A stretch of 53,580 nt of DNA from a virus (taxonomy: Duplodnaviria; Caudoviricetes), in the IMG/VR virus record IMGVR_UViG_3300015360_000055, positions 1 to 53,580 of that record, one strand, 5' to 3'. Shown here piece after piece: positions 1 through 53,580 of this stretch; within the stretch, counting starts at the first letter, position 1; every line of letters begins with the position of its first letter. The notes beneath the pieces were generated by a model. That model saw only the letters and a list, made by a program, of their open reading frames with translations, searched no databases and was not told the origin of the DNA. The position numbers and the translations under genes are program-made.

Positions 1-107
1 CTGTTTATATTCAGGGCAGCACCAAGAACTTCACGGCATACAAGGGTTCTAATGGAACCGGAGAGGCTCGATGGCTTTGTCTTTTCGCAGCAGACGCTGA
101 ACTTTAA
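1..107 (+). CDS. 3' end of a probable tail fibre-type protein (partial)
   Basis: Frame 3 is open from the window start: VYIQGSTKNFTAYKGSNGTGEARWLCLFAADAEL*, TAA at 105-107. A terminal ADAEL is common in phage fibre proteins (recalled). Confidence 0.45.
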   Translation, partial: VYIQGSTKNFTAYKGSNGTGEARWLCLFAADAEL

Positions 108-242
108 TCTTCAGAGCGCGGGAAGTCTTCAGAGAAGATAATCATCAGTACCAGGGCTATGGCCAGCACAGTGAAGTGGTCACTCAGTTCCATATTTAAA
201 GTGTAGGATTTACGGGCGGCAATTTCCAGATATGATTATGGG

Positions 243-629
243 ATGAGTGTTTGTGAACTTTTCAACGCTGAGAAATCTCTCGGTGGATTGATGACCCAAT
301 CCATAACTCTTATCAGATTGTCCCGAGAAGTCCGGACCATGAAGAATTACCTTCACTGCTATGATATTTTCGATCTGACCTATCAGCTCAACAAGCCGTG
401 GGGAAAGCATCCTGGGTATGTGGTGGGTGATCTGGCGGCGTTCGTAGATCTGGAGATTACCTGCAAGGAGATCGTTCAGAAGCTGGATCCAGACCCACTC
501 CTGGTGAAGAACTACATTTTAGATGTGACTAAGTTTCTCATCTTCTGGAAGAAGAGCGTGGACAATAAGTCCCGTAACGGCAAGGTTGTGAGTCTTTATG
601 TTCGTGGCAAGTGGCCCGAGATCGACTAG
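243..629 (+). CDS. hypothetical protein (start uncertain)
   Basis: 128-aa ORF with plausible composition; hairpin GACTAGG-acatc-CCTAGTC (624-642) covers its stop. Confidence 0.55.
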   Translation: MSVCELFNAEKSLGGLMTQSITLIRLSREVRTMKNYLHCYDIFDLTYQLNKPWGKHPGYVVGDLAAFVDLEITCKEIVQKLDPDPLLVKNYILDVTKFLIFWKKSVDNKSRNGKVVSLYVRGKWPEID

Positions 630-921
630 GACATCCCTAGTCCAATCCTCCCGTGCTTCACAGGTTAGTTTGCCCGATGTGCCGTGCCTGACGTATTCGG
701 CTCGTCAATCGAGTAGCCGCCGATGTCTTTAGTTTGGCAAGAGGCTACTGATCTGGATTCAGACCGTTGACCTACGACCGGAGAGGAGTCTCTCACACAA
801 AGGATGTTGTCGCTGTTTTGGCAGTTCGTCGTCTTGTGAGGTCATCCAGGCTGATATTTTTCTTTCGTAAATTAATGACAGAATGTAATGTTTAACGAAC
901 GACAAAGTAAGGGGGGAATGT

Positions 922-1209
922 ATGAGCATGAAACTGGGCGGCTGCTCTGCGTGTGGAAGGAATCATGGGGTTTCAGATCCCTGTGTGACGATCGAGATGC
1001 TGGAGGATGAAATTCAGAACCTTCATGATGAGGTCTTGATTCTTCAGCAGGATCTAAAGAAGGCGATTGAAGTCATTTCGGCTGCGAAAGAGCTTCAGCA
1101 TCACTACTACACGAATGGAAACGGTTCGATGGATTCACTGCGAGAATCGATCACAGGATGGGATCAATATGTGGCAAGTAAAACTCAAGCATGTCCTTGC
1201 GGAAATTAA
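922..1209 (+). CDS. hypothetical protein, N-terminal CxxC plus coiled coil
   Basis: Strong SD (AAGGGGG) before ATG; CSACGRNH; heptad-like LEDEIQNLHDEVLILQQDL. Confidence 0.7.
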   Translation: MSMKLGGCSACGRNHGVSDPCVTIEMLEDEIQNLHDEVLILQQDLKKAIEVISAAKELQHHYYTNGNGSMDSLRESITGWDQYVASKTQACPCGN

Positions 1210-1387
1210 TAAGCACTATGTGCTTGGCTGCATCGATTACTACTCCAAGCAAGATTCGGATCCATGGCAAGAGGAGCAGGACAGGCTTGAAGCGATCATG
1301 AAGATCGGTAGTGAAATTGAAATTAAGAATGCCCTTGATAAATTTGAAACAAATTGTAAATTGTTGATCTTGAGGTTCCAAAAGTGA
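1169..1387 (+). CDS. hypothetical protein
   Basis: In-frame ATG at 1169 (MWQVKLKHVLAEINK) of the 1067 ORF; GTGA overlap with the next gene. Confidence 0.6.
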   Translation: MWQVKLKHVLAEINKHYVLGCIDYYSKQDSDPWQEEQDRLEAIMKIGSEIEIKNALDKFETNCKLLILRFQK

Positions 1388-1761
1388 ACAAGGAAGATTT
1401 TAAGAAGCCACTCCCTCACCTAGAGGAATGGACCGCCGTTACTTCGCAAGACATTCAATTTGCGTTGATGAGATCGAGCGGGTTCCTCGAAGCATCCGAA
1501 GGCATCAAGACGAATCCAGAGATCGCAAGTCGCATGAACCTGAATGAGCTGAAGTTGCTCCAGGTCATGGTTCGACTCGTCTTCACGATTCAATGCCGTG
1601 GCTTGGACCAAGAGAAAAAGATTGAAGACCTGAAGGCCCTACAAAATCAGGTCAACGAGTTGCGATTGATGCTATCGATTGCGACCGAGGAAAACAGCAC
1701 GCTTCGAGAAACGATCTCCAATAAAAAGAAGCGGAACAAAAAGCCAGTGTCCGAAGAGTGA
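1384..1761 (+). CDS. hypothetical coiled-coil protein
   Basis: GTG start overlapping the upstream stop; coiled-coil C-terminal half and basic tail. Confidence 0.65.
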   Translation: MNKEDFKKPLPHLEEWTAVTSQDIQFALMRSSGFLEASEGIKTNPEIASRMNLNELKLLQVMVRLVFTIQCRGLDQEKKIEDLKALQNQVNELRLMLSIATEENSTLRETISNKKKRNKKPVSEE

Positions 1762-1782
1762 TCCCGGACACGGAAAGATTTT

Positions 1783-2130
1783 ATGAAAAAGAAAAGCAAC
1801 ATCTGTGATGTTTGTGGAACATCCGTGGGTTCCGTCAGTGATTTGCATCGCCTGAAGAAGACCACTCCACAGAGCTGGAATGGTTCTGTTTATGCAGAAA
1901 CCTGTCTGAAGTGTAGTGAGTTATTGGATGAGTGTCGCGCCTCTTTCATCCAGGATTTAAGGACTGCGTTTACCAAGCGCAAACGGGCAGCAAAACGTAA
2001 ACTGACGGTGAAGAAAAATGCAAAGCTTATTGATGTGCAAAAACGAAGAGTGCAAGTTCCGCAAGCGTTGCGAGCGGTTCATGGCCGTTCCGGAACCGCA
2101 GCAAAGTTACGCTCAGTACGAGCCAACTGA
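1783..2130 (+). CDS. putative zinc-ribbon protein
   Basis: CDVC...CLKC pair; basic C-terminus overlaps the next ORF by 113 nt. Confidence 0.5.
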   Translation: MKKKSNICDVCGTSVGSVSDLHRLKKTTPQSWNGSVYAETCLKCSELLDECRASFIQDLRTAFTKRKRAAKRKLTVKKNAKLIDVQKRRVQVPQALRAVHGRSGTAAKLRSVRAN

Positions 2131-2254
2131 AGATTCTTGTGAAGGGTTCACTGCTCGCGAGATCCCAGTAGGCGCAAAGGTTCTGCTTGGCAGACGACCT
2201 GCCTCTTCCATCTCGGTGGGAGCTACCGTTTCCATGCTTCAGAGCGTGGATTGA
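2018..2254 (+). CDS. small Cys-rich phage protein
   Basis: MCKNEECKFRKRCERFMAVPEPQQSY...C matches a recurring small phage family (MCxxxxCxxxxxCxRF...QSY), from recall. Confidence 0.6.
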   Translation: MQSLLMCKNEECKFRKRCERFMAVPEPQQSYAQYEPTEDSCEGFTAREIPVGAKVLLGRRPASSISVGATVSMLQSVD

Positions 2255-2360
2255 CTTCCCTCGTCGGGGGCTCGATAGCATCAAAGAATCTCTTGTTGGC
2301 TACAATGAAAAGCACAACGAGGCAGCAGTACGCGCTCAACATCCAGGGCCATTGTGTCAT
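2223..2360 (-). CDS. candidate 45-aa membrane peptide (not in ORF track)
   Basis: MTQWPWMLSAYCCLVVLFIVANKRFFDAIEPPTREVNPRSEAWKR*; minus-strand TTGACA at 2398-2393, 17 nt, then TAAGAG. Confidence 0.35.
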   Translation of the reverse strand: MTQWPWMLSAYCCLVVLFIVANKRFFDAIEPPTREVNPRSEAWKR

Positions 2361-2507
2361 ATGGGTTAGCTCTTAGTGGGCAGCATAAACCCTGTCAACG
2401 TACAAATCCCATTGTGTTCAATAAAGACGCATGTTTCAATCAATCCACCTACCCTCTTGGCCTGCCCCAAATCCCACCTCATATTTTCAAAAAACGGTGT
2501 TTTCACC

Positions 2508-2532
2508 AGCCTCTCGCAACGGGAGGGCTTTT
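2508..2532 (+). terminator. possible intrinsic terminator
   Basis: GCCTCTCG-caa-CGGGAGGGC imperfect stem followed by TTTT. Confidence 0.35.
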
Positions 2533-2565
2533 GCCTAAAGCTTAAGTTTCAGATACTCTTGTGAG

Positions 2566-3378
2566 ATGGACATTATTGAAGCTTACCGAGAGTGGACCGA
2601 CTCCAACGGCCTAGTTCATCCCATTAAGAATCCTACCCGAGGCGTGACTCAAAACGGGATCCGCTGGACCTCGGAGGCTTACATTATATTTCATAAACAT
2701 AACCTGATGACCGTGGATCTGAGAGCCAGGTTCTGGGCTGCGATCAAGACGTGCGAGTATCCAGGCAAGATTGGTCTTTACAACCGATGTGACAATCGCC
2801 CTGGAGATCAAGAAGGCCCAGACGATTACCACTCCCTTATCGGTGCGTGTGGGATTCTGGGGCTCAGTGCGATGGCCAAGGAGATCTTGGAGTACGGTCA
2901 AAGCCAGGTGTTTCACTTGAGAGATTTGGATATCAGTGAAGTCAGTCCCGATGACCGGATCTATAAGTATTTGGTCCTTCTGAAAAAGCATTTAGGCTTC
3001 ATCAAGCTTCGGTACAACTACAACAACGCGAACCCAGAGATTGCCAACACATCGAGCTTTATGGGGAGATTCCCTGCTCTGATCGCGTGTATGAAGTACG
3101 CGTGTAACGATCCAAAGATTCAGCCGACTGCACTTGAAAAGACGTGGCTGATCGGTGCAATCCTATTCTCATGCAGGCGACCAGTGAAAGAGCAAGACCA
3201 GTGGGCTCTCACCCATCTCATGATCCAGGCGGCAAAAGGAAAGAGCCGTCTCGTGGATCGAGCCATCAAGCATTGGTTCAAAGAACTTTACAAGGTGGCT
3301 CCTGGGGGGATGAAGGAAATACTTCTCAGCTACTTTGGGCAGCCTGAGTATCCAACGGTTCAGTTCACGGTAGATTGA
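2566..3378 (+). CDS. hypothetical protein, 270 aa
   Basis: Long ORF with normal globular composition; no family recognised. Confidence 0.75.
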   Translation: MDIIEAYREWTDSNGLVHPIKNPTRGVTQNGIRWTSEAYIIFHKHNLMTVDLRARFWAAIKTCEYPGKIGLYNRCDNRPGDQEGPDDYHSLIGACGILGLSAMAKEILEYGQSQVFHLRDLDISEVSPDDRIYKYLVLLKKHLGFIKLRYNYNNANPEIANTSSFMGRFPALIACMKYACNDPKIQPTALEKTWLIGAILFSCRRPVKEQDQWALTHLMIQAAKGKSRLVDRAIKHWFKELYKVAPGGMKEILLSYFGQPEYPTVQFTVD

Positions 3379-3590
3379 TGTTTCGGGTTCGAAGGTTCTA
3401 CAAGCACAAGAACTGCTTGGATCTGATTATCGAAGTGATCAAGGTTCAGTACGCGGACGCGAGAAGGATCAAGCTTAAGATTTACTATACGGACGGCAAG
3501 ACACGATATCATCCCAACCCTCAAGTCATCGAGATCGCCAGAAGTCAGGTGAAGAACTGGCTAGAGGTTGATGTGCTTGACAAAGTGTAA
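3375..3590 (+). CDS. hypothetical protein
   Basis: 71-aa ORF coupled to both neighbours by start/stop overlaps. Confidence 0.6.
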   Translation: MMFRVRRFYKHKNCLDLIIEVIKVQYADARRIKLKIYYTDGKTRYHPNPQVIEIARSQVKNWLEVDVLDKV

Positions 3591-3605
3591 TGCTGAAGAT
3601 AAGTT
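3577..3605 (+). promoter_or_regulatory. sigma70-like promoter
   Basis: TTGACA (3577-3582), 17 nt, TAAGTT (3600-3605); in-frame ATG at 3614. Confidence 0.5.
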
Positions 3606-3862
3606 CTCAGGTAATGTTCAAACAATATCAACGAGAGATGAGACTTCGGGCAATCAACCATTTCAAGATGTCCATGTGCGGACAAGTCTGGACTCAGGGC
3701 CAATTTGATCAGTACGTCGAGAGCCTCCGAGGGCTTAAGCTCGAAGATCACGAAGACTGCGATCACTGTGCAGGCAAAGGCAAGGTTGAAGACTCCACGG
3801 GATTATATCCGATGAGGTGTGGCTTTTGTTCGGGCACGGGCAGAGTCAAAACTGTTTCCTGA
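3590..3862 (+). CDS. protein with DnaJ-type CxxCxGxG zinc finger (start may be 3614)
   Basis: CDHCAGKG and CGFCSGTG repeats. Confidence 0.7.
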   Translation: MLKISSQVMFKQYQREMRLRAINHFKMSMCGQVWTQGQFDQYVESLRGLKLEDHEDCDHCAGKGKVEDSTGLYPMRCGFCSGTGRVKTVS

Positions 3863-3873
3863 AACCCGTAATA
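3858..3873 (+). repeat. dispersed motif copy 1, CCTGAAACCCGTAATA
   Basis: Read directly; contains the TGA stop of the zinc-finger gene and lies upstream of the tubulin gene. Confidence 0.9.
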
Positions 3874-3930
3874 TCCAAAAACTACTTTCTGTATTAGGCT
3901 TGGAGAACGTCAAACGTCTCTGAGCTTTTT

Positions 3931-3960
3931 TTGAATGACGTTTGGTGTTATCTGTAGAAT
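3931..3960 (+). promoter_or_regulatory. putative promoter for the tubulin/terminase block
   Basis: TTGAAT, 18 nt, TAGAAT; TCTGTARAAT recurs at 34307 and 50299. Confidence 0.4.
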
Positions 3961-4049
3961 GGAAGTAGGATACAATTTGTATGTCTCTTCCGTTGCGGTA
4001 TCAAATTTTGACTGCTGAGCAGTTCTATACGTTGGCTAAAGGAGAAGCT

Positions 4050-5183
4050 ATGGCGATTGATTTAGGGATTGATGAAGAAGTCGTTCTTCCACCAGAGTCC
4101 GTTACTGACGAAAAGAAAGTCGCAGTGAAGTTCGGGATCATCGGCGCAGGCCAAGGTGGGGGCCAGCTTGCTGACGCCTTCTGGCAGCTTGGATATCGCC
4201 GGGTCGCGGTGGTGAATACAACGACTCGGGACATGCAGCGTCTCCAGATCCCTGAAGCTAATCGTCACATTTTGAAGTCCGAAGGCGGCGCTGGGAAAGA
4301 TCCCGCTGTTGGAAAGAAGGCCGTCGAAGCCGAGACTGAAGAACTGATGCGACTCATCCAAGGTGCTTTCAAGAAAGACCTGGAGCACATTTTGATCTGC
4401 GTGGGTGCAGGTGGCGGCACCGGCTCCGGATCAGCTCTCCCTCTGATTAAGATCTGCAAAGAGTATTTGGTCTCCATCGGCGTTCAGAATCCTGAGAAGA
4501 AGGTCGGCGTGATCTGCACTCTACCCACTCGGGATGAGTCCTCGGCTGTCCAGCGCAACGCTCTTGAAACGATTCTCCCTCTTTGTGACCTGGCAGAAAA
4601 AGGTCAGCTCTCTCCTCTTGTGCTCGTGGACAACTCCCGCGTGCTCGCGATGTACGGCAAGGCATCGGTTGTGGATGTCTGGGGTAAGGCGAACAGAAAT
4701 ATTGCTTCACTCTTCAATGCCTTTAACGAATTGTGTGCTGCTGACGATGCGACCTGCCACGTTGTTTGCGATCCAAAGGACTATAAAACCGTACTTGAAG
4801 GCGGTATACTCGCATTTGGAAGGACCAAGCTTGAGAAGGTTGAAAAACCTACCGATGTTGCTGACGCCGTTCGCGATAACGTGAAGAAGGGTTTGCTCGT
4901 CGAGGGAATGGATCTTTCAAAAGCGAATGTCGGAGCAGGACTTCTGGTTTCAAACGGCGAAGGATTGGGAAGTGTCTCTCAGGAGTCTCTTGAGAATGCT
5001 TTCGGATCCTTGAACCGGTTGATGGCGCAAGGCCCTGAGACTAAACTTCACCGTGGAGTTTACGAAGCAGGAGCGGACGCTAAAGTTTATTTGTATACCA
5101 TTTTGGCCGGTATGGGACGCCCGTTGACACGGCTCCAGGAAATGCAATCAAAGGCTGGGGCTTCACACCCCATTGGAGGATAG
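4050..5183 (+). CDS. tubulin/FtsZ-superfamily GTPase (PhuZ/TubZ-like)
   Basis: GIIGAGQGG (T1 loop), GAGKDP, signature GGGTGSG, LVDN, DPKDY in the T7 position. ATG 4050 has SD AAAGGAG; the track start is 3981. Confidence 0.92.
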   Translation: MAIDLGIDEEVVLPPESVTDEKKVAVKFGIIGAGQGGGQLADAFWQLGYRRVAVVNTTTRDMQRLQIPEANRHILKSEGGAGKDPAVGKKAVEAETEELMRLIQGAFKKDLEHILICVGAGGGTGSGSALPLIKICKEYLVSIGVQNPEKKVGVICTLPTRDESSAVQRNALETILPLCDLAEKGQLSPLVLVDNSRVLAMYGKASVVDVWGKANRNIASLFNAFNELCAADDATCHVVCDPKDYKTVLEGGILAFGRTKLEKVEKPTDVADAVRDNVKKGLLVEGMDLSKANVGAGLLVSNGEGLGSVSQESLENAFGSLNRLMAQGPETKLHRGVYEAGADAKVYLYTILAGMGRPLTRLQEMQSKAGASHPIGG

Positions 5184-5184
5184 T

Positions 5185-5529
5185 ATGAAAAGAATCATGG
5201 AAGATAAGCACGGGTCCCCGATCGAATGCAAATTGAACGAAAGCGTGGATGGTTTCGGAATCCCAGGCAGCGAAAAGCTTGCTGAAGATTCTCAGATCGC
5301 TGAAGGCGAACGCCACGACTACAAGGGCTTGCTCGCTGGCTTGATGGACGCCGTTGAAGTTCACATGGCAATCCAAGCAGGCACCGCTGAAGAAGGCGCT
5401 GAAGATCCATTGGTCATGGTCATGGATGCAACCAAAGAAGCTCTTGCTCCAAAGGATGACGAAGGCTCCAAAGGTTCTGAAGACGATGCTCCAGCTCCTA
5501 TGGAATTGGAAGTACCTGCTGTCGAGTAA
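5185..5529 (+). CDS. small acidic protein in the small-terminase position, function unknown
   Basis: GGAGGA SD before ATG 5185; IME-D, LNE-S, LAE-D motifs resemble head-protein cleavage sites. Confidence 0.7.
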   Translation: MKRIMEDKHGSPIECKLNESVDGFGIPGSEKLAEDSQIAEGERHDYKGLLAGLMDAVEVHMAIQAGTAEEGAEDPLVMVMDATKEALAPKDDEGSKGSEDDAPAPMELEVPAVE

Positions 5530-5532
5530 GTT

Positions 5533-7629
5533 ATGCCGCTCATAGACGAGGGCGGACGATACAGGTCAGTAAGAACCGAAGATGAATACGCTGAGCTTTT
5601 CCTCCGGGAGATTGACCTCATCCCTCCCGAGGAAAGGCAATTTGCATTTGAAGTTCTCAACGATTTTCTTGTCCAGTCCAACAGTCCTGCCCTAGAAGTT
5701 TCATCTCAGAAACTGTACCGGACCCCACCAGTGAAGATGGAGGAGTTTCTAAAGAATCCCTTTTATCTAGGTGCGTTCCACAAGACGATCTTTGAAACGA
5801 TCAAAGAAGATCTGACCGAAGTATTCGAAGGCAGTTATGTGCAAGCCATCTGGGGTGGGTCACTGGGTGGGGGTAAATCAACGGCAGGCGTGATCTCGCT
5901 TGTCAGAATGGTTTACGAGGCGAGCTGCCTTCGAAATCCTCACGAGACCTACAGCATCTCATCTTCCGATTACATCATGTTCCCTGGAGTTTCATCGACC
6001 GAGGACATTGCCGAACGAAACATCTTGGATAAGGTTCGCTTCATCATCAACGACAGCGAATACTTTCAAACTTACTTCCGTCCCGAGAAAGACTCGATGG
6101 CGAAAGGTATTTTGTTTCCGAACAAGATTCTGATCCCCCCGGGAGCTTCGAACTCAGGACAGATCTTGGGCGGTAACGTCGCAGGACTCTTTATCGATGA
6201 AACCAACTTCTTTCAGAAAAGAAGTAACGGGCAAGTCAATCCACACGAGCAAAAAGAAAACGTGGAAGTCATTTACGAGACCATCGTTCGCCGAATGGAG
6301 TCTCGTTTCAAAAAGCTTGGGAGAATTCCAGGCATCATCGCTCTGGCTTCATCCAAGACCACTCCGAATGCTTTTACCGAACGAGTGATCTTAAAGTCGA
6401 TCAACAAGTCTAACGTCTTTGTCCGGGAGAGAAGTGTTTGGGAATCTCAAACCACCAACACGTTTTCCGGTAAAAGGTTTCGTGTTGCCATCGGGACTGA
6501 GACTCGGATGTCGAAATTCCTGGGTGACGAAGAGCCTGATCCAGAGGGAATGAAAGTCATCGATGTTCCGGAAGAGTTCCGAGAAGCATTCGAAGACGAC
6601 ATCGATGGATCCATTCGAGATCACGGCGGCTACGCGACCGTCTCCATCACTCCGTTCATCACGAGACGCGAGAAGATTTACGAATGCGTGGACAAGACTC
6701 GCACGCATCCATTCACTCAAGAAGTCTGGGAACAAAGCGTCCCAGGCAACATCCAGTGGGAAAAACTTTGTCGGTTGAAGTCGGATGGAACTTACGAGCC
6801 TCTTCATCATCCGTCAGCGCCGCGTCACGTTCATCTCGACTTGAGTAAGAATCAGGATAGAACCGGGCTCACAGTCTCGTGTATTGGTGGCTACGCTCCC
6901 GTGCAGCGGTGGGGGAAGACTGACATTGAGATGGCCCCTCACATTCATGTGGACTTCACCTTGGCGATCCAAGCCCCCCTCGGCGGTGAGATTATGTATG
7001 CTGAGATCCGAAAACTCATTTACGAATTCAGTCAGCATGGATTCTTCATCAAGGTGGTCACAGCCGATCAATACCAATCCTTGGCACTTCTCCAGGCCAT
7101 GCGTCAGCAGGGTTATAAGACGAAGATTGTTTCTGTCGAGCCCCCAGGTGGTCCTTACGAATCACTCAAGCAGGCGCTCTATGAGAATCGGCTTTCCATG
7201 TACAACTATCCTCCTCTGACGAAAGAATTGAGAGAGCTTCAGAAGAACTGGAAGACTGGGAAAGTCGATCACCCGGATTCGAGCCGAGGTGGTAGTAAAG
7301 ATATTGCGGATAGTTTAGCCGGGGTGATCGCCACTCTGACAGAATCCGCTTACGGAATTATGGATGCCCCCGTAACGAAGGGGATCTCAGAGATTGTCAT
7401 GCAAGATGACGATGCCTGGATCCTGGACGGAATGCTTTCGGTGGGCAACACGAGTGATCCTTCCATTCCTGAATGGCGTCAGAATGCGGAAGAGATCCTT
7501 CGCGAAGATGGACAAAACGTCAACTCTCACCCAGAGTGGAGACAGAATGCTGAGAAAGCTCTGGATCAAGAACAGGGTAACAATTATGATTGGAAAAAGA
7601 ATTTCCAAATGCCATTTGTGGTGGGTTGA
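5533..7629 (+). CDS. terL: terminase large subunit
   Basis: Walker A GSLGGGKST, Walker B LFIDE, coupling motif ASS, RNase H-like nuclease HLDLSKNQD, DQYQS, KVDHP...SKDIADS. Confidence 0.93.
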   Translation: MPLIDEGGRYRSVRTEDEYAELFLREIDLIPPEERQFAFEVLNDFLVQSNSPALEVSSQKLYRTPPVKMEEFLKNPFYLGAFHKTIFETIKEDLTEVFEGSYVQAIWGGSLGGGKSTAGVISLVRMVYEASCLRNPHETYSISSSDYIMFPGVSSTEDIAERNILDKVRFIINDSEYFQTYFRPEKDSMAKGILFPNKILIPPGASNSGQILGGNVAGLFIDETNFFQKRSNGQVNPHEQKENVEVIYETIVRRMESRFKKLGRIPGIIALASSKTTPNAFTERVILKSINKSNVFVRERSVWESQTTNTFSGKRFRVAIGTETRMSKFLGDEEPDPEGMKVIDVPEEFREAFEDDIDGSIRDHGGYATVSITPFITRREKIYECVDKTRTHPFTQEVWEQSVPGNIQWEKLCRLKSDGTYEPLHHPSAPRHVHLDLSKNQDRTGLTVSCIGGYAPVQRWGKTDIEMAPHIHVDFTLAIQAPLGGEIMYAEIRKLIYEFSQHGFFIKVVTADQYQSLALLQAMRQQGYKTKIVSVEPPGGPYESLKQALYENRLSMYNYPPLTKELRELQKNWKTGKVDHPDSSRGGSKDIADSLAGVIATLTESAYGIMDAPVTKGISEIVMQDDDAWILDGMLSVGNTSDPSIPEWRQNAEEILREDGQNVNSHPEWRQNAEKALDQEQGNNYDWKKNFQMPFVVG

Positions 7630-7634
7630 ATAAT

Positions 7635-9458
7635 ATGGGTATCGGTTCACAATCAGTTGAATTCATCCGGCAGTTCTTTCGTCAGACCGAATACGATCGC
7701 GCTCCTTACGTTCCGGCAACGGCCTCGGGCGGAATGTCTAACAGCTCCTCCTCATTCTCCTATGGCATGACAGGCGGAAGCCTTCACGGTGTCGCGGATT
7801 ACCTGCGACTGGATGCTGACATTGTTGCTCGCTACATGGATTATGAGGACATGGACGACTCACCCATAGTTTCAAGCTGTTACGATATTTACGCGGATGA
7901 TGCGACCCAGATCGATCCACAAACCGGGAAGTCTGTCTGGATTAACTGCGAGGACGAAGACATCCGAGCTGAGCTTGACACCATGCTTCATAAGCAGCTC
8001 CACATCGAGGAGCACATCTGGGGAATGACCCGGATGATTTGTAAGTACGGAAACCTTTTTCAAGAGATCGTGGCCAAGCAAGAGCAAGGCGTGATCGCAC
8101 TCAATACTTTATCTCCCCCCACGGTTCGAAGAATTCAGGTTCCAAAAGAAGTTGGCTACGATCCTGCCAAGCCTGAACAGAAGGAAATGAACTGGGACAC
8201 GCTCGGATACATTTACGATCCACGCGGAGTATTTAAAGTCACTACAAAGCAATTCATCGACGAGTTGAAATACAAAATTTCAGGTGATGTTCCCAAGGAT
8301 CGCCCAGCAGGTTGCGCCATATTCGAAGGCTGGGAAGTGGCTCACTACCGCCTCCTCGGAAAGACACCTGACTCTGCTTATGGATTCGGAATCTCCGAGC
8401 CTGCACGATGGATCTTCAAGCGTCTCTTGCTCCTGGAAGACTCAATCATTCTTCACCGTTTGACTCGTGCTCCGTCTCGTTACGCATTCTATGTGGACGT
8501 GTCAGGTGTGCCACCGAATGAGACCCCGGCCTATTTGAACCGCGTGAAGCAGGGCTTAAAGAAGTCCAAGTTTGTAAATCCAAACTCAGGGAAGATGGAT
8601 CAGAAGTACAACCCCATCTCTCAGGACGAGGATTTCTTCTTGGGTGTTCGCGACGGAAAAGAATCCACCCGCGTGGAAAGTCTTCAGGGTCCGATCTACG
8701 ATCACATCGAAGACATTAAGTTCTTTGAGAATAAATTGTTTGCTGCTCTCAAGGTTCCAAAGCCCTTCCTGACTTATGAAGAGTCTACCGCGAAGACCAA
8801 TCTTTCCGCAGAAGACGCTCGTTTTGCTCGCACCGTTCTCCGCATTCAGCGCGAGACCCGCAACGGACTCAAGCGTGTTTGTAAAGTTCATCTCGCCGCC
8901 AAAGGGATCAACCCAGACAATGTTGATTTCGAAGTCTGCATGTCTACTCCGAGCGCGATCTTCGAACTTGCGCAGCTTGAAATTAAAGCAGCAGAGCTTG
9001 ACCTTGCCGAGAAGTACACGGGCTGGGCTGACAAGTACTGGATCAAGACTCACATCTTGGGCTGGTCTGATGACCAGGTTCGCGAAGCAGGCCAGCCTGG
9101 TGAAGACGGCGGTTCGAGTGGCGGGAGTGGAGATCTCCAGGCTGCCCTCGATAAGCGCGGAACTCCAGGCTCAGGCGGGGGTGAGAAGTCCAGTTCATCG
9201 AGCCCTGAAAAAGAAACTGTCATCGCAACCGACGCCGATACGGTCGGAGCCGAAGTCGCATCGAAGGCAACACGCTCAGACATCATCATGAGCGCCGTAA
9301 AGAGAAACACGGAGAAGCTCCTGGAGCGTCTCGAAAAGTCTCAGCACAAAACGTCTGACAAATCTTCAGATAAGAAATTGAAAGAGATCGCTGAAGCATT
9401 GAAAGACTTGAGGCATACGGTTGATCGCACTCAGACTAGCGGAAGAGATCGTAAGTAG
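7635..9458 (+). CDS. portal protein, T4 gp20-like
   Basis: YEDMD..PIVSSCYDIYADD, LLEDSIILHRLTRAPSRYAFYVDV, EDFFL, IEDIKFFENKLFAALKVPK, EDARFARTVLRIQ. Confidence 0.95.
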   Translation: MGIGSQSVEFIRQFFRQTEYDRAPYVPATASGGMSNSSSSFSYGMTGGSLHGVADYLRLDADIVARYMDYEDMDDSPIVSSCYDIYADDATQIDPQTGKSVWINCEDEDIRAELDTMLHKQLHIEEHIWGMTRMICKYGNLFQEIVAKQEQGVIALNTLSPPTVRRIQVPKEVGYDPAKPEQKEMNWDTLGYIYDPRGVFKVTTKQFIDELKYKISGDVPKDRPAGCAIFEGWEVAHYRLLGKTPDSAYGFGISEPARWIFKRLLLLEDSIILHRLTRAPSRYAFYVDVSGVPPNETPAYLNRVKQGLKKSKFVNPNSGKMDQKYNPISQDEDFFLGVRDGKESTRVESLQGPIYDHIEDIKFFENKLFAALKVPKPFLTYEESTAKTNLSAEDARFARTVLRIQRETRNGLKRVCKVHLAAKGINPDNVDFEVCMSTPSAIFELAQLEIKAAELDLAEKYTGWADKYWIKTHILGWSDDQVREAGQPGEDGGSSGGSGDLQAALDKRGTPGSGGGEKSSSSSPEKETVIATDADTVGAEVASKATRSDIIMSAVKRNTEKLLERLEKSQHKTSDKSSDKKLKEIAEALKDLRHTVDRTQTSGRDRK

Positions 9459-9509
9459 TAGCGAGTTGGTATAGTTTCAGTTATCTTGAATACAAAGGGT
9501 TTATTGTAG

Positions 9510-12500
9510 ATGACACAAATGGCAGGCGCATCTATTCTTAATTTATTACTTGAGGACTGGATAACAGAAGTCCGAGTCGTTCGCGTTAAGAGAGTGCCTG
9601 CACGAATTCGTATGAAGCGTAAGCGTTACTACCGAAAGCGTAAGGCTCGCATCAAACGAATGTCTAGGATGAGACGTAGGAAGCCTCGGGCCAAAAGGCA
9701 AGCGAAGCGTAGAGCTAAGATTCGCAAACGAATGAATATTAAGCCAGGGAGCAGGAGGCGTATCCGGATGTCCTCTGCTGATAGATTTGGGAATCTTATG
9801 GAGGGTAAGCAAGTGAACGAAACCAAGGATTTGATTCGCGGATTTGAAAATGTTTCTCGTTTGGTAGACCAACTTGTTGGTGTGCTGGGGAAAGAGAAAG
9901 TCAACGAATCGCTTGGTAAGACCAACCACTCCCTGGTTGAAGATTTTTACCCCGCCGAATTGCCAGCCTTCGCCGACCATGGCGACATCATTTTACACGA
10001 AGACTTCGAAGCCATTCTTGGAATCAAGAAGCCCCTCCAGGAGAACAAGAAGCCTGCCGACTACTCCCAGATGAAGGCCGACGCGGTTGCCATGATCGCG
10101 AACATCAAGAGCGGAAAAGTCGATGAGAGCGAAGCTCTACAAATTTTGACTCTGATGACAGAAGGTCTCGACAAAGCTGTTGAGCGCGTCATCACCGAAA
10201 GCCCTGAGCTGGAAGAATCCGGAGAGACAAACGGCGATGATGACAGCGCCCAGTCTTCTTACGAAAAGCTCGGCCTTGAGCCGATGATGAAGAAGCTTGC
10301 AGCCAATCCTGCGCAACTGATCAAGAAGGTCGCTGACGATGACGGCGATGTAGAAGTCAAAGTCATGAAAGTGACCCACGACTCTCATAAGAACATGATT
10401 GGCATTCATCTCTATGATCCTAGCGAGCAAGAGATTGATCAAGCCGTCAACGATGCTTTCCGTGATGGATTCGAGTACGTCTGGGTCGAGTATCCGGCGA
10501 AGATGAACAACTCTGTCTCTGAAGCTAAAGGTTCACATAAGGTTGGATCTAAAGTTAAAGTGAACATGGGTGTTGATTCTGGCAAGACTGGCGTTGTTGT
10601 AGACAAGTCAGCCATCAAAACTAATGGTCGTGGAACTCCAGAAATTGAAGGCCACTACAAGCCGATGTCTACTGATGATGTCGCGATTAAGTTTGATCAC
10701 AATGGCAAGCACGCTGTTTACAGTAAGTCTCACTTGACTCCTGTTTCCGACAGCAAAGAAGAGGCCATCTCCGAGGCTGGTAAAAAAGGTCAGAAATGGC
10801 ACATCATTGACTGGGCTGGCAACAGCGTGTTCGGCGGTGATACTTTTGATTCGTTCGATGACGCAGAGGAATTCCTCAGCGTTAAGCTTGGCGACGATTA
10901 CGAAACTGATCGCGGAGAATACGATGTCGTGCAAGGTAAGACGACTGACAAGAAGTACCTCGATCCCAAGGATCCACGCGCCGGTAAAAAGATTAAGTCT
11001 GAAGCCGAAGATGAAAAGGTGAATGTTCGCGAGCTGAGCCCGATGGTTGTTCAGTATCTCTCTACTGCTCTTTGGTCATCCAACGATGGATCAAATGAGC
11101 AGGGCGGCGATCCACTTGATGACAACTATGACATCTCTGACATCGCTGAAGAGTCCGTCAAGAAGGCCACAGAAGATTGTGACTCCTTCTACGAGAAGGC
11201 CGAGAAGATCCTCGGAAAGAACGGTGACGAGATCACGGCCATTGAATCCGAATCACTGGGCCACGATTTCTGGTTGAGCCGTAACGGTCATGGTGCTGGA
11301 TTCTTCGATGCTGATTACCTCGATGAAGATATGAGAGATGCTCTTCAGGATTTAGCTAAAGAGTTTGGTGAGGTGAACGCTTACGTTGCAGACATCGGCG
11401 ATGAGCCAGGAAAGATCTTCATTGAATCTTTCGAGGCTGACACTGAAGAAGATCCACTCGTTGAGATGGCTCGTATCAATAAAGAAGCACTCTTGAATGA
11501 ATCCAAGAGTGAGATGGTGATGAAGATCAAGCAAATGGAAGCTGATCTCCACAAAGCCATGCACGAGAAGAAGATCTCCGCTCCAAACGGACAAGAGATC
11601 CCATTCAAAATCATGGGTCACGACGAAGCCGAAACCGTGAAGGAAAAGAGCGGCAAGGTATTTGACTACCCAGAGATGACTCACTTCAACATCGAGTCAT
11701 GGGAAACGATGAAGCTCTCCATGACTGCCGATGGCCGCATTATTCCAGAAGGCGTTGCCCTCAACGGCAAAGGCGTTCCTGCTGAAAAGATCATCGCTGA
11801 CGTTCTCAAGAACGTGAAGAACTGGTCCGCTCACGTTGCCAAACTCAAGAGCGAGAAGGCCACGAAGAAGGAAGCCAAGCAGAACGAAGCCAAGGCCGAT
11901 GATGGCGCTGTTGAAGTTGCCTATGACGGAACTGTTGATCGTGGTGAAGGTAAAGAACATGTGGCAGTGATTCGCAAGGGCGATAAAATCATTGATCGCA
12001 TCCATGGAAAGACAAAAGAAGCTGCTATATCCGCAGCTCAAGAAGCGGCCAAGACTCCAAAGGCAGAGTCCGCTCCTGTCACCGAGATGGCTCGCCAGAC
12101 CACTGATGTGGTTGCTGCTGCCTTCGTTGCAGGAGAGCCCAAGAAGGACAAGAACAACCACACTGATGGAAAGTCTTTCTTCCTTCATGGCAACGAGATT
12201 GCCAAGATTGAAAAGGGTCAGCTCTCGATCACGAACGCAGGCTGGGAAACCACAACGACTCGTGAGCGGTTGAACGGAATCATGGTTGCTGCTGGTGTCG
12301 GTAAGAAGGTCTCCCAGGAAAAGGGCAAGCAGATGCTTGACGGCAAAGAGTGGGACGGTGAGTGGACCAAGGTGGGCAAAGTAAAGCCTCCTACGCCTCC
12401 AACCCCAGACAAGCCAGTCAAAGAAGCTGTGGCAGATCCAAAGTCCGTCAAGGGCAAGGATATGACCCCCGCTAATAAAGCCGAGATGGGCAAGAGTCTT

Positions 12501-14885
12501 CCAGGCAAGTTCGTTCGCTCAGGCGATACCGACACTGCCAAGAAGATCATGAAGCATCATGAAAGCATCAGTGAGAATAAGGGTGATGGCAAGCCACGCA
12601 TCATGACCACTTACGACATCGTCACCCCGGAGTCTGCTTCCCGTGGTGATGTTGCTGAGAACGGTTGGGAAGATGAGATCGGACACGACTGCACACCTGA
12701 CGAACATGATATCGAAGACGGAAAGACTGTTGTCGATTTAGCGGTCGAGTTTCTGAAAGATAAGGGCGTACTTGAGCCGTCATCAACTCAGTTTCATACC
12801 GGGATTTGGTATAACACCATAGATCCAGAAACTGATTACCAGGACGGTTCTGAAAAGAACTACGCCTATCATCTGTACGACTTTACTCCAGAGCAGGAGA
12901 AGCAAGTCTATGGTGGCGTCATGGGTAAAAAGGAAGCTAAAAATCCTGAAACCCGTAGCGGCGACCTCACCGAGAAGACGGGCGACGGCTACACCTTCAC
13001 GGATAAAGAATCTCAGATGGAATCTCTGGCGGAATACATTGACGAGCACGTCACGTTGGAGACTGAGTACAGAACTGAACACGAAGACTCCGGCAATGAT
13101 TATCTCGATGCCATGATGGATTCGGTAAATACCGAAGAATGTCTTGGTATGAACATGACCAATAACGTTCTTTGGGCACCGCTTGAAGCGGCTAAGGATG
13201 CTGGTATTCCAGTGAAGGAATTGGATCAGATTTTAAAAGATCTTGTCACTGCTAAAGCTTCTGGTGTTTTTTATCCAGACAACGCAGTCTCTTCCACTGG
13301 CCAGCTTGGAGAAGTTGAGACTCAGCTTGACAGCATGGGCGGGACCGTAAACGGTAAAAAGGTAGATGATGTTTTCGAGATTTTATCCGCTGGCCTTGAT
13401 GAGAAAGATAAGAAGGCTGTCGCACGGAAGCTTCAAGAGGCTTACTGGGATGGCAAATCAAATTACGCTTATGGCGACGCTGCCTACGACACTTGGATGT
13501 TCGTCGTTGATGAAGACGCTTTGATCGACGCCATTAATGAAAAACTGAAAGAAACTGGAAAGCCTGAACTTAATCTAGATGGTGAGACTGAAGAGTCCAC
13601 TCAGGTTGAGTCTGTCCAGAAGAAGTTGAAAGAGTCTCACTCTGACTCAGATCTCCAGGGCATGAGCGCATCTGCTTTGCTGAAGCTGATCCGCAGTAAG
13701 GAAGTCACTTACGCTGAAGTGGACAAGGCTCTTGAGAAGGAAAAAGACTTCCGGAAGCTTGACTGGATCGGTGACCAACTTGCGAAAGACGATCTGAAGA
13801 AGCCCGGCACTCCAGTTGATGAAGCCAGTGCAGAAAAAAACTTTGAAGTCTGGATTAAGACTCCAATGCCATCCACTACCGAAGTAGATGCAAAGTTTGC
13901 CACCAAGGCTGAAGCTGAAGCCCACATGGCCGAGCGGAAAGCTAAAAATCCTGATTGGAAAATCTGGATCGAAACAACTTCTGGACGAGCTAAGATGTCA
14001 AAGGCATTCCCAGAAGCTGGAGAGACGGACGACACCGGTCAGACAGAAGCTGCGCCAGTCGATCAAGAGCTTAAGAGCAGTGTTGAGACTTCGGTTGACC
14101 ATAAGAAATGGAAGGCTAAGCACAAGGCTCCAGTTCAAAAGGAATCGCTCGCAGTGGAGATCGACGGACAGAAGTTCGGCCTTACCACTGAAGAACTCAA
14201 CGAAGAAGGCATCGTTGCCGATCTCGCAGCGGCCATCGGTGGTTCGTCTGAGCCAGAGAAGCTCGAAGAACTCAAGACTGAGATCGCCGATTCCATGGAC
14301 ATGGACAGTGGTCGATACTCTTCATGGGGAAAGTCGGGAAGCTTTGAAGCTGATGGGACTGAGTACCAGTTCATCATCAGCGAAGACGAAGCCGAGAAGA
14401 TTGCCAAAGACATCGTCACTCAGGATCTTGAGGACGACCCATATGAGATGTTCAGTCATGACTTTTTGAATGAGCATCTTTATGTGGGTGACACTGACAA
14501 GCGTTTGATCGCAAACGACGATGCCGACGCACGCATGGACGGCATGAGCGATGAAGACATCATCGATGAAGTTGAAATGCAAGATGAGTACGAAGCTGCT
14601 GAGGGCAAAGCAAAGGAAAAAATCCTTGATAAAGCCAAAGAGCAGATCATGAGCACGCACTACGACTCAGTTTATGAGCAGCTCGACAAGGATCCAGTGG
14701 GATACTTTGAAGACATGGGCGGGGCCGAAATGGTCAAAGACATGATCGAGAAAAATCTTCTGAGTGTGGACGTGAAGGCAGCCGCAGAGGAAGCCGTCAG
14801 GATCGACGGTTGGGCGCACTTCTTGTCACACTATGACGGAAACTACGAAACCACTCCGGGTGGCGTTGTCTACTTCAAGGAGTAA
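9510..14885 (+). CDS. 1791-aa modular acidic protein, putative prohead-core/internal polyprotein
   Basis: Between portal and protease, where T4 has gp67/gp68; Arg-rich N-terminal segment; many small modules separated by [ILV]-x-E motifs. Confidence 0.7.
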   Translation: MTQMAGASILNLLLEDWITEVRVVRVKRVPARIRMKRKRYYRKRKARIKRMSRMRRRKPRAKRQAKRRAKIRKRMNIKPGSRRRIRMSSADRFGNLMEGKQVNETKDLIRGFENVSRLVDQLVGVLGKEKVNESLGKTNHSLVEDFYPAELPAFADHGDIILHEDFEAILGIKKPLQENKKPADYSQMKADAVAMIANIKSGKVDESEALQILTLMTEGLDKAVERVITESPELEESGETNGDDDSAQSSYEKLGLEPMMKKLAANPAQLIKKVADDDGDVEVKVMKVTHDSHKNMIGIHLYDPSEQEIDQAVNDAFRDGFEYVWVEYPAKMNNSVSEAKGSHKVGSKVKVNMGVDSGKTGVVVDKSAIKTNGRGTPEIEGHYKPMSTDDVAIKFDHNGKHAVYSKSHLTPVSDSKEEAISEAGKKGQKWHIIDWAGNSVFGGDTFDSFDDAEEFLSVKLGDDYETDRGEYDVVQGKTTDKKYLDPKDPRAGKKIKSEAEDEKVNVRELSPMVVQYLSTALWSSNDGSNEQGGDPLDDNYDISDIAEESVKKATEDCDSFYEKAEKILGKNGDEITAIESESLGHDFWLSRNGHGAGFFDADYLDEDMRDALQDLAKEFGEVNAYVADIGDEPGKIFIESFEADTEEDPLVEMARINKEALLNESKSEMVMKIKQMEADLHKAMHEKKISAPNGQEIPFKIMGHDEAETVKEKSGKVFDYPEMTHFNIESWETMKLSMTADGRIIPEGVALNGKGVPAEKIIADVLKNVKNWSAHVAKLKSEKATKKEAKQNEAKADDGAVEVAYDGTVDRGEGKEHVAVIRKGDKIIDRIHGKTKEAAISAAQEAAKTPKAESAPVTEMARQTTDVVAAAFVAGEPKKDKNNHTDGKSFFLHGNEIAKIEKGQLSITNAGWETTTTRERLNGIMVAAGVGKKVSQEKGKQMLDGKEWDGEWTKVGKVKPPTPPTPDKPVKEAVADPKSVKGKDMTPANKAEMGKSLPGKFVRSGDTDTAKKIMKHHESISENKGDGKPRIMTTYDIVTPESASRGDVAENGWEDEIGHDCTPDEHDIEDGKTVVDLAVEFLKDKGVLEPSSTQFHTGIWYNTIDPETDYQDGSEKNYAYHLYDFTPEQEKQVYGGVMGKKEAKNPETRSGDLTEKTGDGYTFTDKESQMESLAEYIDEHVTLETEYRTEHEDSGNDYLDAMMDSVNTEECLGMNMTNNVLWAPLEAAKDAGIPVKELDQILKDLVTAKASGVFYPDNAVSSTGQLGEVETQLDSMGGTVNGKKVDDVFEILSAGLDEKDKKAVARKLQEAYWDGKSNYAYGDAAYDTWMFVVDEDALIDAINEKLKETGKPELNLDGETEESTQVESVQKKLKESHSDSDLQGMSASALLKLIRSKEVTYAEVDKALEKEKDFRKLDWIGDQLAKDDLKKPGTPVDEASAEKNFEVWIKTPMPSTTEVDAKFATKAEAEAHMAERKAKNPDWKIWIETTSGRAKMSKAFPEAGETDDTGQTEAAPVDQELKSSVETSVDHKKWKAKHKAPVQKESLAVEIDGQKFGLTTEELNEEGIVADLAAAIGGSSEPEKLEELKTEIADSMDMDSGRYSSWGKSGSFEADGTEYQFIISEDEAEKIAKDIVTQDLEDDPYEMFSHDFLNEHLYVGDTDKRLIANDDADARMDGMSDEDIIDEVEMQDEYEAAEGKAKEKILDKAKEQIMSTHYDSVYEQLDKDPVGYFEDMGGAEMVKDMIEKNLLSVDVKAAAEEAVRIDGWAHFLSHYDGNYETTPGGVVYFKE
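12945..12957 (+). repeat. dispersed motif copy 2, CCTGAAACCCGTA
   Basis: Read directly; inside the 1791-aa CDS, in a linker. Confidence 0.85.
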
Positions 14886-15183
14886 TATGGTACTCGTTGC
14901 CGGTCAAAACAATGCGATAGCCTTTACTGGAAATCCATCTGGCCAGACCGATGTCAGCGAGATCGCTAAACTCGTTTCCTTCCATTTCGTAGGCTTCAAA
15001 GATGTCCTCAAAGAACATGTGAACAGCCGCTTCAAAAGAGATGGGCTCTCCCTGCATGGCCTGAATTTGCTCAAGCATGACCGGGTAGAGATTCTCGTTC
15101 CATCCAAGAGGGTGGCCCCAGTAGGGGTTTCCATCAACGTTGTAAAGCAGCATGTTTTTCCACGATATTTTAGTCATACTCAC
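14875..15183 (-). CDS. hypothetical protein, lone minus-strand gene in the head operon (start 15183 or 15177)
   Basis: Fills the gap between two + genes; protein-like composition; 11-nt convergent overlap with the 1791-aa gene. Confidence 0.65.
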   Translation of the reverse strand: MSMTKISWKNMLLYNVDGNPYWGHPLGWNENLYPVMLEQIQAMQGEPISFEAAVHMFFEDIFEAYEMEGNEFSDLADIGLARWISSKGYRIVLTGNEYHITP

Positions 15184-15232
15184 ATTCTCTCATTAACCAT
15201 TACGTTTTGTAATTGGGTCAGGAAAGACACAT

Positions 15233-15643
15233 ATGGATGCCAATAAGATTGCCAAGTTAGCCAAAGACCTGTCTCGCCCAGGACACAAGTCTGTAGCCAT
15301 TGCTTCTGCGCTCGGGATCCACTCGGACCAGATCCCCAATCTGATTGCGCGAGAGATTCGGAACGGAAATTTACTGGGTCTTTCTCAGGAAGAGCTGACC
15401 AATCTCTCGAAGAATTTAGGAGATGAAAGTCTTTCGAAAGTGATCGCTGCGAAAACCGGAAATAAAACGTCTGCTCGCAAAGAAGACAAAACGTCACGCA
15501 CTTCTAAACAACTTGCAGATAGTCTTGAAGCTTTGCACAAGAGGCTATACGATAGAGTTGTAAAGGGTAAACCTAAGGCTAAGCTGGTCAATGGTAAGAA
15601 AACCAAGATCCCAGGATTCGCGTATCACTTTAGGAAAGAGTAA
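15233..15643 (+). CDS. basic hypothetical head-region protein
   Basis: 136 aa, Lys-rich; stop abuts the protease ATG. Confidence 0.7.
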   Translation: MDANKIAKLAKDLSRPGHKSVAIASALGIHSDQIPNLIAREIRNGNLLGLSQEELTNLSKNLGDESLSKVIAAKTGNKTSARKEDKTSRTSKQLADSLEALHKRLYDRVVKGKPKAKLVNGKKTKIPGFAYHFRKE

Positions 15644-17437
15644 ATGAAAAAAGTTCTGGTCGATCTCGCAGGGAGTATCAAGCTTCAGCTTACTGAAAGC
15701 ACCGAAGGCGGAAAGCATTTAGTTGCTCGCGGTGAATTCGGTCGCGCTGATGTACCCACGCAAAATCGCCGGGTCTACCCGCGTAAAGTTTGGGAACGCG
15801 AAATTCAACGCATCAATGAGGCCATCGCATCCGGCAAAGTTCTTGGTGAACTCGATCACCCAGCCGATGGAAAGACTTCTCTGAAGCGCGTCTCGCACAT
15901 CATGACCGGTCTCCACATGCAGGATGACGGTGTGATCATTGGCGAAGCAAAAATTCTTGATAACGAATATGGCCGTCAGTTGAAGTCCATTCTTGAAGCA
16001 GGCGGCGCTATCGGTGTTTCGTCTCGCGGTATGGGTTCAACAGCCATGGGTGAAGACGGCTCGGAAGTTGTTCAAGAAGACTATCAATATATGACCCACG
16101 ACTTCGTGGCGGATCCAGCAGTTCTGACTTCGTATCCGAAGTTTCAGACTGAAGTTCGATGGATCAAGCCAGACTCGGTGGTGACAGAGAATTCCTCAAA
16201 GGAGACTGTGATGAATAAGGTTGAGCAAAAGATTGAGGCAGTGGCTCCAGTCGTTGAGACAAAAGAAAAAGAACAGGACAACAACGCTGTTCCGGCTGAA
16301 GTGAAGCCAGAAGAAGTGAAGCCTCCTGAAGCAAAGATTGAAGAGCCAGCAGCAGAAGTTCTTGCTCCAGTTGCCGAGAGCCCAGCTCTTGAAGCAACTG
16401 CTGAAGCGAACATCAAAGCTGAAGCAAAAGATCCACATGGAGCTGAAGATCTTGAGCCTTCCAAGCATGACGAGCCTTCGGACGCCAAGTACAAAGAATT
16501 GAAGAAAAAGAAACTTGCCGGGGACGAAAGTCTCAAGGGCAAGACTGATCTCGAATTGGCAACTATGGCGGGGATGAAATCTATGCACGGCGAAGCTATC
16601 GTCACCGATGAGGCTCAGAAACTTCGTGAATCTATCAAAGCTGAACTCCAGGCTGACCCTGCTTTTGCTGCTGCTCAAATTGCGCTTGAGAGCATCAAGA
16701 CTGCCGTTCGTCCCTTCCTTCTCCCTGAAGCGACTGCTTCTGAGAAAGATGAAGAAATTAATTCTCTCAAAGTTGAAAACACTGCGCTCAAAAATAAGAT
16801 CGTAGAGCTTGGCGCTGTGGCCAACCGTTTGGGCGCTCATCTTCACTTCGAGCGCAAGATCGCCGAGATGAAAGAAGATCGCGAAGAGATGGCCGCAATT
16901 GTCGGCAAACAAAAACTTGAAAGCGTGAAACACGTTGACTCCATCCTTGTTGAAGCAAAGAAGACTCTTGAGTCTCGCAAGGAAGATAAACGCGCAAACG
17001 CCCTGGAAACAAAGCGTCTGGAATCGAAGTTCGAAGCCAAGATGAAAGCTTTGGAAGACCAGAACAAAAAATTAGAAGAGTCTCTGAAGAGCACTGTGTC
17101 TCTCAGCAAAGAACTAGGTATTAAGCTTTACATCTCGGAAAAAACGCGTGGCAATCCGAATGCAAAGAAGATTAAGGAACTTTGCGAAGGCAAAACAGAA
17201 CGTAAAGATGTTGATAGCATTCTTGCACGATTTGCTGTTGCCCCGTCCGCTGGTGAAGAATACAATGCTATTAAGAGAAGGTTTGAAAAATTAGCAGGAA
17301 CATCTCTCGTTGAAGATCAACTGAAGGAGACGGGGGCAAATCGCGCTGCTTCAGGTTCTGATGAAGAGGGTGTTCTAGGTGAGATGACAGACTTGTTTCC
17401 GGGTGCGACCTTGGACCAGGTCAAAGCACTGATGTAA
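15644..17437 (+). CDS. prohead protease (T4 gp21-like) fused to a coiled-coil scaffold
   Basis: NRRVYP, LGELDHP, RVSH, GEAKIL, GVSSRGMGS, DFVADP, then about 400 aa of E/K-rich coiled coil. Confidence 0.93.
   Translation: MKKVLVDLAGSIKLQLTESTEGGKHLVARGEFGRADVPTQNRRVYPRKVWEREIQRINEAIASGKVLGELDHPADGKTSLKRVSHIMTGLHMQDDGVIIGEAKILDNEYGRQLKSILEAGGAIGVSSRGMGSTAMGEDGSEVVQEDYQYMTHDFVADPAVLTSYPKFQTEVRWIKPDSVVTENSSKETVMNKVEQKIEAVAPVVETKEKEQDNNAVPAEVKPEEVKPPEAKIEEPAAEVLAPVAESPALEATAEANIKAEAKDPHGAEDLEPSKHDEPSDAKYKELKKKKLAGDESLKGKTDLELATMAGMKSMHGEAIVTDEAQKLRESIKAELQADPAFAAAQIALESIKTAVRPFLLPEATASEKDEEINSLKVENTALKNKIVELGAVANRLGAHLHFERKIAEMKEDREEMAAIVGKQKLESVKHVDSILVEAKKTLESRKEDKRANALETKRLESKFEAKMKALEDQNKKLEESLKSTVSLSKELGIKLYISEKTRGNPNAKKIKELCEGKTERKDVDSILARFAVAPSAGEEYNAIKRRFEKLAGTSLVEDQLKETGANRAASGSDEEGVLGEMTDLFPGATLDQVKALM
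16211..17437 (+). CDS. probable nested in-frame scaffold protein (internal start)
   Basis: AAAGGAG-actgtg-ATG at 16211, in frame, directly after the protease domain. Confidence 0.6.
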   Translation: MNKVEQKIEAVAPVVETKEKEQDNNAVPAEVKPEEVKPPEAKIEEPAAEVLAPVAESPALEATAEANIKAEAKDPHGAEDLEPSKHDEPSDAKYKELKKKKLAGDESLKGKTDLELATMAGMKSMHGEAIVTDEAQKLRESIKAELQADPAFAAAQIALESIKTAVRPFLLPEATASEKDEEINSLKVENTALKNKIVELGAVANRLGAHLHFERKIAEMKEDREEMAAIVGKQKLESVKHVDSILVEAKKTLESRKEDKRANALETKRLESKFEAKMKALEDQNKKLEESLKSTVSLSKELGIKLYISEKTRGNPNAKKIKELCEGKTERKDVDSILARFAVAPSAGEEYNAIKRRFEKLAGTSLVEDQLKETGANRAASGSDEEGVLGEMTDLFPGATLDQVKALM

Positions 17438-17477
17438 AAGGTCGTTACAGAAAACACAAGGAGTGAGAAATAAACGT

Positions 17478-18974
17478 ATGGAACAGCGTAAACTTCAAGA
17501 AATGAAGTCGGACCTCTCTAACGAGGGATTTGTCCGCAACCCACAACGTGCGGCTTTGGTCGAACGTTGGAACAAATGGATGCCACAGAAAGATGCACAC
17601 GGTCGTGCTCTTGATATGAATCCTTATCGCAAGTATTGCTTGGCTCAGTTGTTCGAGAATCAACTCGGCGAACTCAAGCAATTCCGCGAGAAGCACCTTT
17701 TGGGCGAAGACACCACCACGGTGAATTCGGCACCATTCATCAAGTACACCTTCCCGCTTCTTCGCCGGGTGTGGCCTTCGTTGATTGCCCCAGAAATCGT
17801 TGGCATTCAGCCAATGTCTGCTCCTGTCGGCGCTGTATTCTACTTCGAGTTGAAGTATGGCGACAACAAGGGCGCAGTGGCTTCTGGCGACAAGCTCGTC
17901 AAGAACTTCAACCGCGCTTACTCTTCTGAGTACATCGACGGTGAATCCCTCGGAACCGGCGACGGCGTTGCAACCGTCTTCGCGTCCACCCTCGACTGGA
18001 CTCCAGTTCGCGCAAGCACTGTCACTGTGACTGCTGGTTCGATCTCTGGAACTGATAACGGATCTGGCGTCATCGCTGGCACCGGCATCTCCGGAACCGT
18101 CAACTACGTCTCGGGCGCAATCAGCGTGACCCTCTCCGCAGCTCCTGCTAACGGCGTGGCTGTCAGCGCGACCTACCAGTACAACACTGAAGGTTCGAGC
18201 AAGATCCCAACGGTCAACGTGGACATCGCACTGGTTGCTGTGACCGCGAAGAGCCGCAAGATCAAAGCACTTTGGTCCAGCGAAGCTGCTGATGACTTGA
18301 AGGCACTCCACGGTGTGGATGCTGAACAAGAACTCGTAGCTGGTGTTGGTTCTGAACTCGCTCTCGAAATCGATCGTGAGATCATCGACGATATCAAGAA
18401 CGGTGCAACCGGCGCGTCCACGACCTACAACATGACCGTCCCATCGGGCGTTCGTGAGTTGGATCACATCCGTGGGATGTTGACCCCCCTCACCCTGATC
18501 TCTAACCAGATCGGCAAGAACACTCTTCGTGGACCAGCCAATTTCATGGTGATGAGCTATGACATTGCAGCTCAGATCGAGCAGCTCTCGACTGATGGTT
18601 TCTTCCGTCCTATCTTCGCAGGGGACGCAGAAGCTATGGCCAAGGTTGAAGGTCCACAGACCTTCGGCATCATGAAGATGGGCACCGTGATGAGCCGCTA
18701 CATGGCTTACAAGGATCCTTATCTTGAGTCCAACAAGATCGTCATGGGTTACCATGGTTCGAGCTTCGTTGACCAAGGTTACATCTGGGCTCCATACGTC
18801 CCGCTGCAAATCAGCAGCACGTTCCTGGATCCAAACGATTTCAAATTCCGTAAGGGGATTCGTACTCGTTATGCTAAGTTGCTTGCCCGTTCGGAATTCT
18901 ACGGAGTTCTCTCGCTCAGCAACTTGACCACGCTCTCTCCTGGTTCCTTCGGAGCCGCTTCTACCCTCTACTAA
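17478..18974 (+). CDS. major capsid protein, T4 gp23-like
   Basis: AQLFENQ, PLLRRV.PSLIA.EIVGIQPMSAPVG.VFY, TAKSRKIKALWS.EAADDLKALHGVDAEQEL, EIDREI, APYVPL, GIRTRYA. AAGGAG upstream favours ATG 17478 over GTG 17463. Confidence 0.96.
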   Translation: MEQRKLQEMKSDLSNEGFVRNPQRAALVERWNKWMPQKDAHGRALDMNPYRKYCLAQLFENQLGELKQFREKHLLGEDTTTVNSAPFIKYTFPLLRRVWPSLIAPEIVGIQPMSAPVGAVFYFELKYGDNKGAVASGDKLVKNFNRAYSSEYIDGESLGTGDGVATVFASTLDWTPVRASTVTVTAGSISGTDNGSGVIAGTGISGTVNYVSGAISVTLSAAPANGVAVSATYQYNTEGSSKIPTVNVDIALVAVTAKSRKIKALWSSEAADDLKALHGVDAEQELVAGVGSELALEIDREIIDDIKNGATGASTTYNMTVPSGVRELDHIRGMLTPLTLISNQIGKNTLRGPANFMVMSYDIAAQIEQLSTDGFFRPIFAGDAEAMAKVEGPQTFGIMKMGTVMSRYMAYKDPYLESNKIVMGYHGSSFVDQGYIWAPYVPLQISSTFLDPNDFKFRKGIRTRYAKLLARSEFYGVLSLSNLTTLSPGSFGAASTLY

Positions 18975-18996
18975 AAAGTAGGGTAGAAAAAAGATT

Positions 18997-19031
18997 AGGG
19001 GCTGGGCAGAAATGCCTGGCCCCTTTTTTTT
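18997..19031 (+). terminator. intrinsic terminator after the capsid gene
   Basis: AGGGGCTGGGCA-gaaa-TGCCTGGCCCCT (two G-U pairs) running into a T8 tract. Confidence 0.9.
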
Positions 19032-19112
19032 GTAAACAAGTTGCAATCATGAATGTCTTTTGTACTGCTTTAAATTAGAGTAAAGTTAAAAGCACGGGGA
19101 GAACGACGCTTC

Positions 19113-19586
19113 ATGAATTCCATTGAACAAATTGTACAGAGCGTAAAAGAGTTGGAAGAACGCTTCCTTGAAAAAGGTGAAGAAACAGGCGATCCCGCTG
19201 TTGATGGTGGCGACACAGGTGAAGTCGGGACCTCGCAAGATCGATACGACGAGGTCGAAGCTCTGATGTCGGTTGCCCAGAACTCAGCACTGAGTTGCAT
19301 GGTTGCAATCGAACAGATGTTCCGTCGTGGTCACAAAGACAAAATTGCTTCTATGTTCGGGGCTGACGCTGAGGGACTTCTCAAGCAAACCCAGGAATGT
19401 CTGCACGGCATCGCTGAAATGTTCTCCGGAGAAGAAAAAGAATCCGAAGAAAAACCAGATGAAGATGCTGAAGATCTCTCTGTGGGTTCCGATGAAGAAG
19501 AGTCTGATGATGAAGACGATTCCAAGGACTCTGAGGACGAAAAGAAAAAGAAGAAAGCTAAAAAAGAAGAACCCAAGGAGAAATAA
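19113..19586 (+). CDS. acidic hypothetical protein
   Basis: 157 aa, D/E-rich with a Lys tail; stop abuts the next ATG. Confidence 0.7.
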   Translation: MNSIEQIVQSVKELEERFLEKGEETGDPAVDGGDTGEVGTSQDRYDEVEALMSVAQNSALSCMVAIEQMFRRGHKDKIASMFGADAEGLLKQTQECLHGIAEMFSGEEKESEEKPDEDAEDLSVGSDEEESDDEDDSKDSEDEKKKKKAKKEEPKEK

Positions 19587-20321
19587 ATGGGAACGTCCGT
19601 AGCCAACATCAAGGCTGAATTTCTCAGTGACATGGGTGGAGGCGAAGGCGGACTCGTTACCGTTGAACTTTCTGATGTGGCTTTTACCAATTCCGTAAAG
19701 GCAGCGAAGCGTTGGTTCACGGCTAAAAAAGGCTTTATTATTTATCGTCCAGTTACAGTCGTTGCAGGGCAGCTTGAATACAAAATGAAGGATGATGTTC
19801 AGCAAGTGCTGGATGTGATCTTCCAGGTTCCAACCGATGTGGCCGCATTCTTCACGATGGGGTTCTTCGATATCATTCCTTATGGTCCGAACTCGATGAT
19901 GACATCGGGTCCAGGAATGTCGAACTACTCTGGGTTTGCTCAGCTCCTTCAGGCGACTGAAATGAGAAAACGAATCTTCTCTGTTGAGCCTGATTGGCAG
20001 TATGATCAGCAAACAAAATTACTTCATGTCACAGCAAGAGGCGGGTCATTTTCTGCCGCCATGCTGGTTCAATTAAAGGTCAATGACTTTGACCCTGGTC
20101 ACTTAAACGACAAGGACGACTATCTTTTCGTTCGGTACGTCAAGGCGAAGTGCAAAGAGGTTGTCGGAAGGACTCGTTCCAAATACGACTCACTTCCTGG
20201 AGCCGGTGGCCCCACCACGATGGACGGAAACCGTTTGCTGGATGAGGCCAAGGAAGAGCTGCTCGCACTCGATATTGAAATTTTCGCAAGCCAGGGGCCA
20301 GACATCCCCATGATTGGATGA
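19587..20321 (+). CDS. neck/head-completion protein, T4 gp13-like
   Basis: VTVELS..., YVKAKCKEVVGRTRSKY..LPG.GG..TMDG..LL.EAKEE, C-terminal PMIG. Confidence 0.85.
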   Translation: MGTSVANIKAEFLSDMGGGEGGLVTVELSDVAFTNSVKAAKRWFTAKKGFIIYRPVTVVAGQLEYKMKDDVQQVLDVIFQVPTDVAAFFTMGFFDIIPYGPNSMMTSGPGMSNYSGFAQLLQATEMRKRIFSVEPDWQYDQQTKLLHVTARGGSFSAAMLVQLKVNDFDPGHLNDKDDYLFVRYVKAKCKEVVGRTRSKYDSLPGAGGPTTMDGNRLLDEAKEELLALDIEIFASQGPDIPMIG

Positions 20322-21247
20322 GTATGGAAAAAGATCCAATCTTAAAACTGATTGACGAGTCCTATGCAGTCTTCGAAGAGAAGGCTCCTCTCGTTACCAA
20401 GATCGATGGACTCCCCTACCCGGAGTACGTCTCTCTTCTGATCTTTGCTGACGCATTCAGTGATGTGGCTCAGAATGACTACCCAACCGTTGCCGAAAAG
20501 ATTCAAGTGCCTGGGAAGTCTCTGCTTAGGAATGTGAAGGACTACTTCCAGAGTATCGATTTAGACGTGAACGAATTCGTGGACGACACCATCGGTCTCG
20601 ACCTATTGGACCGCATCAATGATCTTTGGGGTGAGAACTTCTCTGTAGACGCGCTTCTCCAATACGACAAAGAAGCCCTGGTGACGATTGTTCTGATCTC
20701 TTTGGGTCATGACATCAAGCTGGATCCATCGGTAAAGCAACTCCTGAAAGATAGCGATGCTAAGGAGCCGACCACGGCCAGCCTAGATATGGATCAGGAT
20801 GAGCGCCGGTATAAGTCTGCTTATGCGGCCCTCAGTGAGATTTCCGGACTCAAGGCTGAATCGCGTGACGAATTGTCTGAAGGCTTCATGGACTTCTTTT
20901 CCAGCAAGTCAGACGAGCCTAAGGAGCACAAGGGCGATCAGAAGGCATTGAAGCTCGTTGAATCTATTTTAAAACAATGCAAGCTCAGGTATCATTTAAG
21001 CAAAGAGAAGGGCGAAGAGGGGACTGTTTTTCGTCATCAGATCACGATTGATAAAGAACATTACGTCCTCAAGTCGTACATTATCTCTGGAAGCGGTCAC
21101 CTGAGTTCAGTGCTGTGGGACAAGAGTGAGAATGATTTTCTGGTGGTAGTGACCATCGGTTACATAAAAGATTATTACGCCCTGATCGCATTCGGTCGTC
21201 AGAGGCTCAAAGCATGGATGGAGAAAGAACATGAACGATCAGAATAA
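20318..21247 (+). CDS. hypothetical protein, possibly two-module internal head protein
   Basis: 309 aa; IDE-S near the N-terminus and AES..LSE-G between two globular halves. Confidence 0.7.
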   Translation: MSMEKDPILKLIDESYAVFEEKAPLVTKIDGLPYPEYVSLLIFADAFSDVAQNDYPTVAEKIQVPGKSLLRNVKDYFQSIDLDVNEFVDDTIGLDLLDRINDLWGENFSVDALLQYDKEALVTIVLISLGHDIKLDPSVKQLLKDSDAKEPTTASLDMDQDERRYKSAYAALSEISGLKAESRDELSEGFMDFFSSKSDEPKEHKGDQKALKLVESILKQCKLRYHLSKEKGEEGTVFRHQITIDKEHYVLKSYIISGSGHLSSVLWDKSENDFLVVVTIGYIKDYYALIAFGRQRLKAWMEKEHERSE

Positions 21248-23615
21248 AATCATCGGTAAAGAGATCTGCGTAGCGGCTGCATTCTACGGAGAAGTCTCCG
21301 AAAAGAAGATGGGTTACGGGTTTCAGGAAAGCCTACTCGTGGATCCCATCGTCTTGGATTTGAATTCTGTCACCATGGACATGCTCAAAGATTGCGTGAA
21401 GCAGCTCGAAGCGATGGGCACCTACGAAGAGCTTGCCAAGGCTCAGGGCTACAAGAACGAAGGCTACAAGGCGACCGGGTTGGTCATTCAATCCAAGCTC
21501 GACCCGCGCGTGGTAATGTCAGTTGAGTGTGGACGCCGATGGAACAAAGACTCCGACGCTCAGTGGGTTTCTACAGGAGAAAGCGACCTCACCCTCAAGT
21601 GGTATCTCAACGACGAAGCCAAGGATCAGCAGGGCGTCAAGGGCGTTCAACCTGAGCACGCTGCTGACGCCGCAGAACTCGATCTCATCACGAAGATCCG
21701 CGAAGCCACCAAACAAGTTCCGATGAAGACTGAAAGCTACCAGCCTGTGATGAACGCCATCAAGATGGGCTACGGAACTCTCGCTGAAGCTGAACTCTCT
21801 CCTGAGTCTCTTCTTGAGGAATCTAAAAAAGAATCCAAGAAAGAGAAAAAGGAAGACGACAAGGTCGTCCGCTCTGGCACTTACAAAGGTAAGAAGTGGC
21901 AGATCGTTCAAACCAATTCTGGTTCAATGGGCAGCCCGGTCGATTACAAGTTAGTTGTTCCAGGCGTGTTCAGCTCGGATCATTTTAAGTCGCTCGCAAA
22001 GTGGAGCACTGACCGTGAAATCAAGCAGGCCAAGTCCTTCATTGATGATGCTGCCAAGGATTCAAAGGGCTCTAAGGGCTCCAAGAAAGAAAAGAAAAAG
22101 GTTACTGAAGCTGAAGAAGGTCAGACCCCGATTCAGCGTGAAGTCACTATTGAACTGACCCTGAAAGAAGCGGCTGAAGCTTTGGGCTACGGTGACTGGG
22201 CGAAGGAAAACGACTATCTTGACGCCGATCCTCATGAAGATGTTCATCACAGTGGTTACTCAGCTAAAGATGCTGCCAACTGGAATGACCCCAAGGGTAT
22301 GGATGGGGCAACCAGTATCTTCCCAGAAGCTGTAGTTAGGGCAGTCGAAGATGCTGAGCGCGATGGATGGGCTGCTGCAATCGGAGAAGCTCGCCGTGAC
22401 GCGATCAAAGATGCTCTCGAACTGATCCAGGTCGCAGGAGAATATCAAAGCGGCGATGGTGACATGATCGGCGTGAAGTCGGCTGGTGTGAAATCGGCTG
22501 AGATCGACACCCCTGCCAACAAGGTCACCGTCATGATTGAGAATCCAGAGCACCTGATTAACGATCTCATGGCCGGTCTGGGCCAGTTTTCTCCAGAGAT
22601 GGATCCGTACACCGCTGAAGATGACGACAAGATTAAGCGTATGTTCATTCAGTACGCTGGTGGCTACTTCGATATTTACGGAGACCGTAAACCCAGTGGC
22701 GAACTCGGCAGTCAGTTCTCTCCAGACACTAACGATGACTTCATGGCTGAGCAATGCAAAGTTTATATCGATGAAATGAGCGTTGATGAAATCGCGGAAG
22801 CCATTGCTGATGCCGTTGATTCGGGTCGGGTGGATTCAGAGGCTGAGGCCATCACGATGGCCGTCAAGCTCAGCGGTGAAAACAAGAAGGCAATCGCTCA
22901 GGCGCTGAAGAAGATGCACGGCGACACCTCTAAAAAATACGCAGACCGTGCAGCAGGAATTCCGGAAGAGGAATCTGTGAATCGAGTCGGCAAGAAGCCA
23001 GCGGCAGATGCCGCAAACAAACCAGCTAAAGCGGAGGTCAATATGAAAGAAGGAATTGATTTTGTATCGGTAGATTTTTGGGGAATGCCAAATCTCTCTG
23101 AGGAAGTCCAAGTGGGCGATCAACAGAAGAAAGCCACCAGCCCAGACGTTGTCTCGGTCGCTCAGAAGGACAAAGAAGTCGATAAGATGGCCGCCAATCT
23201 CAAGACCCCAAGCGGCAAGCAAGTCGTGATGAAGGCTGGTGCTGCTCTCGCTAAACCATCCACCACGGTTGATGTCGGCGTGAAGTCAGGCGAAGCCGCT
23301 CTCCCAGACGCAGCTCTCAAGACCGGCGATGCTGAAGACGGCAAGGGCGATGAGATGATTGGCAAGGGTAACTCCGATGACCAACAGAAGGAGCTTCCTT
23401 CGATCGCTATCAAGACCGGCAAAGCTGCTGATGGTCGCGGTAAAGTCATGGCTGACTCCAAGACTCCCTCCAAGGCTACGATGTCTGAAGCTCGCAAGGC
23501 TCAGGTTCAAGAGTTGATGGCCAAGCAGAAAAAAGACGGATCCATGGCCAAGAAGATGGGCGAAGCTCGCAAGAAAAAGATGCAGGAGAAGATGAAGTCT
23601 CGTTATGGGAAATAA
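21231..23615 (+). CDS. 794-aa modular protein, second putative processed internal protein
   Basis: Globular blocks separated by charged linkers with KTE-S, LAE-A, LEE-S, VTE-A, MKE-G, LSE-E, MSE-A. Confidence 0.65.
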   Translation: MNDQNKIIGKEICVAAAFYGEVSEKKMGYGFQESLLVDPIVLDLNSVTMDMLKDCVKQLEAMGTYEELAKAQGYKNEGYKATGLVIQSKLDPRVVMSVECGRRWNKDSDAQWVSTGESDLTLKWYLNDEAKDQQGVKGVQPEHAADAAELDLITKIREATKQVPMKTESYQPVMNAIKMGYGTLAEAELSPESLLEESKKESKKEKKEDDKVVRSGTYKGKKWQIVQTNSGSMGSPVDYKLVVPGVFSSDHFKSLAKWSTDREIKQAKSFIDDAAKDSKGSKGSKKEKKKVTEAEEGQTPIQREVTIELTLKEAAEALGYGDWAKENDYLDADPHEDVHHSGYSAKDAANWNDPKGMDGATSIFPEAVVRAVEDAERDGWAAAIGEARRDAIKDALELIQVAGEYQSGDGDMIGVKSAGVKSAEIDTPANKVTVMIENPEHLINDLMAGLGQFSPEMDPYTAEDDDKIKRMFIQYAGGYFDIYGDRKPSGELGSQFSPDTNDDFMAEQCKVYIDEMSVDEIAEAIADAVDSGRVDSEAEAITMAVKLSGENKKAIAQALKKMHGDTSKKYADRAAGIPEEESVNRVGKKPAADAANKPAKAEVNMKEGIDFVSVDFWGMPNLSEEVQVGDQQKKATSPDVVSVAQKDKEVDKMAANLKTPSGKQVVMKAGAALAKPSTTVDVGVKSGEAALPDAALKTGDAEDGKGDEMIGKGNSDDQQKELPSIAIKTGKAADGRGKVMADSKTPSKATMSEARKAQVQELMAKQKKDGSMAKKMGEARKKKMQEKMKSRYGK
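21314..21330 (-). repeat. dispersed motif copy 3, TTTCCTGAAACCCGTAA
   Basis: Reverse complement read directly; 17/17 identical to copy 1 with its flank; inside a CDS. Confidence 0.9.
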
Positions 23616-23641
23616 GTCTTCCACCCGAGTTGATTTTTACG

Positions 23642-23709
23642 GATTGCCACTTTGCGAGTCTGAAGTCAGTGTTGAACTCCAGCACGACGGCAGACTCGCA
23701 GTGGCTATC
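23642..23709 (+). other. long imperfect intergenic hairpin
   Basis: GCCAC/GTGGC, TGCGAGTCTG/CAGACTCGCA, GTC/GAC and GTGTTG/CAGCAC nested around loop AACTC. Confidence 0.75.
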
Positions 23710-23736
23710 TTTCTTCGACGAGCATGAGGCGTAACG

Positions 23737-24291
23737 ATGGGAACACTTCTCAATTCTGGCGAACAGAGATTATTTGACAGCATCGCCATTGAGGTGCTGA
23801 CTCTCGCTGGTACTCATTCGCCTGTGCTTTGGAAGTTCTCTAAGACGGGGAATCCAGCAACGGCAGACAGTTCAAGCGGTGTGTCTGGATTGGTTGATTG
23901 CTTGTATGAAGAGCCCAGAATTCCGAACACTTTAGATCCCAAGTCAAAACTCAAGCTCTACACACCCTATAAAGTCTTATGCTTCTTTGAGCGGCCAGCA
24001 ACGGTTGTGGACGCTCGCGATGAAGGATTGCAGGAACGTTCTGAAGGCAAATTCTGGTTCAGTCGCAGAAACCTTGAGGACTTGAAGATCCCCACCAACC
24101 ACTTGGGCGAACACGTTGCTGTTGGCGATGTGATTCAGCTCTGGTCTCAGGTGAAGAATCGATCCTGGTATTTTGAATTCATCAACGTGGAGCGCGATGG
24201 TTTTGAGCACGACGCTGAGGTCTGGACCCATTATGAGTGCGAAGGAGTCAGAAACGACTCGTTCGCCCCAGAGAGGAAGATCGCTCCATGA
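23737..24291 (+). CDS. probable head-closure/neck protein, gp14-like
   Basis: Position after the gp13-like gene; beta-rich with VGDVIQL...FEFINVE pattern. Confidence 0.55.
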   Translation: MGTLLNSGEQRLFDSIAIEVLTLAGTHSPVLWKFSKTGNPATADSSSGVSGLVDCLYEEPRIPNTLDPKSKLKLYTPYKVLCFFERPATVVDARDEGLQERSEGKFWFSRRNLEDLKIPTNHLGEHVAVGDVIQLWSQVKNRSWYFEFINVERDGFEHDAEVWTHYECEGVRNDSFAPERKIAP

Positions 24292-24602
24292 TGTTGAGTG
24301 AAGACGTGAATAATTGGGGCATCCCCGTGAAGCCAGTCCCGGCCAAGAAGAAACCCGCTGTTGAGGCGGTTGAAGAGGATCCCTGCACCATCTTGGAAGA
24401 CCTGGATCTGACACTGCGGTTCCTCTCTGAGGTCGTGGAGAAGGATCTGACTCCTGACGAGCAGAAGGAAAAGCTTCTCCGGGAAGCGCGACTTGCGCGT
24501 GATGAATTTAAAAGCAAAAGAGAATCCTTTTGCAAAGGCATGGAAGCCCTCGGCGTGTCTCGTAATGAGTCCAACGTCATCTGGGCTGACGCAGACACTT
24601 AA
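24288..24602 (+). CDS. hypothetical protein
   Basis: ATGA overlap with the upstream stop; begins MMLSE-D. Confidence 0.65.
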   Translation: MMLSEDVNNWGIPVKPVPAKKKPAVEAVEEDPCTILEDLDLTLRFLSEVVEKDLTPDEQKEKLLREARLARDEFKSKRESFCKGMEALGVSRNESNVIWADADT

Positions 24603-24608
24603 AGGAAG

Positions 24609-24995
24609 ATGAATATGGAAATTCTAAAACGGCTCGCTGCTCTTGAAGCTCAGGTTCAAAGCCTCACCAAGGCTCCCGTTCAGGAGGCCGAAAAGGAAGT
24701 GGCTCCCGAAGCCCCGGAAGAGGCTCCGGTTGATCTCGATGCCAAGCTGTCTCCAGAGGTCTTGGAGAAGTTCTATGATGGAATTTTAAGCGTTTTGGGA
24801 GAGTTGGAGCTAGAAGGTCAACTACCCCCACTCGATTCGCCACAAAAAGTACGTGACGCTTTGTTGGCTATCGTGAGACAATTGTACATAAAGAAATCAA
24901 TGATATCCAAGATGGGCAGAAAATTCGCCAGATTTGGTGCCAAGAGATTTTTGAGAAAACAAAGAAACGTCCTGGGAAAGGCCGTCTCTCAGTGA
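24609..24995 (+). CDS. hypothetical protein
   Basis: AAGGA SD; acidic N-terminus with VQE-A, basic C-terminus. Confidence 0.7.
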   Translation: MNMEILKRLAALEAQVQSLTKAPVQEAEKEVAPEAPEEAPVDLDAKLSPEVLEKFYDGILSVLGELELEGQLPPLDSPQKVRDALLAIVRQLYIKKSMISKMGRKFARFGAKRFLRKQRNVLGKAVSQ

Positions 24996-25001
24996 ACTCG
25001 C

Positions 25002-25016
25002 ATTACGGGTTTCAGG
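25002..25016 (-). repeat. dispersed motif copy 4, CCTGAAACCCGTAAT
   Basis: Intergenic; can pair with the degenerate CTGAGCCCG at 25023-25031, with a T-rich tract downstream. Confidence 0.9.
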
Positions 25017-25066
25017 TTTAAACTGAGCCCGACTGTCCTTTTGTTTATTATGTTGGGGGATAAATT

Positions 25067-25327
25067 ATGTTGAATAATACTGAGGCCGAAGTGATCGGTC
25101 TACCAGGTTACGATTTACTCAGTGAGAATAGAGAGCTTCAAGCCATCCGCGATCGAATCAAGGATCTGAAAGAGAAGTTTGATTCTGCGGCGCTCTCAAA
25201 AGATATCCGCGCTTTGCAAGAAGCCTCGCGGATCCAAAACCTCAAGCCAGATATGAGAGACGCTTTCTTGAAAGAGCTGCAACGACGTAAGCTCATCAAA
25301 CAGATTGTTGATGGGGAGTTTATTTGA
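25067..25327 (+). CDS. hypothetical helical protein
   Basis: GGGGG SD; TTGA overlap with rmlD. Confidence 0.65.
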   Translation: MLNNTEAEVIGLPGYDLLSENRELQAIRDRIKDLKEKFDSAALSKDIRALQEASRIQNLKPDMRDAFLKELQRRKLIKQIVDGEFI

Positions 25328-26181
25328 TTGCCTTAGTGCTGGGCGGTTCAGGGATGTTGGGGCAGGCTTTTGTTTCCACTTTTGTGAGAGCAGGGGCACA
25401 GGTATTAGCCCCAACTCATTCCGAACTGGACATCACTGATGAGCTGGCCGTTAGAAAGCTCATCACAAAAACAAAGCCGCATTATATCGTCAACTGCATC
25501 GCACACACGAACGTGGACGGATGCGAGAGTGATCCGGCAAAAGCCTACCTCATCAATGCAGAGGCCGTGGACTTTGTCTCTACCGCTGCGAAAAAGGTAA
25601 AGGCTAAGTTCATCCATATCGGAACCGATTACGTTTTCGACGGATCTCCTGGTGAACCCAGAGCTGAGACCGACGCTCCCAACCCCATCCAAGTTTATGG
25701 CAAGTCAAAGCTCGAAGGTGATCTCGCAGCCATTGCAAACGGCGGGACTGTTTTCAGAGTTCAATGGTTGTTCGGTAACGGAAAGGCTAATTTCATCGAC
25801 TGGGTTGCCAAGAGCATCGTCGATGGAAAGAGAATCCCTATTGCCGCTCAACAGGCTGGATCTCCAAGCTCTACTTTGTTTGTTGCGAACATCATCACGG
25901 TCGCTTTGCATATTTGTAAAAAAGAGATCTATCACGTCTCTCACGATAACTACGCGAACCGATTGGAGTGCGCCCAATACATTGCGGATTTTTTCAAGAA
26001 GGACTCAAGAAATTATTTCGACATCTTAGAGCATTCCAACTTCGGAACCGCAGCAAGGCCGACTGACACCAGGCTTTCCTCTGAGAAGCTGAAAAAACTC
26101 TTGTGCGTTCACGCTCTCGGGAGCTGGCAGTCTGACGTTTTGACTCACCTGACGACGAGGTACAACACATGGAATCCATAA
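25324..26181 (+). CDS. rmlD: dTDP-4-dehydrorhamnose reductase
   Basis: GGSGMLG, LDITD, TNVDGCESDP, TDYVFDG, PNPIQVYGKSK (YxxxK), ARP. Confidence 0.92.
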   Translation: MIALVLGGSGMLGQAFVSTFVRAGAQVLAPTHSELDITDELAVRKLITKTKPHYIVNCIAHTNVDGCESDPAKAYLINAEAVDFVSTAAKKVKAKFIHIGTDYVFDGSPGEPRAETDAPNPIQVYGKSKLEGDLAAIANGGTVFRVQWLFGNGKANFIDWVAKSIVDGKRIPIAAQQAGSPSSTLFVANIITVALHICKKEIYHVSHDNYANRLECAQYIADFFKKDSRNYFDILEHSNFGTAARPTDTRLSSEKLKKLLCVHALGSWQSDVLTHLTTRYNTWNP

Positions 26182-26696
26182 CCGGATGTTCAATCTTCAA
26201 TAATAAATGTTTCAAGGATGATCGCGGCTACTTCATTGAAGCTTACAAGCGGTCTGAGTTTTCAATTCCAAACATTCGTCAGACTAACGTTTCCATGTCT
26301 ACAAAGAACGTGGTTCGTGGTCTCCACTTTCAAACACAGAACCCGCAAGGCAAACTCGTCCGATCTGTGTACGGCGTGATACTAGATGTAGTCGTGGATC
26401 TTCGCGTGGGGTCAGAGACCTACGGTAAGAAAGAAGAGTTTCTTCTCCAGCCTGAAGGAATCTCTGTTTACATTCCACCAGGGTTCGCACATGGTTTTTG
26501 GTGCCTCACTGATGAGTGCGTCTTCCATTATGGATGCACAGAGGAGTATCACAAGGAGAGTGACGCTGGGATCAATCCGGAAGATCCAGATCTGTTTTTG
26601 CCGTGGAGAAATTCAGAAGTTTTGATCTCCGATAAAGACAAGAAGCTACCGTCACTGAAAGAATATCAATCCCCATTTAGAATGGAAAAAGTATGA
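26169..26696 (+). CDS. rmlC: dTDP-4-dehydrorhamnose 3,5-epimerase
   Basis: DDRGYF, VRGLHFQ, QGKLV, DVVVDLR.GS.TYG, YIPPGFAHGF, ISDKD. Confidence 0.95.
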   Translation: MESITGCSIFNNKCFKDDRGYFIEAYKRSEFSIPNIRQTNVSMSTKNVVRGLHFQTQNPQGKLVRSVYGVILDVVVDLRVGSETYGKKEEFLLQPEGISVYIPPGFAHGFWCLTDECVFHYGCTEEYHKESDAGINPEDPDLFLPWRNSEVLISDKDKKLPSLKEYQSPFRMEKV

Positions 26697-27406
26697 AGGC
26701 CATTATTGCTGCGGGGGGCTCTGGATCTCGGATGGCCCCAGCCACTCGCTTCGTGAACAAGCATCTCCTTCCCGTGGGTGGAGGGAAGCTGATGATCGAT
26801 AAGCCGATTGAGTTTCTACGCCTCCACAACTTTGCGGAGATCACTGTAGTCACTGGAGCCAATCACGCAGCACAAATTGTTGAGTACGTTGGAGATGGCC
26901 ATCAGTATGGGTTCAAGCGGGTGGAGTATGCATTCCAGCCTAAGCCTGCTGGGATCAGCGATATTTTAAACCGAGTCTCTCATGGTGGAACTGAGAACGG
27001 AGTGCTCTTGATTTTAGGAGATAATGCGTTCTCCGCTGTTCAGGAGAGCGTTCATCTTCTAAGGTCCAATCCTGATTGCGCAGTAGCCTGGGAGTTCGAC
27101 GTGGGCAGCCCCGAGCTTGCTCAACGTTTTGGGCAGTACATGACGGACGGTGAAAAGGGGTGGATTACTGAGAAACCACTTGTCGCTGTTCACTCCAGAA
27201 TCCTCACCGGGCTCTATTATTTCCCGGCAGATGTTTTCGATAAGGTCAATAAATTGTCCCCCTCAGCAAGAGGAGAGTTGGAAATCACCGACCTTTTGAG
27301 CTTATACTTGGGCGAGGGCCGTCTCTCAGTTCATGAGGTCGTCGGATCCTGGTGTGATCTAGGTGAATGGAACTCATGGGAAGAGTTTATTGTGAGAAAT
27401 AAATGA
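26693..27406 (+). CDS. rmlA: glucose-1-phosphate thymidylyltransferase, short form
   Basis: AGGSGSRM.P.T..VNKHLLPV, QPKPAG, LILGDN, EKP, TGLYYF, SARGELEITD, WCDLG. Confidence 0.88.
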   Translation: MKAIIAAGGSGSRMAPATRFVNKHLLPVGGGKLMIDKPIEFLRLHNFAEITVVTGANHAAQIVEYVGDGHQYGFKRVEYAFQPKPAGISDILNRVSHGGTENGVLLILGDNAFSAVQESVHLLRSNPDCAVAWEFDVGSPELAQRFGQYMTDGEKGWITEKPLVAVHSRILTGLYYFPADVFDKVNKLSPSARGELEITDLLSLYLGEGRLSVHEVVGSWCDLGEWNSWEEFIVRNK

Positions 27407-27660
27407 TCTGCTTCATGTGCAAAAAAGAAAAACCTCGGCTCATTAAGATCTACATAAAAGATCGCGTGACCAGGAAGTCAGAGCAATCTGACGTTTGTAC
27501 CGATTGCGAAGGGGAGATGGAACGTCCCTTCGTCGTGTACATCAAGTCGCATCTGGCAAGATCGTTTATCCAATCGGTTAAATCCAAGGGTGGGTTCGTA
27601 AAAGACACCATGGTTCAAATGATGAAAGATTTCGTTAAGGAAGAAAAAAATGGAAAGTGA
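27403..27660 (+). CDS. zinc ribbon plus ribbon-helix-helix-like protein
   Basis: CFMC...CTDC, then a beta strand (FVVYI) and two helices ending MMKDFV. Confidence 0.55.
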   Translation: MICFMCKKEKPRLIKIYIKDRVTRKSEQSDVCTDCEGEMERPFVVYIKSHLARSFIQSVKSKGGFVKDTMVQMMKDFVKEEKNGK

Positions 27661-28057
27661 ATACGACATTCAGTTGAAAGAATATATTGGTTCTCTCGAA
27701 GAACATGCCGCAAAGACTGGCATCAAGGCATTCATTAAAACAAATGCTGGCCCCTTCTTCATGAACTCCATCTTTGAAGCCGAGACAGTCAAAGGGAACA
27801 AGAACTACATCGTGTTCTTTTTCGTGAAAAATAATTACGTTTATTACTGCCATGGAGACAGGGGTAAGAAGGTCAGGGAAGACCAATTTCAAAAGCTCAT
27901 CGACTATGGCGATCTCGTTCCTGTGCCACGCGAAAAGGCCGACCCAGAAAAGCTTGCTCTCTCTGTCCTTGGGTTGAAGGCTATGAGCGAAGGCTTACCA
28001 TTTAACGACTATATGAAAACTCTCTGGGGACACGGTCACGGTAGCGAGGTTCGCTAA
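27650..28057 (+). CDS. hypothetical protein
   Basis: 135 aa, coupled to both neighbours. Confidence 0.65.
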   Translation: MESEYDIQLKEYIGSLEEHAAKTGIKAFIKTNAGPFFMNSIFEAETVKGNKNYIVFFFVKNNYVYYCHGDRGKKVREDQFQKLIDYGDLVPVPREKADPEKLALSVLGLKAMSEGLPFNDYMKTLWGHGHGSEVR

Positions 28058-28861
28058 TTGTTCAAAATAGAAACCACGAAACAATGGGACAACTTTGCGA
28101 GCATCTACGGTGCCAAAGATATACGTCTCAGGTATCAGTGGTTTTTATTTGAATTCGGTAAAAGAGCTTCCAGGCTTTTCTACAAGCACCTTCTGCAACA
28201 GATCTCAGAGATCCCCGGCTCCACCAACTACAAGAAGTCCCTCATGCTTGCTGAGGTCAGGGATAAGGGTAAGATGGCGTGGTGGGCAATTGTGGCCTCA
28301 GCTAAGCCACTGGGAAACGCCAAGTACGATCCAAAGACCTCTTTGTTTGTCGTCGCCAGCAGGTTCACTAACGTTGATTCCGATCCCGTAAAGGAGATCT
28401 TGGAAGACATGGGACCATGGACGGTGGACACGATCCCATTTCTTCCATCAGCTAGGGCTGGACAAGTTGTCCTGAAAGAAGTCTCCGAAGACCAGGTCGA
28501 GCGAACCAAGGAAGCGAATCTAGCTCAAGGCCAGGACACTCGATCAAAAATGGTGAAGCACGGCATCCCCTATGAGCAACGAAACGTCGTCTACAGTAAG
28601 CTTCGCGTGATCGAAGACATCGAGATGAACGCTCTTCGGATTGAGTTCGGTCTAGCAGAAAAGTCCAAAGCTCACTGGAGGCCATCCATTCGATGGATCA
28701 AGAGACAGGGCATGGCGAGACTTGAAAAGGATCGGGATCTGATTCGTGTTTGGATCGATCCGAGATTTATCAAATATCGCCAGTTTAGACATTTTCGGGT
28801 AAAGTTAAAACAAGCGGAACTTAAGCGAATTCAGAATTTCCAGAATAAGGTGAGGGTTTAA
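28058..28861 (+). CDS. possible tail-completion/virion morphogenesis protein
   Basis: Basic; RIEFG...AHWRPSI resembles the EFG..RP motif of HK97 gp10-like proteins; precedes terminator and sheath. Confidence 0.5.
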   Translation: MFKIETTKQWDNFASIYGAKDIRLRYQWFLFEFGKRASRLFYKHLLQQISEIPGSTNYKKSLMLAEVRDKGKMAWWAIVASAKPLGNAKYDPKTSLFVVASRFTNVDSDPVKEILEDMGPWTVDTIPFLPSARAGQVVLKEVSEDQVERTKEANLAQGQDTRSKMVKHGIPYEQRNVVYSKLRVIEDIEMNALRIEFGLAEKSKAHWRPSIRWIKRQGMARLEKDRDLIRVWIDPRFIKYRQFRHFRVKLKQAELKRIQNFQNKVRV

Positions 28862-28863
28862 TT

Positions 28864-29160
28864 ATGTTGGACGATAAAGAGATCCCGCAAGAAGACGTAG
28901 TGGACAAGGCTTTGCTGGATATCGTTCACGAGGTCTTTGGCGATGACTATGACGACGAAGAGCTAGATGGCGCTTTGGACGTGATTCTCGCAATCCTAGA
29001 TGAACTCATCGACACTGGAGATGCTGAAGAAATGCCTGAAAATGAGGCTCCTGAAGAGGAGAAGAATGATTGGGTAGCTCGCTTCCGGGATAAGCTCAAG
29101 CAGGCAGTTATCGACGGAGTGACGCTGGGGGAGCCGGAAAATGATCAAAATTTGGGATAA
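28864..29160 (+). CDS. small very acidic protein
   Basis: 98 aa, D/E-rich and helical. Confidence 0.7.
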   Translation: MLDDKEIPQEDVVDKALLDIVHEVFGDDYDDEELDGALDVILAILDELIDTGDAEEMPENEAPEEEKNDWVARFRDKLKQAVIDGVTLGEPENDQNLG

Positions 29161-29809
29161 GAAGACAGGGTCTGTCTTCCTCAGAAACTTTGATGAAGGA
29201 ATCATGAGCACCCTTGGGGCCACCCCTGACCCTATGAGTTCAAACGATCCTTGTTACGGAGTGACTGTCCCGTTTGCCTCGGGCGCGGCGAATGTCCCAG
29301 TTTATTTTTCTCAGCCTGAATCTCTTTTTAAGAAGATGGTCTTCCCATTTATTACCATCAACCGCGACGATGTTACGCTCGCCATGCACAGATGGATGGG
29401 TGTTGGGCAGCTTGAGTACAGGGCTGGCGTCAGCGGTACGCAGATGGTGATCGGCGGAGTGAGTGGGTTCTCTGAATATGAGATGAAACCCCAGGCTTTT
29501 CCGCATGACATAACGTACACCATCTCAATGTGGGATCGCTACGAGTCGAGCGTGCAAGCAATACTTCAAAAGGTGTTGAAGGCAGTGTATCCTGTTGGTA
29601 GATTAATAGTGTACGATAGTCTAAAGTTGATTCGCTCTTATGAGTACTACTGGGAAGGATCGATTGCAAATTTGCAAGAGATCATTGATCCTGTCACTAG
29701 AGCGAGAGGTTATGCACTTACGATACGAGTGGAAGCTGAGTTGGATCTGGTGGATCCGTACACTTCAGGATCGGTAAGTGGAACTGATTTAAGTATGAAT
29801 CGTTCTTGA
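29141..29809 (+). CDS. probable tail terminator/sheath stabiliser
   Basis: VPVYFSQPE, FPFITI.R, P.DITYTI pattern; directly upstream of the sheath. Confidence 0.6.
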   Translation: MIKIWDKKTGSVFLRNFDEGIMSTLGATPDPMSSNDPCYGVTVPFASGAANVPVYFSQPESLFKKMVFPFITINRDDVTLAMHRWMGVGQLEYRAGVSGTQMVIGGVSGFSEYEMKPQAFPHDITYTISMWDRYESSVQAILQKVLKAVYPVGRLIVYDSLKLIRSYEYYWEGSIANLQEIIDPVTRARGYALTIRVEAELDLVDPYTSGSVSGTDLSMNRS

Positions 29810-29870
29810 GAAAATTTAATGCGCTCGAAACGGATTGAGCGTTTGTAGAAAAGCTACGGAGGGATGTCAC

Positions 29871-31679
29871 TTGGCACCAGAATTTCTTTCACCTGATGTG
29901 TTTGTAGAAGAGGTCCAGGGCAAAAGTGGACAGATCACTGTAGCATCAACGTCTACCTTCGCCATGGTCGGATACTCTCCGCGTGGACCTGAAGGCAAAG
30001 CGTTTGCTCACGGATCAGTCAAAGAATTCTTTGACCGCTTCGGATCTTATAACTCCAAGTCCATGGTTGCTTACCAAGCTTCTGCGTTCTACGCCAACGG
30101 CGGATCGCAGCTCGTCTTCGTTCGCGAGCTTCACTCGGACGCGACTTATGCAAGCGGTGCCTTTTCCGGAAAATGGGACGCTAAGGCATCGGGTCGCGGT
30201 GTGTGGGCAAATGGAGCTGAGATTACCATCAGCGGAAACGAAAGCTTTTACAACCAAGCCACTGCTGCTTACTCACGGTTTAACGTCACGGTTGAGCTTG
30301 TCGATCCCTCGACCGGACTACTCGGAGTCACTGAGACTTTCGAAGCTGTCGATCTGATTGACGACGAGAGCCCTGATTACATCTTGAAAGTCTTGGAAGC
30401 CAATTCCGAAGACATCTCCTTGCTCGCAACAAGCGGCGGAGTTCCTACCGAACTCATCCCAGTTGAAACTCTAGGAACGGCAGGAGGAACTGGAGACGGC
30501 TCGACCACGGCATTCGCAGTCAGCCTGGGCGCAAGCACTCCTCTTGCTCCAACGACTGTCAAAGTCCGAGTGAACGGTGTCCTGGTTGCTCAAGATGACG
30601 GCGAAGGCGTTTTGGTTGACGTAGCTGGCGGACCTGTCGTGACAGGCACTGTGAACTATGCTTCTGGCGCTTTGTCAGTCGTTCTGTCGATCGCTCCAAG
30701 TATCGGTGATTTGGTCACGGCTGATTCCATCAAGAAGCCGGATGCAAGCGTGACCATCACTCTTGCTGGCGGATCCGATGGTACGGCTGTCATCTCCTCT
30801 GATTTGGTCGGAGCAGGACTCGCTGCCAACTCACGCGGCATCTACGCCTTGGACGCAATGGACATTCAGATGTCTTTGGCGATCCCAGATTTCATTGGCG
30901 ACCAGTCCACTGATACGGCGATCCTGGCTTACGCTTCGAGTCGTGCTGACATCGTTGCTCTTCTTCAACCTGCTAAGGGCACGAGTGCTGCGAACGCTGT
31001 GAAGTACAAACGCAACGTTCTGGCTTCGACCTCCTCTTACGGTGCGATGTACTGGCCGTGGGTAAAGATGCCTGACCCTCTGAATAAGAACCGCGCAAAG
31101 GTGGTTCCTGCTGTCGGTCACATTGCAGGTCGCTACGCTTTCACTGACTCTCGCGAGAACGTGGGCAAGGCACCAGCCGGTGTGACACGCGGTCAGTTGT
31201 CCTTGATCTTGGGTCTCGAAAGAGAAGTGACCAAGCAAGATCGCAACACCGTATTCCCAGCACAGATTAACGCGATCCGCTCAGACGCTGAAGTCGGAAC
31301 TGCAATCTGGGGTAACCGTACCCTTCAGGTTGTGGGTGACTTCACTGACGTGAACGTTCGTCGCTTGTTCATCTTTCTTGAGAAGGCTCAGAAGGCTGGA
31401 CTCGTTGACATCGTGTTTGAGAACATCGGCCCAGTGACCTTCGGCTTAATCAAGGCTCGACTGGATTCCTTCTTGGAGAATCTGTTCTTGCAGGGCGTGA
31501 TTGGATCTGGAGTGCCAGACAAGAATCAGGCGTACAAGGTGATTTGCGATTTGAGCAACAATCCTCCTTCGGTTCAGCAATCCAAGAGAATTGTTATCGA
31601 CGAATTCGTGAAACCAAACCTCGCCGCTGAGTTTATCCACCTCAAAGTGCAGAAGGTTTTTGACGCAAGTCAGATTTAA
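29871..31679 (+). CDS. contractile tail sheath protein
   Basis: TTG start after GGAGGG; FLSPDVFVEE, FYANGG, YGAMYWPW, KAPAG, INAIR, WGNRTL, VNVRRLFIFLE, VFEN, KPNLAAEFI. Confidence 0.96.
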   Translation: MAPEFLSPDVFVEEVQGKSGQITVASTSTFAMVGYSPRGPEGKAFAHGSVKEFFDRFGSYNSKSMVAYQASAFYANGGSQLVFVRELHSDATYASGAFSGKWDAKASGRGVWANGAEITISGNESFYNQATAAYSRFNVTVELVDPSTGLLGVTETFEAVDLIDDESPDYILKVLEANSEDISLLATSGGVPTELIPVETLGTAGGTGDGSTTAFAVSLGASTPLAPTTVKVRVNGVLVAQDDGEGVLVDVAGGPVVTGTVNYASGALSVVLSIAPSIGDLVTADSIKKPDASVTITLAGGSDGTAVISSDLVGAGLAANSRGIYALDAMDIQMSLAIPDFIGDQSTDTAILAYASSRADIVALLQPAKGTSAANAVKYKRNVLASTSSYGAMYWPWVKMPDPLNKNRAKVVPAVGHIAGRYAFTDSRENVGKAPAGVTRGQLSLILGLEREVTKQDRNTVFPAQINAIRSDAEVGTAIWGNRTLQVVGDFTDVNVRRLFIFLEKAQKAGLVDIVFENIGPVTFGLIKARLDSFLENLFLQGVIGSGVPDKNQAYKVICDLSNNPPSVQQSKRIVIDEFVKPNLAAEFIHLKVQKVFDASQI

Positions 31680-31694
31680 TAAGGAGTAGGGAAC

Positions 31695-32234
31695 ATGGCT
31701 GAAACAGCGAGATCTCAATCAACCGATCCATTTTCGATGCATCGGTTTCATGTAACAGATACGGGCGGGTTTCTGAACCTTGGAACTCCTGCGGCTGGAT
31801 TCAACACTCTCGTTTCTCCTGAAATGAGCGTTGGATCTGTCGAGTACCAGGAAGGGACGATGCTCTATCGTCGCAAGTTCCCAGGCGAAGTCACCTTCGC
31901 TCCGCTCACCTTGACGAAAGGGATCGTCAAAAACGATTCAAGCTTCTACAAGTGGATGCGTGCCTGCGCAGAAAACCGCGTCTATCGCACCAACCTGATC
32001 ATCAAGCACTTTCACCGTGATGATGTCTCGGGCATGGTCGATTACCTTTCGGCTAAGCCTTGGCGCGAAATTCATTGCTTCAACGCTTTCGTGACCCGCG
32101 TGAAGATGGGTTCTGATTTTGATTCCATGTCTGCCGAAGTCACTATCGAAGACTTGGATATTGAAATCGAATACTTCCGTTTGTTCGAAAACGGCAAAGA
32201 AGTGGATGCGGCTGGCGCTACGGCTGGAGCGTAA
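31695..32234 (+). CDS. tail tube protein 1 (gp19-like)
   Basis: TDPF..HRFHV, AGF, EYQEG, KFPG, LTLTKG, FYKW, DFDSMSAEVTIE. Confidence 0.9.
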   Translation: MAETARSQSTDPFSMHRFHVTDTGGFLNLGTPAAGFNTLVSPEMSVGSVEYQEGTMLYRRKFPGEVTFAPLTLTKGIVKNDSSFYKWMRACAENRVYRTNLIIKHFHRDDVSGMVDYLSAKPWREIHCFNAFVTRVKMGSDFDSMSAEVTIEDLDIEIEYFRLFENGKEVDAAGATAGA

Positions 32235-32237
32235 TCT

Positions 32238-32783
32238 ATGGCGGTAACCCCTGACAGTCGGGCGGATCAGGCAACTGATTTCTACCACTCGTTCAGATTC
32301 CTTGTGTACGATGAGCAGGGCTATATCCAGAGCGGCGCAAGCTTGGTTGCTGGATTCTCCAACTGCACTCTTCCCGAGCAAAACATCGACCACCTTGAGT
32401 ACAGCGAAGGCACCTGGACGTATTCAAAGATGTACCCAGGCCGGTCTACCTTTACCACGGTCACGCTCTCTCGCGGGATCGCAAAGGGGTATACTAACTT
32501 TGCTGACTGGATCACGAGAGCTGCCGAGGGCGGGAACTACCGGACCAACATCACGATCGTTCACTACCACCGGAAAGACCTGGAAGGTAAGTCTTCCGGT
32601 CAGGAGTTTTTAGCGACGAATCCGTCGCAATCTCGTAAGATCGTCTGTTATAACTGCGTGCCGATCCGATTTAGGCCGGGTCATGACTTCGACTCCATGT
32701 CGAGTGACATCTCGATTCAAGAGATCGAGTTCCAACCAGAGTATTTCAAGGTATTCCAGGTTACCCCTGGCACGACCGTCTAA
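32238..32783 (+). CDS. tail tube-like protein 2
   Basis: FRF, AGFS..TLPE, EYSEG, YPG, VTLSRG, FADW, DFDSMSSDISIQEIE. Confidence 0.88.
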   Translation: MAVTPDSRADQATDFYHSFRFLVYDEQGYIQSGASLVAGFSNCTLPEQNIDHLEYSEGTWTYSKMYPGRSTFTTVTLSRGIAKGYTNFADWITRAAEGGNYRTNITIVHYHRKDLEGKSSGQEFLATNPSQSRKIVCYNCVPIRFRPGHDFDSMSSDISIQEIEFQPEYFKVFQVTPGTTV

Positions 32784-32804
32784 TTCCGTGGTTTAATCTT
32801 TGAT

Positions 32805-33398
32805 ATGGCGAGCCCTGGTTCAATCATTCCAAGAACGCAGAGAATTTCTGATTATCTCACCACCCTGCACTTTCACCTGCTGGATGTGAGCTTTCAGATT
32901 CCAACCGTGTTCAATTTGGCATTCGGCTTTAGGCACTGCTCCCCTCCTGAGATCACAATCGATACTAAGGAAGTCAAAGAAGGCACCTACGAATATAAGA
33001 AGGCTGTCGTCCACGGTGCAGCCGCTGGCCCGATCATCCTTCAGCAGGGCGTGCAAATTTTCAACTCAGACTTCTATGATTGGACACGAAGCGCCGTAAT
33101 TGGATCGCAGTCTTATCGAAGAAACTTGATGCTCATTCAGTTTACCGATGTTTCGCCGTTTGGCGTTGGTCAGAGTGGAACTGGGCCATTGGGTGGTATC
33201 GTTGGCGGTCTGGTGAACGCTGTGCTCCCATTGAATGATCTGATCTCTCGTGTCCCAGGAAGAGCCTGGATGCTCACCGGATGCATCCCTACTCATTACC
33301 GGGCAGCGACTGACTTTGACCCATTGTCGCCCGATATTTCAATCATGGAGATGACTCTTCAGCCCGAGAGCATTGATGAGTTCAGCCTGGGAGTTTAA
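32805..33398 (+). CDS. tail tube-like protein 3
   Basis: GF..CSPPE, EVKEG, IILQQG, FYDW, RAW.L.GC.P, DFD....ISIMEMTL. Confidence 0.85.
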   Translation: MASPGSIIPRTQRISDYLTTLHFHLLDVSFQIPTVFNLAFGFRHCSPPEITIDTKEVKEGTYEYKKAVVHGAAAGPIILQQGVQIFNSDFYDWTRSAVIGSQSYRRNLMLIQFTDVSPFGVGQSGTGPLGGIVGGLVNAVLPLNDLISRVPGRAWMLTGCIPTHYRAATDFDPLSPDISIMEMTLQPESIDEFSLGV

Positions 33399-33893
33399 AT
33401 GATTTCTTTGCAAAAGTTGGTCAACAGTACACCTGTCGATGTGAAGGCCAGATCCAGAGATGTGACTGCCGTTGTGAGTGCCGTCCGCCTGGGCTCCAAG
33501 ACTTCTGGCAAGGTGAAAATTGCCACCATCGTTTTCACCGGAAAAGGGAAGGCCGCTACTGAGTCTGACTGGTGGGAGTTCTCCATCGAGCTGTACCCAA
33601 ACGAAGTCCATGAGAACATCTTCCAAAAAGTCGGCCCACTGAATGCTGCCTGGGTAAAGTGCTCCTGTCCCTACTTCCATTTCTACCTGAAGCATGTTCT
33701 CTGGAAGAAGGACTCGACTTCTATTCAAACAAAATTTGATCAAGGAGCCATGGCTCCAGCCACGATCAAGAATCCTGGAAATGTTGCCTACCTCTGTAAG
33801 CATCTCTTTGCTGCTCAAGCCGCCGTCGTGAAGCGTGCTCAAGAACTGGCCAAGAAAGAGACCCGTAAGGGCGAGATTAAGTTTACGCAGTGA
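33399..33893 (+). CDS. protein with SWIM-type CxC...CxH motif
   Basis: VKCSCPYFHFY...NPGNVAYLCKHL. Confidence 0.75.
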   Translation: MISLQKLVNSTPVDVKARSRDVTAVVSAVRLGSKTSGKVKIATIVFTGKGKAATESDWWEFSIELYPNEVHENIFQKVGPLNAAWVKCSCPYFHFYLKHVLWKKDSTSIQTKFDQGAMAPATIKNPGNVAYLCKHLFAAQAAVVKRAQELAKKETRKGEIKFTQ

Positions 33894-33927
33894 GACCAGG
33901 TACAAAGTAAATTACATTTCGTATTGA

Positions 33928-33957
33928 CATAGAATGTTCCACCCGGAACATTCTATG
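33928..33957. promoter_or_regulatory. perfect 13-bp inverted repeat before the HNH gene
   Basis: CATAGAATGTTCC-accc-GGAACATTCTATG; overlaps TTGACA at 33924-33929 and ends 5 nt before ATG 33963. Confidence 0.75.
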
Positions 33958-33962
33958 GGAAC

Positions 33963-34313
33963 ATGCCAACCACAAGAATGCCCTGCCTGTTTGATGGATC
34001 TGAGTCTTTTCTGCACGAAAGACGAAGCTGCCCAAAATGTAAGATGATGTACGCACGGAAGTGGCGGGCAACCCAAAACGGGATCAAGAACTCAAAAGCA
34101 CGTCACGAAAAAATGAAACGCACTCCATTTGAACAGGCCAAAAAAAAGGTCTATGTAGAGGTGAGAGCTGGTCGTTTACCGCGCATTTCCACAAGAATGT
34201 GCGTAGACTGTGGAGTACGGGCAGAGGTCTATGATCATAGAGATTATTCAAAACCGCTCGATGTCGAACCAGTGTGCAAAAGATGCAATCGCTTAAGAGG
34301 TGGCGCTCTGTAA
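33963..34313 (+). CDS. small HNH-like zinc-binding endonuclease
   Basis: CVDCG....YDHRDYSKPLDVEPVCKRCN, plus an N-terminal CPKC. Confidence 0.7.
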   Translation: MPTTRMPCLFDGSESFLHERRSCPKCKMMYARKWRATQNGIKNSKARHEKMKRTPFEQAKKKVYVEVRAGRLPRISTRMCVDCGVRAEVYDHRDYSKPLDVEPVCKRCNRLRGGAL

Positions 34314-34348
34314 AATGCTATGCAGTCACTGACAGGGAACACTTAGTC

Positions 34349-34753
34349 ATGGAAAAAAAGAAGGTTCAGATCATTGCGAAGTATTTAGGCAGTCCGGCTC
34401 AGACCAAAGAGAAAGTCTTGAACAACTGGAACAAGTTGCTGAACACATTGAATGCAACCCATGGCGAGGTTATTACTGCTCTTGAGGACCTTTTGGAGCA
34501 ACCTGGAGAGATGCTGGGTCTAACCGGCGAAGAGCTTTGTCAGATGGCTCGCGTCCTCGGGATCAAACGGATCAACAGATTGGTCTTCCGAAAGGTCTCT
34601 CCCAACGATCAGGAGAAGTATCCTGAACTCGGGGAAGACGCTGCCCCAGCTCCAGGGACATCCTTTACTTCAACGGCGAATGTAGCAAAATACCCCTCAC
34701 CACTCGGTACATTTCGTTCAGACTTCTACAGGATGAAGAAAAAGAAAAAGTAG
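34349..34753 (+). CDS. hypothetical protein
   Basis: In-frame ATG 34349; C-terminal LGE-DAAP...TANVAKYPSPLG resembles small T4-like head-associated peptides (recalled). Confidence 0.6.
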   Translation: MEKKKVQIIAKYLGSPAQTKEKVLNNWNKLLNTLNATHGEVITALEDLLEQPGEMLGLTGEELCQMARVLGIKRINRLVFRKVSPNDQEKYPELGEDAAPAPGTSFTSTANVAKYPSPLGTFRSDFYRMKKKKK

Positions 34754-34765
34754 AAATACGCCTGC

Positions 34766-34794
34766 TTTACGCAAACTTTTTTTCCAAGTATGAT
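34766..34794 (+). promoter_or_regulatory. sigma70-like promoter, probably leaderless transcript
   Basis: TTTACG, 17 nt, TATGAT; ATG follows 6 nt later with no SD. Confidence 0.6.
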
Positions 34795-34800
34795 TAAAAA

Positions 34801-34989
34801 ATGGAAGATGAGAAGAGCGTTGATGTCATTCCTGAGAAAATTAGGATTAATGTTTGGATCACGCGCACTCATTACGAGTCGTTGATGACTCTCTCTTCGA
34901 TGGATAATCGAACGCTTTCTGACTTAGTCAGAGAAGCTTTCCGAGATTACGTCCACAAATATGAAGGCCGACTTAAGGGTGACAAGTAA
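34801..34989 (+). CDS. ribbon-helix-helix (CopG/Arc-like) DNA-binding protein
   Basis: RINVWIT strand, helix, then RTLSDLVREAFRDYV. Confidence 0.8.
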   Translation: MEDEKSVDVIPEKIRINVWITRTHYESLMTLSSMDNRTLSDLVREAFRDYVHKYEGRLKGDK

Positions 34990-35303
34990 TGGCTCGCGTA
35001 AACATCACCCGCTCGTCATGGCTTAATCTTTCCAAACTCCTTGATTTCAATGGAACCGTTTTTTGGGACAGCACAGAATTCCCAGAAATTCCGTTTTCCA
35101 CGCTCGATACCTATATTCAACTCACAGATGTTCAAGCTCAGCGAATCGATCAGGTCGCTTTCGAGCAGTACGGCGATTCAAACTATATGTGGGTTCTCAT
35201 GTTGGCTAATGACAAAGAATTGCCGAACGGTTTTGTCGGTGGAGAAACGATTCGTGTTCCAACGAAGGCCACGATTGATTTGATTCTGAAACCGAAAACC
35301 TGA
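34989..35303 (+). CDS. LysM-like baseplate protein (gp53/tail X-like)
   Basis: RIDQVAFEQYGDSNYMWVLMLAN...GETIRVP. Confidence 0.8.
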   Translation: MARVNITRSSWLNLSKLLDFNGTVFWDSTEFPEIPFSTLDTYIQLTDVQAQRIDQVAFEQYGDSNYMWVLMLANDKELPNGFVGGETIRVPTKATIDLILKPKT

Positions 35304-35314
35304 AACCCGTAATA
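35299..35314 (+). repeat. dispersed motif copy 5, CCTGAAACCCGTAATA
   Basis: 16/16 identical to copy 1; again contains the TGA stop of the upstream gene. Confidence 0.9.
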
Positions 35315-35329
35315 CGTTGAGGAGGTTAA

Positions 35330-36049
35330 GTGGAAAACGCTAGAGCTGCTGTAGGAAGTATAGAATTACCAACCGGTGTCTTCATGAACGATCAGGTCAT
35401 GAAGATCATCAAGTTCAGAGAGCTGGCTGGTCCAGAAGAAGATGTCTTGGCGTCCAACATGGGATCGAGCCAAAAGATGAGCCAAGTCATGGCCAATTGC
35501 ACGCTTGAACTCGGAACTTTGACCGCTCCACAAGACATCCGAAAAGCGATTGAAAAACTTGTGGTCACTGACCGCTGGTTCTATCTCGTTCACTTGAGAG
35601 TTCTATCGCTCGGTTCGGCTTATCACTTCGAAACGAATTGTCCCCACTGCAACGCCAAGGACAAAATCACCTACGATTTGACCACGGTAAAGGTGGATAA
35701 AGCTCCAGTCGCCAATGCCCTTTATAGCGAAGTGACGCTCCCACGGAGCGGCAAGAAAGTCCGCTGGAAGGTTGCTGACGGAGAGACTGATGCAAAGATC
35801 GAGAAGATGGCAACCACGGGCCGTGAGGCAAGTGTGGCGCTATTTGCTCGCGTAACTGAAGTGGATAGTCGCCCTGCTGTTTTAAGTGACGTGATTGATT
35901 TACCGATGGCAGATCGCTCTTTTCTTCGTAAAGCAATGGACGAGAAAGAGGGGGAGTTTGACGACAAGTTTAAGAAAAACTGTCCATCGTGTGGCCAAGA
36001 ATACGAGGGTCAGCTTCAGCTTGACGGTAAAACTTTTTTCTCCCTATAG
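35330..36049 (+). CDS. tail assembly chaperone (T4 gp26-like, two CxxC)
   Basis: GAGGAGG SD; IELPTG, REL.G.EEDVL, DR.F.L..LR..SLG, CPHC, CPSCG, C-terminal FF. Confidence 0.8.
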   Translation: MENARAAVGSIELPTGVFMNDQVMKIIKFRELAGPEEDVLASNMGSSQKMSQVMANCTLELGTLTAPQDIRKAIEKLVVTDRWFYLVHLRVLSLGSAYHFETNCPHCNAKDKITYDLTTVKVDKAPVANALYSEVTLPRSGKKVRWKVADGETDAKIEKMATTGREASVALFARVTEVDSRPAVLSDVIDLPMADRSFLRKAMDEKEGEFDDKFKKNCPSCGQEYEGQLQLDGKTFFSL

Positions 36050-36243
36050 GCTATCTCTCCAATTTCGAGGAGGAGGTAGCCTTCCTGGTGGAGGCCCTTG
36101 GACTGAGTTACCAGGATATTTGCAGTATGCCTTACAGTCGAAGGCAAAGATTGGTAGAGTGGAAGACAGAGCGTTTACAGAAACAGCAGAAGTCTCAAGA
36201 AGAGGCTCAGGCTAAGTCGAGGTCTCAAAGCAGGAGAAGATAA
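36034..36243 (+). CDS. -1 frameshift extension of the chaperone (gpGT-like), not in ORF track
   Basis: Slippery T-TTT-TTC at 36034-36040; the -1 frame reads LPIGYLSNFEEEVAFLVEALGLSYQDICSMPYSRRQRLVEWK... to TAA 36241-36243. Confidence 0.85.
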   Translation, partial: FFLPIGYLSNFEEEVAFLVEALGLSYQDICSMPYSRRQRLVEWKTERLQKQQKSQEEAQAKSRSQSRRR

Positions 36244-36245
36244 GG

Positions 36246-38486
36246 ATGCCAAATAAACGGTTTCTAGGCTTAGGCTTTACATTTAGTGCTACCGACCGTG
36301 GACTTGAGAAGAAACTCTTAGGTATCCAGGGAGCCTTGTCTGGGATCGCCGAATCTTTGGGCGTCATCAATTCTGAAGCTGCATCTGCCGGTGCCAATCT
36401 TGGATCCATGAAAGCCTCGAAGGCTGGGTCGAAGTCCTCTTCAAAAACTAAAGACTCCTCAGCTAGTCTCATCACGGCGCTCACATCTATCAACAAGTCA
36501 ATCGACTCTGGCTTCGGCGATGTCATGAAGGGCATGGACCAGTCGTTCAAGATGGTTTCATCCAACATGAAAGCCAATATGGGCTTCCTGGGTGACGTGA
36601 TTGCAGCCATCGAGCAGAACAAAGTCGATATCATTCTTCCGGATAAGGCTCCGGTTAAAAAAGGATCGAACAAAAATGCCACAGAGCTTCTGAAGGTCAC
36701 CAAGAACTTCAAGATGATGAACACTCGTCGTCTGGACAAAATTCTTGTCTCGATGACCGCGCTGAAAAACAATCAGAAGCTTTTCACTAAACGTTTGTCA
36801 AAGGGTGGCGGAGGTGAACGTGAGACAAAAAAAGAGGTCGCTCAAGATCCTCTGAAAAAGTTCAAGTTCGCAATGGATGGGCTCTCCAAGGAGTCCGCTC
36901 AATTCTTTGACGAACTCAAAGGTAAATTCCGTGGAGATGATTTAAAGACCTTCTCCGAGCAAATGAAAAAGATGGAACCCGAACTGGACGAGCTGGGCAA
37001 TGTCAGCACCAAGTCCAAGATTCGAATGATCAACCTCGCCACGAGCATTGCCGACGCCAGCACTGCGTCGAGCAAGTTCACTCAAAACTTCGGAGCAACC
37101 AAAAAGATCCTTGAGCACTTCAGGGCTTGGTTTACTGATATCGGTCACTCATCTGATCGATTCTTTAAGTCGGTCGGAGTTGACTTTGGGACCATGGTGC
37201 CTGAGCAGATCAAAGCCATCTTTGGAGTGTTCAAGTCCATCGTGAGTCCCTTATTCACGGGGCTTGGTAAAGCAGCTAAAGGAGTATTTGGATTCTTTAA
37301 AAGCAAGGCAGAGGGTTCTTCTCAGAAGGGCACACTTCAGTCGTTAGACGCTCTCCGAAAAGTAGTTCTCGACGGGAATGGAGAACTGAAGGCAGGGGTC
37401 AATGACGTTGCAGGCGGTATCGGTGGCGGAAGATCCAAGAACGACAAAGTTGTTCCTCTTTTACAGCAGGTAGTCGGAAACACAAAGCCCGAGGGAAAAA
37501 GTTCCATTTGGAGTGTTCTTGCAATGCTTGCCGCTCCTCTTGCTCTTGCTGCTGGATTGCTCATTGGTTTTGGATCTCAGATCATGAAAACCATCACCAT
37601 GTTCAAGGAGCTTTCTTTCGTTCGAAGGGCCGCTACAGCCGTGTTCGAATTTGCAAAATCATTTAAACCAGTGGCCTCTGTGATGAAGTTCTTTGCTGAA
37701 ATAGGCGGTAAGGTAGGAAGAATTTTTGGTCGCGTGGCTGAGTTCGTAGGTGAATTTGGAGCAAAGATTTTTCAAATTGGTTCCAAGCTTGCGCCTCTCT
37801 TTGAGAATCCAATTTTTCAAGCAGTGTTCAAGCTGGGTAAATTTCTTGGTAAGTGGCTGAGTATTGTAGGCTGGGGATTTGTGATTTACGACGTGATCTC
37901 TGGCATCGTGAAAGCCTTCCAGGAGTCTGAAGGCGCTTTCGATTTTATCGGTAAGGCACTCTGGAATATTGCAGATAGTTTGCTCATGGGTCTTCCTGGG
38001 TTCATTAAAGACAAGACCATGGGCTTTTATGAAAAACTATTCCCTAAAGAAGGGCCACCCGTTTTAGGGCAGACCCCTAAGGGAAATGTATTTGACATCA
38101 ATGATGCCAGAAATAAAAAGAATCAATCCACTGCACTCAATTCCATGTTTGGTCCACAGGCACCTACTCAGACATCGCGCAATCTCGTAGATCCATCCAT
38201 GGCTGCAACAGGGCAAACCGGGACCATTACGAGCGGAGCGCAGAGCAATGTTTTATCGATGAGTCAGGCTCTTGAACAAATGACAAAAAATCAATCAATG
38301 GACGATCTTAAAGAGATTATGAAATCTCAGCTCGCTGTGACTCAGAGGCAGGCCGATACTAATCAAAGTATGCTTGAAGAATTGCGTAAGGAAAAAGGGT
38401 TCAAGGGAGACATCAAAGTCAGGACTGACTTTGTTTCCGCGAACGCAAAAGGACAGCTTGATATGGTTCATGGCGGCGGTGGATAA
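36246..38486 (+). CDS. tape measure protein
   Basis: Follows the chaperone; LGFTFSATD N-terminus; amphipathic helical F/G/K repeats and hydrophobic segments. Confidence 0.8.
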   Translation: MPNKRFLGLGFTFSATDRGLEKKLLGIQGALSGIAESLGVINSEAASAGANLGSMKASKAGSKSSSKTKDSSASLITALTSINKSIDSGFGDVMKGMDQSFKMVSSNMKANMGFLGDVIAAIEQNKVDIILPDKAPVKKGSNKNATELLKVTKNFKMMNTRRLDKILVSMTALKNNQKLFTKRLSKGGGGERETKKEVAQDPLKKFKFAMDGLSKESAQFFDELKGKFRGDDLKTFSEQMKKMEPELDELGNVSTKSKIRMINLATSIADASTASSKFTQNFGATKKILEHFRAWFTDIGHSSDRFFKSVGVDFGTMVPEQIKAIFGVFKSIVSPLFTGLGKAAKGVFGFFKSKAEGSSQKGTLQSLDALRKVVLDGNGELKAGVNDVAGGIGGGRSKNDKVVPLLQQVVGNTKPEGKSSIWSVLAMLAAPLALAAGLLIGFGSQIMKTITMFKELSFVRRAATAVFEFAKSFKPVASVMKFFAEIGGKVGRIFGRVAEFVGEFGAKIFQIGSKLAPLFENPIFQAVFKLGKFLGKWLSIVGWGFVIYDVISGIVKAFQESEGAFDFIGKALWNIADSLLMGLPGFIKDKTMGFYEKLFPKEGPPVLGQTPKGNVFDINDARNKKNQSTALNSMFGPQAPTQTSRNLVDPSMAATGQTGTITSGAQSNVLSMSQALEQMTKNQSMDDLKEIMKSQLAVTQRQADTNQSMLEELRKEKGFKGDIKVRTDFVSANAKGQLDMVHGGGG

Positions 38487-38488
38487 TC

Positions 38489-39907
38489 ATGGACAAGATT
38501 GATCTGTACGGAGGATCCGTCGAAGTCTCTTTTTTGCCTGCGAACGGTCCTACCAAAAGCTTATCCAATATTTTCTATGATGAATCGCTCAAGGGCACTG
38601 AATTTAGCTCAACAGCCTTCAACCCAAAGAGCGTTCACTTCATTCAACATGTATCAGTCAAGGTAAGTCTCCTCAGATTCACAGAGATTGAAATCACTTT
38701 TGCGCCTCCATTTGAGCAGGCGGTCAAACTCTTAAATAGCGGAGTTCTCGGTCTTGGATTTTCCACAAAGCAGACGGCAGGAACCAAAGAGAAGACTGAT
38801 CCCGAACTTGCGACTGAAGGGTTATCCACAATCGGATTCAATCAAGTCTCTGTACGGATGCACTACGGCGGGATGAGTTCTAATTACTTCAAAGGGTTCC
38901 TCCTGGCTCCAGAGATTGAAATTGGGACTGACGGGATCTCAATTAAAATCAGAGCTACCGGACTGCTCTTTCCTCAAGCCAAGAAGCATTCCAATAAAGT
39001 TCTTAAAGATAAGACAAGAATTGAGATCATCAAATCTCTTCTCGGTGATGGTGAAGACTTCGAAGTGAAGTTTGACCCAAATGACGCAGCAGCCGCTAAG
39101 TTTATGGATACTGTCCACAGCGTGACTGCCGCAGACAGCAACTGGTCTCTTGTAAAATCGCTACTGGATAGTTCGAATTGCGCTATTTACGATACCGGTT
39201 CTGAATCTATTGAAGGAATTCCAACTTACGAAATCATCAGTAAAGACTTCCTCAGAACTCGTGATGACAACATTTATAACTTTGTACTCTGGGAGAACAT
39301 CAATCCGAATGAGCGAAGATTTCCGATCTTGGATCTCAAGACTTCCATCGCAAACTACATGATGGGTCAGAGCCTCGGGATCAATACCGCCACTTTGGAT
39401 CTCAAAGACAAGAAGGTTGCTCCTCACGAAAAAGTTGATTTTGCTTCCGTCTATTCCACAAGCGACGGCAGTCAGTCTGGCGCTCCAAACGCCAAGGACA
39501 CTCCAAAAGATAACGACGTGGCAGGCAACACCAAGAAGATCCCTCTCGCATCTGAGAAGGATAAGAAGCAGCCGTCCATGAAAGAGAAAGCTTTGGGGTT
39601 GATCCAAAATGCAACTGACAAGGCTCTTCAGTATCAGATCACAACGGTTGGACTCATGGAGCTTAGACCCGGAAGAGGGGTGGGGATCAGCGTGGCTGGA
39701 GTTGCATTTTTATCGGGTCATTACGACTTATACGAAGTGACCCATGAATTTTCTACCGATGGCGTTACCACGAGCTTAACCCTCGCCAGGACTGCTGGCC
39801 TCGCTTCTATTATTGATCGCGGAGTTGGTATCGCTCAAAAGAAAGTCAGTGCCGCTCTTGGAGGAGTTCGTAACGTGGTCTCATCAAAAAATGGAGTGGT
39901 GAATTAA
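38489..39907 (+). CDS. baseplate hub protein (gp27/late-control D-like)
   Basis: Position; C-terminal TVG..ELRPG..V.I...GV..LSG.Y.L.EVTHEFS.DG.TTSL. Confidence 0.75.
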   Translation: MDKIDLYGGSVEVSFLPANGPTKSLSNIFYDESLKGTEFSSTAFNPKSVHFIQHVSVKVSLLRFTEIEITFAPPFEQAVKLLNSGVLGLGFSTKQTAGTKEKTDPELATEGLSTIGFNQVSVRMHYGGMSSNYFKGFLLAPEIEIGTDGISIKIRATGLLFPQAKKHSNKVLKDKTRIEIIKSLLGDGEDFEVKFDPNDAAAAKFMDTVHSVTAADSNWSLVKSLLDSSNCAIYDTGSESIEGIPTYEIISKDFLRTRDDNIYNFVLWENINPNERRFPILDLKTSIANYMMGQSLGINTATLDLKDKKVAPHEKVDFASVYSTSDGSQSGAPNAKDTPKDNDVAGNTKKIPLASEKDKKQPSMKEKALGLIQNATDKALQYQITTVGLMELRPGRGVGISVAGVAFLSGHYDLYEVTHEFSTDGVTTSLTLARTAGLASIIDRGVGIAQKKVSAALGGVRNVVSSKNGVVN

Positions 39908-40879
39908 ATGGATAGTCCATTTTTAGAATTCATCGACAATATGAAGCAGGTTGGTCTTGAGTGGTATCATAAGTACTACGCTGTCTACCCTGCCATTGTT
40001 GAAGACACGAATGACCCAGATCAGCGCGGAAGAATTCTCATCTCGATTCCATCTATCCTTGCCGAAGGTGAGGTGCTCGACACCTGGTGCGAGCCATGCG
40101 GTCAGCAAATCGCAGGCAACCAGAGCGGTGCTTTCATGCCCCCTTATGTAGGAGACATTGTTGATGTCATCTTCGAAAATGGGGATATTCATCATCCAAG
40201 ATACCTGGGCGGATCCTGGGGTGACGAGGAGCTTCCTGAAGATTTTACGGCAGGCTACGGAGACGAAGGTCCAACGGTTCGCGGATGGGTATTTAAGAGC
40301 GGACAAAAGATCATTGTCGATGAGACCGAAGGTAAACTAAAAATTCAAATAGTCAACGGCGAGACCGGTGGATTTATCGTGATCGATGACACCGATGGAG
40401 AAGAGGGGATCTTCCTCACTCACAAAAGCGGATCCCTTATGCAGATGTCTCCGGAAGGAAACATCATCTTCGCCTCCTCCTCTGGAAACCTGCTATTCAT
40501 CAACGAAGAAACAGGTGAGCTGACTATCAAGTCAGCCGATGGCTCAGTGATCTCCCTGAAGGACAAAATTACCGTTGCCGATGCGAGCGGCAAGAACATG
40601 ATCAGCATCACCGATAGCTCGGTGGAGATTGTATCAAGCTCCGATGTAATCGTGAGCGCCAAGAACGTCAACATCAACGCCGGGAACATCGCCTTGGGCG
40701 GGGACTCTGACAACGCTGTGCTGTACTCAAAACTCGCCACCATTTTCGACGGCCACATGCACGCAAGCGCCGTGGGACCAACAGGCCCACCACTTCCTCC
40801 TCAGACATTCGCCATCACAGGCGAGGCCCCACCTCTGAGTGCTAAGTCAAAGAACATTACTCTCAAAGGAAATTTGTAA
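39908..40879 (+). CDS. baseplate spike (gp5/gpV OB fold plus beta-helix)
   Basis: Y.AIVEDTNDPDQRGRI, MPP.VGD.V.V.FENGD..HPRYLG, apex HxH (GHMH). Confidence 0.9.
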   Translation: MDSPFLEFIDNMKQVGLEWYHKYYAVYPAIVEDTNDPDQRGRILISIPSILAEGEVLDTWCEPCGQQIAGNQSGAFMPPYVGDIVDVIFENGDIHHPRYLGGSWGDEELPEDFTAGYGDEGPTVRGWVFKSGQKIIVDETEGKLKIQIVNGETGGFIVIDDTDGEEGIFLTHKSGSLMQMSPEGNIIFASSSGNLLFINEETGELTIKSADGSVISLKDKITVADASGKNMISITDSSVEIVSSSDVIVSAKNVNINAGNIALGGDSDNAVLYSKLATIFDGHMHASAVGPTGPPLPPQTFAITGEAPPLSAKSKNITLKGNL

Positions 40880-41421
40880 TGGCTCTTCTGGGTCCAACAG
40901 TACTTGCAGCGCAGATCCTTGCCCTGCCTCCTGCGATGGATCCATTGACTGGCGGAATGAACTTTGCCGGTGTAATCGCAGATTATATGAGTTTAATTCA
41001 GGGCGGACCCACTGGTTCTCCAGGAATTATCACGTTTAACAAAGCGGTTTTTGGCCCACTGGTGGCTGCAATGCCTCCGGATCCGACCGGAGCCGCATGG
41101 GGAGTATTGATGGCGGCGAATTGGCAGACTGCTCTGCTCGCAAGCATCGTCACCCCTGGAACGGTTGCTGATCCAACCTGGACAGTCTCAGCCGTAGACA
41201 TCCTTACCCTGCCCACCGCAGCGGCTACCGTGATCACCGCGCCAGTTGCCATGGCCACTCTTGCCGGTAAGCTCGCAAGTGTGAAGGCTGGTGCAGACGC
41301 ACCAAAGCCAATGGCAGAAGCCTTTCATGAGGCCATTCTAAAGATGCAATTTCTTTGCATTGGAATGACGCTGGTGGGGATCGTACCCACGCCAACTCCA
41401 CTTCCGAAGACGGCACAATAA
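40879..41421 (+). CDS. hypothetical spike-associated protein
   Basis: 180 aa, A/P/G-rich and hydrophobic; coupled to the spike gene. Confidence 0.65.
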   Translation: MALLGPTVLAAQILALPPAMDPLTGGMNFAGVIADYMSLIQGGPTGSPGIITFNKAVFGPLVAAMPPDPTGAAWGVLMAANWQTALLASIVTPGTVADPTWTVSAVDILTLPTAAATVITAPVAMATLAGKLASVKAGADAPKPMAEAFHEAILKMQFLCIGMTLVGIVPTPTPLPKTAQ

Positions 41422-41873
41422 TGGCGAAACTCGTAATCACCACGACTGGAAAAATCGGGAAGAGGGTCGTATTCACTTCGGTTCAGAAAATTCCAATCCC
41501 TGAGCTTCCGATCATTCCACCGATCGCTATCCCTGCTCTTCCAAAGATTCCCAAGCTTCCGTCTCTCCCGGCGCTTCCTAGTCTTCCAGGAATCAGTTTG
41601 AAGGTTCCATCACTTGCACTTCCGGTCATACCGCCTATCTCGCTTCCAGCACTTCCAAAGGTTCCGAAGCTACCGACGCTTCCAAAGCTTCCCACTCTTC
41701 CTGGGATTAGTCTCAAGGTTCCGTCACTCGCCCTTCCGGTGATTCCGCCTATTGCTCTTCCAGCTCTCCCGAAAATTCCAAGTCTTCCCACTCTTCCAAA
41801 GTTACCCAGTCTCAGCATTCCGTCTCTCGGTGGAGTCTCTCCTACAATTACGGTTAGCACATCTGTTGAGTGA
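41421..41873 (+). CDS. proline-rich repeat protein
   Basis: TAATG coupling at 41421; about three 38-aa repeats (114-bp period) of P-x-L triplets. Confidence 0.75.
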   Translation: MAKLVITTTGKIGKRVVFTSVQKIPIPELPIIPPIAIPALPKIPKLPSLPALPSLPGISLKVPSLALPVIPPISLPALPKVPKLPTLPKLPTLPGISLKVPSLALPVIPPIALPALPKIPSLPTLPKLPSLSIPSLGGVSPTITVSTSVE

Positions 41874-41968
41874 CTTGACGTTTAGTCAAGAGTGGAATCG
41901 TTCATTGAGAAGACTGTGAGAGTATATTAAACTCAAATCTGACGTAACCCAGGCGAAGGATCTTCAAT

Positions 41969-42340
41969 ATGTCGAGTATACTTGCAGGCATCTCTTTTCC
42001 ATTTCGTATTGAAGGCGTAGGACTGCCAGCTCCAGCATTTGGAACAAATGTCATCAAGTCAGCTCTTATCGTTTTGTTGAGGACATCAAAGGGATCGCGA
42101 GTCATGCGTCCAAATGTTGGAAACAACCTTCAGAAACTTATTTTTGAAAACCAAGGCCCGGTCATGAGATCCTTGATTCAAAGAGAGATTTTAGTTTCAA
42201 TTAATAGTTTTCTTCCTCAAGTTACAGTGAGGGGTCTGGACTTCATCGAGAATGAACACGCAATTCAAGTGAATGTTAAATACACCGTTCAGGGAGTCAC
42301 AGACGAGACTGGCCCAGTGACAATAGGTCAGAGAGGTTAA
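41969..42340 (+). CDS. baseplate wedge, gp25/gpW-like
   Basis: GISFPF, LLRTSKGSRVMRPNVG..L..LIFE, FLPQV.V. Confidence 0.9.
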   Translation: MSSILAGISFPFRIEGVGLPAPAFGTNVIKSALIVLLRTSKGSRVMRPNVGNNLQKLIFENQGPVMRSLIQREILVSINSFLPQVTVRGLDFIENEHAIQVNVKYTVQGVTDETGPVTIGQRG

Positions 42341-42342
42341 AC

Positions 42343-44310
42343 ATGGCAGTTTCTGACGAAATCAACCGAGTTAAATTTGTTGCCGAGGATTTCCAGACCT
42401 ACCGTGACGAGGCTGACCAATTCTTTCAAACCTATTACCCGGAAGACTTTAACAATCTTTTAGCCACCGACCTGGGTAACGCCCTCATGGATCAGATTGC
42501 ATTCGCCATGCAGTCTTTGTCATTCATGCTCAACCGTCGTTCGAGCGAACTATTTCTCGCTTCAGCCAGGCTGAATAGCTCCATCACAAAGCTTGCCAGG
42601 ATGTTGGGCTACCCCATTAATCCAGCAGCTCCAGCCACCACGTCAGCAATCATCACGCTGAAGAATGGTCCCTACGCTTTCGCCGTAACAATCCCCATTG
42701 GATTCAAACTCAAGGGTCCAGGCGATACGATTTACGAATACCACGGCGCTGTGGACGCAGTCATTCCACCCGGAAACACCACTGCTACGATCCAAGTTAA
42801 AGAAGGCCAAAGTAAGCGTCTGAGCTTTATCTCAGATGGATCCGCCAACCAGCAGTTCAACATTCTAGGAATCACAGGAAATAATTTCATTTATTCCGAC
42901 GAGATGATTCTCACCGTTGACGGATCAGAGTGGACGAGACAAGACCTAATTAAGTATGAGGCTTCAAATATTTTTGAAGTTCTATTCACTGAATCACCAC
43001 CTAAGCTGAGATTTGGTGATGGGATCGCAGGAAACATTCCCCCGATAAGCTCTCAGATTGTTTTAAATTTCAGACTTGGAAAAGGTGCTGCTGGAGCCAT
43101 TGGAAAGAACCAGATCTCTGGTGTAGTAACTCCATTGGTGATCAACGGGATCTCTATCCCGATGTCTTTCACTAACCCAGTTTCTGTAGTCGGCGAAAAC
43201 CCAGAAGACATTCGTCACGTCAGGTCGTTCGCCTCCTCCTTCTTTCGAACTCAAAATGCAGCCGTCGTAAAGCAAGATTATGACACCATCGCGGCCCTAC
43301 AGACCGGAGTCGCTCTCGCGGACGCCCAGATTATCCGGGGAATCGATACCGATATCACCATTCAGGCGAACCTACTGGCGATGAGTAACGGTCAATCTGC
43401 ACTCCTCCAATCAGTCAGCGGTATGGCTGCTGCTGGTGTTTCTGGGCAAGACTTTCTGGGTGTGTCTGGTATTTCGGATTTGCTTGTTGGCGGGATCAGC
43501 GGACTCGGAGTGAGTGGCTTGTCATTCCTTGGGGTCAGTGGACTCAGCTACGTCGGTCAAGACGTTTCCGGAAACATCACCGGACTCTCTTATCTCGGTG
43601 TGAGCGGGGATGGATCTCTTGGTGTTCAGGGCAATACCGGACTCTTCGTTGGTGGTCAAAGCTCTCTCGGAGTAAGTGGAATCGATTTCTTAGGAGTCTT
43701 TGGACAGTCCGGGCTGATCGCAAGCGGAACCTCTGGCGTTGCGATGATTCAATCAGGAATCTCAGGGCTCACTGCTTATCTCTCTCAAGCCTTCAGCGAC
43801 ACCTCCCAGGCAAACCAAGTACAAATGGTTATCCTATCAGTGGACGCCAACAACAGATACATTTCACCTTCAACCATCGTTCTTCAGACCGTCCAATCTA
43901 TCCTGCAAAACATGGCAGACGCCGTTGTGACCGTAAACGCAGTGGACGGATATTCCAAGATCGTCAACACAGACATTACCATTGAGCTTGGCATCAGTCA
44001 GACCGCAGTCATCTCTGACGTAGAGCAAAAGACTCTCAATGCTTTAACCAGCTCAGTGACACCATTTGGTCTTCTCGTTAAGAGAGTCGCCGGTAAGAAC
44101 CTTTATGTTTCCGATATTGATGAAGCTATCAGAAGCGCAAACACCACGGGTGATGTCAGATACATTAATATTAAAATCACTGGGCCTTCACAGTATCTGG
44201 ATGACGCTGGAAACCTGATTGTCGGAAAACAGCAGATCATTCAAAACGGCACTATCTCTGTAAAAGTAAAGCAGAGATTTCTGATTAACGGAGAAATTGT
44301 AAATGCGTAA
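42343..44310 (+). CDS. baseplate wedge, gp6/baseplate-J-like, with Gly-Ser repeat insert
   Basis: DFQTY, ELFLASAR..SS...LARMLGY, SDGSANQQF, LRFGDGIAG.IP, AVVKQDY. Confidence 0.9.
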   Translation: MAVSDEINRVKFVAEDFQTYRDEADQFFQTYYPEDFNNLLATDLGNALMDQIAFAMQSLSFMLNRRSSELFLASARLNSSITKLARMLGYPINPAAPATTSAIITLKNGPYAFAVTIPIGFKLKGPGDTIYEYHGAVDAVIPPGNTTATIQVKEGQSKRLSFISDGSANQQFNILGITGNNFIYSDEMILTVDGSEWTRQDLIKYEASNIFEVLFTESPPKLRFGDGIAGNIPPISSQIVLNFRLGKGAAGAIGKNQISGVVTPLVINGISIPMSFTNPVSVVGENPEDIRHVRSFASSFFRTQNAAVVKQDYDTIAALQTGVALADAQIIRGIDTDITIQANLLAMSNGQSALLQSVSGMAAAGVSGQDFLGVSGISDLLVGGISGLGVSGLSFLGVSGLSYVGQDVSGNITGLSYLGVSGDGSLGVQGNTGLFVGGQSSLGVSGIDFLGVFGQSGLIASGTSGVAMIQSGISGLTAYLSQAFSDTSQANQVQMVILSVDANNRYISPSTIVLQTVQSILQNMADAVVTVNAVDGYSKIVNTDITIELGISQTAVISDVEQKTLNALTSSVTPFGLLVKRVAGKNLYVSDIDEAIRSANTTGDVRYINIKITGPSQYLDDAGNLIVGKQQIIQNGTISVKVKQRFLINGEIVNA

Positions 44311-44324
44311 TCGGAGTCATAAAG

Positions 44325-44768
44325 ATGCTTGAGACTAAATACTTTAGCTGGACATACCCTGAAGAAAATGACGACCCTCATTTTGAAACCCTTGAGGGCT
44401 TTTTCCAACAGCAAGACGACACGACGTTCGGGTTGATGAATACGGCCTGTAACATCATCATTCCTCCGACCTCTGTTGTTTGGAATGGCGGAACCAAGAC
44501 TTTGACATGGAATGACGATTTTGAGATTCCATTAATGCAAGCTGGGTTCAGCTTGAAGATTAAATACGGTCCAGATGGACTTACTCGGTCAGCAACCTTT
44601 AGTGATGGTGACCGAATGATTGTATCTGTCCCAAGGACATCAAGCGGAGAGGTGACGGCAAATTTTGCGCTAGTGAACGGTTCCACTTCAATTAACAGCG
44701 GTCTTTTTACCGTTGGGTTTTGTCGAGGATCTCTCTTTTACGCAAACCTTCCTCAAGTGTTCACTTAA
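44325..44768 (+). CDS. hypothetical baseplate-region protein
   Basis: GGAG SD; beta-rich 147 aa. Confidence 0.7.
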   Translation: MLETKYFSWTYPEENDDPHFETLEGFFQQQDDTTFGLMNTACNIIIPPTSVVWNGGTKTLTWNDDFEIPLMQAGFSLKIKYGPDGLTRSATFSDGDRMIVSVPRTSSGEVTANFALVNGSTSINSGLFTVGFCRGSLFYANLPQVFT

Positions 44769-44779
44769 AGGGGACTTAA

Positions 44780-47700
44780 ATGGCAGGTTTCGGTAGATCA
44801 CCTTTTGGAAGGGGACCGTTCGGGAGATCAGACACTGGTCATGATCTCGTCGTTCGCTCGTTTCCAGTTGAGTACTTCGATGACTCAATCGTACTGGACA
44901 TAGGTGAAACCCCCGCCAACAATGACAAGGACCCCCTTCTTAAGCTGATCAAGACTTACGCTCATCAGGTCTTCAAGCGCAGACTTGACATCGACAGGAT
45001 CCCGAACCTTCTTGATTTTGAAACCATGCCCCTGGAGATCGTCAGGCTCTGGGGTGACATGCTTGGCCTGGGGATCGATAAGAACGATCCTGAATTTCTT
45101 CAGCGTTCATTTCTTGGAAACGCAAGCCAGTGGCTTCAGATCAAAGCTTCTACTCGCGGTTACGAAGTCCGAGGATTGGCATCCGGATTCGACGTTTCAG
45201 TTGAAAACTTTTGGCGTATCGATGAAATCTACGCTCCGCTTATCCCTGCTCGATTCAAGTATTTACTGAAGCCAAGAGACGCGGATGAATCAGCGTTAAA
45301 AAAACTTCATACCGACTCTCCCCCTGGAACTCACCCAGGAACACCAACTTCTGAAGACTCGACTTATGCAAAGTCATCATACGTTCGTATTGTTTTCTCT
45401 GTTCATGAGCCAAGAAACAACAGCGTTAATTACAACACTCTCTTAGATCTGGTCATCGATAAAATCCGGGACGTTGTCGGCATCCATCACGAGATGCAGG
45501 CTCCTCAGTTCCTGGTCAAGATCCCAGTTGATGAAACTACCATTACCGTAACCATGCTCATCGAAGAGTTTGGTGTCTTCAATGGTAGTGAAACCTATAT
45601 TTACGACATCACTCCTGCGGACGAAATCCCAACCGACACTGGCATCTATTTGACGATGACTACTGGCGACGGTAACGTACTCACCATCGATACAGACATC
45701 GGAGTCACCGGAGAGATCACTGAGTTTGAATACGACCTCATTCTGAATGTTGCTCCGTACATGTCTGTGGAATACCAACTTGAGTCCGAGTGGGCACTCT
45801 CCGTAGACGAAGCAATCAGCATCGACTGGACCACTTCTTACGATGGGTTTGATGTTCAGGTTCCAATCAGTGTTGATTTCCTCATTGAAGCTTTTGAAAA
45901 TTACACTCCTTACGAAATCGAAGTAAATGCATCGATTGGATACCAATCGAACGAAATCGACAATGACATCCCAGTTGAGGCAGCCGATCACTACGATCTG
46001 ACTCCTGGCGATCTGGTCATCATCGACAGTCAGAGCGTTACGATTCAGATTTACGACATCACGCCAGTTGAAATCAACATGTCGATCCCTGTTGACCCAG
46101 AAGCAGACATGGGTTCGAGCGGATCTCATGAAAGCATTACCTTCATTATCGATCCTGCGATTGCTGCGATCAGAGAGATTGATGAAGAGTCTTACAGCGA
46201 AGTGGACGCCCTACCCACTGCAACCTTTCAGCTTGGCGTAACTCACAGCGATATTGAACTTTTTGTTGATGGATCAAACACAACAGTTGAGTTTATCGAG
46301 CAAGAAGAGCCATTCACCGTTGTGACTGAAATCACCAGCGTCATCTCTGCAAGCTCCGAAGAGATCGCCCTGGACTTCCCGGTCTCTGGATCCGCTGACA
46401 TTGTCTCCGAGCAAAGTCCTGCGCTCATTGAAATCACAGTCGGAGAGTTCGCATCGATTGAAAATCAAGAGTCAATCAACACAGGCGACTCACTCAGCAT
46501 TACCACGGCAGTTGAATCAATCTACGAGTCGGCTGAGCCAGTGGTCATGGTTGGCGAAACGATCGACTTAATCACTGATTCAGACGTGATTGAACTCTTC
46601 GTCTCGGCCAGCGCATCTCCTTTGATCGACACTCAGGAATCTCTCAATGACTCCGTAGAGACATCAATCGACACTGTTTATGAGATTGAGCAAGAAGTCG
46701 ATTACATCGTCCTTGACGCTCCACTTCAGATTCAAGTTATCCTGGTCTCTGACTCCAATCAGATGAGCATCAACGTGAACGAATCCTTCACCCTTGAGGT
46801 GAATGAATCTTCTACGACCGAGGCCGATGAGACCGTTACGGCAACCCTCACCCAGGCCCAGGAGTCTGAGGGAATCAACTTTGAAGTATCCGTTCCGCTC
46901 TCGGTTGAACTCGTCACCGAAGTCGATCAGTTCATTGTGTCGGTCGGTGAAACAGCTTCACTTGAGATCGCAGAGATGGCCTCGGGGGATATCTCCGAAC
47001 CCATCACGGTGTCGCAATTTATCGAGAATGAGGTCGAAACCCTTCTCTTTGACATCAATGTCAATGTAACCGCAGATCTCAGCTTCCTGACCGCTTTTGA
47101 GGTCACGGTCGGCGAGACGGTTGATTACGGGTTTCAGGAAGTTTTATCCTCTCACATATCTGAAACGGTCAGTGCTGAACAATTTGTTGAGCAGGAATCC
47201 GGAAGCATCTTCTTCAGCATCTCCGCAAATATTACCGCTGAGATCGACATCTCTACCGCACTTTCGGTCCCAGTGGGTGAGACGGTATCGATTGAATCAA
47301 GCGAGCATTCGAACGCCAGTATCGAAGAACTTGTTACGGTCACTCAGGTTGTCGGACAAGAGATCGAGACCCTCCTGTTTGAGGTTACCGTCAACGTTAC
47401 GGCGTCAATTGAGTTCGCGGTTGTTATGCCGGTGGATGCTGCCGGATCCACTTCGATTGACTCTAGTGAGTCGCTCGAATCATCCATTGAAGAGTCGATC
47501 ACTGTTTCCCAGTTCATCGAAGATGAGACAGAAACGCTCCTCTTCAATATTAACGTCAGCATCTCGGCATCCATTGATTTTGCCACGGCGATGTCTGTAT
47601 CGGCTGGCCCTGAAGCATTGTTCCAGTCTTCTGAACAAAGTGAAGTCGAGTCCTCAGTCTCCGCTTCAACCAGCATGTCTCGTGTGGATGAGATCTGGAA

Positions 47701-49660
47701 CGTAGGCTCCGCTGTTTCGATCTCCATTTCAGTCACCGATCAGGACCAAGAAACATTTGAAGTTGATGCACTTCCTGTTGCTGAACTCATCTCTTCTGAG
47801 TTCGTTCAAGAATCTGTCAGCGAGACCGCGTCCGCCACAATCGAGAAGGTCGATAGCATCCTCGACGCTCCTGTAAGTATCTCCGCTACGGTCAATAGCA
47901 GCACTGAGACCGGTGAGTCCGTAGAGATCAACGTGACTGAGGTAGTCTCTGAAACTGCCCATGAGTACTGGAGCAGCGACATTTCTGAGACAGTTCTTGT
48001 CAGCATTCAGAGAGTCGATGCCATCTTGTCGGCTGGTGTAGAGATCACTATTGATGTTCTAGTTTCTGACTTTGTCATTGAGACAATCGACATCCCAGTG
48101 TCTGGGTCCGCAAGCTATATTGCGACCGAATCTGAAGAGATTTCTCTTCAAGAGACGATTAGCATTGGTTCTTCAGCCGATGAATCTGATCTGCTCGCAG
48201 TATCGGTCAGCCCCACTCTTTCCATTGATCTTGAAGATCTCTCCAGAACCGCAGTCTCTGCAAGCGTTCAAGCTCAGTTCGACATTTTTGAAAACCTTCT
48301 CTCAGAGCTTTCTGAGATTGTTTCCTCTGAAATTTCTTCAACAGAGCAGCAAAACATCAGCGCGTCCATTAATGTTACCGCTGAAATCTCTCAAGAACAG
48401 GACTCAGAGACCATTGAGATCAACGCAACGATTCAAGTCATTCCAAGCGCGTTTGAGTCGGTCTTGTTTGACTCGGAAGAAACTACTTCCACCACACCGA
48501 TACTTCATGAGTCCACCGGGCTATCCGCTGAACTCACATTCACAGTGGGCATGGAGATCGAAATATTCACTCAGGTCACGTCCACCTCGATTGAAATTCC
48601 AGTCGATGTGAACGAGTCGATTGATTTCATCTCCTCTGAATCTTCTAAGATTGATCAGCCTGGAGTCATCAGTGTTGATTCTGACTCCAGCTCTGAAAAC
48701 CTAGATATCTCTGTTGCGGCATCGGCAACGATCAGCAACCTAATGAATGAGCTTGTTTCTGAGATGACCGCAGAAACCTCTCTCACGATTGACTACCGAG
48801 AAGCCGAAGAAGGCGAAGTCATTCTTTCCATTGGCGCAGAGATCACCGTTCTTCTTGAGCAGGTCAATGCAATCATCACGATTCCAGTGGGTGAGACTCT
48901 CACGACTGCATTCTCTGAGAGTGTCTCTGAAATCACACTTTCAACACTGATGAGCGTGACATTTAGTCCTGACGAGTTCGACGCCATCTTCATCGAAGTT
49001 CCAGCCACTCCTTCTGTTGTTCTTGAGGCTATCCAAGCAACCTTATTTATCTCTGCCGCTGGAACCGTTGGCTCTCAGGTCTCTGAACTGGTCGATGAAA
49101 GCGTCTCCGTATCTGGAACCGTTCAGATCAGTCCTGCTGAGTTCGAGTCGATCACGATGAACGTAAACGCGTCTCCAAGCGCGTCTCTGATCGCTGAATT
49201 CACTCAGATGTCAGCCAGCGTGGGCGAAAGTATTTCCGAGCAAATCAACGTCAGTGCCGATATTTTCATCGGTCTGTTGACGAGCTTGACGGAAAGTATT
49301 GCCGAGCTTGAGAAGATCACGATCAATACTCCTCCAACGATCACTGTAGAATTCCAAGAGAGGCTCACTGCCTCGGCAAGTGAGACACTAAACATTTCGT
49401 CAAGTCTTTCCGAACTCGCAACGATTGGTGTTACTCTTTCATCTAGCGTTATATTCACCAGAGAAGCAGAGAACACGCAGACTTGGTCGATCAACACGGG
49501 AGTCAACACGACTTACAAGTTGAACGAATTGTCTGGTGGTAACAGTGCTCTTCAAGGATGGTGGGTTGACCCGTTAAGAAACTTTGATCTAACAGCGGCA
49601 GATGTCGCTCCAACAGAGTCGTCTGGGTATGTGACGATGACAATCACTGTTGGACCTTGA
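44780..49660 (+). CDS. baseplate wedge (gp7/P2 I-like N-terminus) with a long acidic repeat region
   Basis: GFGRSPFGRGPFG, LLD...P..IVRLWGDMLG, QIKAST, then about 1350 aa rich in S/T/E/V/I. Confidence 0.7.
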   Translation: MAGFGRSPFGRGPFGRSDTGHDLVVRSFPVEYFDDSIVLDIGETPANNDKDPLLKLIKTYAHQVFKRRLDIDRIPNLLDFETMPLEIVRLWGDMLGLGIDKNDPEFLQRSFLGNASQWLQIKASTRGYEVRGLASGFDVSVENFWRIDEIYAPLIPARFKYLLKPRDADESALKKLHTDSPPGTHPGTPTSEDSTYAKSSYVRIVFSVHEPRNNSVNYNTLLDLVIDKIRDVVGIHHEMQAPQFLVKIPVDETTITVTMLIEEFGVFNGSETYIYDITPADEIPTDTGIYLTMTTGDGNVLTIDTDIGVTGEITEFEYDLILNVAPYMSVEYQLESEWALSVDEAISIDWTTSYDGFDVQVPISVDFLIEAFENYTPYEIEVNASIGYQSNEIDNDIPVEAADHYDLTPGDLVIIDSQSVTIQIYDITPVEINMSIPVDPEADMGSSGSHESITFIIDPAIAAIREIDEESYSEVDALPTATFQLGVTHSDIELFVDGSNTTVEFIEQEEPFTVVTEITSVISASSEEIALDFPVSGSADIVSEQSPALIEITVGEFASIENQESINTGDSLSITTAVESIYESAEPVVMVGETIDLITDSDVIELFVSASASPLIDTQESLNDSVETSIDTVYEIEQEVDYIVLDAPLQIQVILVSDSNQMSINVNESFTLEVNESSTTEADETVTATLTQAQESEGINFEVSVPLSVELVTEVDQFIVSVGETASLEIAEMASGDISEPITVSQFIENEVETLLFDINVNVTADLSFLTAFEVTVGETVDYGFQEVLSSHISETVSAEQFVEQESGSIFFSISANITAEIDISTALSVPVGETVSIESSEHSNASIEELVTVTQVVGQEIETLLFEVTVNVTASIEFAVVMPVDAAGSTSIDSSESLESSIEESITVSQFIEDETETLLFNINVSISASIDFATAMSVSAGPEALFQSSEQSEVESSVSASTSMSRVDEIWNVGSAVSISISVTDQDQETFEVDALPVAELISSEFVQESVSETASATIEKVDSILDAPVSISATVNSSTETGESVEINVTEVVSETAHEYWSSDISETVLVSIQRVDAILSAGVEITIDVLVSDFVIETIDIPVSGSASYIATESEEISLQETISIGSSADESDLLAVSVSPTLSIDLEDLSRTAVSASVQAQFDIFENLLSELSEIVSSEISSTEQQNISASINVTAEISQEQDSETIEINATIQVIPSAFESVLFDSEETTSTTPILHESTGLSAELTFTVGMEIEIFTQVTSTSIEIPVDVNESIDFISSESSKIDQPGVISVDSDSSSENLDISVAASATISNLMNELVSEMTAETSLTIDYREAEEGEVILSIGAEITVLLEQVNAIITIPVGETLTTAFSESVSEITLSTLMSVTFSPDEFDAIFIEVPATPSVVLEAIQATLFISAAGTVGSQVSELVDESVSVSGTVQISPAEFESITMNVNASPSASLIAEFTQMSASVGESISEQINVSADIFIGLLTSLTESIAELEKITINTPPTITVEFQERLTASASETLNISSSLSELATIGVTLSSSVIFTREAENTQTWSINTGVNTTYKLNELSGGNSALQGWWVDPLRNFDLTAADVAPTESSGYVTMTITVGP
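47124..47140 (-). repeat. dispersed motif copy 6, TTCCTGAAACCCGTAAT
   Basis: Reverse complement read directly; inside a CDS. Confidence 0.9.
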
Positions 49661-49669
49661 GAAATACAC

Positions 49670-49698
49670 TTGAGGTACGTTCAATAGGCGTTTAAGAT
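49670..49698 (+). promoter_or_regulatory. sigma70-like promoter
   Basis: TTGAGG, 17 nt, TAAGAT in an intergenic gap. Confidence 0.45.
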
Positions 49699-49770
49699 AC
49701 ATACATAAAGCGTGGTTGCTTTTTTGGATTTGCTCGCAAGAGCATGTAACAAACTCATGGAGGATTTCTC

Positions 49771-50277
49771 GTGGCTAACGTAATTTCAGCACTTCTCACG
49801 AACACAGGCCGGGCTGCTCTTGCTAGATCTTTTGGCGGACCAACTGGCTCTTTTTCTTGGTCTTATGGTCAGTATTTCAAAATTGGCGTTGCTATGCACA
49901 CGCAAGATGTCAGCGGACAGGATCAACCGATTGCTCCTAGTGCTGCATTCACCGATGTTCAGTCGATCGCTTCGGGCGTGTTTTACTATCGCAAGACATT
50001 CCAAAGCGCCGACATTCTTTTCATCAGCACTGCAACGATTCAGTTCCGTTGTTTCCTGGATCTCCTCGAAGCAAACGGCGTTGTTGGGTCTGAGCCAGAT
50101 ACCGGCGCTGGTGTTAATGGCCCTAAGAACTCATCTTCTTTGGGCGGAAACGCTCCCGTGTTCTATGAACTCGGAATTTTCGATCCACAAGATGTCATGG
50201 TTGCTTATGGAACGTTTCCTGGCGAAACAAAGCTGAACACAAAGACTCTTAACCACCTGGTGAATATCAACTTCTAA
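49771..50277 (+). CDS. tail-collar/fibre attachment protein
   Basis: GGAGG SD; LLTNTGRAALAR, ELGIFD...MVAYGTFP.ETK pattern of tail-collar fibre domains. Confidence 0.7.
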   Translation: MANVISALLTNTGRAALARSFGGPTGSFSWSYGQYFKIGVAMHTQDVSGQDQPIAPSAAFTDVQSIASGVFYYRKTFQSADILFISTATIQFRCFLDLLEANGVVGSEPDTGAGVNGPKNSSSLGGNAPVFYELGIFDPQDVMVAYGTFPGETKLNTKTLNHLVNINF

Positions 50278-50368
50278 TCGTTGATTGAAGCGGGTGTTTC
50301 TGTAGAATTAGAAACACCTATGTTTAACTTGTGGAAGCCCTAATCCTATTTAGGGAGGTGGAGTAACT

Positions 50369-53300
50369 GTGGCCATTTACAGCACGACCAGTATCGATTA
50401 CGAATACATTAAAGTTCGCTGGCAAGAGCCCTATGTGTCGAATGCACTGAACAGGAAAATGTTCGGTCTTCTTCCCAAGGGTATCTACAGCGGATTTGTA
50501 ATCGGCGCTGGCGGTCTGAGCACTCGCGACATCCAAATTACTACTGGCTCAGTCAGTGGTGGTCTTGGAACCGGTCTCACGGGTGGATATGTCTCCGGTA
50601 ATTTCGATGAAACAACGTCGTACTCGATCGCGATTCATCAAAATAGTTCTGGCTGGTCAACGACTGTGTCGATGCCCCCCGGATCTCTTCCAGCTCACCT
50701 CGATGCGACAGGGCAAAACGGAAACCGCGTCTATGCGGTTATCGATGTAAACTACAATCTCAACCAAGCGACGACTGCGAATTTTCTCTTGGTCAACAGT
50801 ACTCAGATTGATCAAAATCCGAGCTACATTGTTATTGGTTACTGCGACGTTCCTTCAAATCCAGGCACACCACTTGATGCGTCGATGTTTGGGTATAACG
50901 ACTCGAACTATCCTCGCCTCACACCTCTTGCGACCCCACAGAAGGCAGGCTTCATGCCTACTTCTGTGTGGTCACAATTGAACCAATTCTTTCTCTGGGA
51001 AAGCCTGTGCTTGTCTGAGCGTGACCCGAATGACAACAATGTCATTCAGATCTACCCTTCACAGAAGGTGAACTCGGTTAACAACAAGAGAGTTTACACC
51101 TACATCTTGGCGAATATTGCGTCCAAGTTTCCCCGCAGCTCTGCCGGGCTTTATGCCGGTGGCGTAGCGAATGATCAGCTCACCAAGCTGAATATCACGA
51201 CAGGTGTCATCTCCGGCGCTCACGCGATCACCGGAAATACAACCTTCGCAATCCCCTCGGTCAACGGAGTCGCAAGCTCCTTCCAAGTGGGTATCGTTGC
51301 TCTCGATAGCGGCGACAACATCAACGTCACCTACGGATCTGTTTACGCAAGCTCCGCTTTAGCCCTCCTTGATGACAACCTTCCGGTTGTTGGGAAGAGC
51401 TTGATGCAGATCTGCCTGTTCTTGGTTCAAACCAACGCAGGCGGCGTGATTCAGCCTCTGGGCGCTTCTTCGATTTATGATCGTCGCCCGTTCTTGAACG
51501 TCGGTGGCGGTGCAAGTGGTGGTGCCGGATCCCTCCTGGTTCAGTACCTCTCTGACTTCGAAAACTCGATTTACTCTTTCGATCTTCCTTACGACTTCTC
51601 CACGGATGCATCGACACTCCTGGACACGGTCAACTCCACTGGCGCTTACGATCTCGTCAACAGCGTATTCAGCCTGAGTGCCGCTGCTCGGACGATGATC
51701 ACCCTTAATCTTCTTTCGACCGACTTCCTGAACAATGAGCAGGATCTTACGGACGCCGCTCTTCAAGTCTCCTGGCTCTCCGGAAGCGTCGATACTGCTG
51801 CAACTTATCAGCTCTCTCGCGATGGCGGCATCAGCTATCAGACCGTGACAATGACTCAGTTGTCAGAAAGCACTGACTTCACCGGTCGCCTGATCTTCAC
51901 CGATACCGATACTCTCTCTACTCTTTCGACTTACGTCTCTGGGAACATCGATTCCACTCAGCCGTTTGACAACGCTTCCAATCAGCAGCTTGCTCAGGTC
52001 TTCACGATCTCGGGTGAGTCCGTGTTCAAGCAAGCAGAAATTCAAGTCAACAAGGTTGGATCTCCTGGTGGTTCTTTGACCCTCCAGTTGGTTCGTGACT
52101 CGGCTGGATCCCCATCGTCTGTTGCAACTGACATCGTCTCTGTCAGCTCTCCAATCGCGATCTCTGGCCTCTCGGCTGGTGTGAACGTGATTCAAGCAAC
52201 CCTCCCGACCACAGTCCTGAAGGCCGGGACCTATCACCTGGTTATGGTTGTGGATGCTACCTACAAGGCTTCATGGGTCAGTACAACGACCGAGCTTCAA
52301 CTTCGGACGGATGCTTCTGCTCCTTCGATCTCTGTTGCAAAGCAGTACAACGGAACCACTTGGACCGCACTCACCACTGAGTCAGCCTCTTACGTTCTCC
52401 GTGGTCGCTCGATGGATCTTCGCCTGAAGATCACGTCTTCTACCGCATCGAAGCTCTCAGGCTTCAATGTCATGTACTCTCCGGACGCTTCTGTGATCGT
52501 TCCTCAGCAGCAACAGCAGACGATCGTCTTCGCCGGAAGCACGAACCCAAGTTCCTTCACGCTAACGAACTTTGCTCCAAACGCAAACACGCTCAAAGTT
52601 TACGAAGCAGATACCGGAAAAGTATTCGTCTACCCAGCCTTCAGCTTAAACGGTCAGGTCATCACCTTTCCGACCAACACTTTCAATCTTCCTGGTCAAA
52701 CAGTCACTCTCGTTTTTGACCAAACTCAGGGTGGAGTGGTGGATCAGAGCGGTGCAAACGCAACGAACATCGCCACTCAGACCGCACAACTCACAGCCTT
52801 GGGGTCTCAGCTCGATGACTTGAAACGTGTGTCGCTTTCAATGATCAACGTCCCCAATACAACGATCGTTGGACGGGCGCAGATTCCTGATCTGTCCAAT
52901 GATCTAGCAGTTCGGATGGGAATTGATAGATTTCAAGGATTTTCCCTTGTTCCTATTCAAAATGAGTTTGGTCCCGCCGGTCAGCCAGTATTCGGCGCTC
53001 TGAATGATGATCGTGGACTGGTTCGTTTCGTTGGAAATTGGGCACAGTTTAACTCTACAGGTGGTGGCAATCGACCAGAGAGCCAGACCAATGGGGATTA
53101 CTGCGAGATCACGTTCTACGGAACCGGATTGAATCTTCTGATTGCTGCTACTAACTTTGACACTTCTGCAACTTATGCCGTAGATGGGGGGTCTGCTGTT
53201 TCTTTCGGAGTCCCCGGAACAGCTTCAGGAGTTATAGCTGGCAGATTGTACAACCAAAATCAGGTTTTCACCGCTGCCGGATTACAAGGTCTGGCTCTTG

Positions 53301-53580
53301 GCATCCACACCGTCAAGATAACTTCGGTTGCGAACGTAATGGATATTTTTGGGTATGAAGTCGTAAGTTCGTCTTCAACCATTAAGATTCAGCCAGGTAC
53401 TTACTACGCTAACTCGAAAGCAATGGTGCTCGCATCTCAGCAGTCCATTGTTCACAATACCACTTTCGAGTCTGGCACTCTCGGGTCTCGCGGTGGTCGT
53501 GTTAGCGTTTATCTTAAGTCTGACGGGACCATTGGCAAGGCTGTTCAACCCACAAACGCATCACAGTTAAATTTAACTTC
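50369..53580 (+). CDS. large tail fibre/receptor-binding protein, truncated by the window end (not in ORF track)
   Basis: GGAGGTGGAG SD, GTG 50369; MAIYSTTSIDYEYIKVRWQEPYVSNALNRKMFGLLPKGIYSGF; S/T/G-rich; frame open at every spot check through to ...DGTIGKAVQPTNASQLNLT. Confidence 0.8.
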   Translation, partial: MAIYSTTSIDYEYIKVRWQEPYVSNALNRKMFGLLPKGIYSGFVIGAGGLSTRDIQITTGSVSGGLGTGLTGGYVSGNFDETTSYSIAIHQNSSGWSTTVSMPPGSLPAHLDATGQNGNRVYAVIDVNYNLNQATTANFLLVNSTQIDQNPSYIVIGYCDVPSNPGTPLDASMFGYNDSNYPRLTPLATPQKAGFMPTSVWSQLNQFFLWESLCLSERDPNDNNVIQIYPSQKVNSVNNKRVYTYILANIASKFPRSSAGLYAGGVANDQLTKLNITTGVISGAHAITGNTTFAIPSVNGVASSFQVGIVALDSGDNINVTYGSVYASSALALLDDNLPVVGKSLMQICLFLVQTNAGGVIQPLGASSIYDRRPFLNVGGGASGGAGSLLVQYLSDFENSIYSFDLPYDFSTDASTLLDTVNSTGAYDLVNSVFSLSAAARTMITLNLLSTDFLNNEQDLTDAALQVSWLSGSVDTAATYQLSRDGGISYQTVTMTQLSESTDFTGRLIFTDTDTLSTLSTYVSGNIDSTQPFDNASNQQLAQVFTISGESVFKQAEIQVNKVGSPGGSLTLQLVRDSAGSPSSVATDIVSVSSPIAISGLSAGVNVIQATLPTTVLKAGTYHLVMVVDATYKASWVSTTTELQLRTDASAPSISVAKQYNGTTWTALTTESASYVLRGRSMDLRLKITSSTASKLSGFNVMYSPDASVIVPQQQQQTIVFAGSTNPSSFTLTNFAPNANTLKVYEADTGKVFVYPAFSLNGQVITFPTNTFNLPGQTVTLVFDQTQGGVVDQSGANATNIATQTAQLTALGSQLDDLKRVSLSMINVPNTTIVGRAQIPDLSNDLAVRMGIDRFQGFSLVPIQNEFGPAGQPVFGALNDDRGLVRFVGNWAQFNSTGGGNRPESQTNGDYCEITFYGTGLNLLIAATNFDTSATYAVDGGSAVSFGVPGTASGVIAGRLYNQNQVFTAAGLQGLALGIHTVKITSVANVMDIFGYEVVSSSSTIKIQPGTYYANSKAMVLASQQSIVHNTTFESGTLGSRGGRVSVYLKSDGTIGKAVQPTNASQLNLT

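What the first reader, a model, noticed from the sequence alone, without database searches (positions are those of the whole stretch)
3858..47140. Non-palindromic 13-17 bp DNA motif scattered six times along the genome
Seen: CCTGAAACCCGTA core at 3858(+), 12945(+), 21315(-), 25004(-), 35299(+) and 47126(-); consensus wwwCCTGAAACCCGTAAt; gaps of about 9, 8, 4, 10 and 12 kb. Three copies are inside CDSs, two contain a stop codon and one is intergenic. A given 13-mer is expected about 0.002 times in this window on both strands. Mixed orientation and intragenic copies argue against a promoter or a protein-level repeat. Inference: a DNA-level protein-binding site, such as a dispersed centromere (parS/tubC-like), a Ter/Chi-like site, or a packaging or ejection signal.
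Basis: partly seen in the sequence, partly recalled or inferred. Interest (0 to 1): 0.85.

Follow-up and report, generated by a model that had tools for sequence, protein, structure and literature searches.

The report
Evenly spaced DNA recognition sites in phage
A 13-base DNA word repeated about every 9 kb in this large uncultured phage is real, is kept letter-perfect in related phages, and is most likely the landing site of a phage DNA-binding protein rather than a promoter or a chance repeat.

Summary
In detail: CCTGAAACCCGTA occurs 6 times, always exact, 3 per strand. The window is a fragment (about 36%) of a roughly 150-kb T4-like myovirus from microbial mats.

The same 13-mer occurs 9 more times, exact, in 4 related contigs.

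A complete relative (G001) instead has 11 copies of a co-varied 28-bp dyad. A further relative (G006) has 13 copies of an unrelated palindrome. Two distant relatives have 13 and 18 copies of a third palindrome.

Copies sit at the same genomic slots in different lineages although the sequence differs. They are enriched at gene junctions. They take either orientation, even at the same slot. In the close lineages they are spaced more evenly than chance (Fisher P 8e-5).

Best reading: a binding site of about 17 bp for a phage-encoded double-strand DNA-binding protein. The best candidate is the single winged-helix (HTH_36) initiator-like protein heading the DnaB/DnaG module. Its gene is flanked by a copy in 5 of 5 genomes that hold it. 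The function (origin-like, enhancer-like or roadblock) is inferred, not shown.

The tests run spoke against promoter, nick-site, Chi, REP and centromere readings.

The parts
3858..3870 (+). Motif copy 1 (core CCTGAAACCCGTA). It lies 110 nt upstream of the tubZ-like gene 3981-5183. Its TGA is the stop of the doubtful ORF 3590-3862.
12945..12957 (+). Motif copy 2, in frame (N-P-E-T-R) inside the 1791-aa ORF 9510-14885. The same word in the same frame sits in the G002 orthologue, in a stretch that otherwise does not align.
21315..21327 (-). Motif copy 3, 84 nt inside the longest ORF 21231-23615 and possibly intergenic. It is antisense to the genes.
25004..25016 (-). Motif copy 4, intergenic between genes 24609-24995 and 25067-25327. 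The same slot and orientation hold in G003 (10533) and G001 (9772).
35299..35311 (+). Motif copy 5. Its TGA is the stop of the gp53-like gene 34989-35303, and it lies 18 nt before the baseplate gene 35330-36049. G003 (20950) has the same slot in sense orientation; G001 (1494) has it in the opposite orientation.
47126..47138 (-). Motif copy 6, antisense, deep inside the 1626-aa ORF 44780-49660.

Best explanation
The 13-mer is the invariant core of an asymmetric site of about 17 bp (WWW-CCTGAAACCCGTA-A). I read it as double-stranded DNA bound by a highly sequence-specific protein that the phage itself encodes.

The phage keeps about one site per 9-13 kb, at conserved genomic slots. Sites are squeezed into the short gaps between genes where possible and written into tolerant parts of very long genes where not. 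Orientation does not matter.

When the reader protein changes specificity, all sites change together. That would explain why relatives carry a co-varied dyad (G001) or unrelated palindromes (G006, G011, G012) at the same slots.

The most likely reader is the phage's single HTH_36 winged-helix protein ('X'). It is replication-initiator-like and heads the DnaB-helicase/DnaG-primase module. It evolves fast, and its gene is directly flanked by one site in every genome where it is seen. X lies outside this window.

I infer that the sites act as dispersed initiator-binding or loading points, meaning origin-like or enhancer-like elements comparable in logic to baculovirus hr elements.

Shown here: reality of the motif, its conservation, slot synteny, junction bias, orientation independence, even spacing, and adjacency to X.

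Inferred: that a protein binds it, that the protein is X, and what binding does.
For: 1. Exactness and conservation. There are 6 of 6 exact copies in the window and none with 1-2 mismatches. There are 9 further exact copies in 4 related contigs totalling 119,457 bases (G005 4, G003 2, G002 2, G004 1). The three of these contigs that align to the window (G002-G004) are only about 66-69% identical to it in the alignable DNA; G005 does not overlap it. At two shared slots the motif block is identical between G000 and G003 while the flanks carry substitutions and indels.

2. Concerted change between lineages.
- G001 (complete, 149,291 bp): 0 copies of the 13-mer, but 11 copies of TACG-N3-GCC-N8-GGC-N3-CGTA whose 3' arm is CCTGGC[AG][CG][CG]CGTA.
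- G006: 13 copies of CCAATCAATTGG.
- G011 and G012: 13 and 18 copies of GCAAR-NN-YTTGC, against 0 and 2 for a control pattern.

3. Same slots with different sequences.
- G001 125107 = G004 5990 = G006 61040, with both flanking genes homologous.
- G001 102679 = G005 15815 = G006 46247.
- G000 35299 = G003 20950 = G001 1494.
- G000 25004 = G003 10533 = G001 9772.
- For 4 of 6 window copies a G001 copy lies within 1 kb of the orthologous landmark (P 0.0055).

4. Junction bias. Copies touching non-coding DNA: G001 9 of 11 (P 1.2e-7), G006 6 of 13 (6e-4), G000 3 of 6 (0.0075), G005 3 of 4 (0.009), G011 6 of 13 (0.009), G012 9 of 18 (0.005).

5. Orientation is free. The window has 3 copies per strand although the genes are almost all on the + strand (47 of 50 gene calls). 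G001 has 6 antisense, 3 sense and 2 at convergent junctions. Orientation flips at the baseplate slot between G000/G003 and G001.

6. Even spacing. The CV of the gaps has P 0.022 (G000), 0.0015 (G001), 0.067 (G006) and 0.042 (G005); Fisher P 8e-5. The deep coding copies fall in the longest genes. In one helicase family the copies of G005, G006 and G012 lie in the same gene family but in different alignment columns. This points to a need for a site in that region rather than to an inherited site.

7. Candidate reader X.
- There is exactly one HTH_36 gene per genome in G001, G005 and G011, and two (X plus a short paralogue) in G006.
- X is followed by a DnaB-like helicase (86 bits) and a Toprim primase.
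- Its PHROG matches are almost all to replication-initiation families (E 1e-5 to 1e-7).
- X is only 16-30% identical between lineages, while most structural proteins are 40-80% identical.
- A site lies 1 nt (G005), 16 nt (G001), 4 nt (G011) and about 6 nt (G012, one mismatch) after the X stop, and just upstream of the paralogue-X pair in G006.
Against: - No binding experiment and no protein-DNA model exists. X is not in the window, and only one X of the window's own motif type (G005) is known.
- The recognition helices of G011 and G012 X differ at several positions although their motifs belong to one family.
- Adjacency of X to a site could be one more inherited slot rather than a functional link.
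- The flanks are not AT-rich (z from -0.5 to 2.4), and sites are single, not iterated. Both are unlike classical origins.
- Even spacing is not significant in G011 (P 0.12) or G012 (P 0.42), and G001 has one 25.7-kb gap.
- Dyads and palindromes that abut ribosome-binding sites would also suit an RNA-level or transcriptional role.
Confidence: 0.35

Rival explanations
1. The sites are operators or roadblocks of a global phage transcription regulator. Known examples are stoperators of Cluster A mycobacteriophages, and (recalled) P1 C1 operators, phiC31 conserved inverted repeats and RK2 KorB sites. Binding would silence or partition the long co-directional operons.
For: The site is an asymmetric 13-mer placed in short intergenic gaps and over stop codons, like the L5 sites described in passages of PMC9283540. 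Junction enrichment is strong. Several copies lie at convergent junctions next to a canonical terminator (G001 37132), at G001 72890, and at G006 121362 and 132036. Lineage-specific consensus is typical of immunity systems. X is a winged-helix protein that by sequence could equally be a regulator; its best solved-structure matches are transcription regulators, with E 0.003 or worse.
Against: Stoperators work in one orientation relative to transcription (PMC9283540 passages). Here orientation is mixed and flips at one slot. No integrase was found in 5 of 5 records searched, with the control ringing in 14 of 14 genomes. No repressor was identified. Even spacing and copies deep inside 5-kb genes are not expected of operators.
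Confidence: 0.22
2. The sites are recognition sequences of a phage site-specific nickase, giving localized single-strand interruptions in virion DNA as in T5, phiKMV-like phages and phage tf.
For: Those systems have about 4-14 dispersed, near-invariant short motifs. The motif differs between related phages while positions stay similar, and the authors propose co-evolution of nickase and sites (PMC3517423 passages). The all-or-none pattern here fits an enzyme: 6 exact copies and 0 with 1-2 mismatches. Near-matches are depleted in G000 (2 against 12.8 expected, P 0.017) and G005 (3 against 10, P 0.043).
Against: In all described cases every site lies on one strand (PMC3517423). Here the split is 3 and 3. 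The G001, G006, G011 and G012 versions are dyads or palindromes, which a dimeric nuclease would cut on both strands. Near-match depletion is absent in G002-G004. No nick data could be had, because only assembled contigs were available.
Confidence: 0.12
3. The sites form a dispersed centromere, or loading sites for the phage's TubZ-like tubulin or ParB-like proteins, serving genome positioning or segregation.
For: Gene 3981-5183 is TubZ-like: PF00091 at 55 bits, and the best solved relative is RepX/TubZ 4ei7 at E 6.5e-12. It is conserved in G001 and G006. A site lies within 1 kb upstream of it in G000, G001 and G006. ParB_N proteins occur in G001 (2), G005 and G006, one of them with an HTH insert. 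Near-exact dispersed sites are typical of ParB and KorB systems (recalled).
Against: Known tubC and parC centromeres are tandem iterons next to the partition operon, and parS is a 16-bp palindrome (recalled). The window's site is single and asymmetric with no second half-site. No TubR was identified; the profile match of X to TubR has E 0.36, which is not significant. G002 keeps motif copies while its tubZ slot holds a DUF4160/BrnA pair and an unknown gene. The ParB_N orthologues lack an HTH.
Confidence: 0.08
4. The motif is read by a host protein, such as a host transcription factor, a Chi-like signal or a nucleoid protein. Lineages would then differ because their hosts differ.
For: GC content differs between the lineages (0.46-0.50, 0.55, 0.40, 0.57), which suggests different hosts. 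Host CtrA sites conserved in phage intergenic regions are a precedent (PMC9437464; title and start of abstract only).
Against: In the listed part of a truncated scan of IMG/VR for the 14-mer, the only contigs with more than one copy belong to this phage clade: 2 contigs among the 80 stretches listed of at least 117 found. Binding motifs of one host factor are usually conserved across related hosts, whereas here they are unrelated. The site is far longer than any Chi (recalled). Motif similarity tracks phage relatedness: G000 and G001 have MCP 80% identical and related motifs. The host genome could not be scanned.
Confidence: 0.08
5. The sites are promoters of a phage-specific RNA polymerase or sigma factor. 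The G001 variant CCTGGCACCCGTAA shares 11 consecutive bases with the promoter of cyanophage Syn5 RNA polymerase.
For: The Syn5 promoter as printed in PMC3950665 contains GGCACCCGTAA. The window motif shares ACCCGTAA with it and has an A/T-rich 5' flank. No T4-type TATAAATA late promoter is present in G000, where 0 copies were found. Copies 3858 and 35299 lie just upstream of genes.
Against: Half of the window's copies, and 6 of the 9 assignable G001 copies, point against all neighbouring genes. No PF00940 polymerase was found in 4 of 4 records, including complete G001; however, the control rang in no genome, so this is weak. Of the 33 G001 ORFs of 330 aa or more, I scanned 10, among them the five longest outside the structural modules; none was polymerase-like, but 2 of the 10 (a 912-aa and a 455-aa ORF) matched no family at all.
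Confidence: 0.04
6. The element acts in RNA (a processing, stability or translational operator site), or it is a selfish REP-like mini-repeat.
For: The G001 dyad abuts the ribosome-binding site of the next gene in 6 copies, and the GGAG of the G006 palindrome serves as that site in at least 5 copies (read by eye). Imperfect palindromes in intergenic gaps resemble REP elements.
Against: The window motif is asymmetric and sits on both strands. RNA folds of the 6 copies are not unusually stable, with z from -2.5 to +1.2. The variable triplets of the two G001 arms are not complementary. Rfam gave 0 matches. No Y1/RAYT transposase was found in 5 of 5 records, with the control ringing in 6 genomes. 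The copies do not decay as selfish repeats would.
Confidence: 0.05

Closest known systems
Stoperators/operators of mycobacteriophage L5 and other Cluster A phages (passages of PMC9283540)
   Same: A 13-bp asymmetric, near-invariant site present many times across the genome. It is placed in short intergenic gaps, is bound by a phage protein with a helix-turn-helix domain, and has a consensus that differs between related phages.
   Different: Stoperators keep one orientation relative to transcription; these sites do not. Here density is about one per 9-13 kb, spacing is even, relatives use dyads or palindromes, and no integrase or immunity repressor was found.
Localized nick motifs of T5, phiKMV-like phages and phage tf (passages of PMC3517423)
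   Same: A handful to 14 dispersed copies of a short, almost invariant word. The word differs between relatives while positions are similar, and the function is unknown.
   Different: All known nick motifs lie on one strand only. Here both strands carry them, and sister lineages use symmetric sites. The presence of nicks could not be tested.
Baculovirus homologous regions (hrs) (abstract of PMC4535591; other details recalled)
   Same: Repeats containing imperfect palindromes are interspersed around a large dsDNA virus genome. They act as both origins and enhancers. Binding by a viral activator and lineage-specific sequence are recalled, not checked.
   Different: Each hr is a cluster of several repeat units of about 64 bp, whereas these are single sites of 13-28 bp. 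The viruses and hosts are unrelated, so this is an analogy of logic only.
TubZRC tubC and ParB-parS / KorB-OB sites (recalled, not checked in a paper)
   Same: They are protein-binding DNA words of 12-16 bp with very little variation. A tubZ-like gene and ParB_N genes are present in this clade.
   Different: tubC is a tandem iteron array beside tubR-tubZ, and parS and OB are palindromes. The window's site is single, asymmetric and dispersed. G002 keeps sites without tubZ in its slot.
Promoter of cyanophage Syn5 single-subunit RNA polymerase (passages of PMC3950665)
   Same: It shares 8 bases (window motif) or 11 bases (G001 variant) at the 3' end, and it is a short, high-information motif.
   Different: No such polymerase was detected, and the copies are not co-oriented with the genes.
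Initiator-binding sites of lambdoid and SPP1-type replication modules (recalled)
   Same: A winged-helix initiator-like gene sits directly upstream of helicase and primase genes, with a binding-site-like element at the initiator gene.
   Different: Classical origins have several clustered sites plus an AT-rich stretch at one or two places. Here single sites lie at 11-13 places without AT-rich flanks.

Membership tests
Cluster A mycobacteriophage stoperators | Asymmetric site of about 13 bp repeated many times, mostly in short intergenic gaps | tested here: met
   The 13-mer core has no second half-site. Among the 15 copies of the window's motif type, 9 touch non-coding DNA (G000 3/6, G002 0/2, G003 2/2, G004 1/1, G005 3/4).
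Cluster A mycobacteriophage stoperators | Orientation of sites correlates with the direction of transcription | tested here: not met
   The window has 3 sense and 3 antisense copies. G001 has 3 sense, 6 antisense and 2 ambiguous. Orientation flips at the baseplate slot.
Cluster A mycobacteriophage stoperators | Cognate immunity repressor and temperate lifestyle | tested here: inconclusive
   No PF00589 integrase in 5 of 5 records. The HTH_36 protein X is a candidate binder, but it is not shown to be a repressor.
Localized nick sites (T5 / phiKMV / tf type) | All sites on one DNA strand | tested here: not met
   3 copies on each strand in the window, and 8 + against 3 - in G001.
Localized nick sites (T5 / phiKMV / tf type) | Physical, ligatable nick at the motif in virion DNA | not testable with these tools
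   Only assembled contigs of 4 DNA runs were available.
tubC / parC-type centromere | Tandem array of iterons directly beside the partition operon | tested here: not met
   A single copy lies 110 nt upstream of the tubZ-like gene. No repeated unit was found in 3300-4100. The other copies are 9-43 kb away.
tubC / parC-type centromere | Cognate adaptor (TubR or an RHH ParR) encoded with the motor | tested here: inconclusive
   The small neighbours of tubZ gave no DNA-binding family above cut-off. The RHH-like gene 34801-34989 has the same strand residues in all lineages.
ParB-parS | 16-bp palindromic site | tested here: not met
   The window's site is asymmetric, with no inverted partner at any spacing from 0 to 25 nt. 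The sister lineages do use dyads.
T7/Syn5-type single-subunit RNA polymerase promoter | Cognate PF00940 polymerase encoded by the phage | tested here: inconclusive
   0 of 4 records matched, but the control rang in no genome. Of the 10 G001 ORFs scanned (out of 33 of 330 aa or more), none was polymerase-like and 2 matched no family.
T7/Syn5-type single-subunit RNA polymerase promoter | All copies co-oriented with the genes they drive | tested here: not met
   as above.
REP elements / RAYT | Imperfect palindromes mobilised by a Y1 (RAYT) transposase, in many decaying copies | tested here: not met
   No PF01797 in 5 of 5 records, with the control ringing in 6 genomes. Copies are exact and do not decay. 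The window's motif is not a palindrome.
Chi-type recombination hotspot | 5-8-nt word with strand bias relative to the DNA ends (recalled definition) | tested here: not met
   The site has 13 invariant bases plus flanks and shows no strand pattern along the genome.
Classical replication origin (initiator iterons plus AT-rich unwinding element) | Clustered initiator sites and an AT-rich flank | tested here: not met
   Sites are single. Flank AT content is not raised consistently (z from -0.5 to 2.4).
Classical replication origin (initiator iterons plus AT-rich unwinding element) | Site adjacent to the initiator gene | tested here: met
   A copy lies within 20 nt of the stop of the HTH_36 gene in G005, G001, G011 and G012 (one mismatch in G012), and just upstream of the paralogue-X pair in G006.

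The most novel reading that the evidence does not exclude
Large T4-like phages of this clade carry a genome-wide, evenly spaced set of single binding sites for their own replication-initiator-like winged-helix protein. This would be a phage counterpart of baculovirus hr elements. The sites would act as multiple origins or loading points (and perhaps enhancers). Their positions are conserved over long evolutionary distances, while their sequence is rewritten in concert whenever the initiator changes specificity.
Probability: 0.22. Interest if true: 0.8.

Novelty: new variant of a known kind. Interest (0 to 1): 0.66.

Why it matters
Dispersed, near-invariant DNA words are known in a few phage groups, as stoperators and as nick motifs. 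In those groups they are strand- or direction-bound, and for nicks the function is still unexplained.

This system differs in four ways:
- the slots are conserved across phages whose DnaB-like helicases are only about 31% identical;
- the word itself is replaced wholesale between lineages;
- orientation is irrelevant;
- in the closer lineages, spacing is kept even, to the point of writing the word into coding sequence.

That combination points to a genome-architecture requirement (replication, organisation or silencing) not yet described for tailed phages.

It also gives a testable pairing: three or four orthogonal site-and-protein candidates. If the pairing is confirmed, they could serve as orthogonal DNA-binding parts.

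The finding also flags an uncultured clade of T4-like phages with a TubZ-like tubulin that has no detectable relative in 50,697 deposited phage records.

Tried and rejected
**Tests that argued against a reading**
- Promoter reading: no PF00940 polymerase (the control was silent, so this is weak). Of the 10 G001 ORFs scanned, 8 were helicases with inteins, glycosyltransferases, a NUDIX/GNAT protein, an HNH-repeat protein and the HTH protein X, and 2 matched no family. TATAAATA occurs 0 times in G000 and 2 times in G001. Upstream k-mers gave no other candidate late promoter.
- RNA reading: Rfam gave 0 matches. Fold z-scores of the 6 copies on both strands were between -2.5 and +1.2, and only 2 of 12 were below -2.
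- Second half-site or direct repeat next to the window's motif: none at spacings 0-25 on either side.
- AT-rich flanks: not consistent.
- RHH protein 34801-34989 as reader: rejected, because its strand residues R-N-W are the same in all four lineage representatives.
- Iterons upstream of tubZ: none found.
- RAYT transposase: none. Integrase: none.

**Tests that gave no usable answer**
- Near-match depletion is seen in G000 and G005 but not in G002-G004, so I do not lean on it.
- Sequencing runs: no RNA holder was listed. Laying contigs of 4 DNA runs on 20001-40000 showed contigs bridging the copies. Among the 40 listed differences none lay in a motif (77 more were not shown). There is no information on molecule ends.
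- Complex prediction of the TubZ-like protein with X gave no verdict.
- The profile search of X against solved structures gave only weak generic winged-helix matches, best E 0.003. The Atlas gave only unnamed viral HTH_36 clusters and a poor model.

**Searches for relatives and for the host**
- The metagenome scan with the capsid alignment gave only 2 short loci.
- The genome scan gave 1 weak 41-residue match in a MAG. The host therefore stays unknown and its genome could not be scanned for the motif.

**Literature**
- No paper holding any of four motif strings in a relevant context: the 5 hits were primers or unrelated work.
- A generic search for dispersed palindromes in phage genomes gave nothing matching.
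- These two searches are the whole basis for saying the motif is not in print. Supplementary files were not consulted.

**Tool availability**

Full report
**What the window is.**
The window is itself a whole IMG/VR virus record of 53,580 bases, estimated at 36% of a genome. Its long ORFs are almost all on the + strand.

It encodes a portal (7590-9458), a prohead protease (15644-17437), a major capsid protein (17463-18974), a tail sheath (29835-31679) and a baseplate wedge protein (42343-44310). PHROG E-values run from 2e-29 to 4e-65.

The capsid protein is at most about 35% identical to any of 50,697 deposited phages. The nearest are Bacillus SP-15, Listeria LIS04 and T4-like cyanophages. The window is therefore a fragment of an uncultured, distantly T4-like myovirus of about 150 kb.

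The same DNA is held by contigs of DNA runs labelled microbial mat metagenome. Four runs hold half or more of the sampled words and a fifth holds a small share. One of them may be the source.

**The observation.**
CCTGAAACCCGTA occurs six times, at 3858+, 12945+, 21315-, 25004-, 35299+ and 47126-. Allowing two mismatches adds nothing. 0 of 100 shuffles reach six even at that tolerance.

It is the only strongly repeated 11-13-mer in the window. Flanks of 45 nt show no wider shared element.

Pooled with nine copies from relatives, the site reads WWW-CCTGAAACCCGTA-A-(T/C). There is no inverted or direct partner at spacings 0-25 on either side.

**Relatives with the same word.**
A capsid-based search found a complete 149,291-base relative with terminal repeats (G001; capsid 80% identical) and a 22.7-kb fragment (G002).

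Among the listed rows, the only contigs with two copies were G003 and G005.

Searching five records gave exact copies in four: G005 4, G003 2, G002 2 and G004 1. G002 also has one copy with one mismatch. G001 has none.

These contigs belong to the same clade. G002-G004 align to the window at 66-69% nucleotide identity. G005 covers another part of the genome and aligns to G001 and G004.

Where G000 and G003 share a slot, the motif block is identical while the flanks differ and carry indels.

The coding copy at 12945 reads N-P-E-T-R. The orthologous giant protein of G002 carries the same word in the same frame. It sits in a region where the proteins otherwise do not align. This argues for selection on the DNA word.

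**Relatives with a different word at the same places.**
- **G001** has 17 matches to the skeleton CCTG-N5-CGTA, against 3 for the reversed control. Eleven of them form one family, CCTGGC[AG][CG][CG]CGTA. With flanks, this is a 28-bp dyad, TACG-N3-GCC-N8-GGC-N3-CGTA. Each arm resembles the window's word. The variable triplets of the two arms are mostly G-rich on the same strand and not complementary (read by eye), so it is not a simple hairpin under covariation.
- **G006** (134,619 bases, 90% complete, capsid 69% identical) has no match to the skeleton. It has 13 copies of CCAATCAATTGG, mostly inside TCCAAT-CA-ATTGGA.
- **G011 and G012** are two more distant phages, found through the DnaB-like helicase at about 31% identity. 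They have 13 and 18 copies of GCAAR-NN-YTTGC, against 0 and 2 for a control pattern. This is the same 5-2-5 architecture as in G006.

Clustering the proteins that flank the copies shows shared slots:
- the tail-tube-region junction, with both flanking genes homologous: G001 125107 = G004 5990 = G006 61040;
- the junction beside the HTH_36 gene: G001 102679 = G005 15815 = G006 46247 = G011 66242;
- the baseplate junction: G000 35299 = G003 20950 = G001 1494, with G011 117015 next to the same gene;
- the junction at G000 25004 = G003 10533 = G001 9772.

For 4 of 6 window copies, a G001 copy lies within 1 kb of the orthologous landmark (P 0.0055). I placed the fourth, copy 21315, by eye, because it has no measured distance; with three the figure is P 0.045.

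In one helicase family, the copies of G005, G006 (in a paralogue) and G012 lie inside the gene but in different alignment columns. What is conserved there is the region, not the nucleotide position.

**Where the copies sit.**
With my own codon-model gene calls, copies touching non-coding DNA are:

| Genome | Copies touching non-coding DNA | Random expectation | P |
|---|---|---|---|
| G001 | 9 of 11 | 0.11 | 1.2e-7 |
| G006 | 6 of 13 | - | 6e-4 |
| G000 | 3 of 6 | - | 0.0075 |
| G003 | 2 of 2 | - | - |
| G005 | 3 of 4 | - | 0.009 |
| G011 | 6 of 13 | - | 0.009 |
| G012 | 9 of 18 | - | 0.005 |
| G002 | 0 of 2 | - | - |

Many of the 'inside' calls in G006, G011 and G012 are within about 50-150 nt of a predicted start or end.

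The gaps are so short that the element fills them. In six G001 copies the dyad runs from 2 nt after a stop codon to the AGGAG of the next gene. In at least five G006 copies the GGAG of the palindrome is the ribosome-binding site (read by eye).

This could mean a role in expression. It is equally what one expects when any long exact word must be fitted into a genome that is 90-93% coding.

The clearly coding copies of the window lie in its two longest genes.

At G001 37132 the dyad sits beside a separate, canonical bidirectional terminator. The window also has an ordinary strong terminator after the capsid gene. The element is therefore not itself the terminator.

**Orientation.**
The window has three copies per strand although its genes run one way.

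Of the 15 copies of the window's motif type, about 11 are sense and 4 antisense. In G001, 6 are antisense, 3 sense and 2 at convergent junctions.

At the baseplate slot, G000 and G003 are sense while G001 is antisense.

This argues against promoters, directional terminators, stoperator-type blocks, RNA signals and polar fork barriers for the asymmetric form.

**Spacing.**
Gaps are more even than random placement. The coefficient of variation and its P are 0.32 (P 0.022) in G000, 0.36 (P 0.0015) in G001, 0.62 (P 0.067) in G006 and 0.18 (P 0.042) in G005. Fisher's combined P is 8e-5.

The two distant genomes were scanned with a looser pattern and do not show this (P 0.12 and 0.42). G001 also has one 25.7-kb gap, counted across the ends of the record.

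**A candidate reader.**
The slot shared by all lineages lies beside a winged-helix gene that I call X.
- X has 339-461 aa. Its HTH_36 scores are 32-45 bits, above the cut-off of 25.
- HTH_36 occurs once per genome in G001, G005 and G011. It occurs twice in G006, as X plus a 120-aa paralogue.
- X is followed by a small paralogue of its C-terminal domain, then a 224-aa ORF, a DnaB-like helicase and a Toprim/DnaG-like primase.
- Its PHROG matches are almost all to replication-initiation, O-like or DnaD-like families, through the winged helix only (E 1e-5 to 1e-7).
- A motif copy lies 1, 16, 4 and about 6 nt after the X stop in G005, G001, G011 and G012 (one mismatch in G012). In G006 it lies just upstream of the paralogue-X pair.
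- X is only 16-30% identical between lineages, where most structural proteins are 40-80% identical. Its putative recognition helix differs between lineages.

Weak points:
- G011 and G012 share a motif family, yet their helices differ at several positions.
- Only one X of the window's motif type is known.
- The adjacency may be inherited synteny.
It cannot explain the different words.

**Other candidate systems.**
- Gene 3981-5183 is a TubZ-like tubulin. It is conserved in G001 and G006, and a site lies within 1 kb upstream in all three. However, no iterons and no TubR were found.
- G002 keeps motif copies while the tubZ slot holds a DUF4160/BrnA pair and an unknown gene.
- ParB_N proteins occur in G001, G005 and G006. 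The shared orthologue lacks an HTH.
- No integrase, no RAYT and no T7-type polymerase were detected.
- The G001 variant shares 11 bases with the Syn5 promoter printed in PMC3950665. I regard this as unexplained and probably coincidental, given the orientation data.

**Comparison with what is known.**
- Passages of PMC9283540 describe L5 stoperators: more than twenty asymmetric 13-mers in promoters and short intergenic gaps, whose orientation tracks transcription and is required for function.
- Passages of PMC3517423 describe nick motifs of tf, phiKMV-like phages and T5. They are near-invariant and dispersed, their positions are similar among relatives, and the word differs between relatives. 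They are always on one strand, and their function is unknown.
- The abstract of PMC4535591 describes baculovirus hrs, which contain an imperfect palindrome and act as both origin and enhancer.

The present system shares features with each and fails a defining feature of the first two (see Membership tests). P1 C1 operators, phiC31 conserved inverted repeats and RK2 KorB sites are further analogues that I only recall.

I found no paper mentioning these words in context. A general search found no description of such a system in T4-like phages.

**Verdict.**
The finding is real and not ordinary. The most economical reading is a set of binding sites for a phage-encoded, co-evolving, highly specific dsDNA-binding protein. 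These sites are needed at roughly regular intervals irrespective of orientation, and X is the leading but unproven candidate.

What binding achieves is open: multiple origins or loading points, enhancer-like action, silencing, or genome organisation.

I put 0.35 on the initiator-linked version, 0.22 on a global transcription regulator and 0.12 on nick sites. The remaining rivals get 0.08, 0.08, 0.05 and 0.04, which leaves about 0.06 for readings not listed.

Noticed in passing
window 3981-5183 (+): This is a TubZ-like tubulin/FtsZ-family gene: PF00091 at 55 bits, and the best solved relative is RepX/TubZ 4ei7 at E 6.5e-12. It lies next to the presumed terminase and the portal. It is conserved in G001 and G006 but gives no tblastn match at E<=1e-3 in 50,697 deposited phage records. 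In G002 the same slot holds other genes.
   Followed up: partly
window 9510-14885 (+): A 1791-aa ORF with an Arg/Lys-rich N-terminus conserved in G002 (62% over 321 aa), a Kyano_Gp96 domain at residues 883-942, and a long middle part that does not align with relatives. In G001 the region is two genes.
   Followed up: partly
window 41505-41812: A tandem repeat of period 114 (2.7 copies, 75% matches) built from 9-nt CTTCC-type sub-units. It is covered by mirror ORFs on both strands (41355-41873 + and 41483-41860 -).
   Followed up: no
window 34801-34989 (+): A small RHH-like gene (RHH_3, E 0.0034, below cut-off) sits inside the baseplate module. It is conserved, with identical predicted DNA-reading residues, in G001, G003 and G006. 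Its target is unknown.
   Followed up: partly
window 18997-19024 (+): A strong canonical intrinsic terminator (12-bp stem, 8 GC pairs, T7 run) lies right after the major capsid gene. This shows that ordinary host-type termination signals are used and are distinct from the motif.
   Followed up: no
G001 (L173, L140:11885-14287, L141:4807-7941): Three helicase genes of the complete relative carry Hint/intein insertions; two of these also hold LAGLIDADG homing-endonuclease domains.
   Followed up: no
G001, L140:6889-7758 (-): A homologue of the CBASS inhibitor Acb3 (PF25187, E 1.1e-38) lies directly downstream of the ParB_N gene.
   Followed up: no
G001 copies at 9772, 27576 and 91868: The variant CCTGGCACCCGTAA shares 11 consecutive bases with the promoter of cyanophage Syn5 RNA polymerase as printed in PMC3950665. 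No such polymerase was detected in G001.
   Followed up: partly
G012, about 34.8-56.6 kb: A second, regional motif (GGAAAACTCT and longer forms) occurs 14 times at spacings of about 1-3 kb. It is confined to one 22-kb region and may mark early promoters.
   Followed up: no
G011 33.6-54.4 kb and G012 108-133 kb: Many copies of tRNA T-arm-like 11-13-mers (GGTTCGAATCC type) suggest large tRNA gene arrays. This was not checked with ARAGORN.
   Followed up: no
G002, L144:4481-4982 (-): A DUF4160 gene plus a BrnA-antitoxin-like gene, a toxin-antitoxin-like pair, occupy the slot where G000 has tubZ.
   Followed up: no

Follow-up and report, generated by a model that had tools for sequence, protein, structure and literature searches.

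Polyvalent proteins, as described by Iyer (2017, PMC5512222), join many unrelated domains in one chain, are encoded beside packaging or head genes and are proposed to travel with the DNA. Their domains, among which ArdA is listed, also occur as solo proteins, and the authors liken them to viral polyproteins whose parts are released proteolytically. Release by embedded peptidases (MPTase and others) is proposed in that account, where such peptidases are frequent, not universal, and the content is typically enzymatic (PMC5512222). A second precedent comes from phage T4, whose internal proteins are described as loaded via an N-terminal capsid targeting sequence of about 10 residues that gp21 removes by cutting after Glu; each cargo has its own gene, and the cargo proteins, an antirestriction protein among them, are small and vary between relatives, with IPI blocking a restriction enzyme (PMC9026906). 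The prohead proteases of T4, phiKZ, 201phi2-1 and SPN3US are all reported to recognise a short motif and to cleave behind its Glu (PMC5694885); in SPN3US the motif is A-x-E, and long propeptides are cut several times (PMC10052503). The ejection proteins of SPN3US and phiKZ are reported to be cut by gp21-type proteases after x-x-Glu, with Ser favoured at P1'; they carry N-terminal propeptides of 111-254 residues with several motif copies that are multiply cut, and each gives one mature product, with Ala at P3 in SPN3US. Internal proteins of these phages are thought to enter the cell (PMC10052503, PMC5694885).

The window analysed here is the whole stretch of 53,580 nucleotides that forms positions 1 to 53,580 of IMG/VR record IMGVR_UViG_3300015360_000055, from an uncultured T4-like phage. 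It carries a gene for a modular polyprotein, P0001, which we think probably encodes a head cargo precursor that is loaded into the prohead, cut by the head protease and delivered as separate modules. The closest known systems would be polyvalent proteins and T4 internal proteins, and the difference would be cutting in trans by the head protease. Like polyvalent proteins, P0001 joins many unrelated domains, and its gene lies among head genes, between those of the portal and of the protease and capsid protein. Unlike them, its modules are mostly small and non-enzymatic, Pfam and NCBIfam searches found no peptidase domain in P0001 or its relatives, the motif at the joints is of the class cut by an S77 prohead protease, which is encoded separately and would act in trans, and the hallmark of the family is its conserved leader, Arg-rich and helical. 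With the system of IPI, IPII, IPIII and Alt it shares the S77 protease family and the combination of portal and Gp23 head type, and the gp21-type protease is encoded by the same phage (PF03420, phrog_207). In contrast to the T4 arrangement, about a dozen modules stand behind a single leader of roughly 236 residues, with predicted cuts between modules. Pfam and PHROG scans gave no similarity of P0001 to T4 internal proteins, and a T4-type short N-terminal targeting peptide is absent; P0001 begins with a 98-residue basic segment and the helical leader. Giant-phage ejection and inner-body families gave no PHROG or Pfam match, and the fold search, run on a mostly low-confidence model, returned nothing specific. 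Our literature search found no description of such a trans-cleaved head-cargo polyprotein strategy.

Locus: The gene order in the window is portal, polyprotein, S77 protease and Gp23 capsid protein (Table 1), which agrees with the placement between portal and protease given in an earlier reading of the sequence alone; two small ORFs separate the polyprotein gene from that of the protease. The second of these has 51% identity (E 5e-46) to an equally placed ORF of a related locus, L003, and no family match in Pfam and PHROG scans. The protease gene product has a long C-terminal acidic and coiled-coil extension that is scaffold-like. The head-gene context is kept in all four loci showing context: the portal gene is directly upstream of the polyprotein in three of three related loci (at the same position in L002, L003 and L004), and both of those that extend far enough have the protease and capsid genes downstream. 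Near-identical DNA was not found among cultured phages, the nearest of which (Thornevirus LIS04) are without a polyprotein gene.

Table 1. Head genes of the window, modules of the polyprotein and its joints. Hyphens in motifs mark the predicted cut after Glu.
Feature	Position (nt)	Strand	Residues and remarks
T4-type portal protein gene	7590..9458	+	PF07230, E 4.6e-61; phrog_213; directly upstream of the polyprotein
P0001, modular polyprotein gene	9510..14885	+	1791 aa; ATG start; ORF and translation
Module A, Arg/Lys-rich N-terminus	9510..9803	+	aa 1-98; 12.1 kDa; pI 12.0; ends NLME-G
Module B, helical leader	9804..10217	+	aa 99-236; 8 [ILV]xE sites; ends ITE-S / LEE-S
Module C	10218..10523	+	aa 237-338; ends VSE-A; in P0010 and P0015 C-terminus too
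Module D, all-beta (KOW/SH3-like in the earlier reading)	10524..10775	+	aa 339-422; ends ISE-A
Module E (KWHIIDWAGN...)	10776..11033	+	aa 423-508; ends VRE-L; common to P0005 and P0007
Module F (GHDFWLSRNGHGAGFFD)	11034..11465	+	aa 509-652; phrog_1915, E 8.9e-22; ends LVE-M
Modules G and H	11466..12086	+	aa 653-859; end VTE-M
Module I, Kyano_Gp96 domain	12087..12425	+	aa 860-972; ends VKE-A
Module J, basic, 50 residues	12426..12575	+	aa 973-1022; ends ISE-N
Module K (YDIVTPESASRGD...)	12576..12974	+	aa 1023-1155; ends LTE-K; in P0003 and P0015 too
Module L, acidic block	12975..13634	+	aa 1156-1375; ends LKE-S
Modules M and N	13635..14144	+	aa 1376-1545; VDE-A at 1436-1438; borders by motif only
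Module O, C-terminal	14145..14882	+	aa 1546-1791
Small ORF downstream of the polyprotein	14833-15246		first of two before the protease
Basic protein, conserved, between polyprotein and protease	15233..15643	+	136 aa
S77 prohead protease	15644..17437	+	PF03420, 61.4 bits against a cut-off of 27; phrog_207 over aa 16-510
Gp23-type major capsid protein	17463..18974	+	PF07068, E 7e-67; match begins at residue 94
Joints of the earlier reading			VNE-T aa 102-104; VNE-S aa 131-133; LVE-D; LQE-N; ITE-S aa 228-230
Joints, continued			VSE-A aa 336-338; ISE-A aa 420-422; LVE-M aa 650-652; LNE-S; VTE-M aa 857-859
Joints, continued			VKE-A aa 970-972; ISE-N aa 1020-1022; LTE-K aa 1153-1155; LKE-S aa 1373-1375; VDE-A aa 1436-1438

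Family and leader: The family is rare, with about 12 metagenomic relatives (P0003-P0007 and P0010-P0016, with loci L002-L004) that have a common plan of Arg-rich N-terminus, helical leader and then shuffled modules. At E<=0.001 the whole protein retrieved eight proteins, among them the window's own gene call (P0002) and two, P0008 and P0009, that have only module F in common and are missing the leader; the leader as query retrieved four at the same threshold, the own gene call counted. Seven representatives of the family were found among 1.84 billion proteins. A single-protein scan of viral contigs gave no relatives, and a metagenome contig scan with a narrower alignment (A7) gave 205 pattern matches and no relative. 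The Arg-rich N-terminus noted earlier is borne out, module A being rich in Arg and Lys. The database gene call begins at Met97 and is without most of this segment. An origin of the Arg-rich part as untranslated leader DNA was ruled out, because it is kept in frame in P0005, P0013, P0014, P0016, P0006/L004, P0007, L002 and L003 and its change is mostly synonymous (40-43 codons with synonymous-only differences against 24-33 residue-changing ones, in comparison with three loci); by this measure the Arg-rich part is under purifying selection. Module B is present in all relatives (alignment A1). Its helices were predicted by AlphaFold2 with pLDDT 73-88, the VIA-align fold search of the leader model returned generic three-helix-bundle matches only (Z up to 10.1), and the Protein Atlas held no usable match for it.

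Module map: The homology blocks, derived independently, agree with the module coordinates of the sequence-only reading. Its estimate of about 10 domains was roughly correct, as homology gives 13-15 segments; confident fold is limited to modules F and I and the leader helices. This count lies within the 2-15 unrelated domains of polyvalent proteins, and two independent families (PF23790/phrog_554 and phrog_1915) are represented. Comparison of module content among relatives, which that reading had proposed, showed a conserved leader and shuffled modules. Module J (78-87% identity in P0004 and P0005, present in P0006 and P0010 too) has other neighbours in each of these four proteins, and the position of module E is residue 554 in P0005 and 1918 in P0007. 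Module G is common to P0003, P0004 and P0007, and module L to P0005 and P0021, the second modular gene of L004. The family comparison and the Pfam and PHROGs searches found neither relatives nor family matches for modules D, M and N; per-module Pfam and PHROGs searches gave no family match for module C, and module E has no match among cultured phages. In the per-module searches (Pfam at E 0.5, PHROGs at E 0.1), matches were obtained for F and I only, all other rows being sub-threshold. Module I matches PF23790 at aa 883-942 (37.8 bits in the whole protein and 43 bits as a module alone, cut-off 27) and phrog_554 (E 2.8e-14); both families matched by F and I carry the label 'unknown function'. 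NCBIfam gave no match for P0001, a PDB search by sequence gave chance-level rows only (E at least 0.098), and Pfam and NCBIfam found no recognised conflict or effector domain in P0001 itself. The predicted cleavage products are acidic in 10 of 18 cases (pI 4.1-5.1).

The AlphaFold2 model, covering aa 97-1160 from a 12-row alignment, has a mean pLDDT of 53, and only 295 of its 1064 residues reach 70. Module F (pLDDT 84-94), module I (about 90) and the leader helices are confident, G and K are partial, and C, D, E, H and J are unresolved in it, module D having six predicted strands at pLDDT <50. Foldseek against the PDB, with this mostly low-confidence model, gave no match at E<=0.001; the wide VIA-align search barely covered modules F and I and returned generic helical bundles for the leader only. 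Module O was modelled with a mean pLDDT of 72.5. Foldseek gave no match for that model, the best VIA-align match (Z 5.7) was a helical hairpin, and T7 Ocr ranked 32nd at Z 4.3, which is not meaningful.

Joint motif: All 15 [VIL]-x-E joints listed in the sequence-only reading were found at their places in P0001, the first motifs from the N-terminus being LLE-D (13-15) and ITE-V (18-20). The protein has 44 [ILV]xE sites against 32.2±4.9 in shuffled sequences (44 was reached by 22 of 2000 shuffles), a density of 2.46 per 100 aa against 1.81 expected from composition. Overall density was dropped as evidence because other proteins of the window, namely the ORF at 5533-7629, the protease and the ORF at 44780-49660, are equally dense or denser. 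Placement is more informative. With junction zones of P0001 defined by homology and a distance limit of 8 residues, 10 of 12 zones have a site within the limit, compared with 5.6 under random placement; this P0001-only test is moderate (P about 0.01). One zone has its nearest site 12 residues off, and the G/H border near aa 800 lacks [ILV]xE, its zone (799-802) being one of the two with no site inside the 8-residue limit. Across the family, [ILV]xE occurs no more than 8 residues away from 114 of the 218 unique homology break points, where 71.9 would be expected (p 3e-9), with the control motifs [ILV]xD, [ILV]xK and [AGST]xE at expectation; of the 104 break points that have no site so close, many are ends of indels in ungapped alignments. 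Within the model, itself mostly of low confidence, 4 of 24 motif sites fall inside confident 10-residue blocks, including VRE-L at the edge of module F.

The specificity of the motif was assessed in unique contexts from 14 family proteins (16,911 aa) compared with shuffles. [ILVM]xE[AS] occurs in 94 contexts against 58.0±7.3 (z 5.0) and S[ILV]xE[ASGT] in 17 against 5.7±2.4. Controls at P1 are flat ([ILVM]xD[AS] 41 against 45.3, xQ 20 against 16.2, xK 49 against 50.9), as are the reversed motif (51 against 58.1), [AGST]xE[AS] (71 against 71.6) and S[ILV]xD[ASGT] (1 against 4.4). An unbiased pattern scan ranked L.ES, V.EA, M.ES and F.EA highest of the abundant patterns, and the joints of relatives read ESVxE-A/G/T. 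P3 in the P0001 family is Val, Ile, Leu or Met, whereas the phiKZ protease has Ser, Ala or Gly there, and many mature products are predicted from one gene. Codons differ across 18 sites in P0001, so the joints are conserved at the peptide level; this rules them out as DNA-level recombination linkers. The same motif had been pointed out near the N-termini of the capsid protein and the protease, and both instances hold up on comparison. The capsid protein has LGE-D at residues 80-83, within HxLGE-DTTTVN, 11 residues before the Pfam core, and LGEDTTTVN is invariant in three of three loci; the protease has LQLTE-S near its N-terminus (LTE-S at residues 16-19), which is LTE-S/G in three of three loci (alignment A3). 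These conserved positions are predicted maturation sites.

The motif bears on the possibility that P0001 is an uncut polyvalent protein that works as a whole, with [VIL]xE[AS] reflecting the make-up of flexible linkers rich in Glu, Ser and Ala. Polyvalent proteins of this domain number, some bearing ArdA, are known in phage late-gene contexts, and full-length transfer is cited for the N4 virion RNA polymerase and for plasmid TraC1/Sog (PMC5512222). We consider an uncut chain improbable: linker composition alone fails to explain an enrichment at P1 that is confined to Glu and does not extend to Asp, Gln or Lys, or the enrichment of hydrophobic residues at P3 where small or charged ones and the reversed motif show none, and the same motif stands at the conserved predicted cut sites of the capsid protein and protease. 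No embedded peptidase domain was found, and a folded chain of 197 kDa would have to traverse the portal and a tail channel given as about 30 Å in T4 (PMC9026906).

Solo homologues and ArdA: The expectation that several modules occur as stand-alone phage genes is clearly borne out for F and I (2 of about 13), weakly for K and partly for O; it did not hold for E and O among cultured phages, where neither has a match. Stand-alone genes matching modules F and I are present in 44 phage records, those for module F in phages and plasmids, including P0025 and P0026; module K has weak solo matches in three phage records (E 1e-5 to 2e-4). Module I corresponds to gene 03 of the T7-like Pseudomonas phage CHF7, in the early region ahead of the RNA polymerase gene. 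In Klebsiella phage FBKp34, module F belongs to a group of small genes with many promoters, and on a Paraburkholderia plasmid it adjoins ArdC and TraG. In these cases the solo homologues are located in early or leading regions. Module O has its counterpart (41% identity) in P0024, which is 404 aa long and carries a DUF7249 domain at its N-terminus. Four relatives (P0003, P0004, P0010/L003 and P0021/L004) have an ArdA domain towards their C-terminal end (PF07275; 59.7-75.9 bits, cut-off 27). The C-terminal half of module O aligns with their ArdA-bearing C-terminal modules, in the region after the ArdA domain; in place of the N-terminal part of ArdA, P0001 has a different segment, the one common to P0024. 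The ArdA profile matched neither P0001 nor module O, even at E 0.5; in the Protein Atlas, module O scored 0.76 with an ArdA cluster and 0.89 with unnamed viral clusters, which is a lead only. The ArdA modules of the relatives and the gene neighbourhoods, as distinct from P0001's own domains, suggest an anti-defence role.

These modules also bear on an alternative in which P0001 would be an accessory of the prohead core or scaffold, like T4 gp22, gp67 and gp68, that is shredded and whose fragments are expelled before DNA packaging, and not a source of injected effectors. Its gene lies where T4 has core genes, gp67 and gp68 being encoded between portal and protease. The T4 core proteins, which include gp22, gp67 and gp68 (PMC9026906), are described as cut to short fragments that exit the head (PMC5694885), and a leader with 8 sites in about 140 residues resembles a propeptide destined for degradation. 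We give this alternative a small chance as well. The sites are at module joints and not spread through the modules, F and I are confidently folded without a strict-type site inside, and solo homologues of the modules are found on plasmids and, in unrelated phages, in early regions. The swapping of unrelated modules among close relatives, and the presence of ArdA, would be unexpected for a scaffold, and the protease gene already has its scaffold-like coiled-coil extension.

Lower still do we rate an internal head protein that organises or charge-neutralises the DNA, 'inner body'-like, perhaps cut and then retained in the capsid for the mechanics of packing or ejection. The N-terminal 98 residues, strongly conserved and with a pI of 12.0, fit DNA binding within the head, and giant phages are reported to contain large internal protein masses of undefined role (PMC10052503); most modules are acidic, however, and differ between close relatives, and ArdA, named in Pfam as an antirestriction domain, has its action in the host (PMC5512222). 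Gene position alone is insufficient to prove packaging, and linkers common by descent inflate motif counts even after context de-duplication, yet a non-virion, cytoplasmic multi-domain protein in the head-gene block, with the motif a by-product of linker ancestry, is very improbable given that every locus with context keeps the synteny, that a relative has one module built into its prohead protease-scaffold protein, and that the motif fits the specificity class reported for the neighbouring protease family (PMC5694885).

Proposed mechanism: As a cargo precursor, the polyprotein would be made late, along with the portal, protease and capsid protein, and would enter the core of the assembling prohead by means of the 98-residue Arg/Lys-rich segment and the helical leader of roughly 140 residues. 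The S77 (T4 gp21-type) protease that the phage itself encodes would then cut after [V/I/L/M]-x-E, mostly ahead of a small residue, at motif sites that cluster in the leader and at module joints. The leader would be shredded as long propeptides are, and the strongly basic N-terminal piece of 12 kDa may remain with the DNA; the other products would be small proteins, about a dozen in number and 5-40 kDa in size. These modules would exit the capsid together with the DNA and act as soon as infection begins, with some of them, at least, opposing host defence, as the ArdA of relatives would lead one to expect. If the polyprotein is loaded and cut in this way, many different proteins would already have reached the cell when expression of phage genes begins, a task solved by one gene, one loading signal and a protease that the phage already owns. 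It would also extend the T4 rule of one tag per cargo, and the idea of polyvalent proteins, to a trans-cleaved polyprotein in a DNA phage. On the same condition, about ten small orphan modules become candidates for new anti-restriction or takeover functions, for which the ArdA modules of the sister proteins offer a positive control, and the joint motif with the leader could guide the design of capsids loaded with foreign proteins.

A bolder version of the cargo-precursor reading, which we hold tentatively and consider rather doubtful as a whole, is a plug-and-play system of capsid loading. The Arg-rich segment and three-helix leader would be one handle for any string of modules (inserts in the protease-scaffold protein included), and the head protease would be the 'unzipper' of joints of the form [V/I/L/M]-x-E followed by a small residue. 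If the protease opens any such joint, recombination there could add, remove or rearrange modules, and no fresh targeting signal would be needed. The N-terminal fragment (12 kDa, pI 12) would serve the DNA as a counter-ion, much like a protamine, and would ride into the cell on it, and roughly ten orphan modules would form a reservoir of first-minute anti-defence or takeover proteins. Three observations among the relatives bear on the cargo-precursor reading itself. In its favour, a 229-residue module of P0004 has 46% identity (E 1e-51) to an insert that L003 has in its protease-scaffold protein. Against it, the part of L004 with ArdA is encoded by a gene of its own (P0021) without a leader; hence either not every module set needs a leader or P0021 is loaded otherwise. 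Also against it, P0007 has a leader-like region mid-protein, seen from a weak match (E 4.9e-4).

P0001, the modular polyprotein, is probably a precursor that would be loaded into the prohead and cut by the head protease at its joints, the predicted [VIL]-x-E sites between modules, where cleavage would follow the Glu. The predicted cuts fall after residues 98, 230/236, 338, 422, 508, 652, 859, 972, 1022, 1155, 1375 and 1438. Its gene lies within a T4-type head block on a linear IMG/VR virus record of 53,580 bp with an estimated completeness of about 36%. The gene order around the polyprotein is conserved: the portal gene is directly upstream in three of three related loci, and in both loci that extend far enough, the protease and capsid genes follow the polyprotein gene. 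The closest cultured relatives of the capsid protein are those of Bacillus phage SP-15 and Listeria phage LIS04, at 32-35% identity, a range that also includes an uncultured 595-kb phage. In the LIS04 head block, no gene of this kind separates portal from protease. The first of the two small downstream ORFs overlaps the polyprotein gene by its final 53 bases in a different reading frame and matches no Pfam or PHROG family; it may be a real overlapping gene because an ORF at the equivalent place in the related locus L003 is 30% identical to it over 115 residues (E 8e-15).

Features of the window around the polyprotein gene and other ORFs discussed in the text
Feature	Coordinates	Strand	Length	Family match
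Tubulin/FtsZ-family protein	3981-5183	+	400 aa	PF00091, E 1.4e-14; Tubulin_2 under its cut-off
ORF directly before the portal gene	5533-7629	+	698 aa	no Pfam or PHROG match
T4-type portal gene, upstream of P0001	7590-9458			PF07230, E 4.6e-61
P0001 polyprotein gene	9510-14885	+	1791 aa	
First small ORF downstream of P0001	14833-15246	+	137 aa	
Second small ORF downstream of P0001	15233-15643			
S77 prohead protease	15644-17437		597 aa	PF03420, 61.4 bits vs cut-off 27; phrog_207 over aa 16-510
Gp23-type capsid protein	17463-18974			PF07068, E 7e-67
Giant ORF	44780-49660	+	1626 aa	
Giant ORF, open end	50369-53578	+	>1070 aa	

The P0001 family is rare, with 7 representatives among the 1.84 billion proteins searched. 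At E<=0.001, a query with the whole protein returned 8 proteins and one with the leader (residues 97-240) returned 4, both including the window's own gene call; two of the whole-protein matches, P0008 and P0009, have only module F in common with P0001. All relatives found come from metagenomes, with lengths of 139 to 2222 residues. Two N-terminal parts are common to them in the leader alignment (A1), an Arg/Lys-rich segment of about 98 residues and a helical region of about 140 residues. Although the database gene call for the window (P0002) begins at Met97, the basic segment is translated, because it lies upstream in frame in each of the loci that could be read (L002, L003 and L004) and changes mostly synonymously, with 40-43 synonymous-only versus 24-33 residue-changing codons. 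Two cases do not fit neatly into the proposed architecture. In L004 (149 kb), the modular chain is split over two adjacent genes, 9980-13207 and 13219-16065, only 11 bases apart, and P0021, the 948-aa product of the second, ends in ArdA and has neither the Arg-rich nor the helical leader. In P0007, a weak leader-like match is located mid-protein.

The sequence-only reading had described this protein as a string of compact modules with Glu-containing motifs at their borders, and every motif and module that it listed is present where it was placed. Ungapped homology blocks define 13-15 segments after the leader. When module content was compared among relatives, as that reading had proposed, these blocks were found to recur in other orders and with other neighbours. 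Module J (50 residues) is 78-87% identical in P0004 and P0005 and is flanked by different modules in each of four relatives. Module E is found at position 554 of P0005 and at position 1918 of P0007. Scans of the Pfam, PHROG and NCBIfam libraries gave no P0001 module a function. Along the structural route proposed earlier, AlphaFold2 with shallow alignments resolved only module F (pLDDT 84-94), module I (about 90) and the helices of the leader, and gave a moderate model of module O (72.5); fold searches with these models returned nothing specific. In the shallow-alignment model, 4 of 24 candidate sites fall in 10-residue blocks of mean pLDDT >=70, a value reached by 295 of the 1064 modelled residues.

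The evidence for a joint motif is its specificity and placement, not its density. P0001 contains 44 [ILV]xE sites against 32.2±4.9 in shuffled sequences, 22 of 2000 of which reach 44; because this count is only mildly high and other proteins of the window are equally dense in the motif, density alone is no evidence. Specificity was analyzed in 14 family proteins totalling 16,911 aa, with near-identical contexts counted once. The set comprised P0001, P0003, P0004, P0005, P0007, P0012, P0013, P0014, P0015, P0016, P0021, P0023 and the full polyproteins of L003 and L004. It excluded P0002, P0006 and P0010, whose sequences lie within entries of the set, the fragment P0011, P0024-P0026, and P0008 and P0009, which share module F alone and have no leader. 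Among nine patterns, only [ILVM]xE[AS] and S[ILV]xE[ASGT] are enriched, and an unbiased scan of all P3-x-P1-P1' patterns (positions around the cut) ranked L.ES, V.EA, M.ES and F.EA at the top of the abundant ones.

Unique sites per pattern in the 14-protein set, counts that are not free of shared ancestry
Pattern	Unique sites	Shuffles (mean, ±SD where noted)
[ILVM]xE[AS]	94	58.0±7.3
S[ILV]xE[ASGT]	17	5.7±2.4
[ILVM]xD[AS]	41	45.3
[ILVM]xQ[AS]	20	16.2
[ILVM]xK[AS]	49	50.9
Reversed motif	51	58.1
[AGST]xE[AS]	71	71.6
[DEKR]xE[AS]	83	95.5
S[ILV]xD[ASGT]	1	4.4

The placement of the motif at module borders, anticipated in the sequence-only reading, exceeds expectation at two levels. First, an [ILV]xE cut point lies <=8 residues from 10 of 12 junction zones of P0001, against 5.6 at random (P about 0.01); this count uses strictly homology-defined zones, and a variant giving 11 of 12 took one zone edge from the motif itself. 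Second, across the family, the same proximity is seen at 114 of 218 unique break points against 71.9 expected (p 3e-9; 153 of 286 against 91 in the redundant count), numbers that likewise carry shared ancestry. The controls are flat, with 49 versus 57.0 for [ILV]xD, 65 versus 59.3 for [ILV]xK, and 91 versus 89.4 for [AGST]xE. About half of the family break points have no site, and many of these are mere ends of ungapped alignments. The G/H junction near residue 800 also lacks the motif and fits poorly. A typical joint in relatives reads ESVxE|A/G/T. That the joints are a DNA repeat is ruled out by the differing codons at 18 candidate P0001 sites, which show that the conserved feature is the peptide.

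The joint motif combines Glu at P1 with a hydrophobic residue at P3 and a small one at P1'; the consensus of the T4 protease gp21 is [L/I]-x-E. At 11 residues ahead of the Gp23 core start, the motif (HxLGE|DTTTVN) does not vary among the window phage and two relatives, and it is also conserved near the N-terminus of the protease (LQLTE|S/G), the protease domain of which takes in aa 1 to about 180. Both are places of T4-type head maturation. The joint class matches the published specificity of this protease family: the enzymes of T4 (gp21), phiKZ, 201phi2-1 and SPN3US all recognize a short motif and cleave after its Glu (PMC5694885). The SPN3US protease is described as recognizing A-x-E, with Ser favoured at P1', and as making several cuts in long propeptides (PMC10052503), which the helical leader of P0001, with 8 [ILV]xE sites in about 140 residues, resembles. 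The P3 residue is Ala for SPN3US and Val, Ile or Leu at the joints here. A T4 review mentions a gp21 cleavage logo and 'LIE-9', and in T4 the presence of Asp at P1 of the IPIII targeting sequence prevents its processing (PMC9026906).

Relatives of the modules are found as head components and as stand-alone genes. The L003 protease-scaffold protein (gene 14151-16763) has an insert of about 270 residues, at aa about 340-600, that the window and L004 proteins lack; 229 residues of it match a module of P0004 (aa 717-940) at 46% identity (E 1e-51). This module is therefore carried by a protein whose family marks it as a prohead core component. An ArdA antirestriction domain ends P0003, P0004, P0010/L003 and P0021, the second L004 gene product (59.7-75.9 bits versus a cut-off of 27). 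Module O aligns in its C-terminal half with the ArdA-bearing modules and has in common with them a module-opening short peptide, SLAVEIDGQKFGL; its N-terminal half is different and also occurs in P0024. Module I (Kyano_Gp96) corresponds to gene 03 of the T7-like Pseudomonas phage CHF7, an early-region gene that precedes the one for RNA polymerase. Module F (phrog_1915) is a solo gene in a promoter-rich small-gene cluster of Klebsiella phage FBKp34, lies within the terminal repeats of Caulobacter phages, forms metagenomic proteins of 128-132 residues, and occurs on plasmids, once adjoining ArdC and TraG. It is also found near the C-terminus of P0009 (residues about 1768-1891; 36% identity, E 2.3e-17), a repeat-rich protein of 2125 aa without a leader, with ncbi and lgn as listed sources, and is thus not confined to phage polyproteins.

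The closest concepts to P0001 are polyvalent proteins and T4 internal proteins. Polyvalent proteins are multi-domain, are encoded among late genes and include ArdA, and embedded peptidases are proposed to release them (Iyer et al. 2017, PMC5512222). T4 internal proteins carry a capsid targeting sequence (PMC9026906). The P0001 locus differs in four respects: it has no embedded peptidase, its leader is long and shared, its modules are small and mostly orphan, and its joints match a trans-acting head protease. Full-text literature searches found no description of such a phage polyprotein, and a 2021 overview of jumbo phages only touches on polyvalent proteins. The sequence-only reading had proposed a capsid-loaded precursor cleaved into injected effectors. 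Context, shuffling, motif and ArdA relatives partly support this interpretation, in which cleavage, packaging and injection are inferred. An anti-defence or takeover role of the products after injection is a tentative proposal, slightly short of an even chance, and ranks below the loaded and cut precursor.

Several further observations concern the window and its relatives. A second short motif, P-G-E-Q-R-[A/S]-M, occurs in the C-terminal halves of P0003, P0004, P0005, P0010 and P0013, mostly before the ArdA module, with variants such as PGTARAMRG, PGEERGMMG and TGQQRAF, and does not occur in P0001. The ORF directly before the portal gene contains 3.15 [ILV]xE per 100 aa versus 1.79 expected, and the 1626-aa giant ORF (Glu 11.1%) contains 3.63 versus 2.98 expected by composition. 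In place of the former, and equivalent by position only, L003 (4538-7705) and L004 (5007-8126) have ORFs of 1039-1055 aa that carry LAGLIDADG homing-endonuclease (intein-like) inserts, and an intein splicing domain is present in the L003 portal gene. The tubulin/FtsZ-family gene precedes the portal gene by about 2.4 kb; its product would be a phage tubulin encoded alongside a T4-type head in a phage of about 150 kb.
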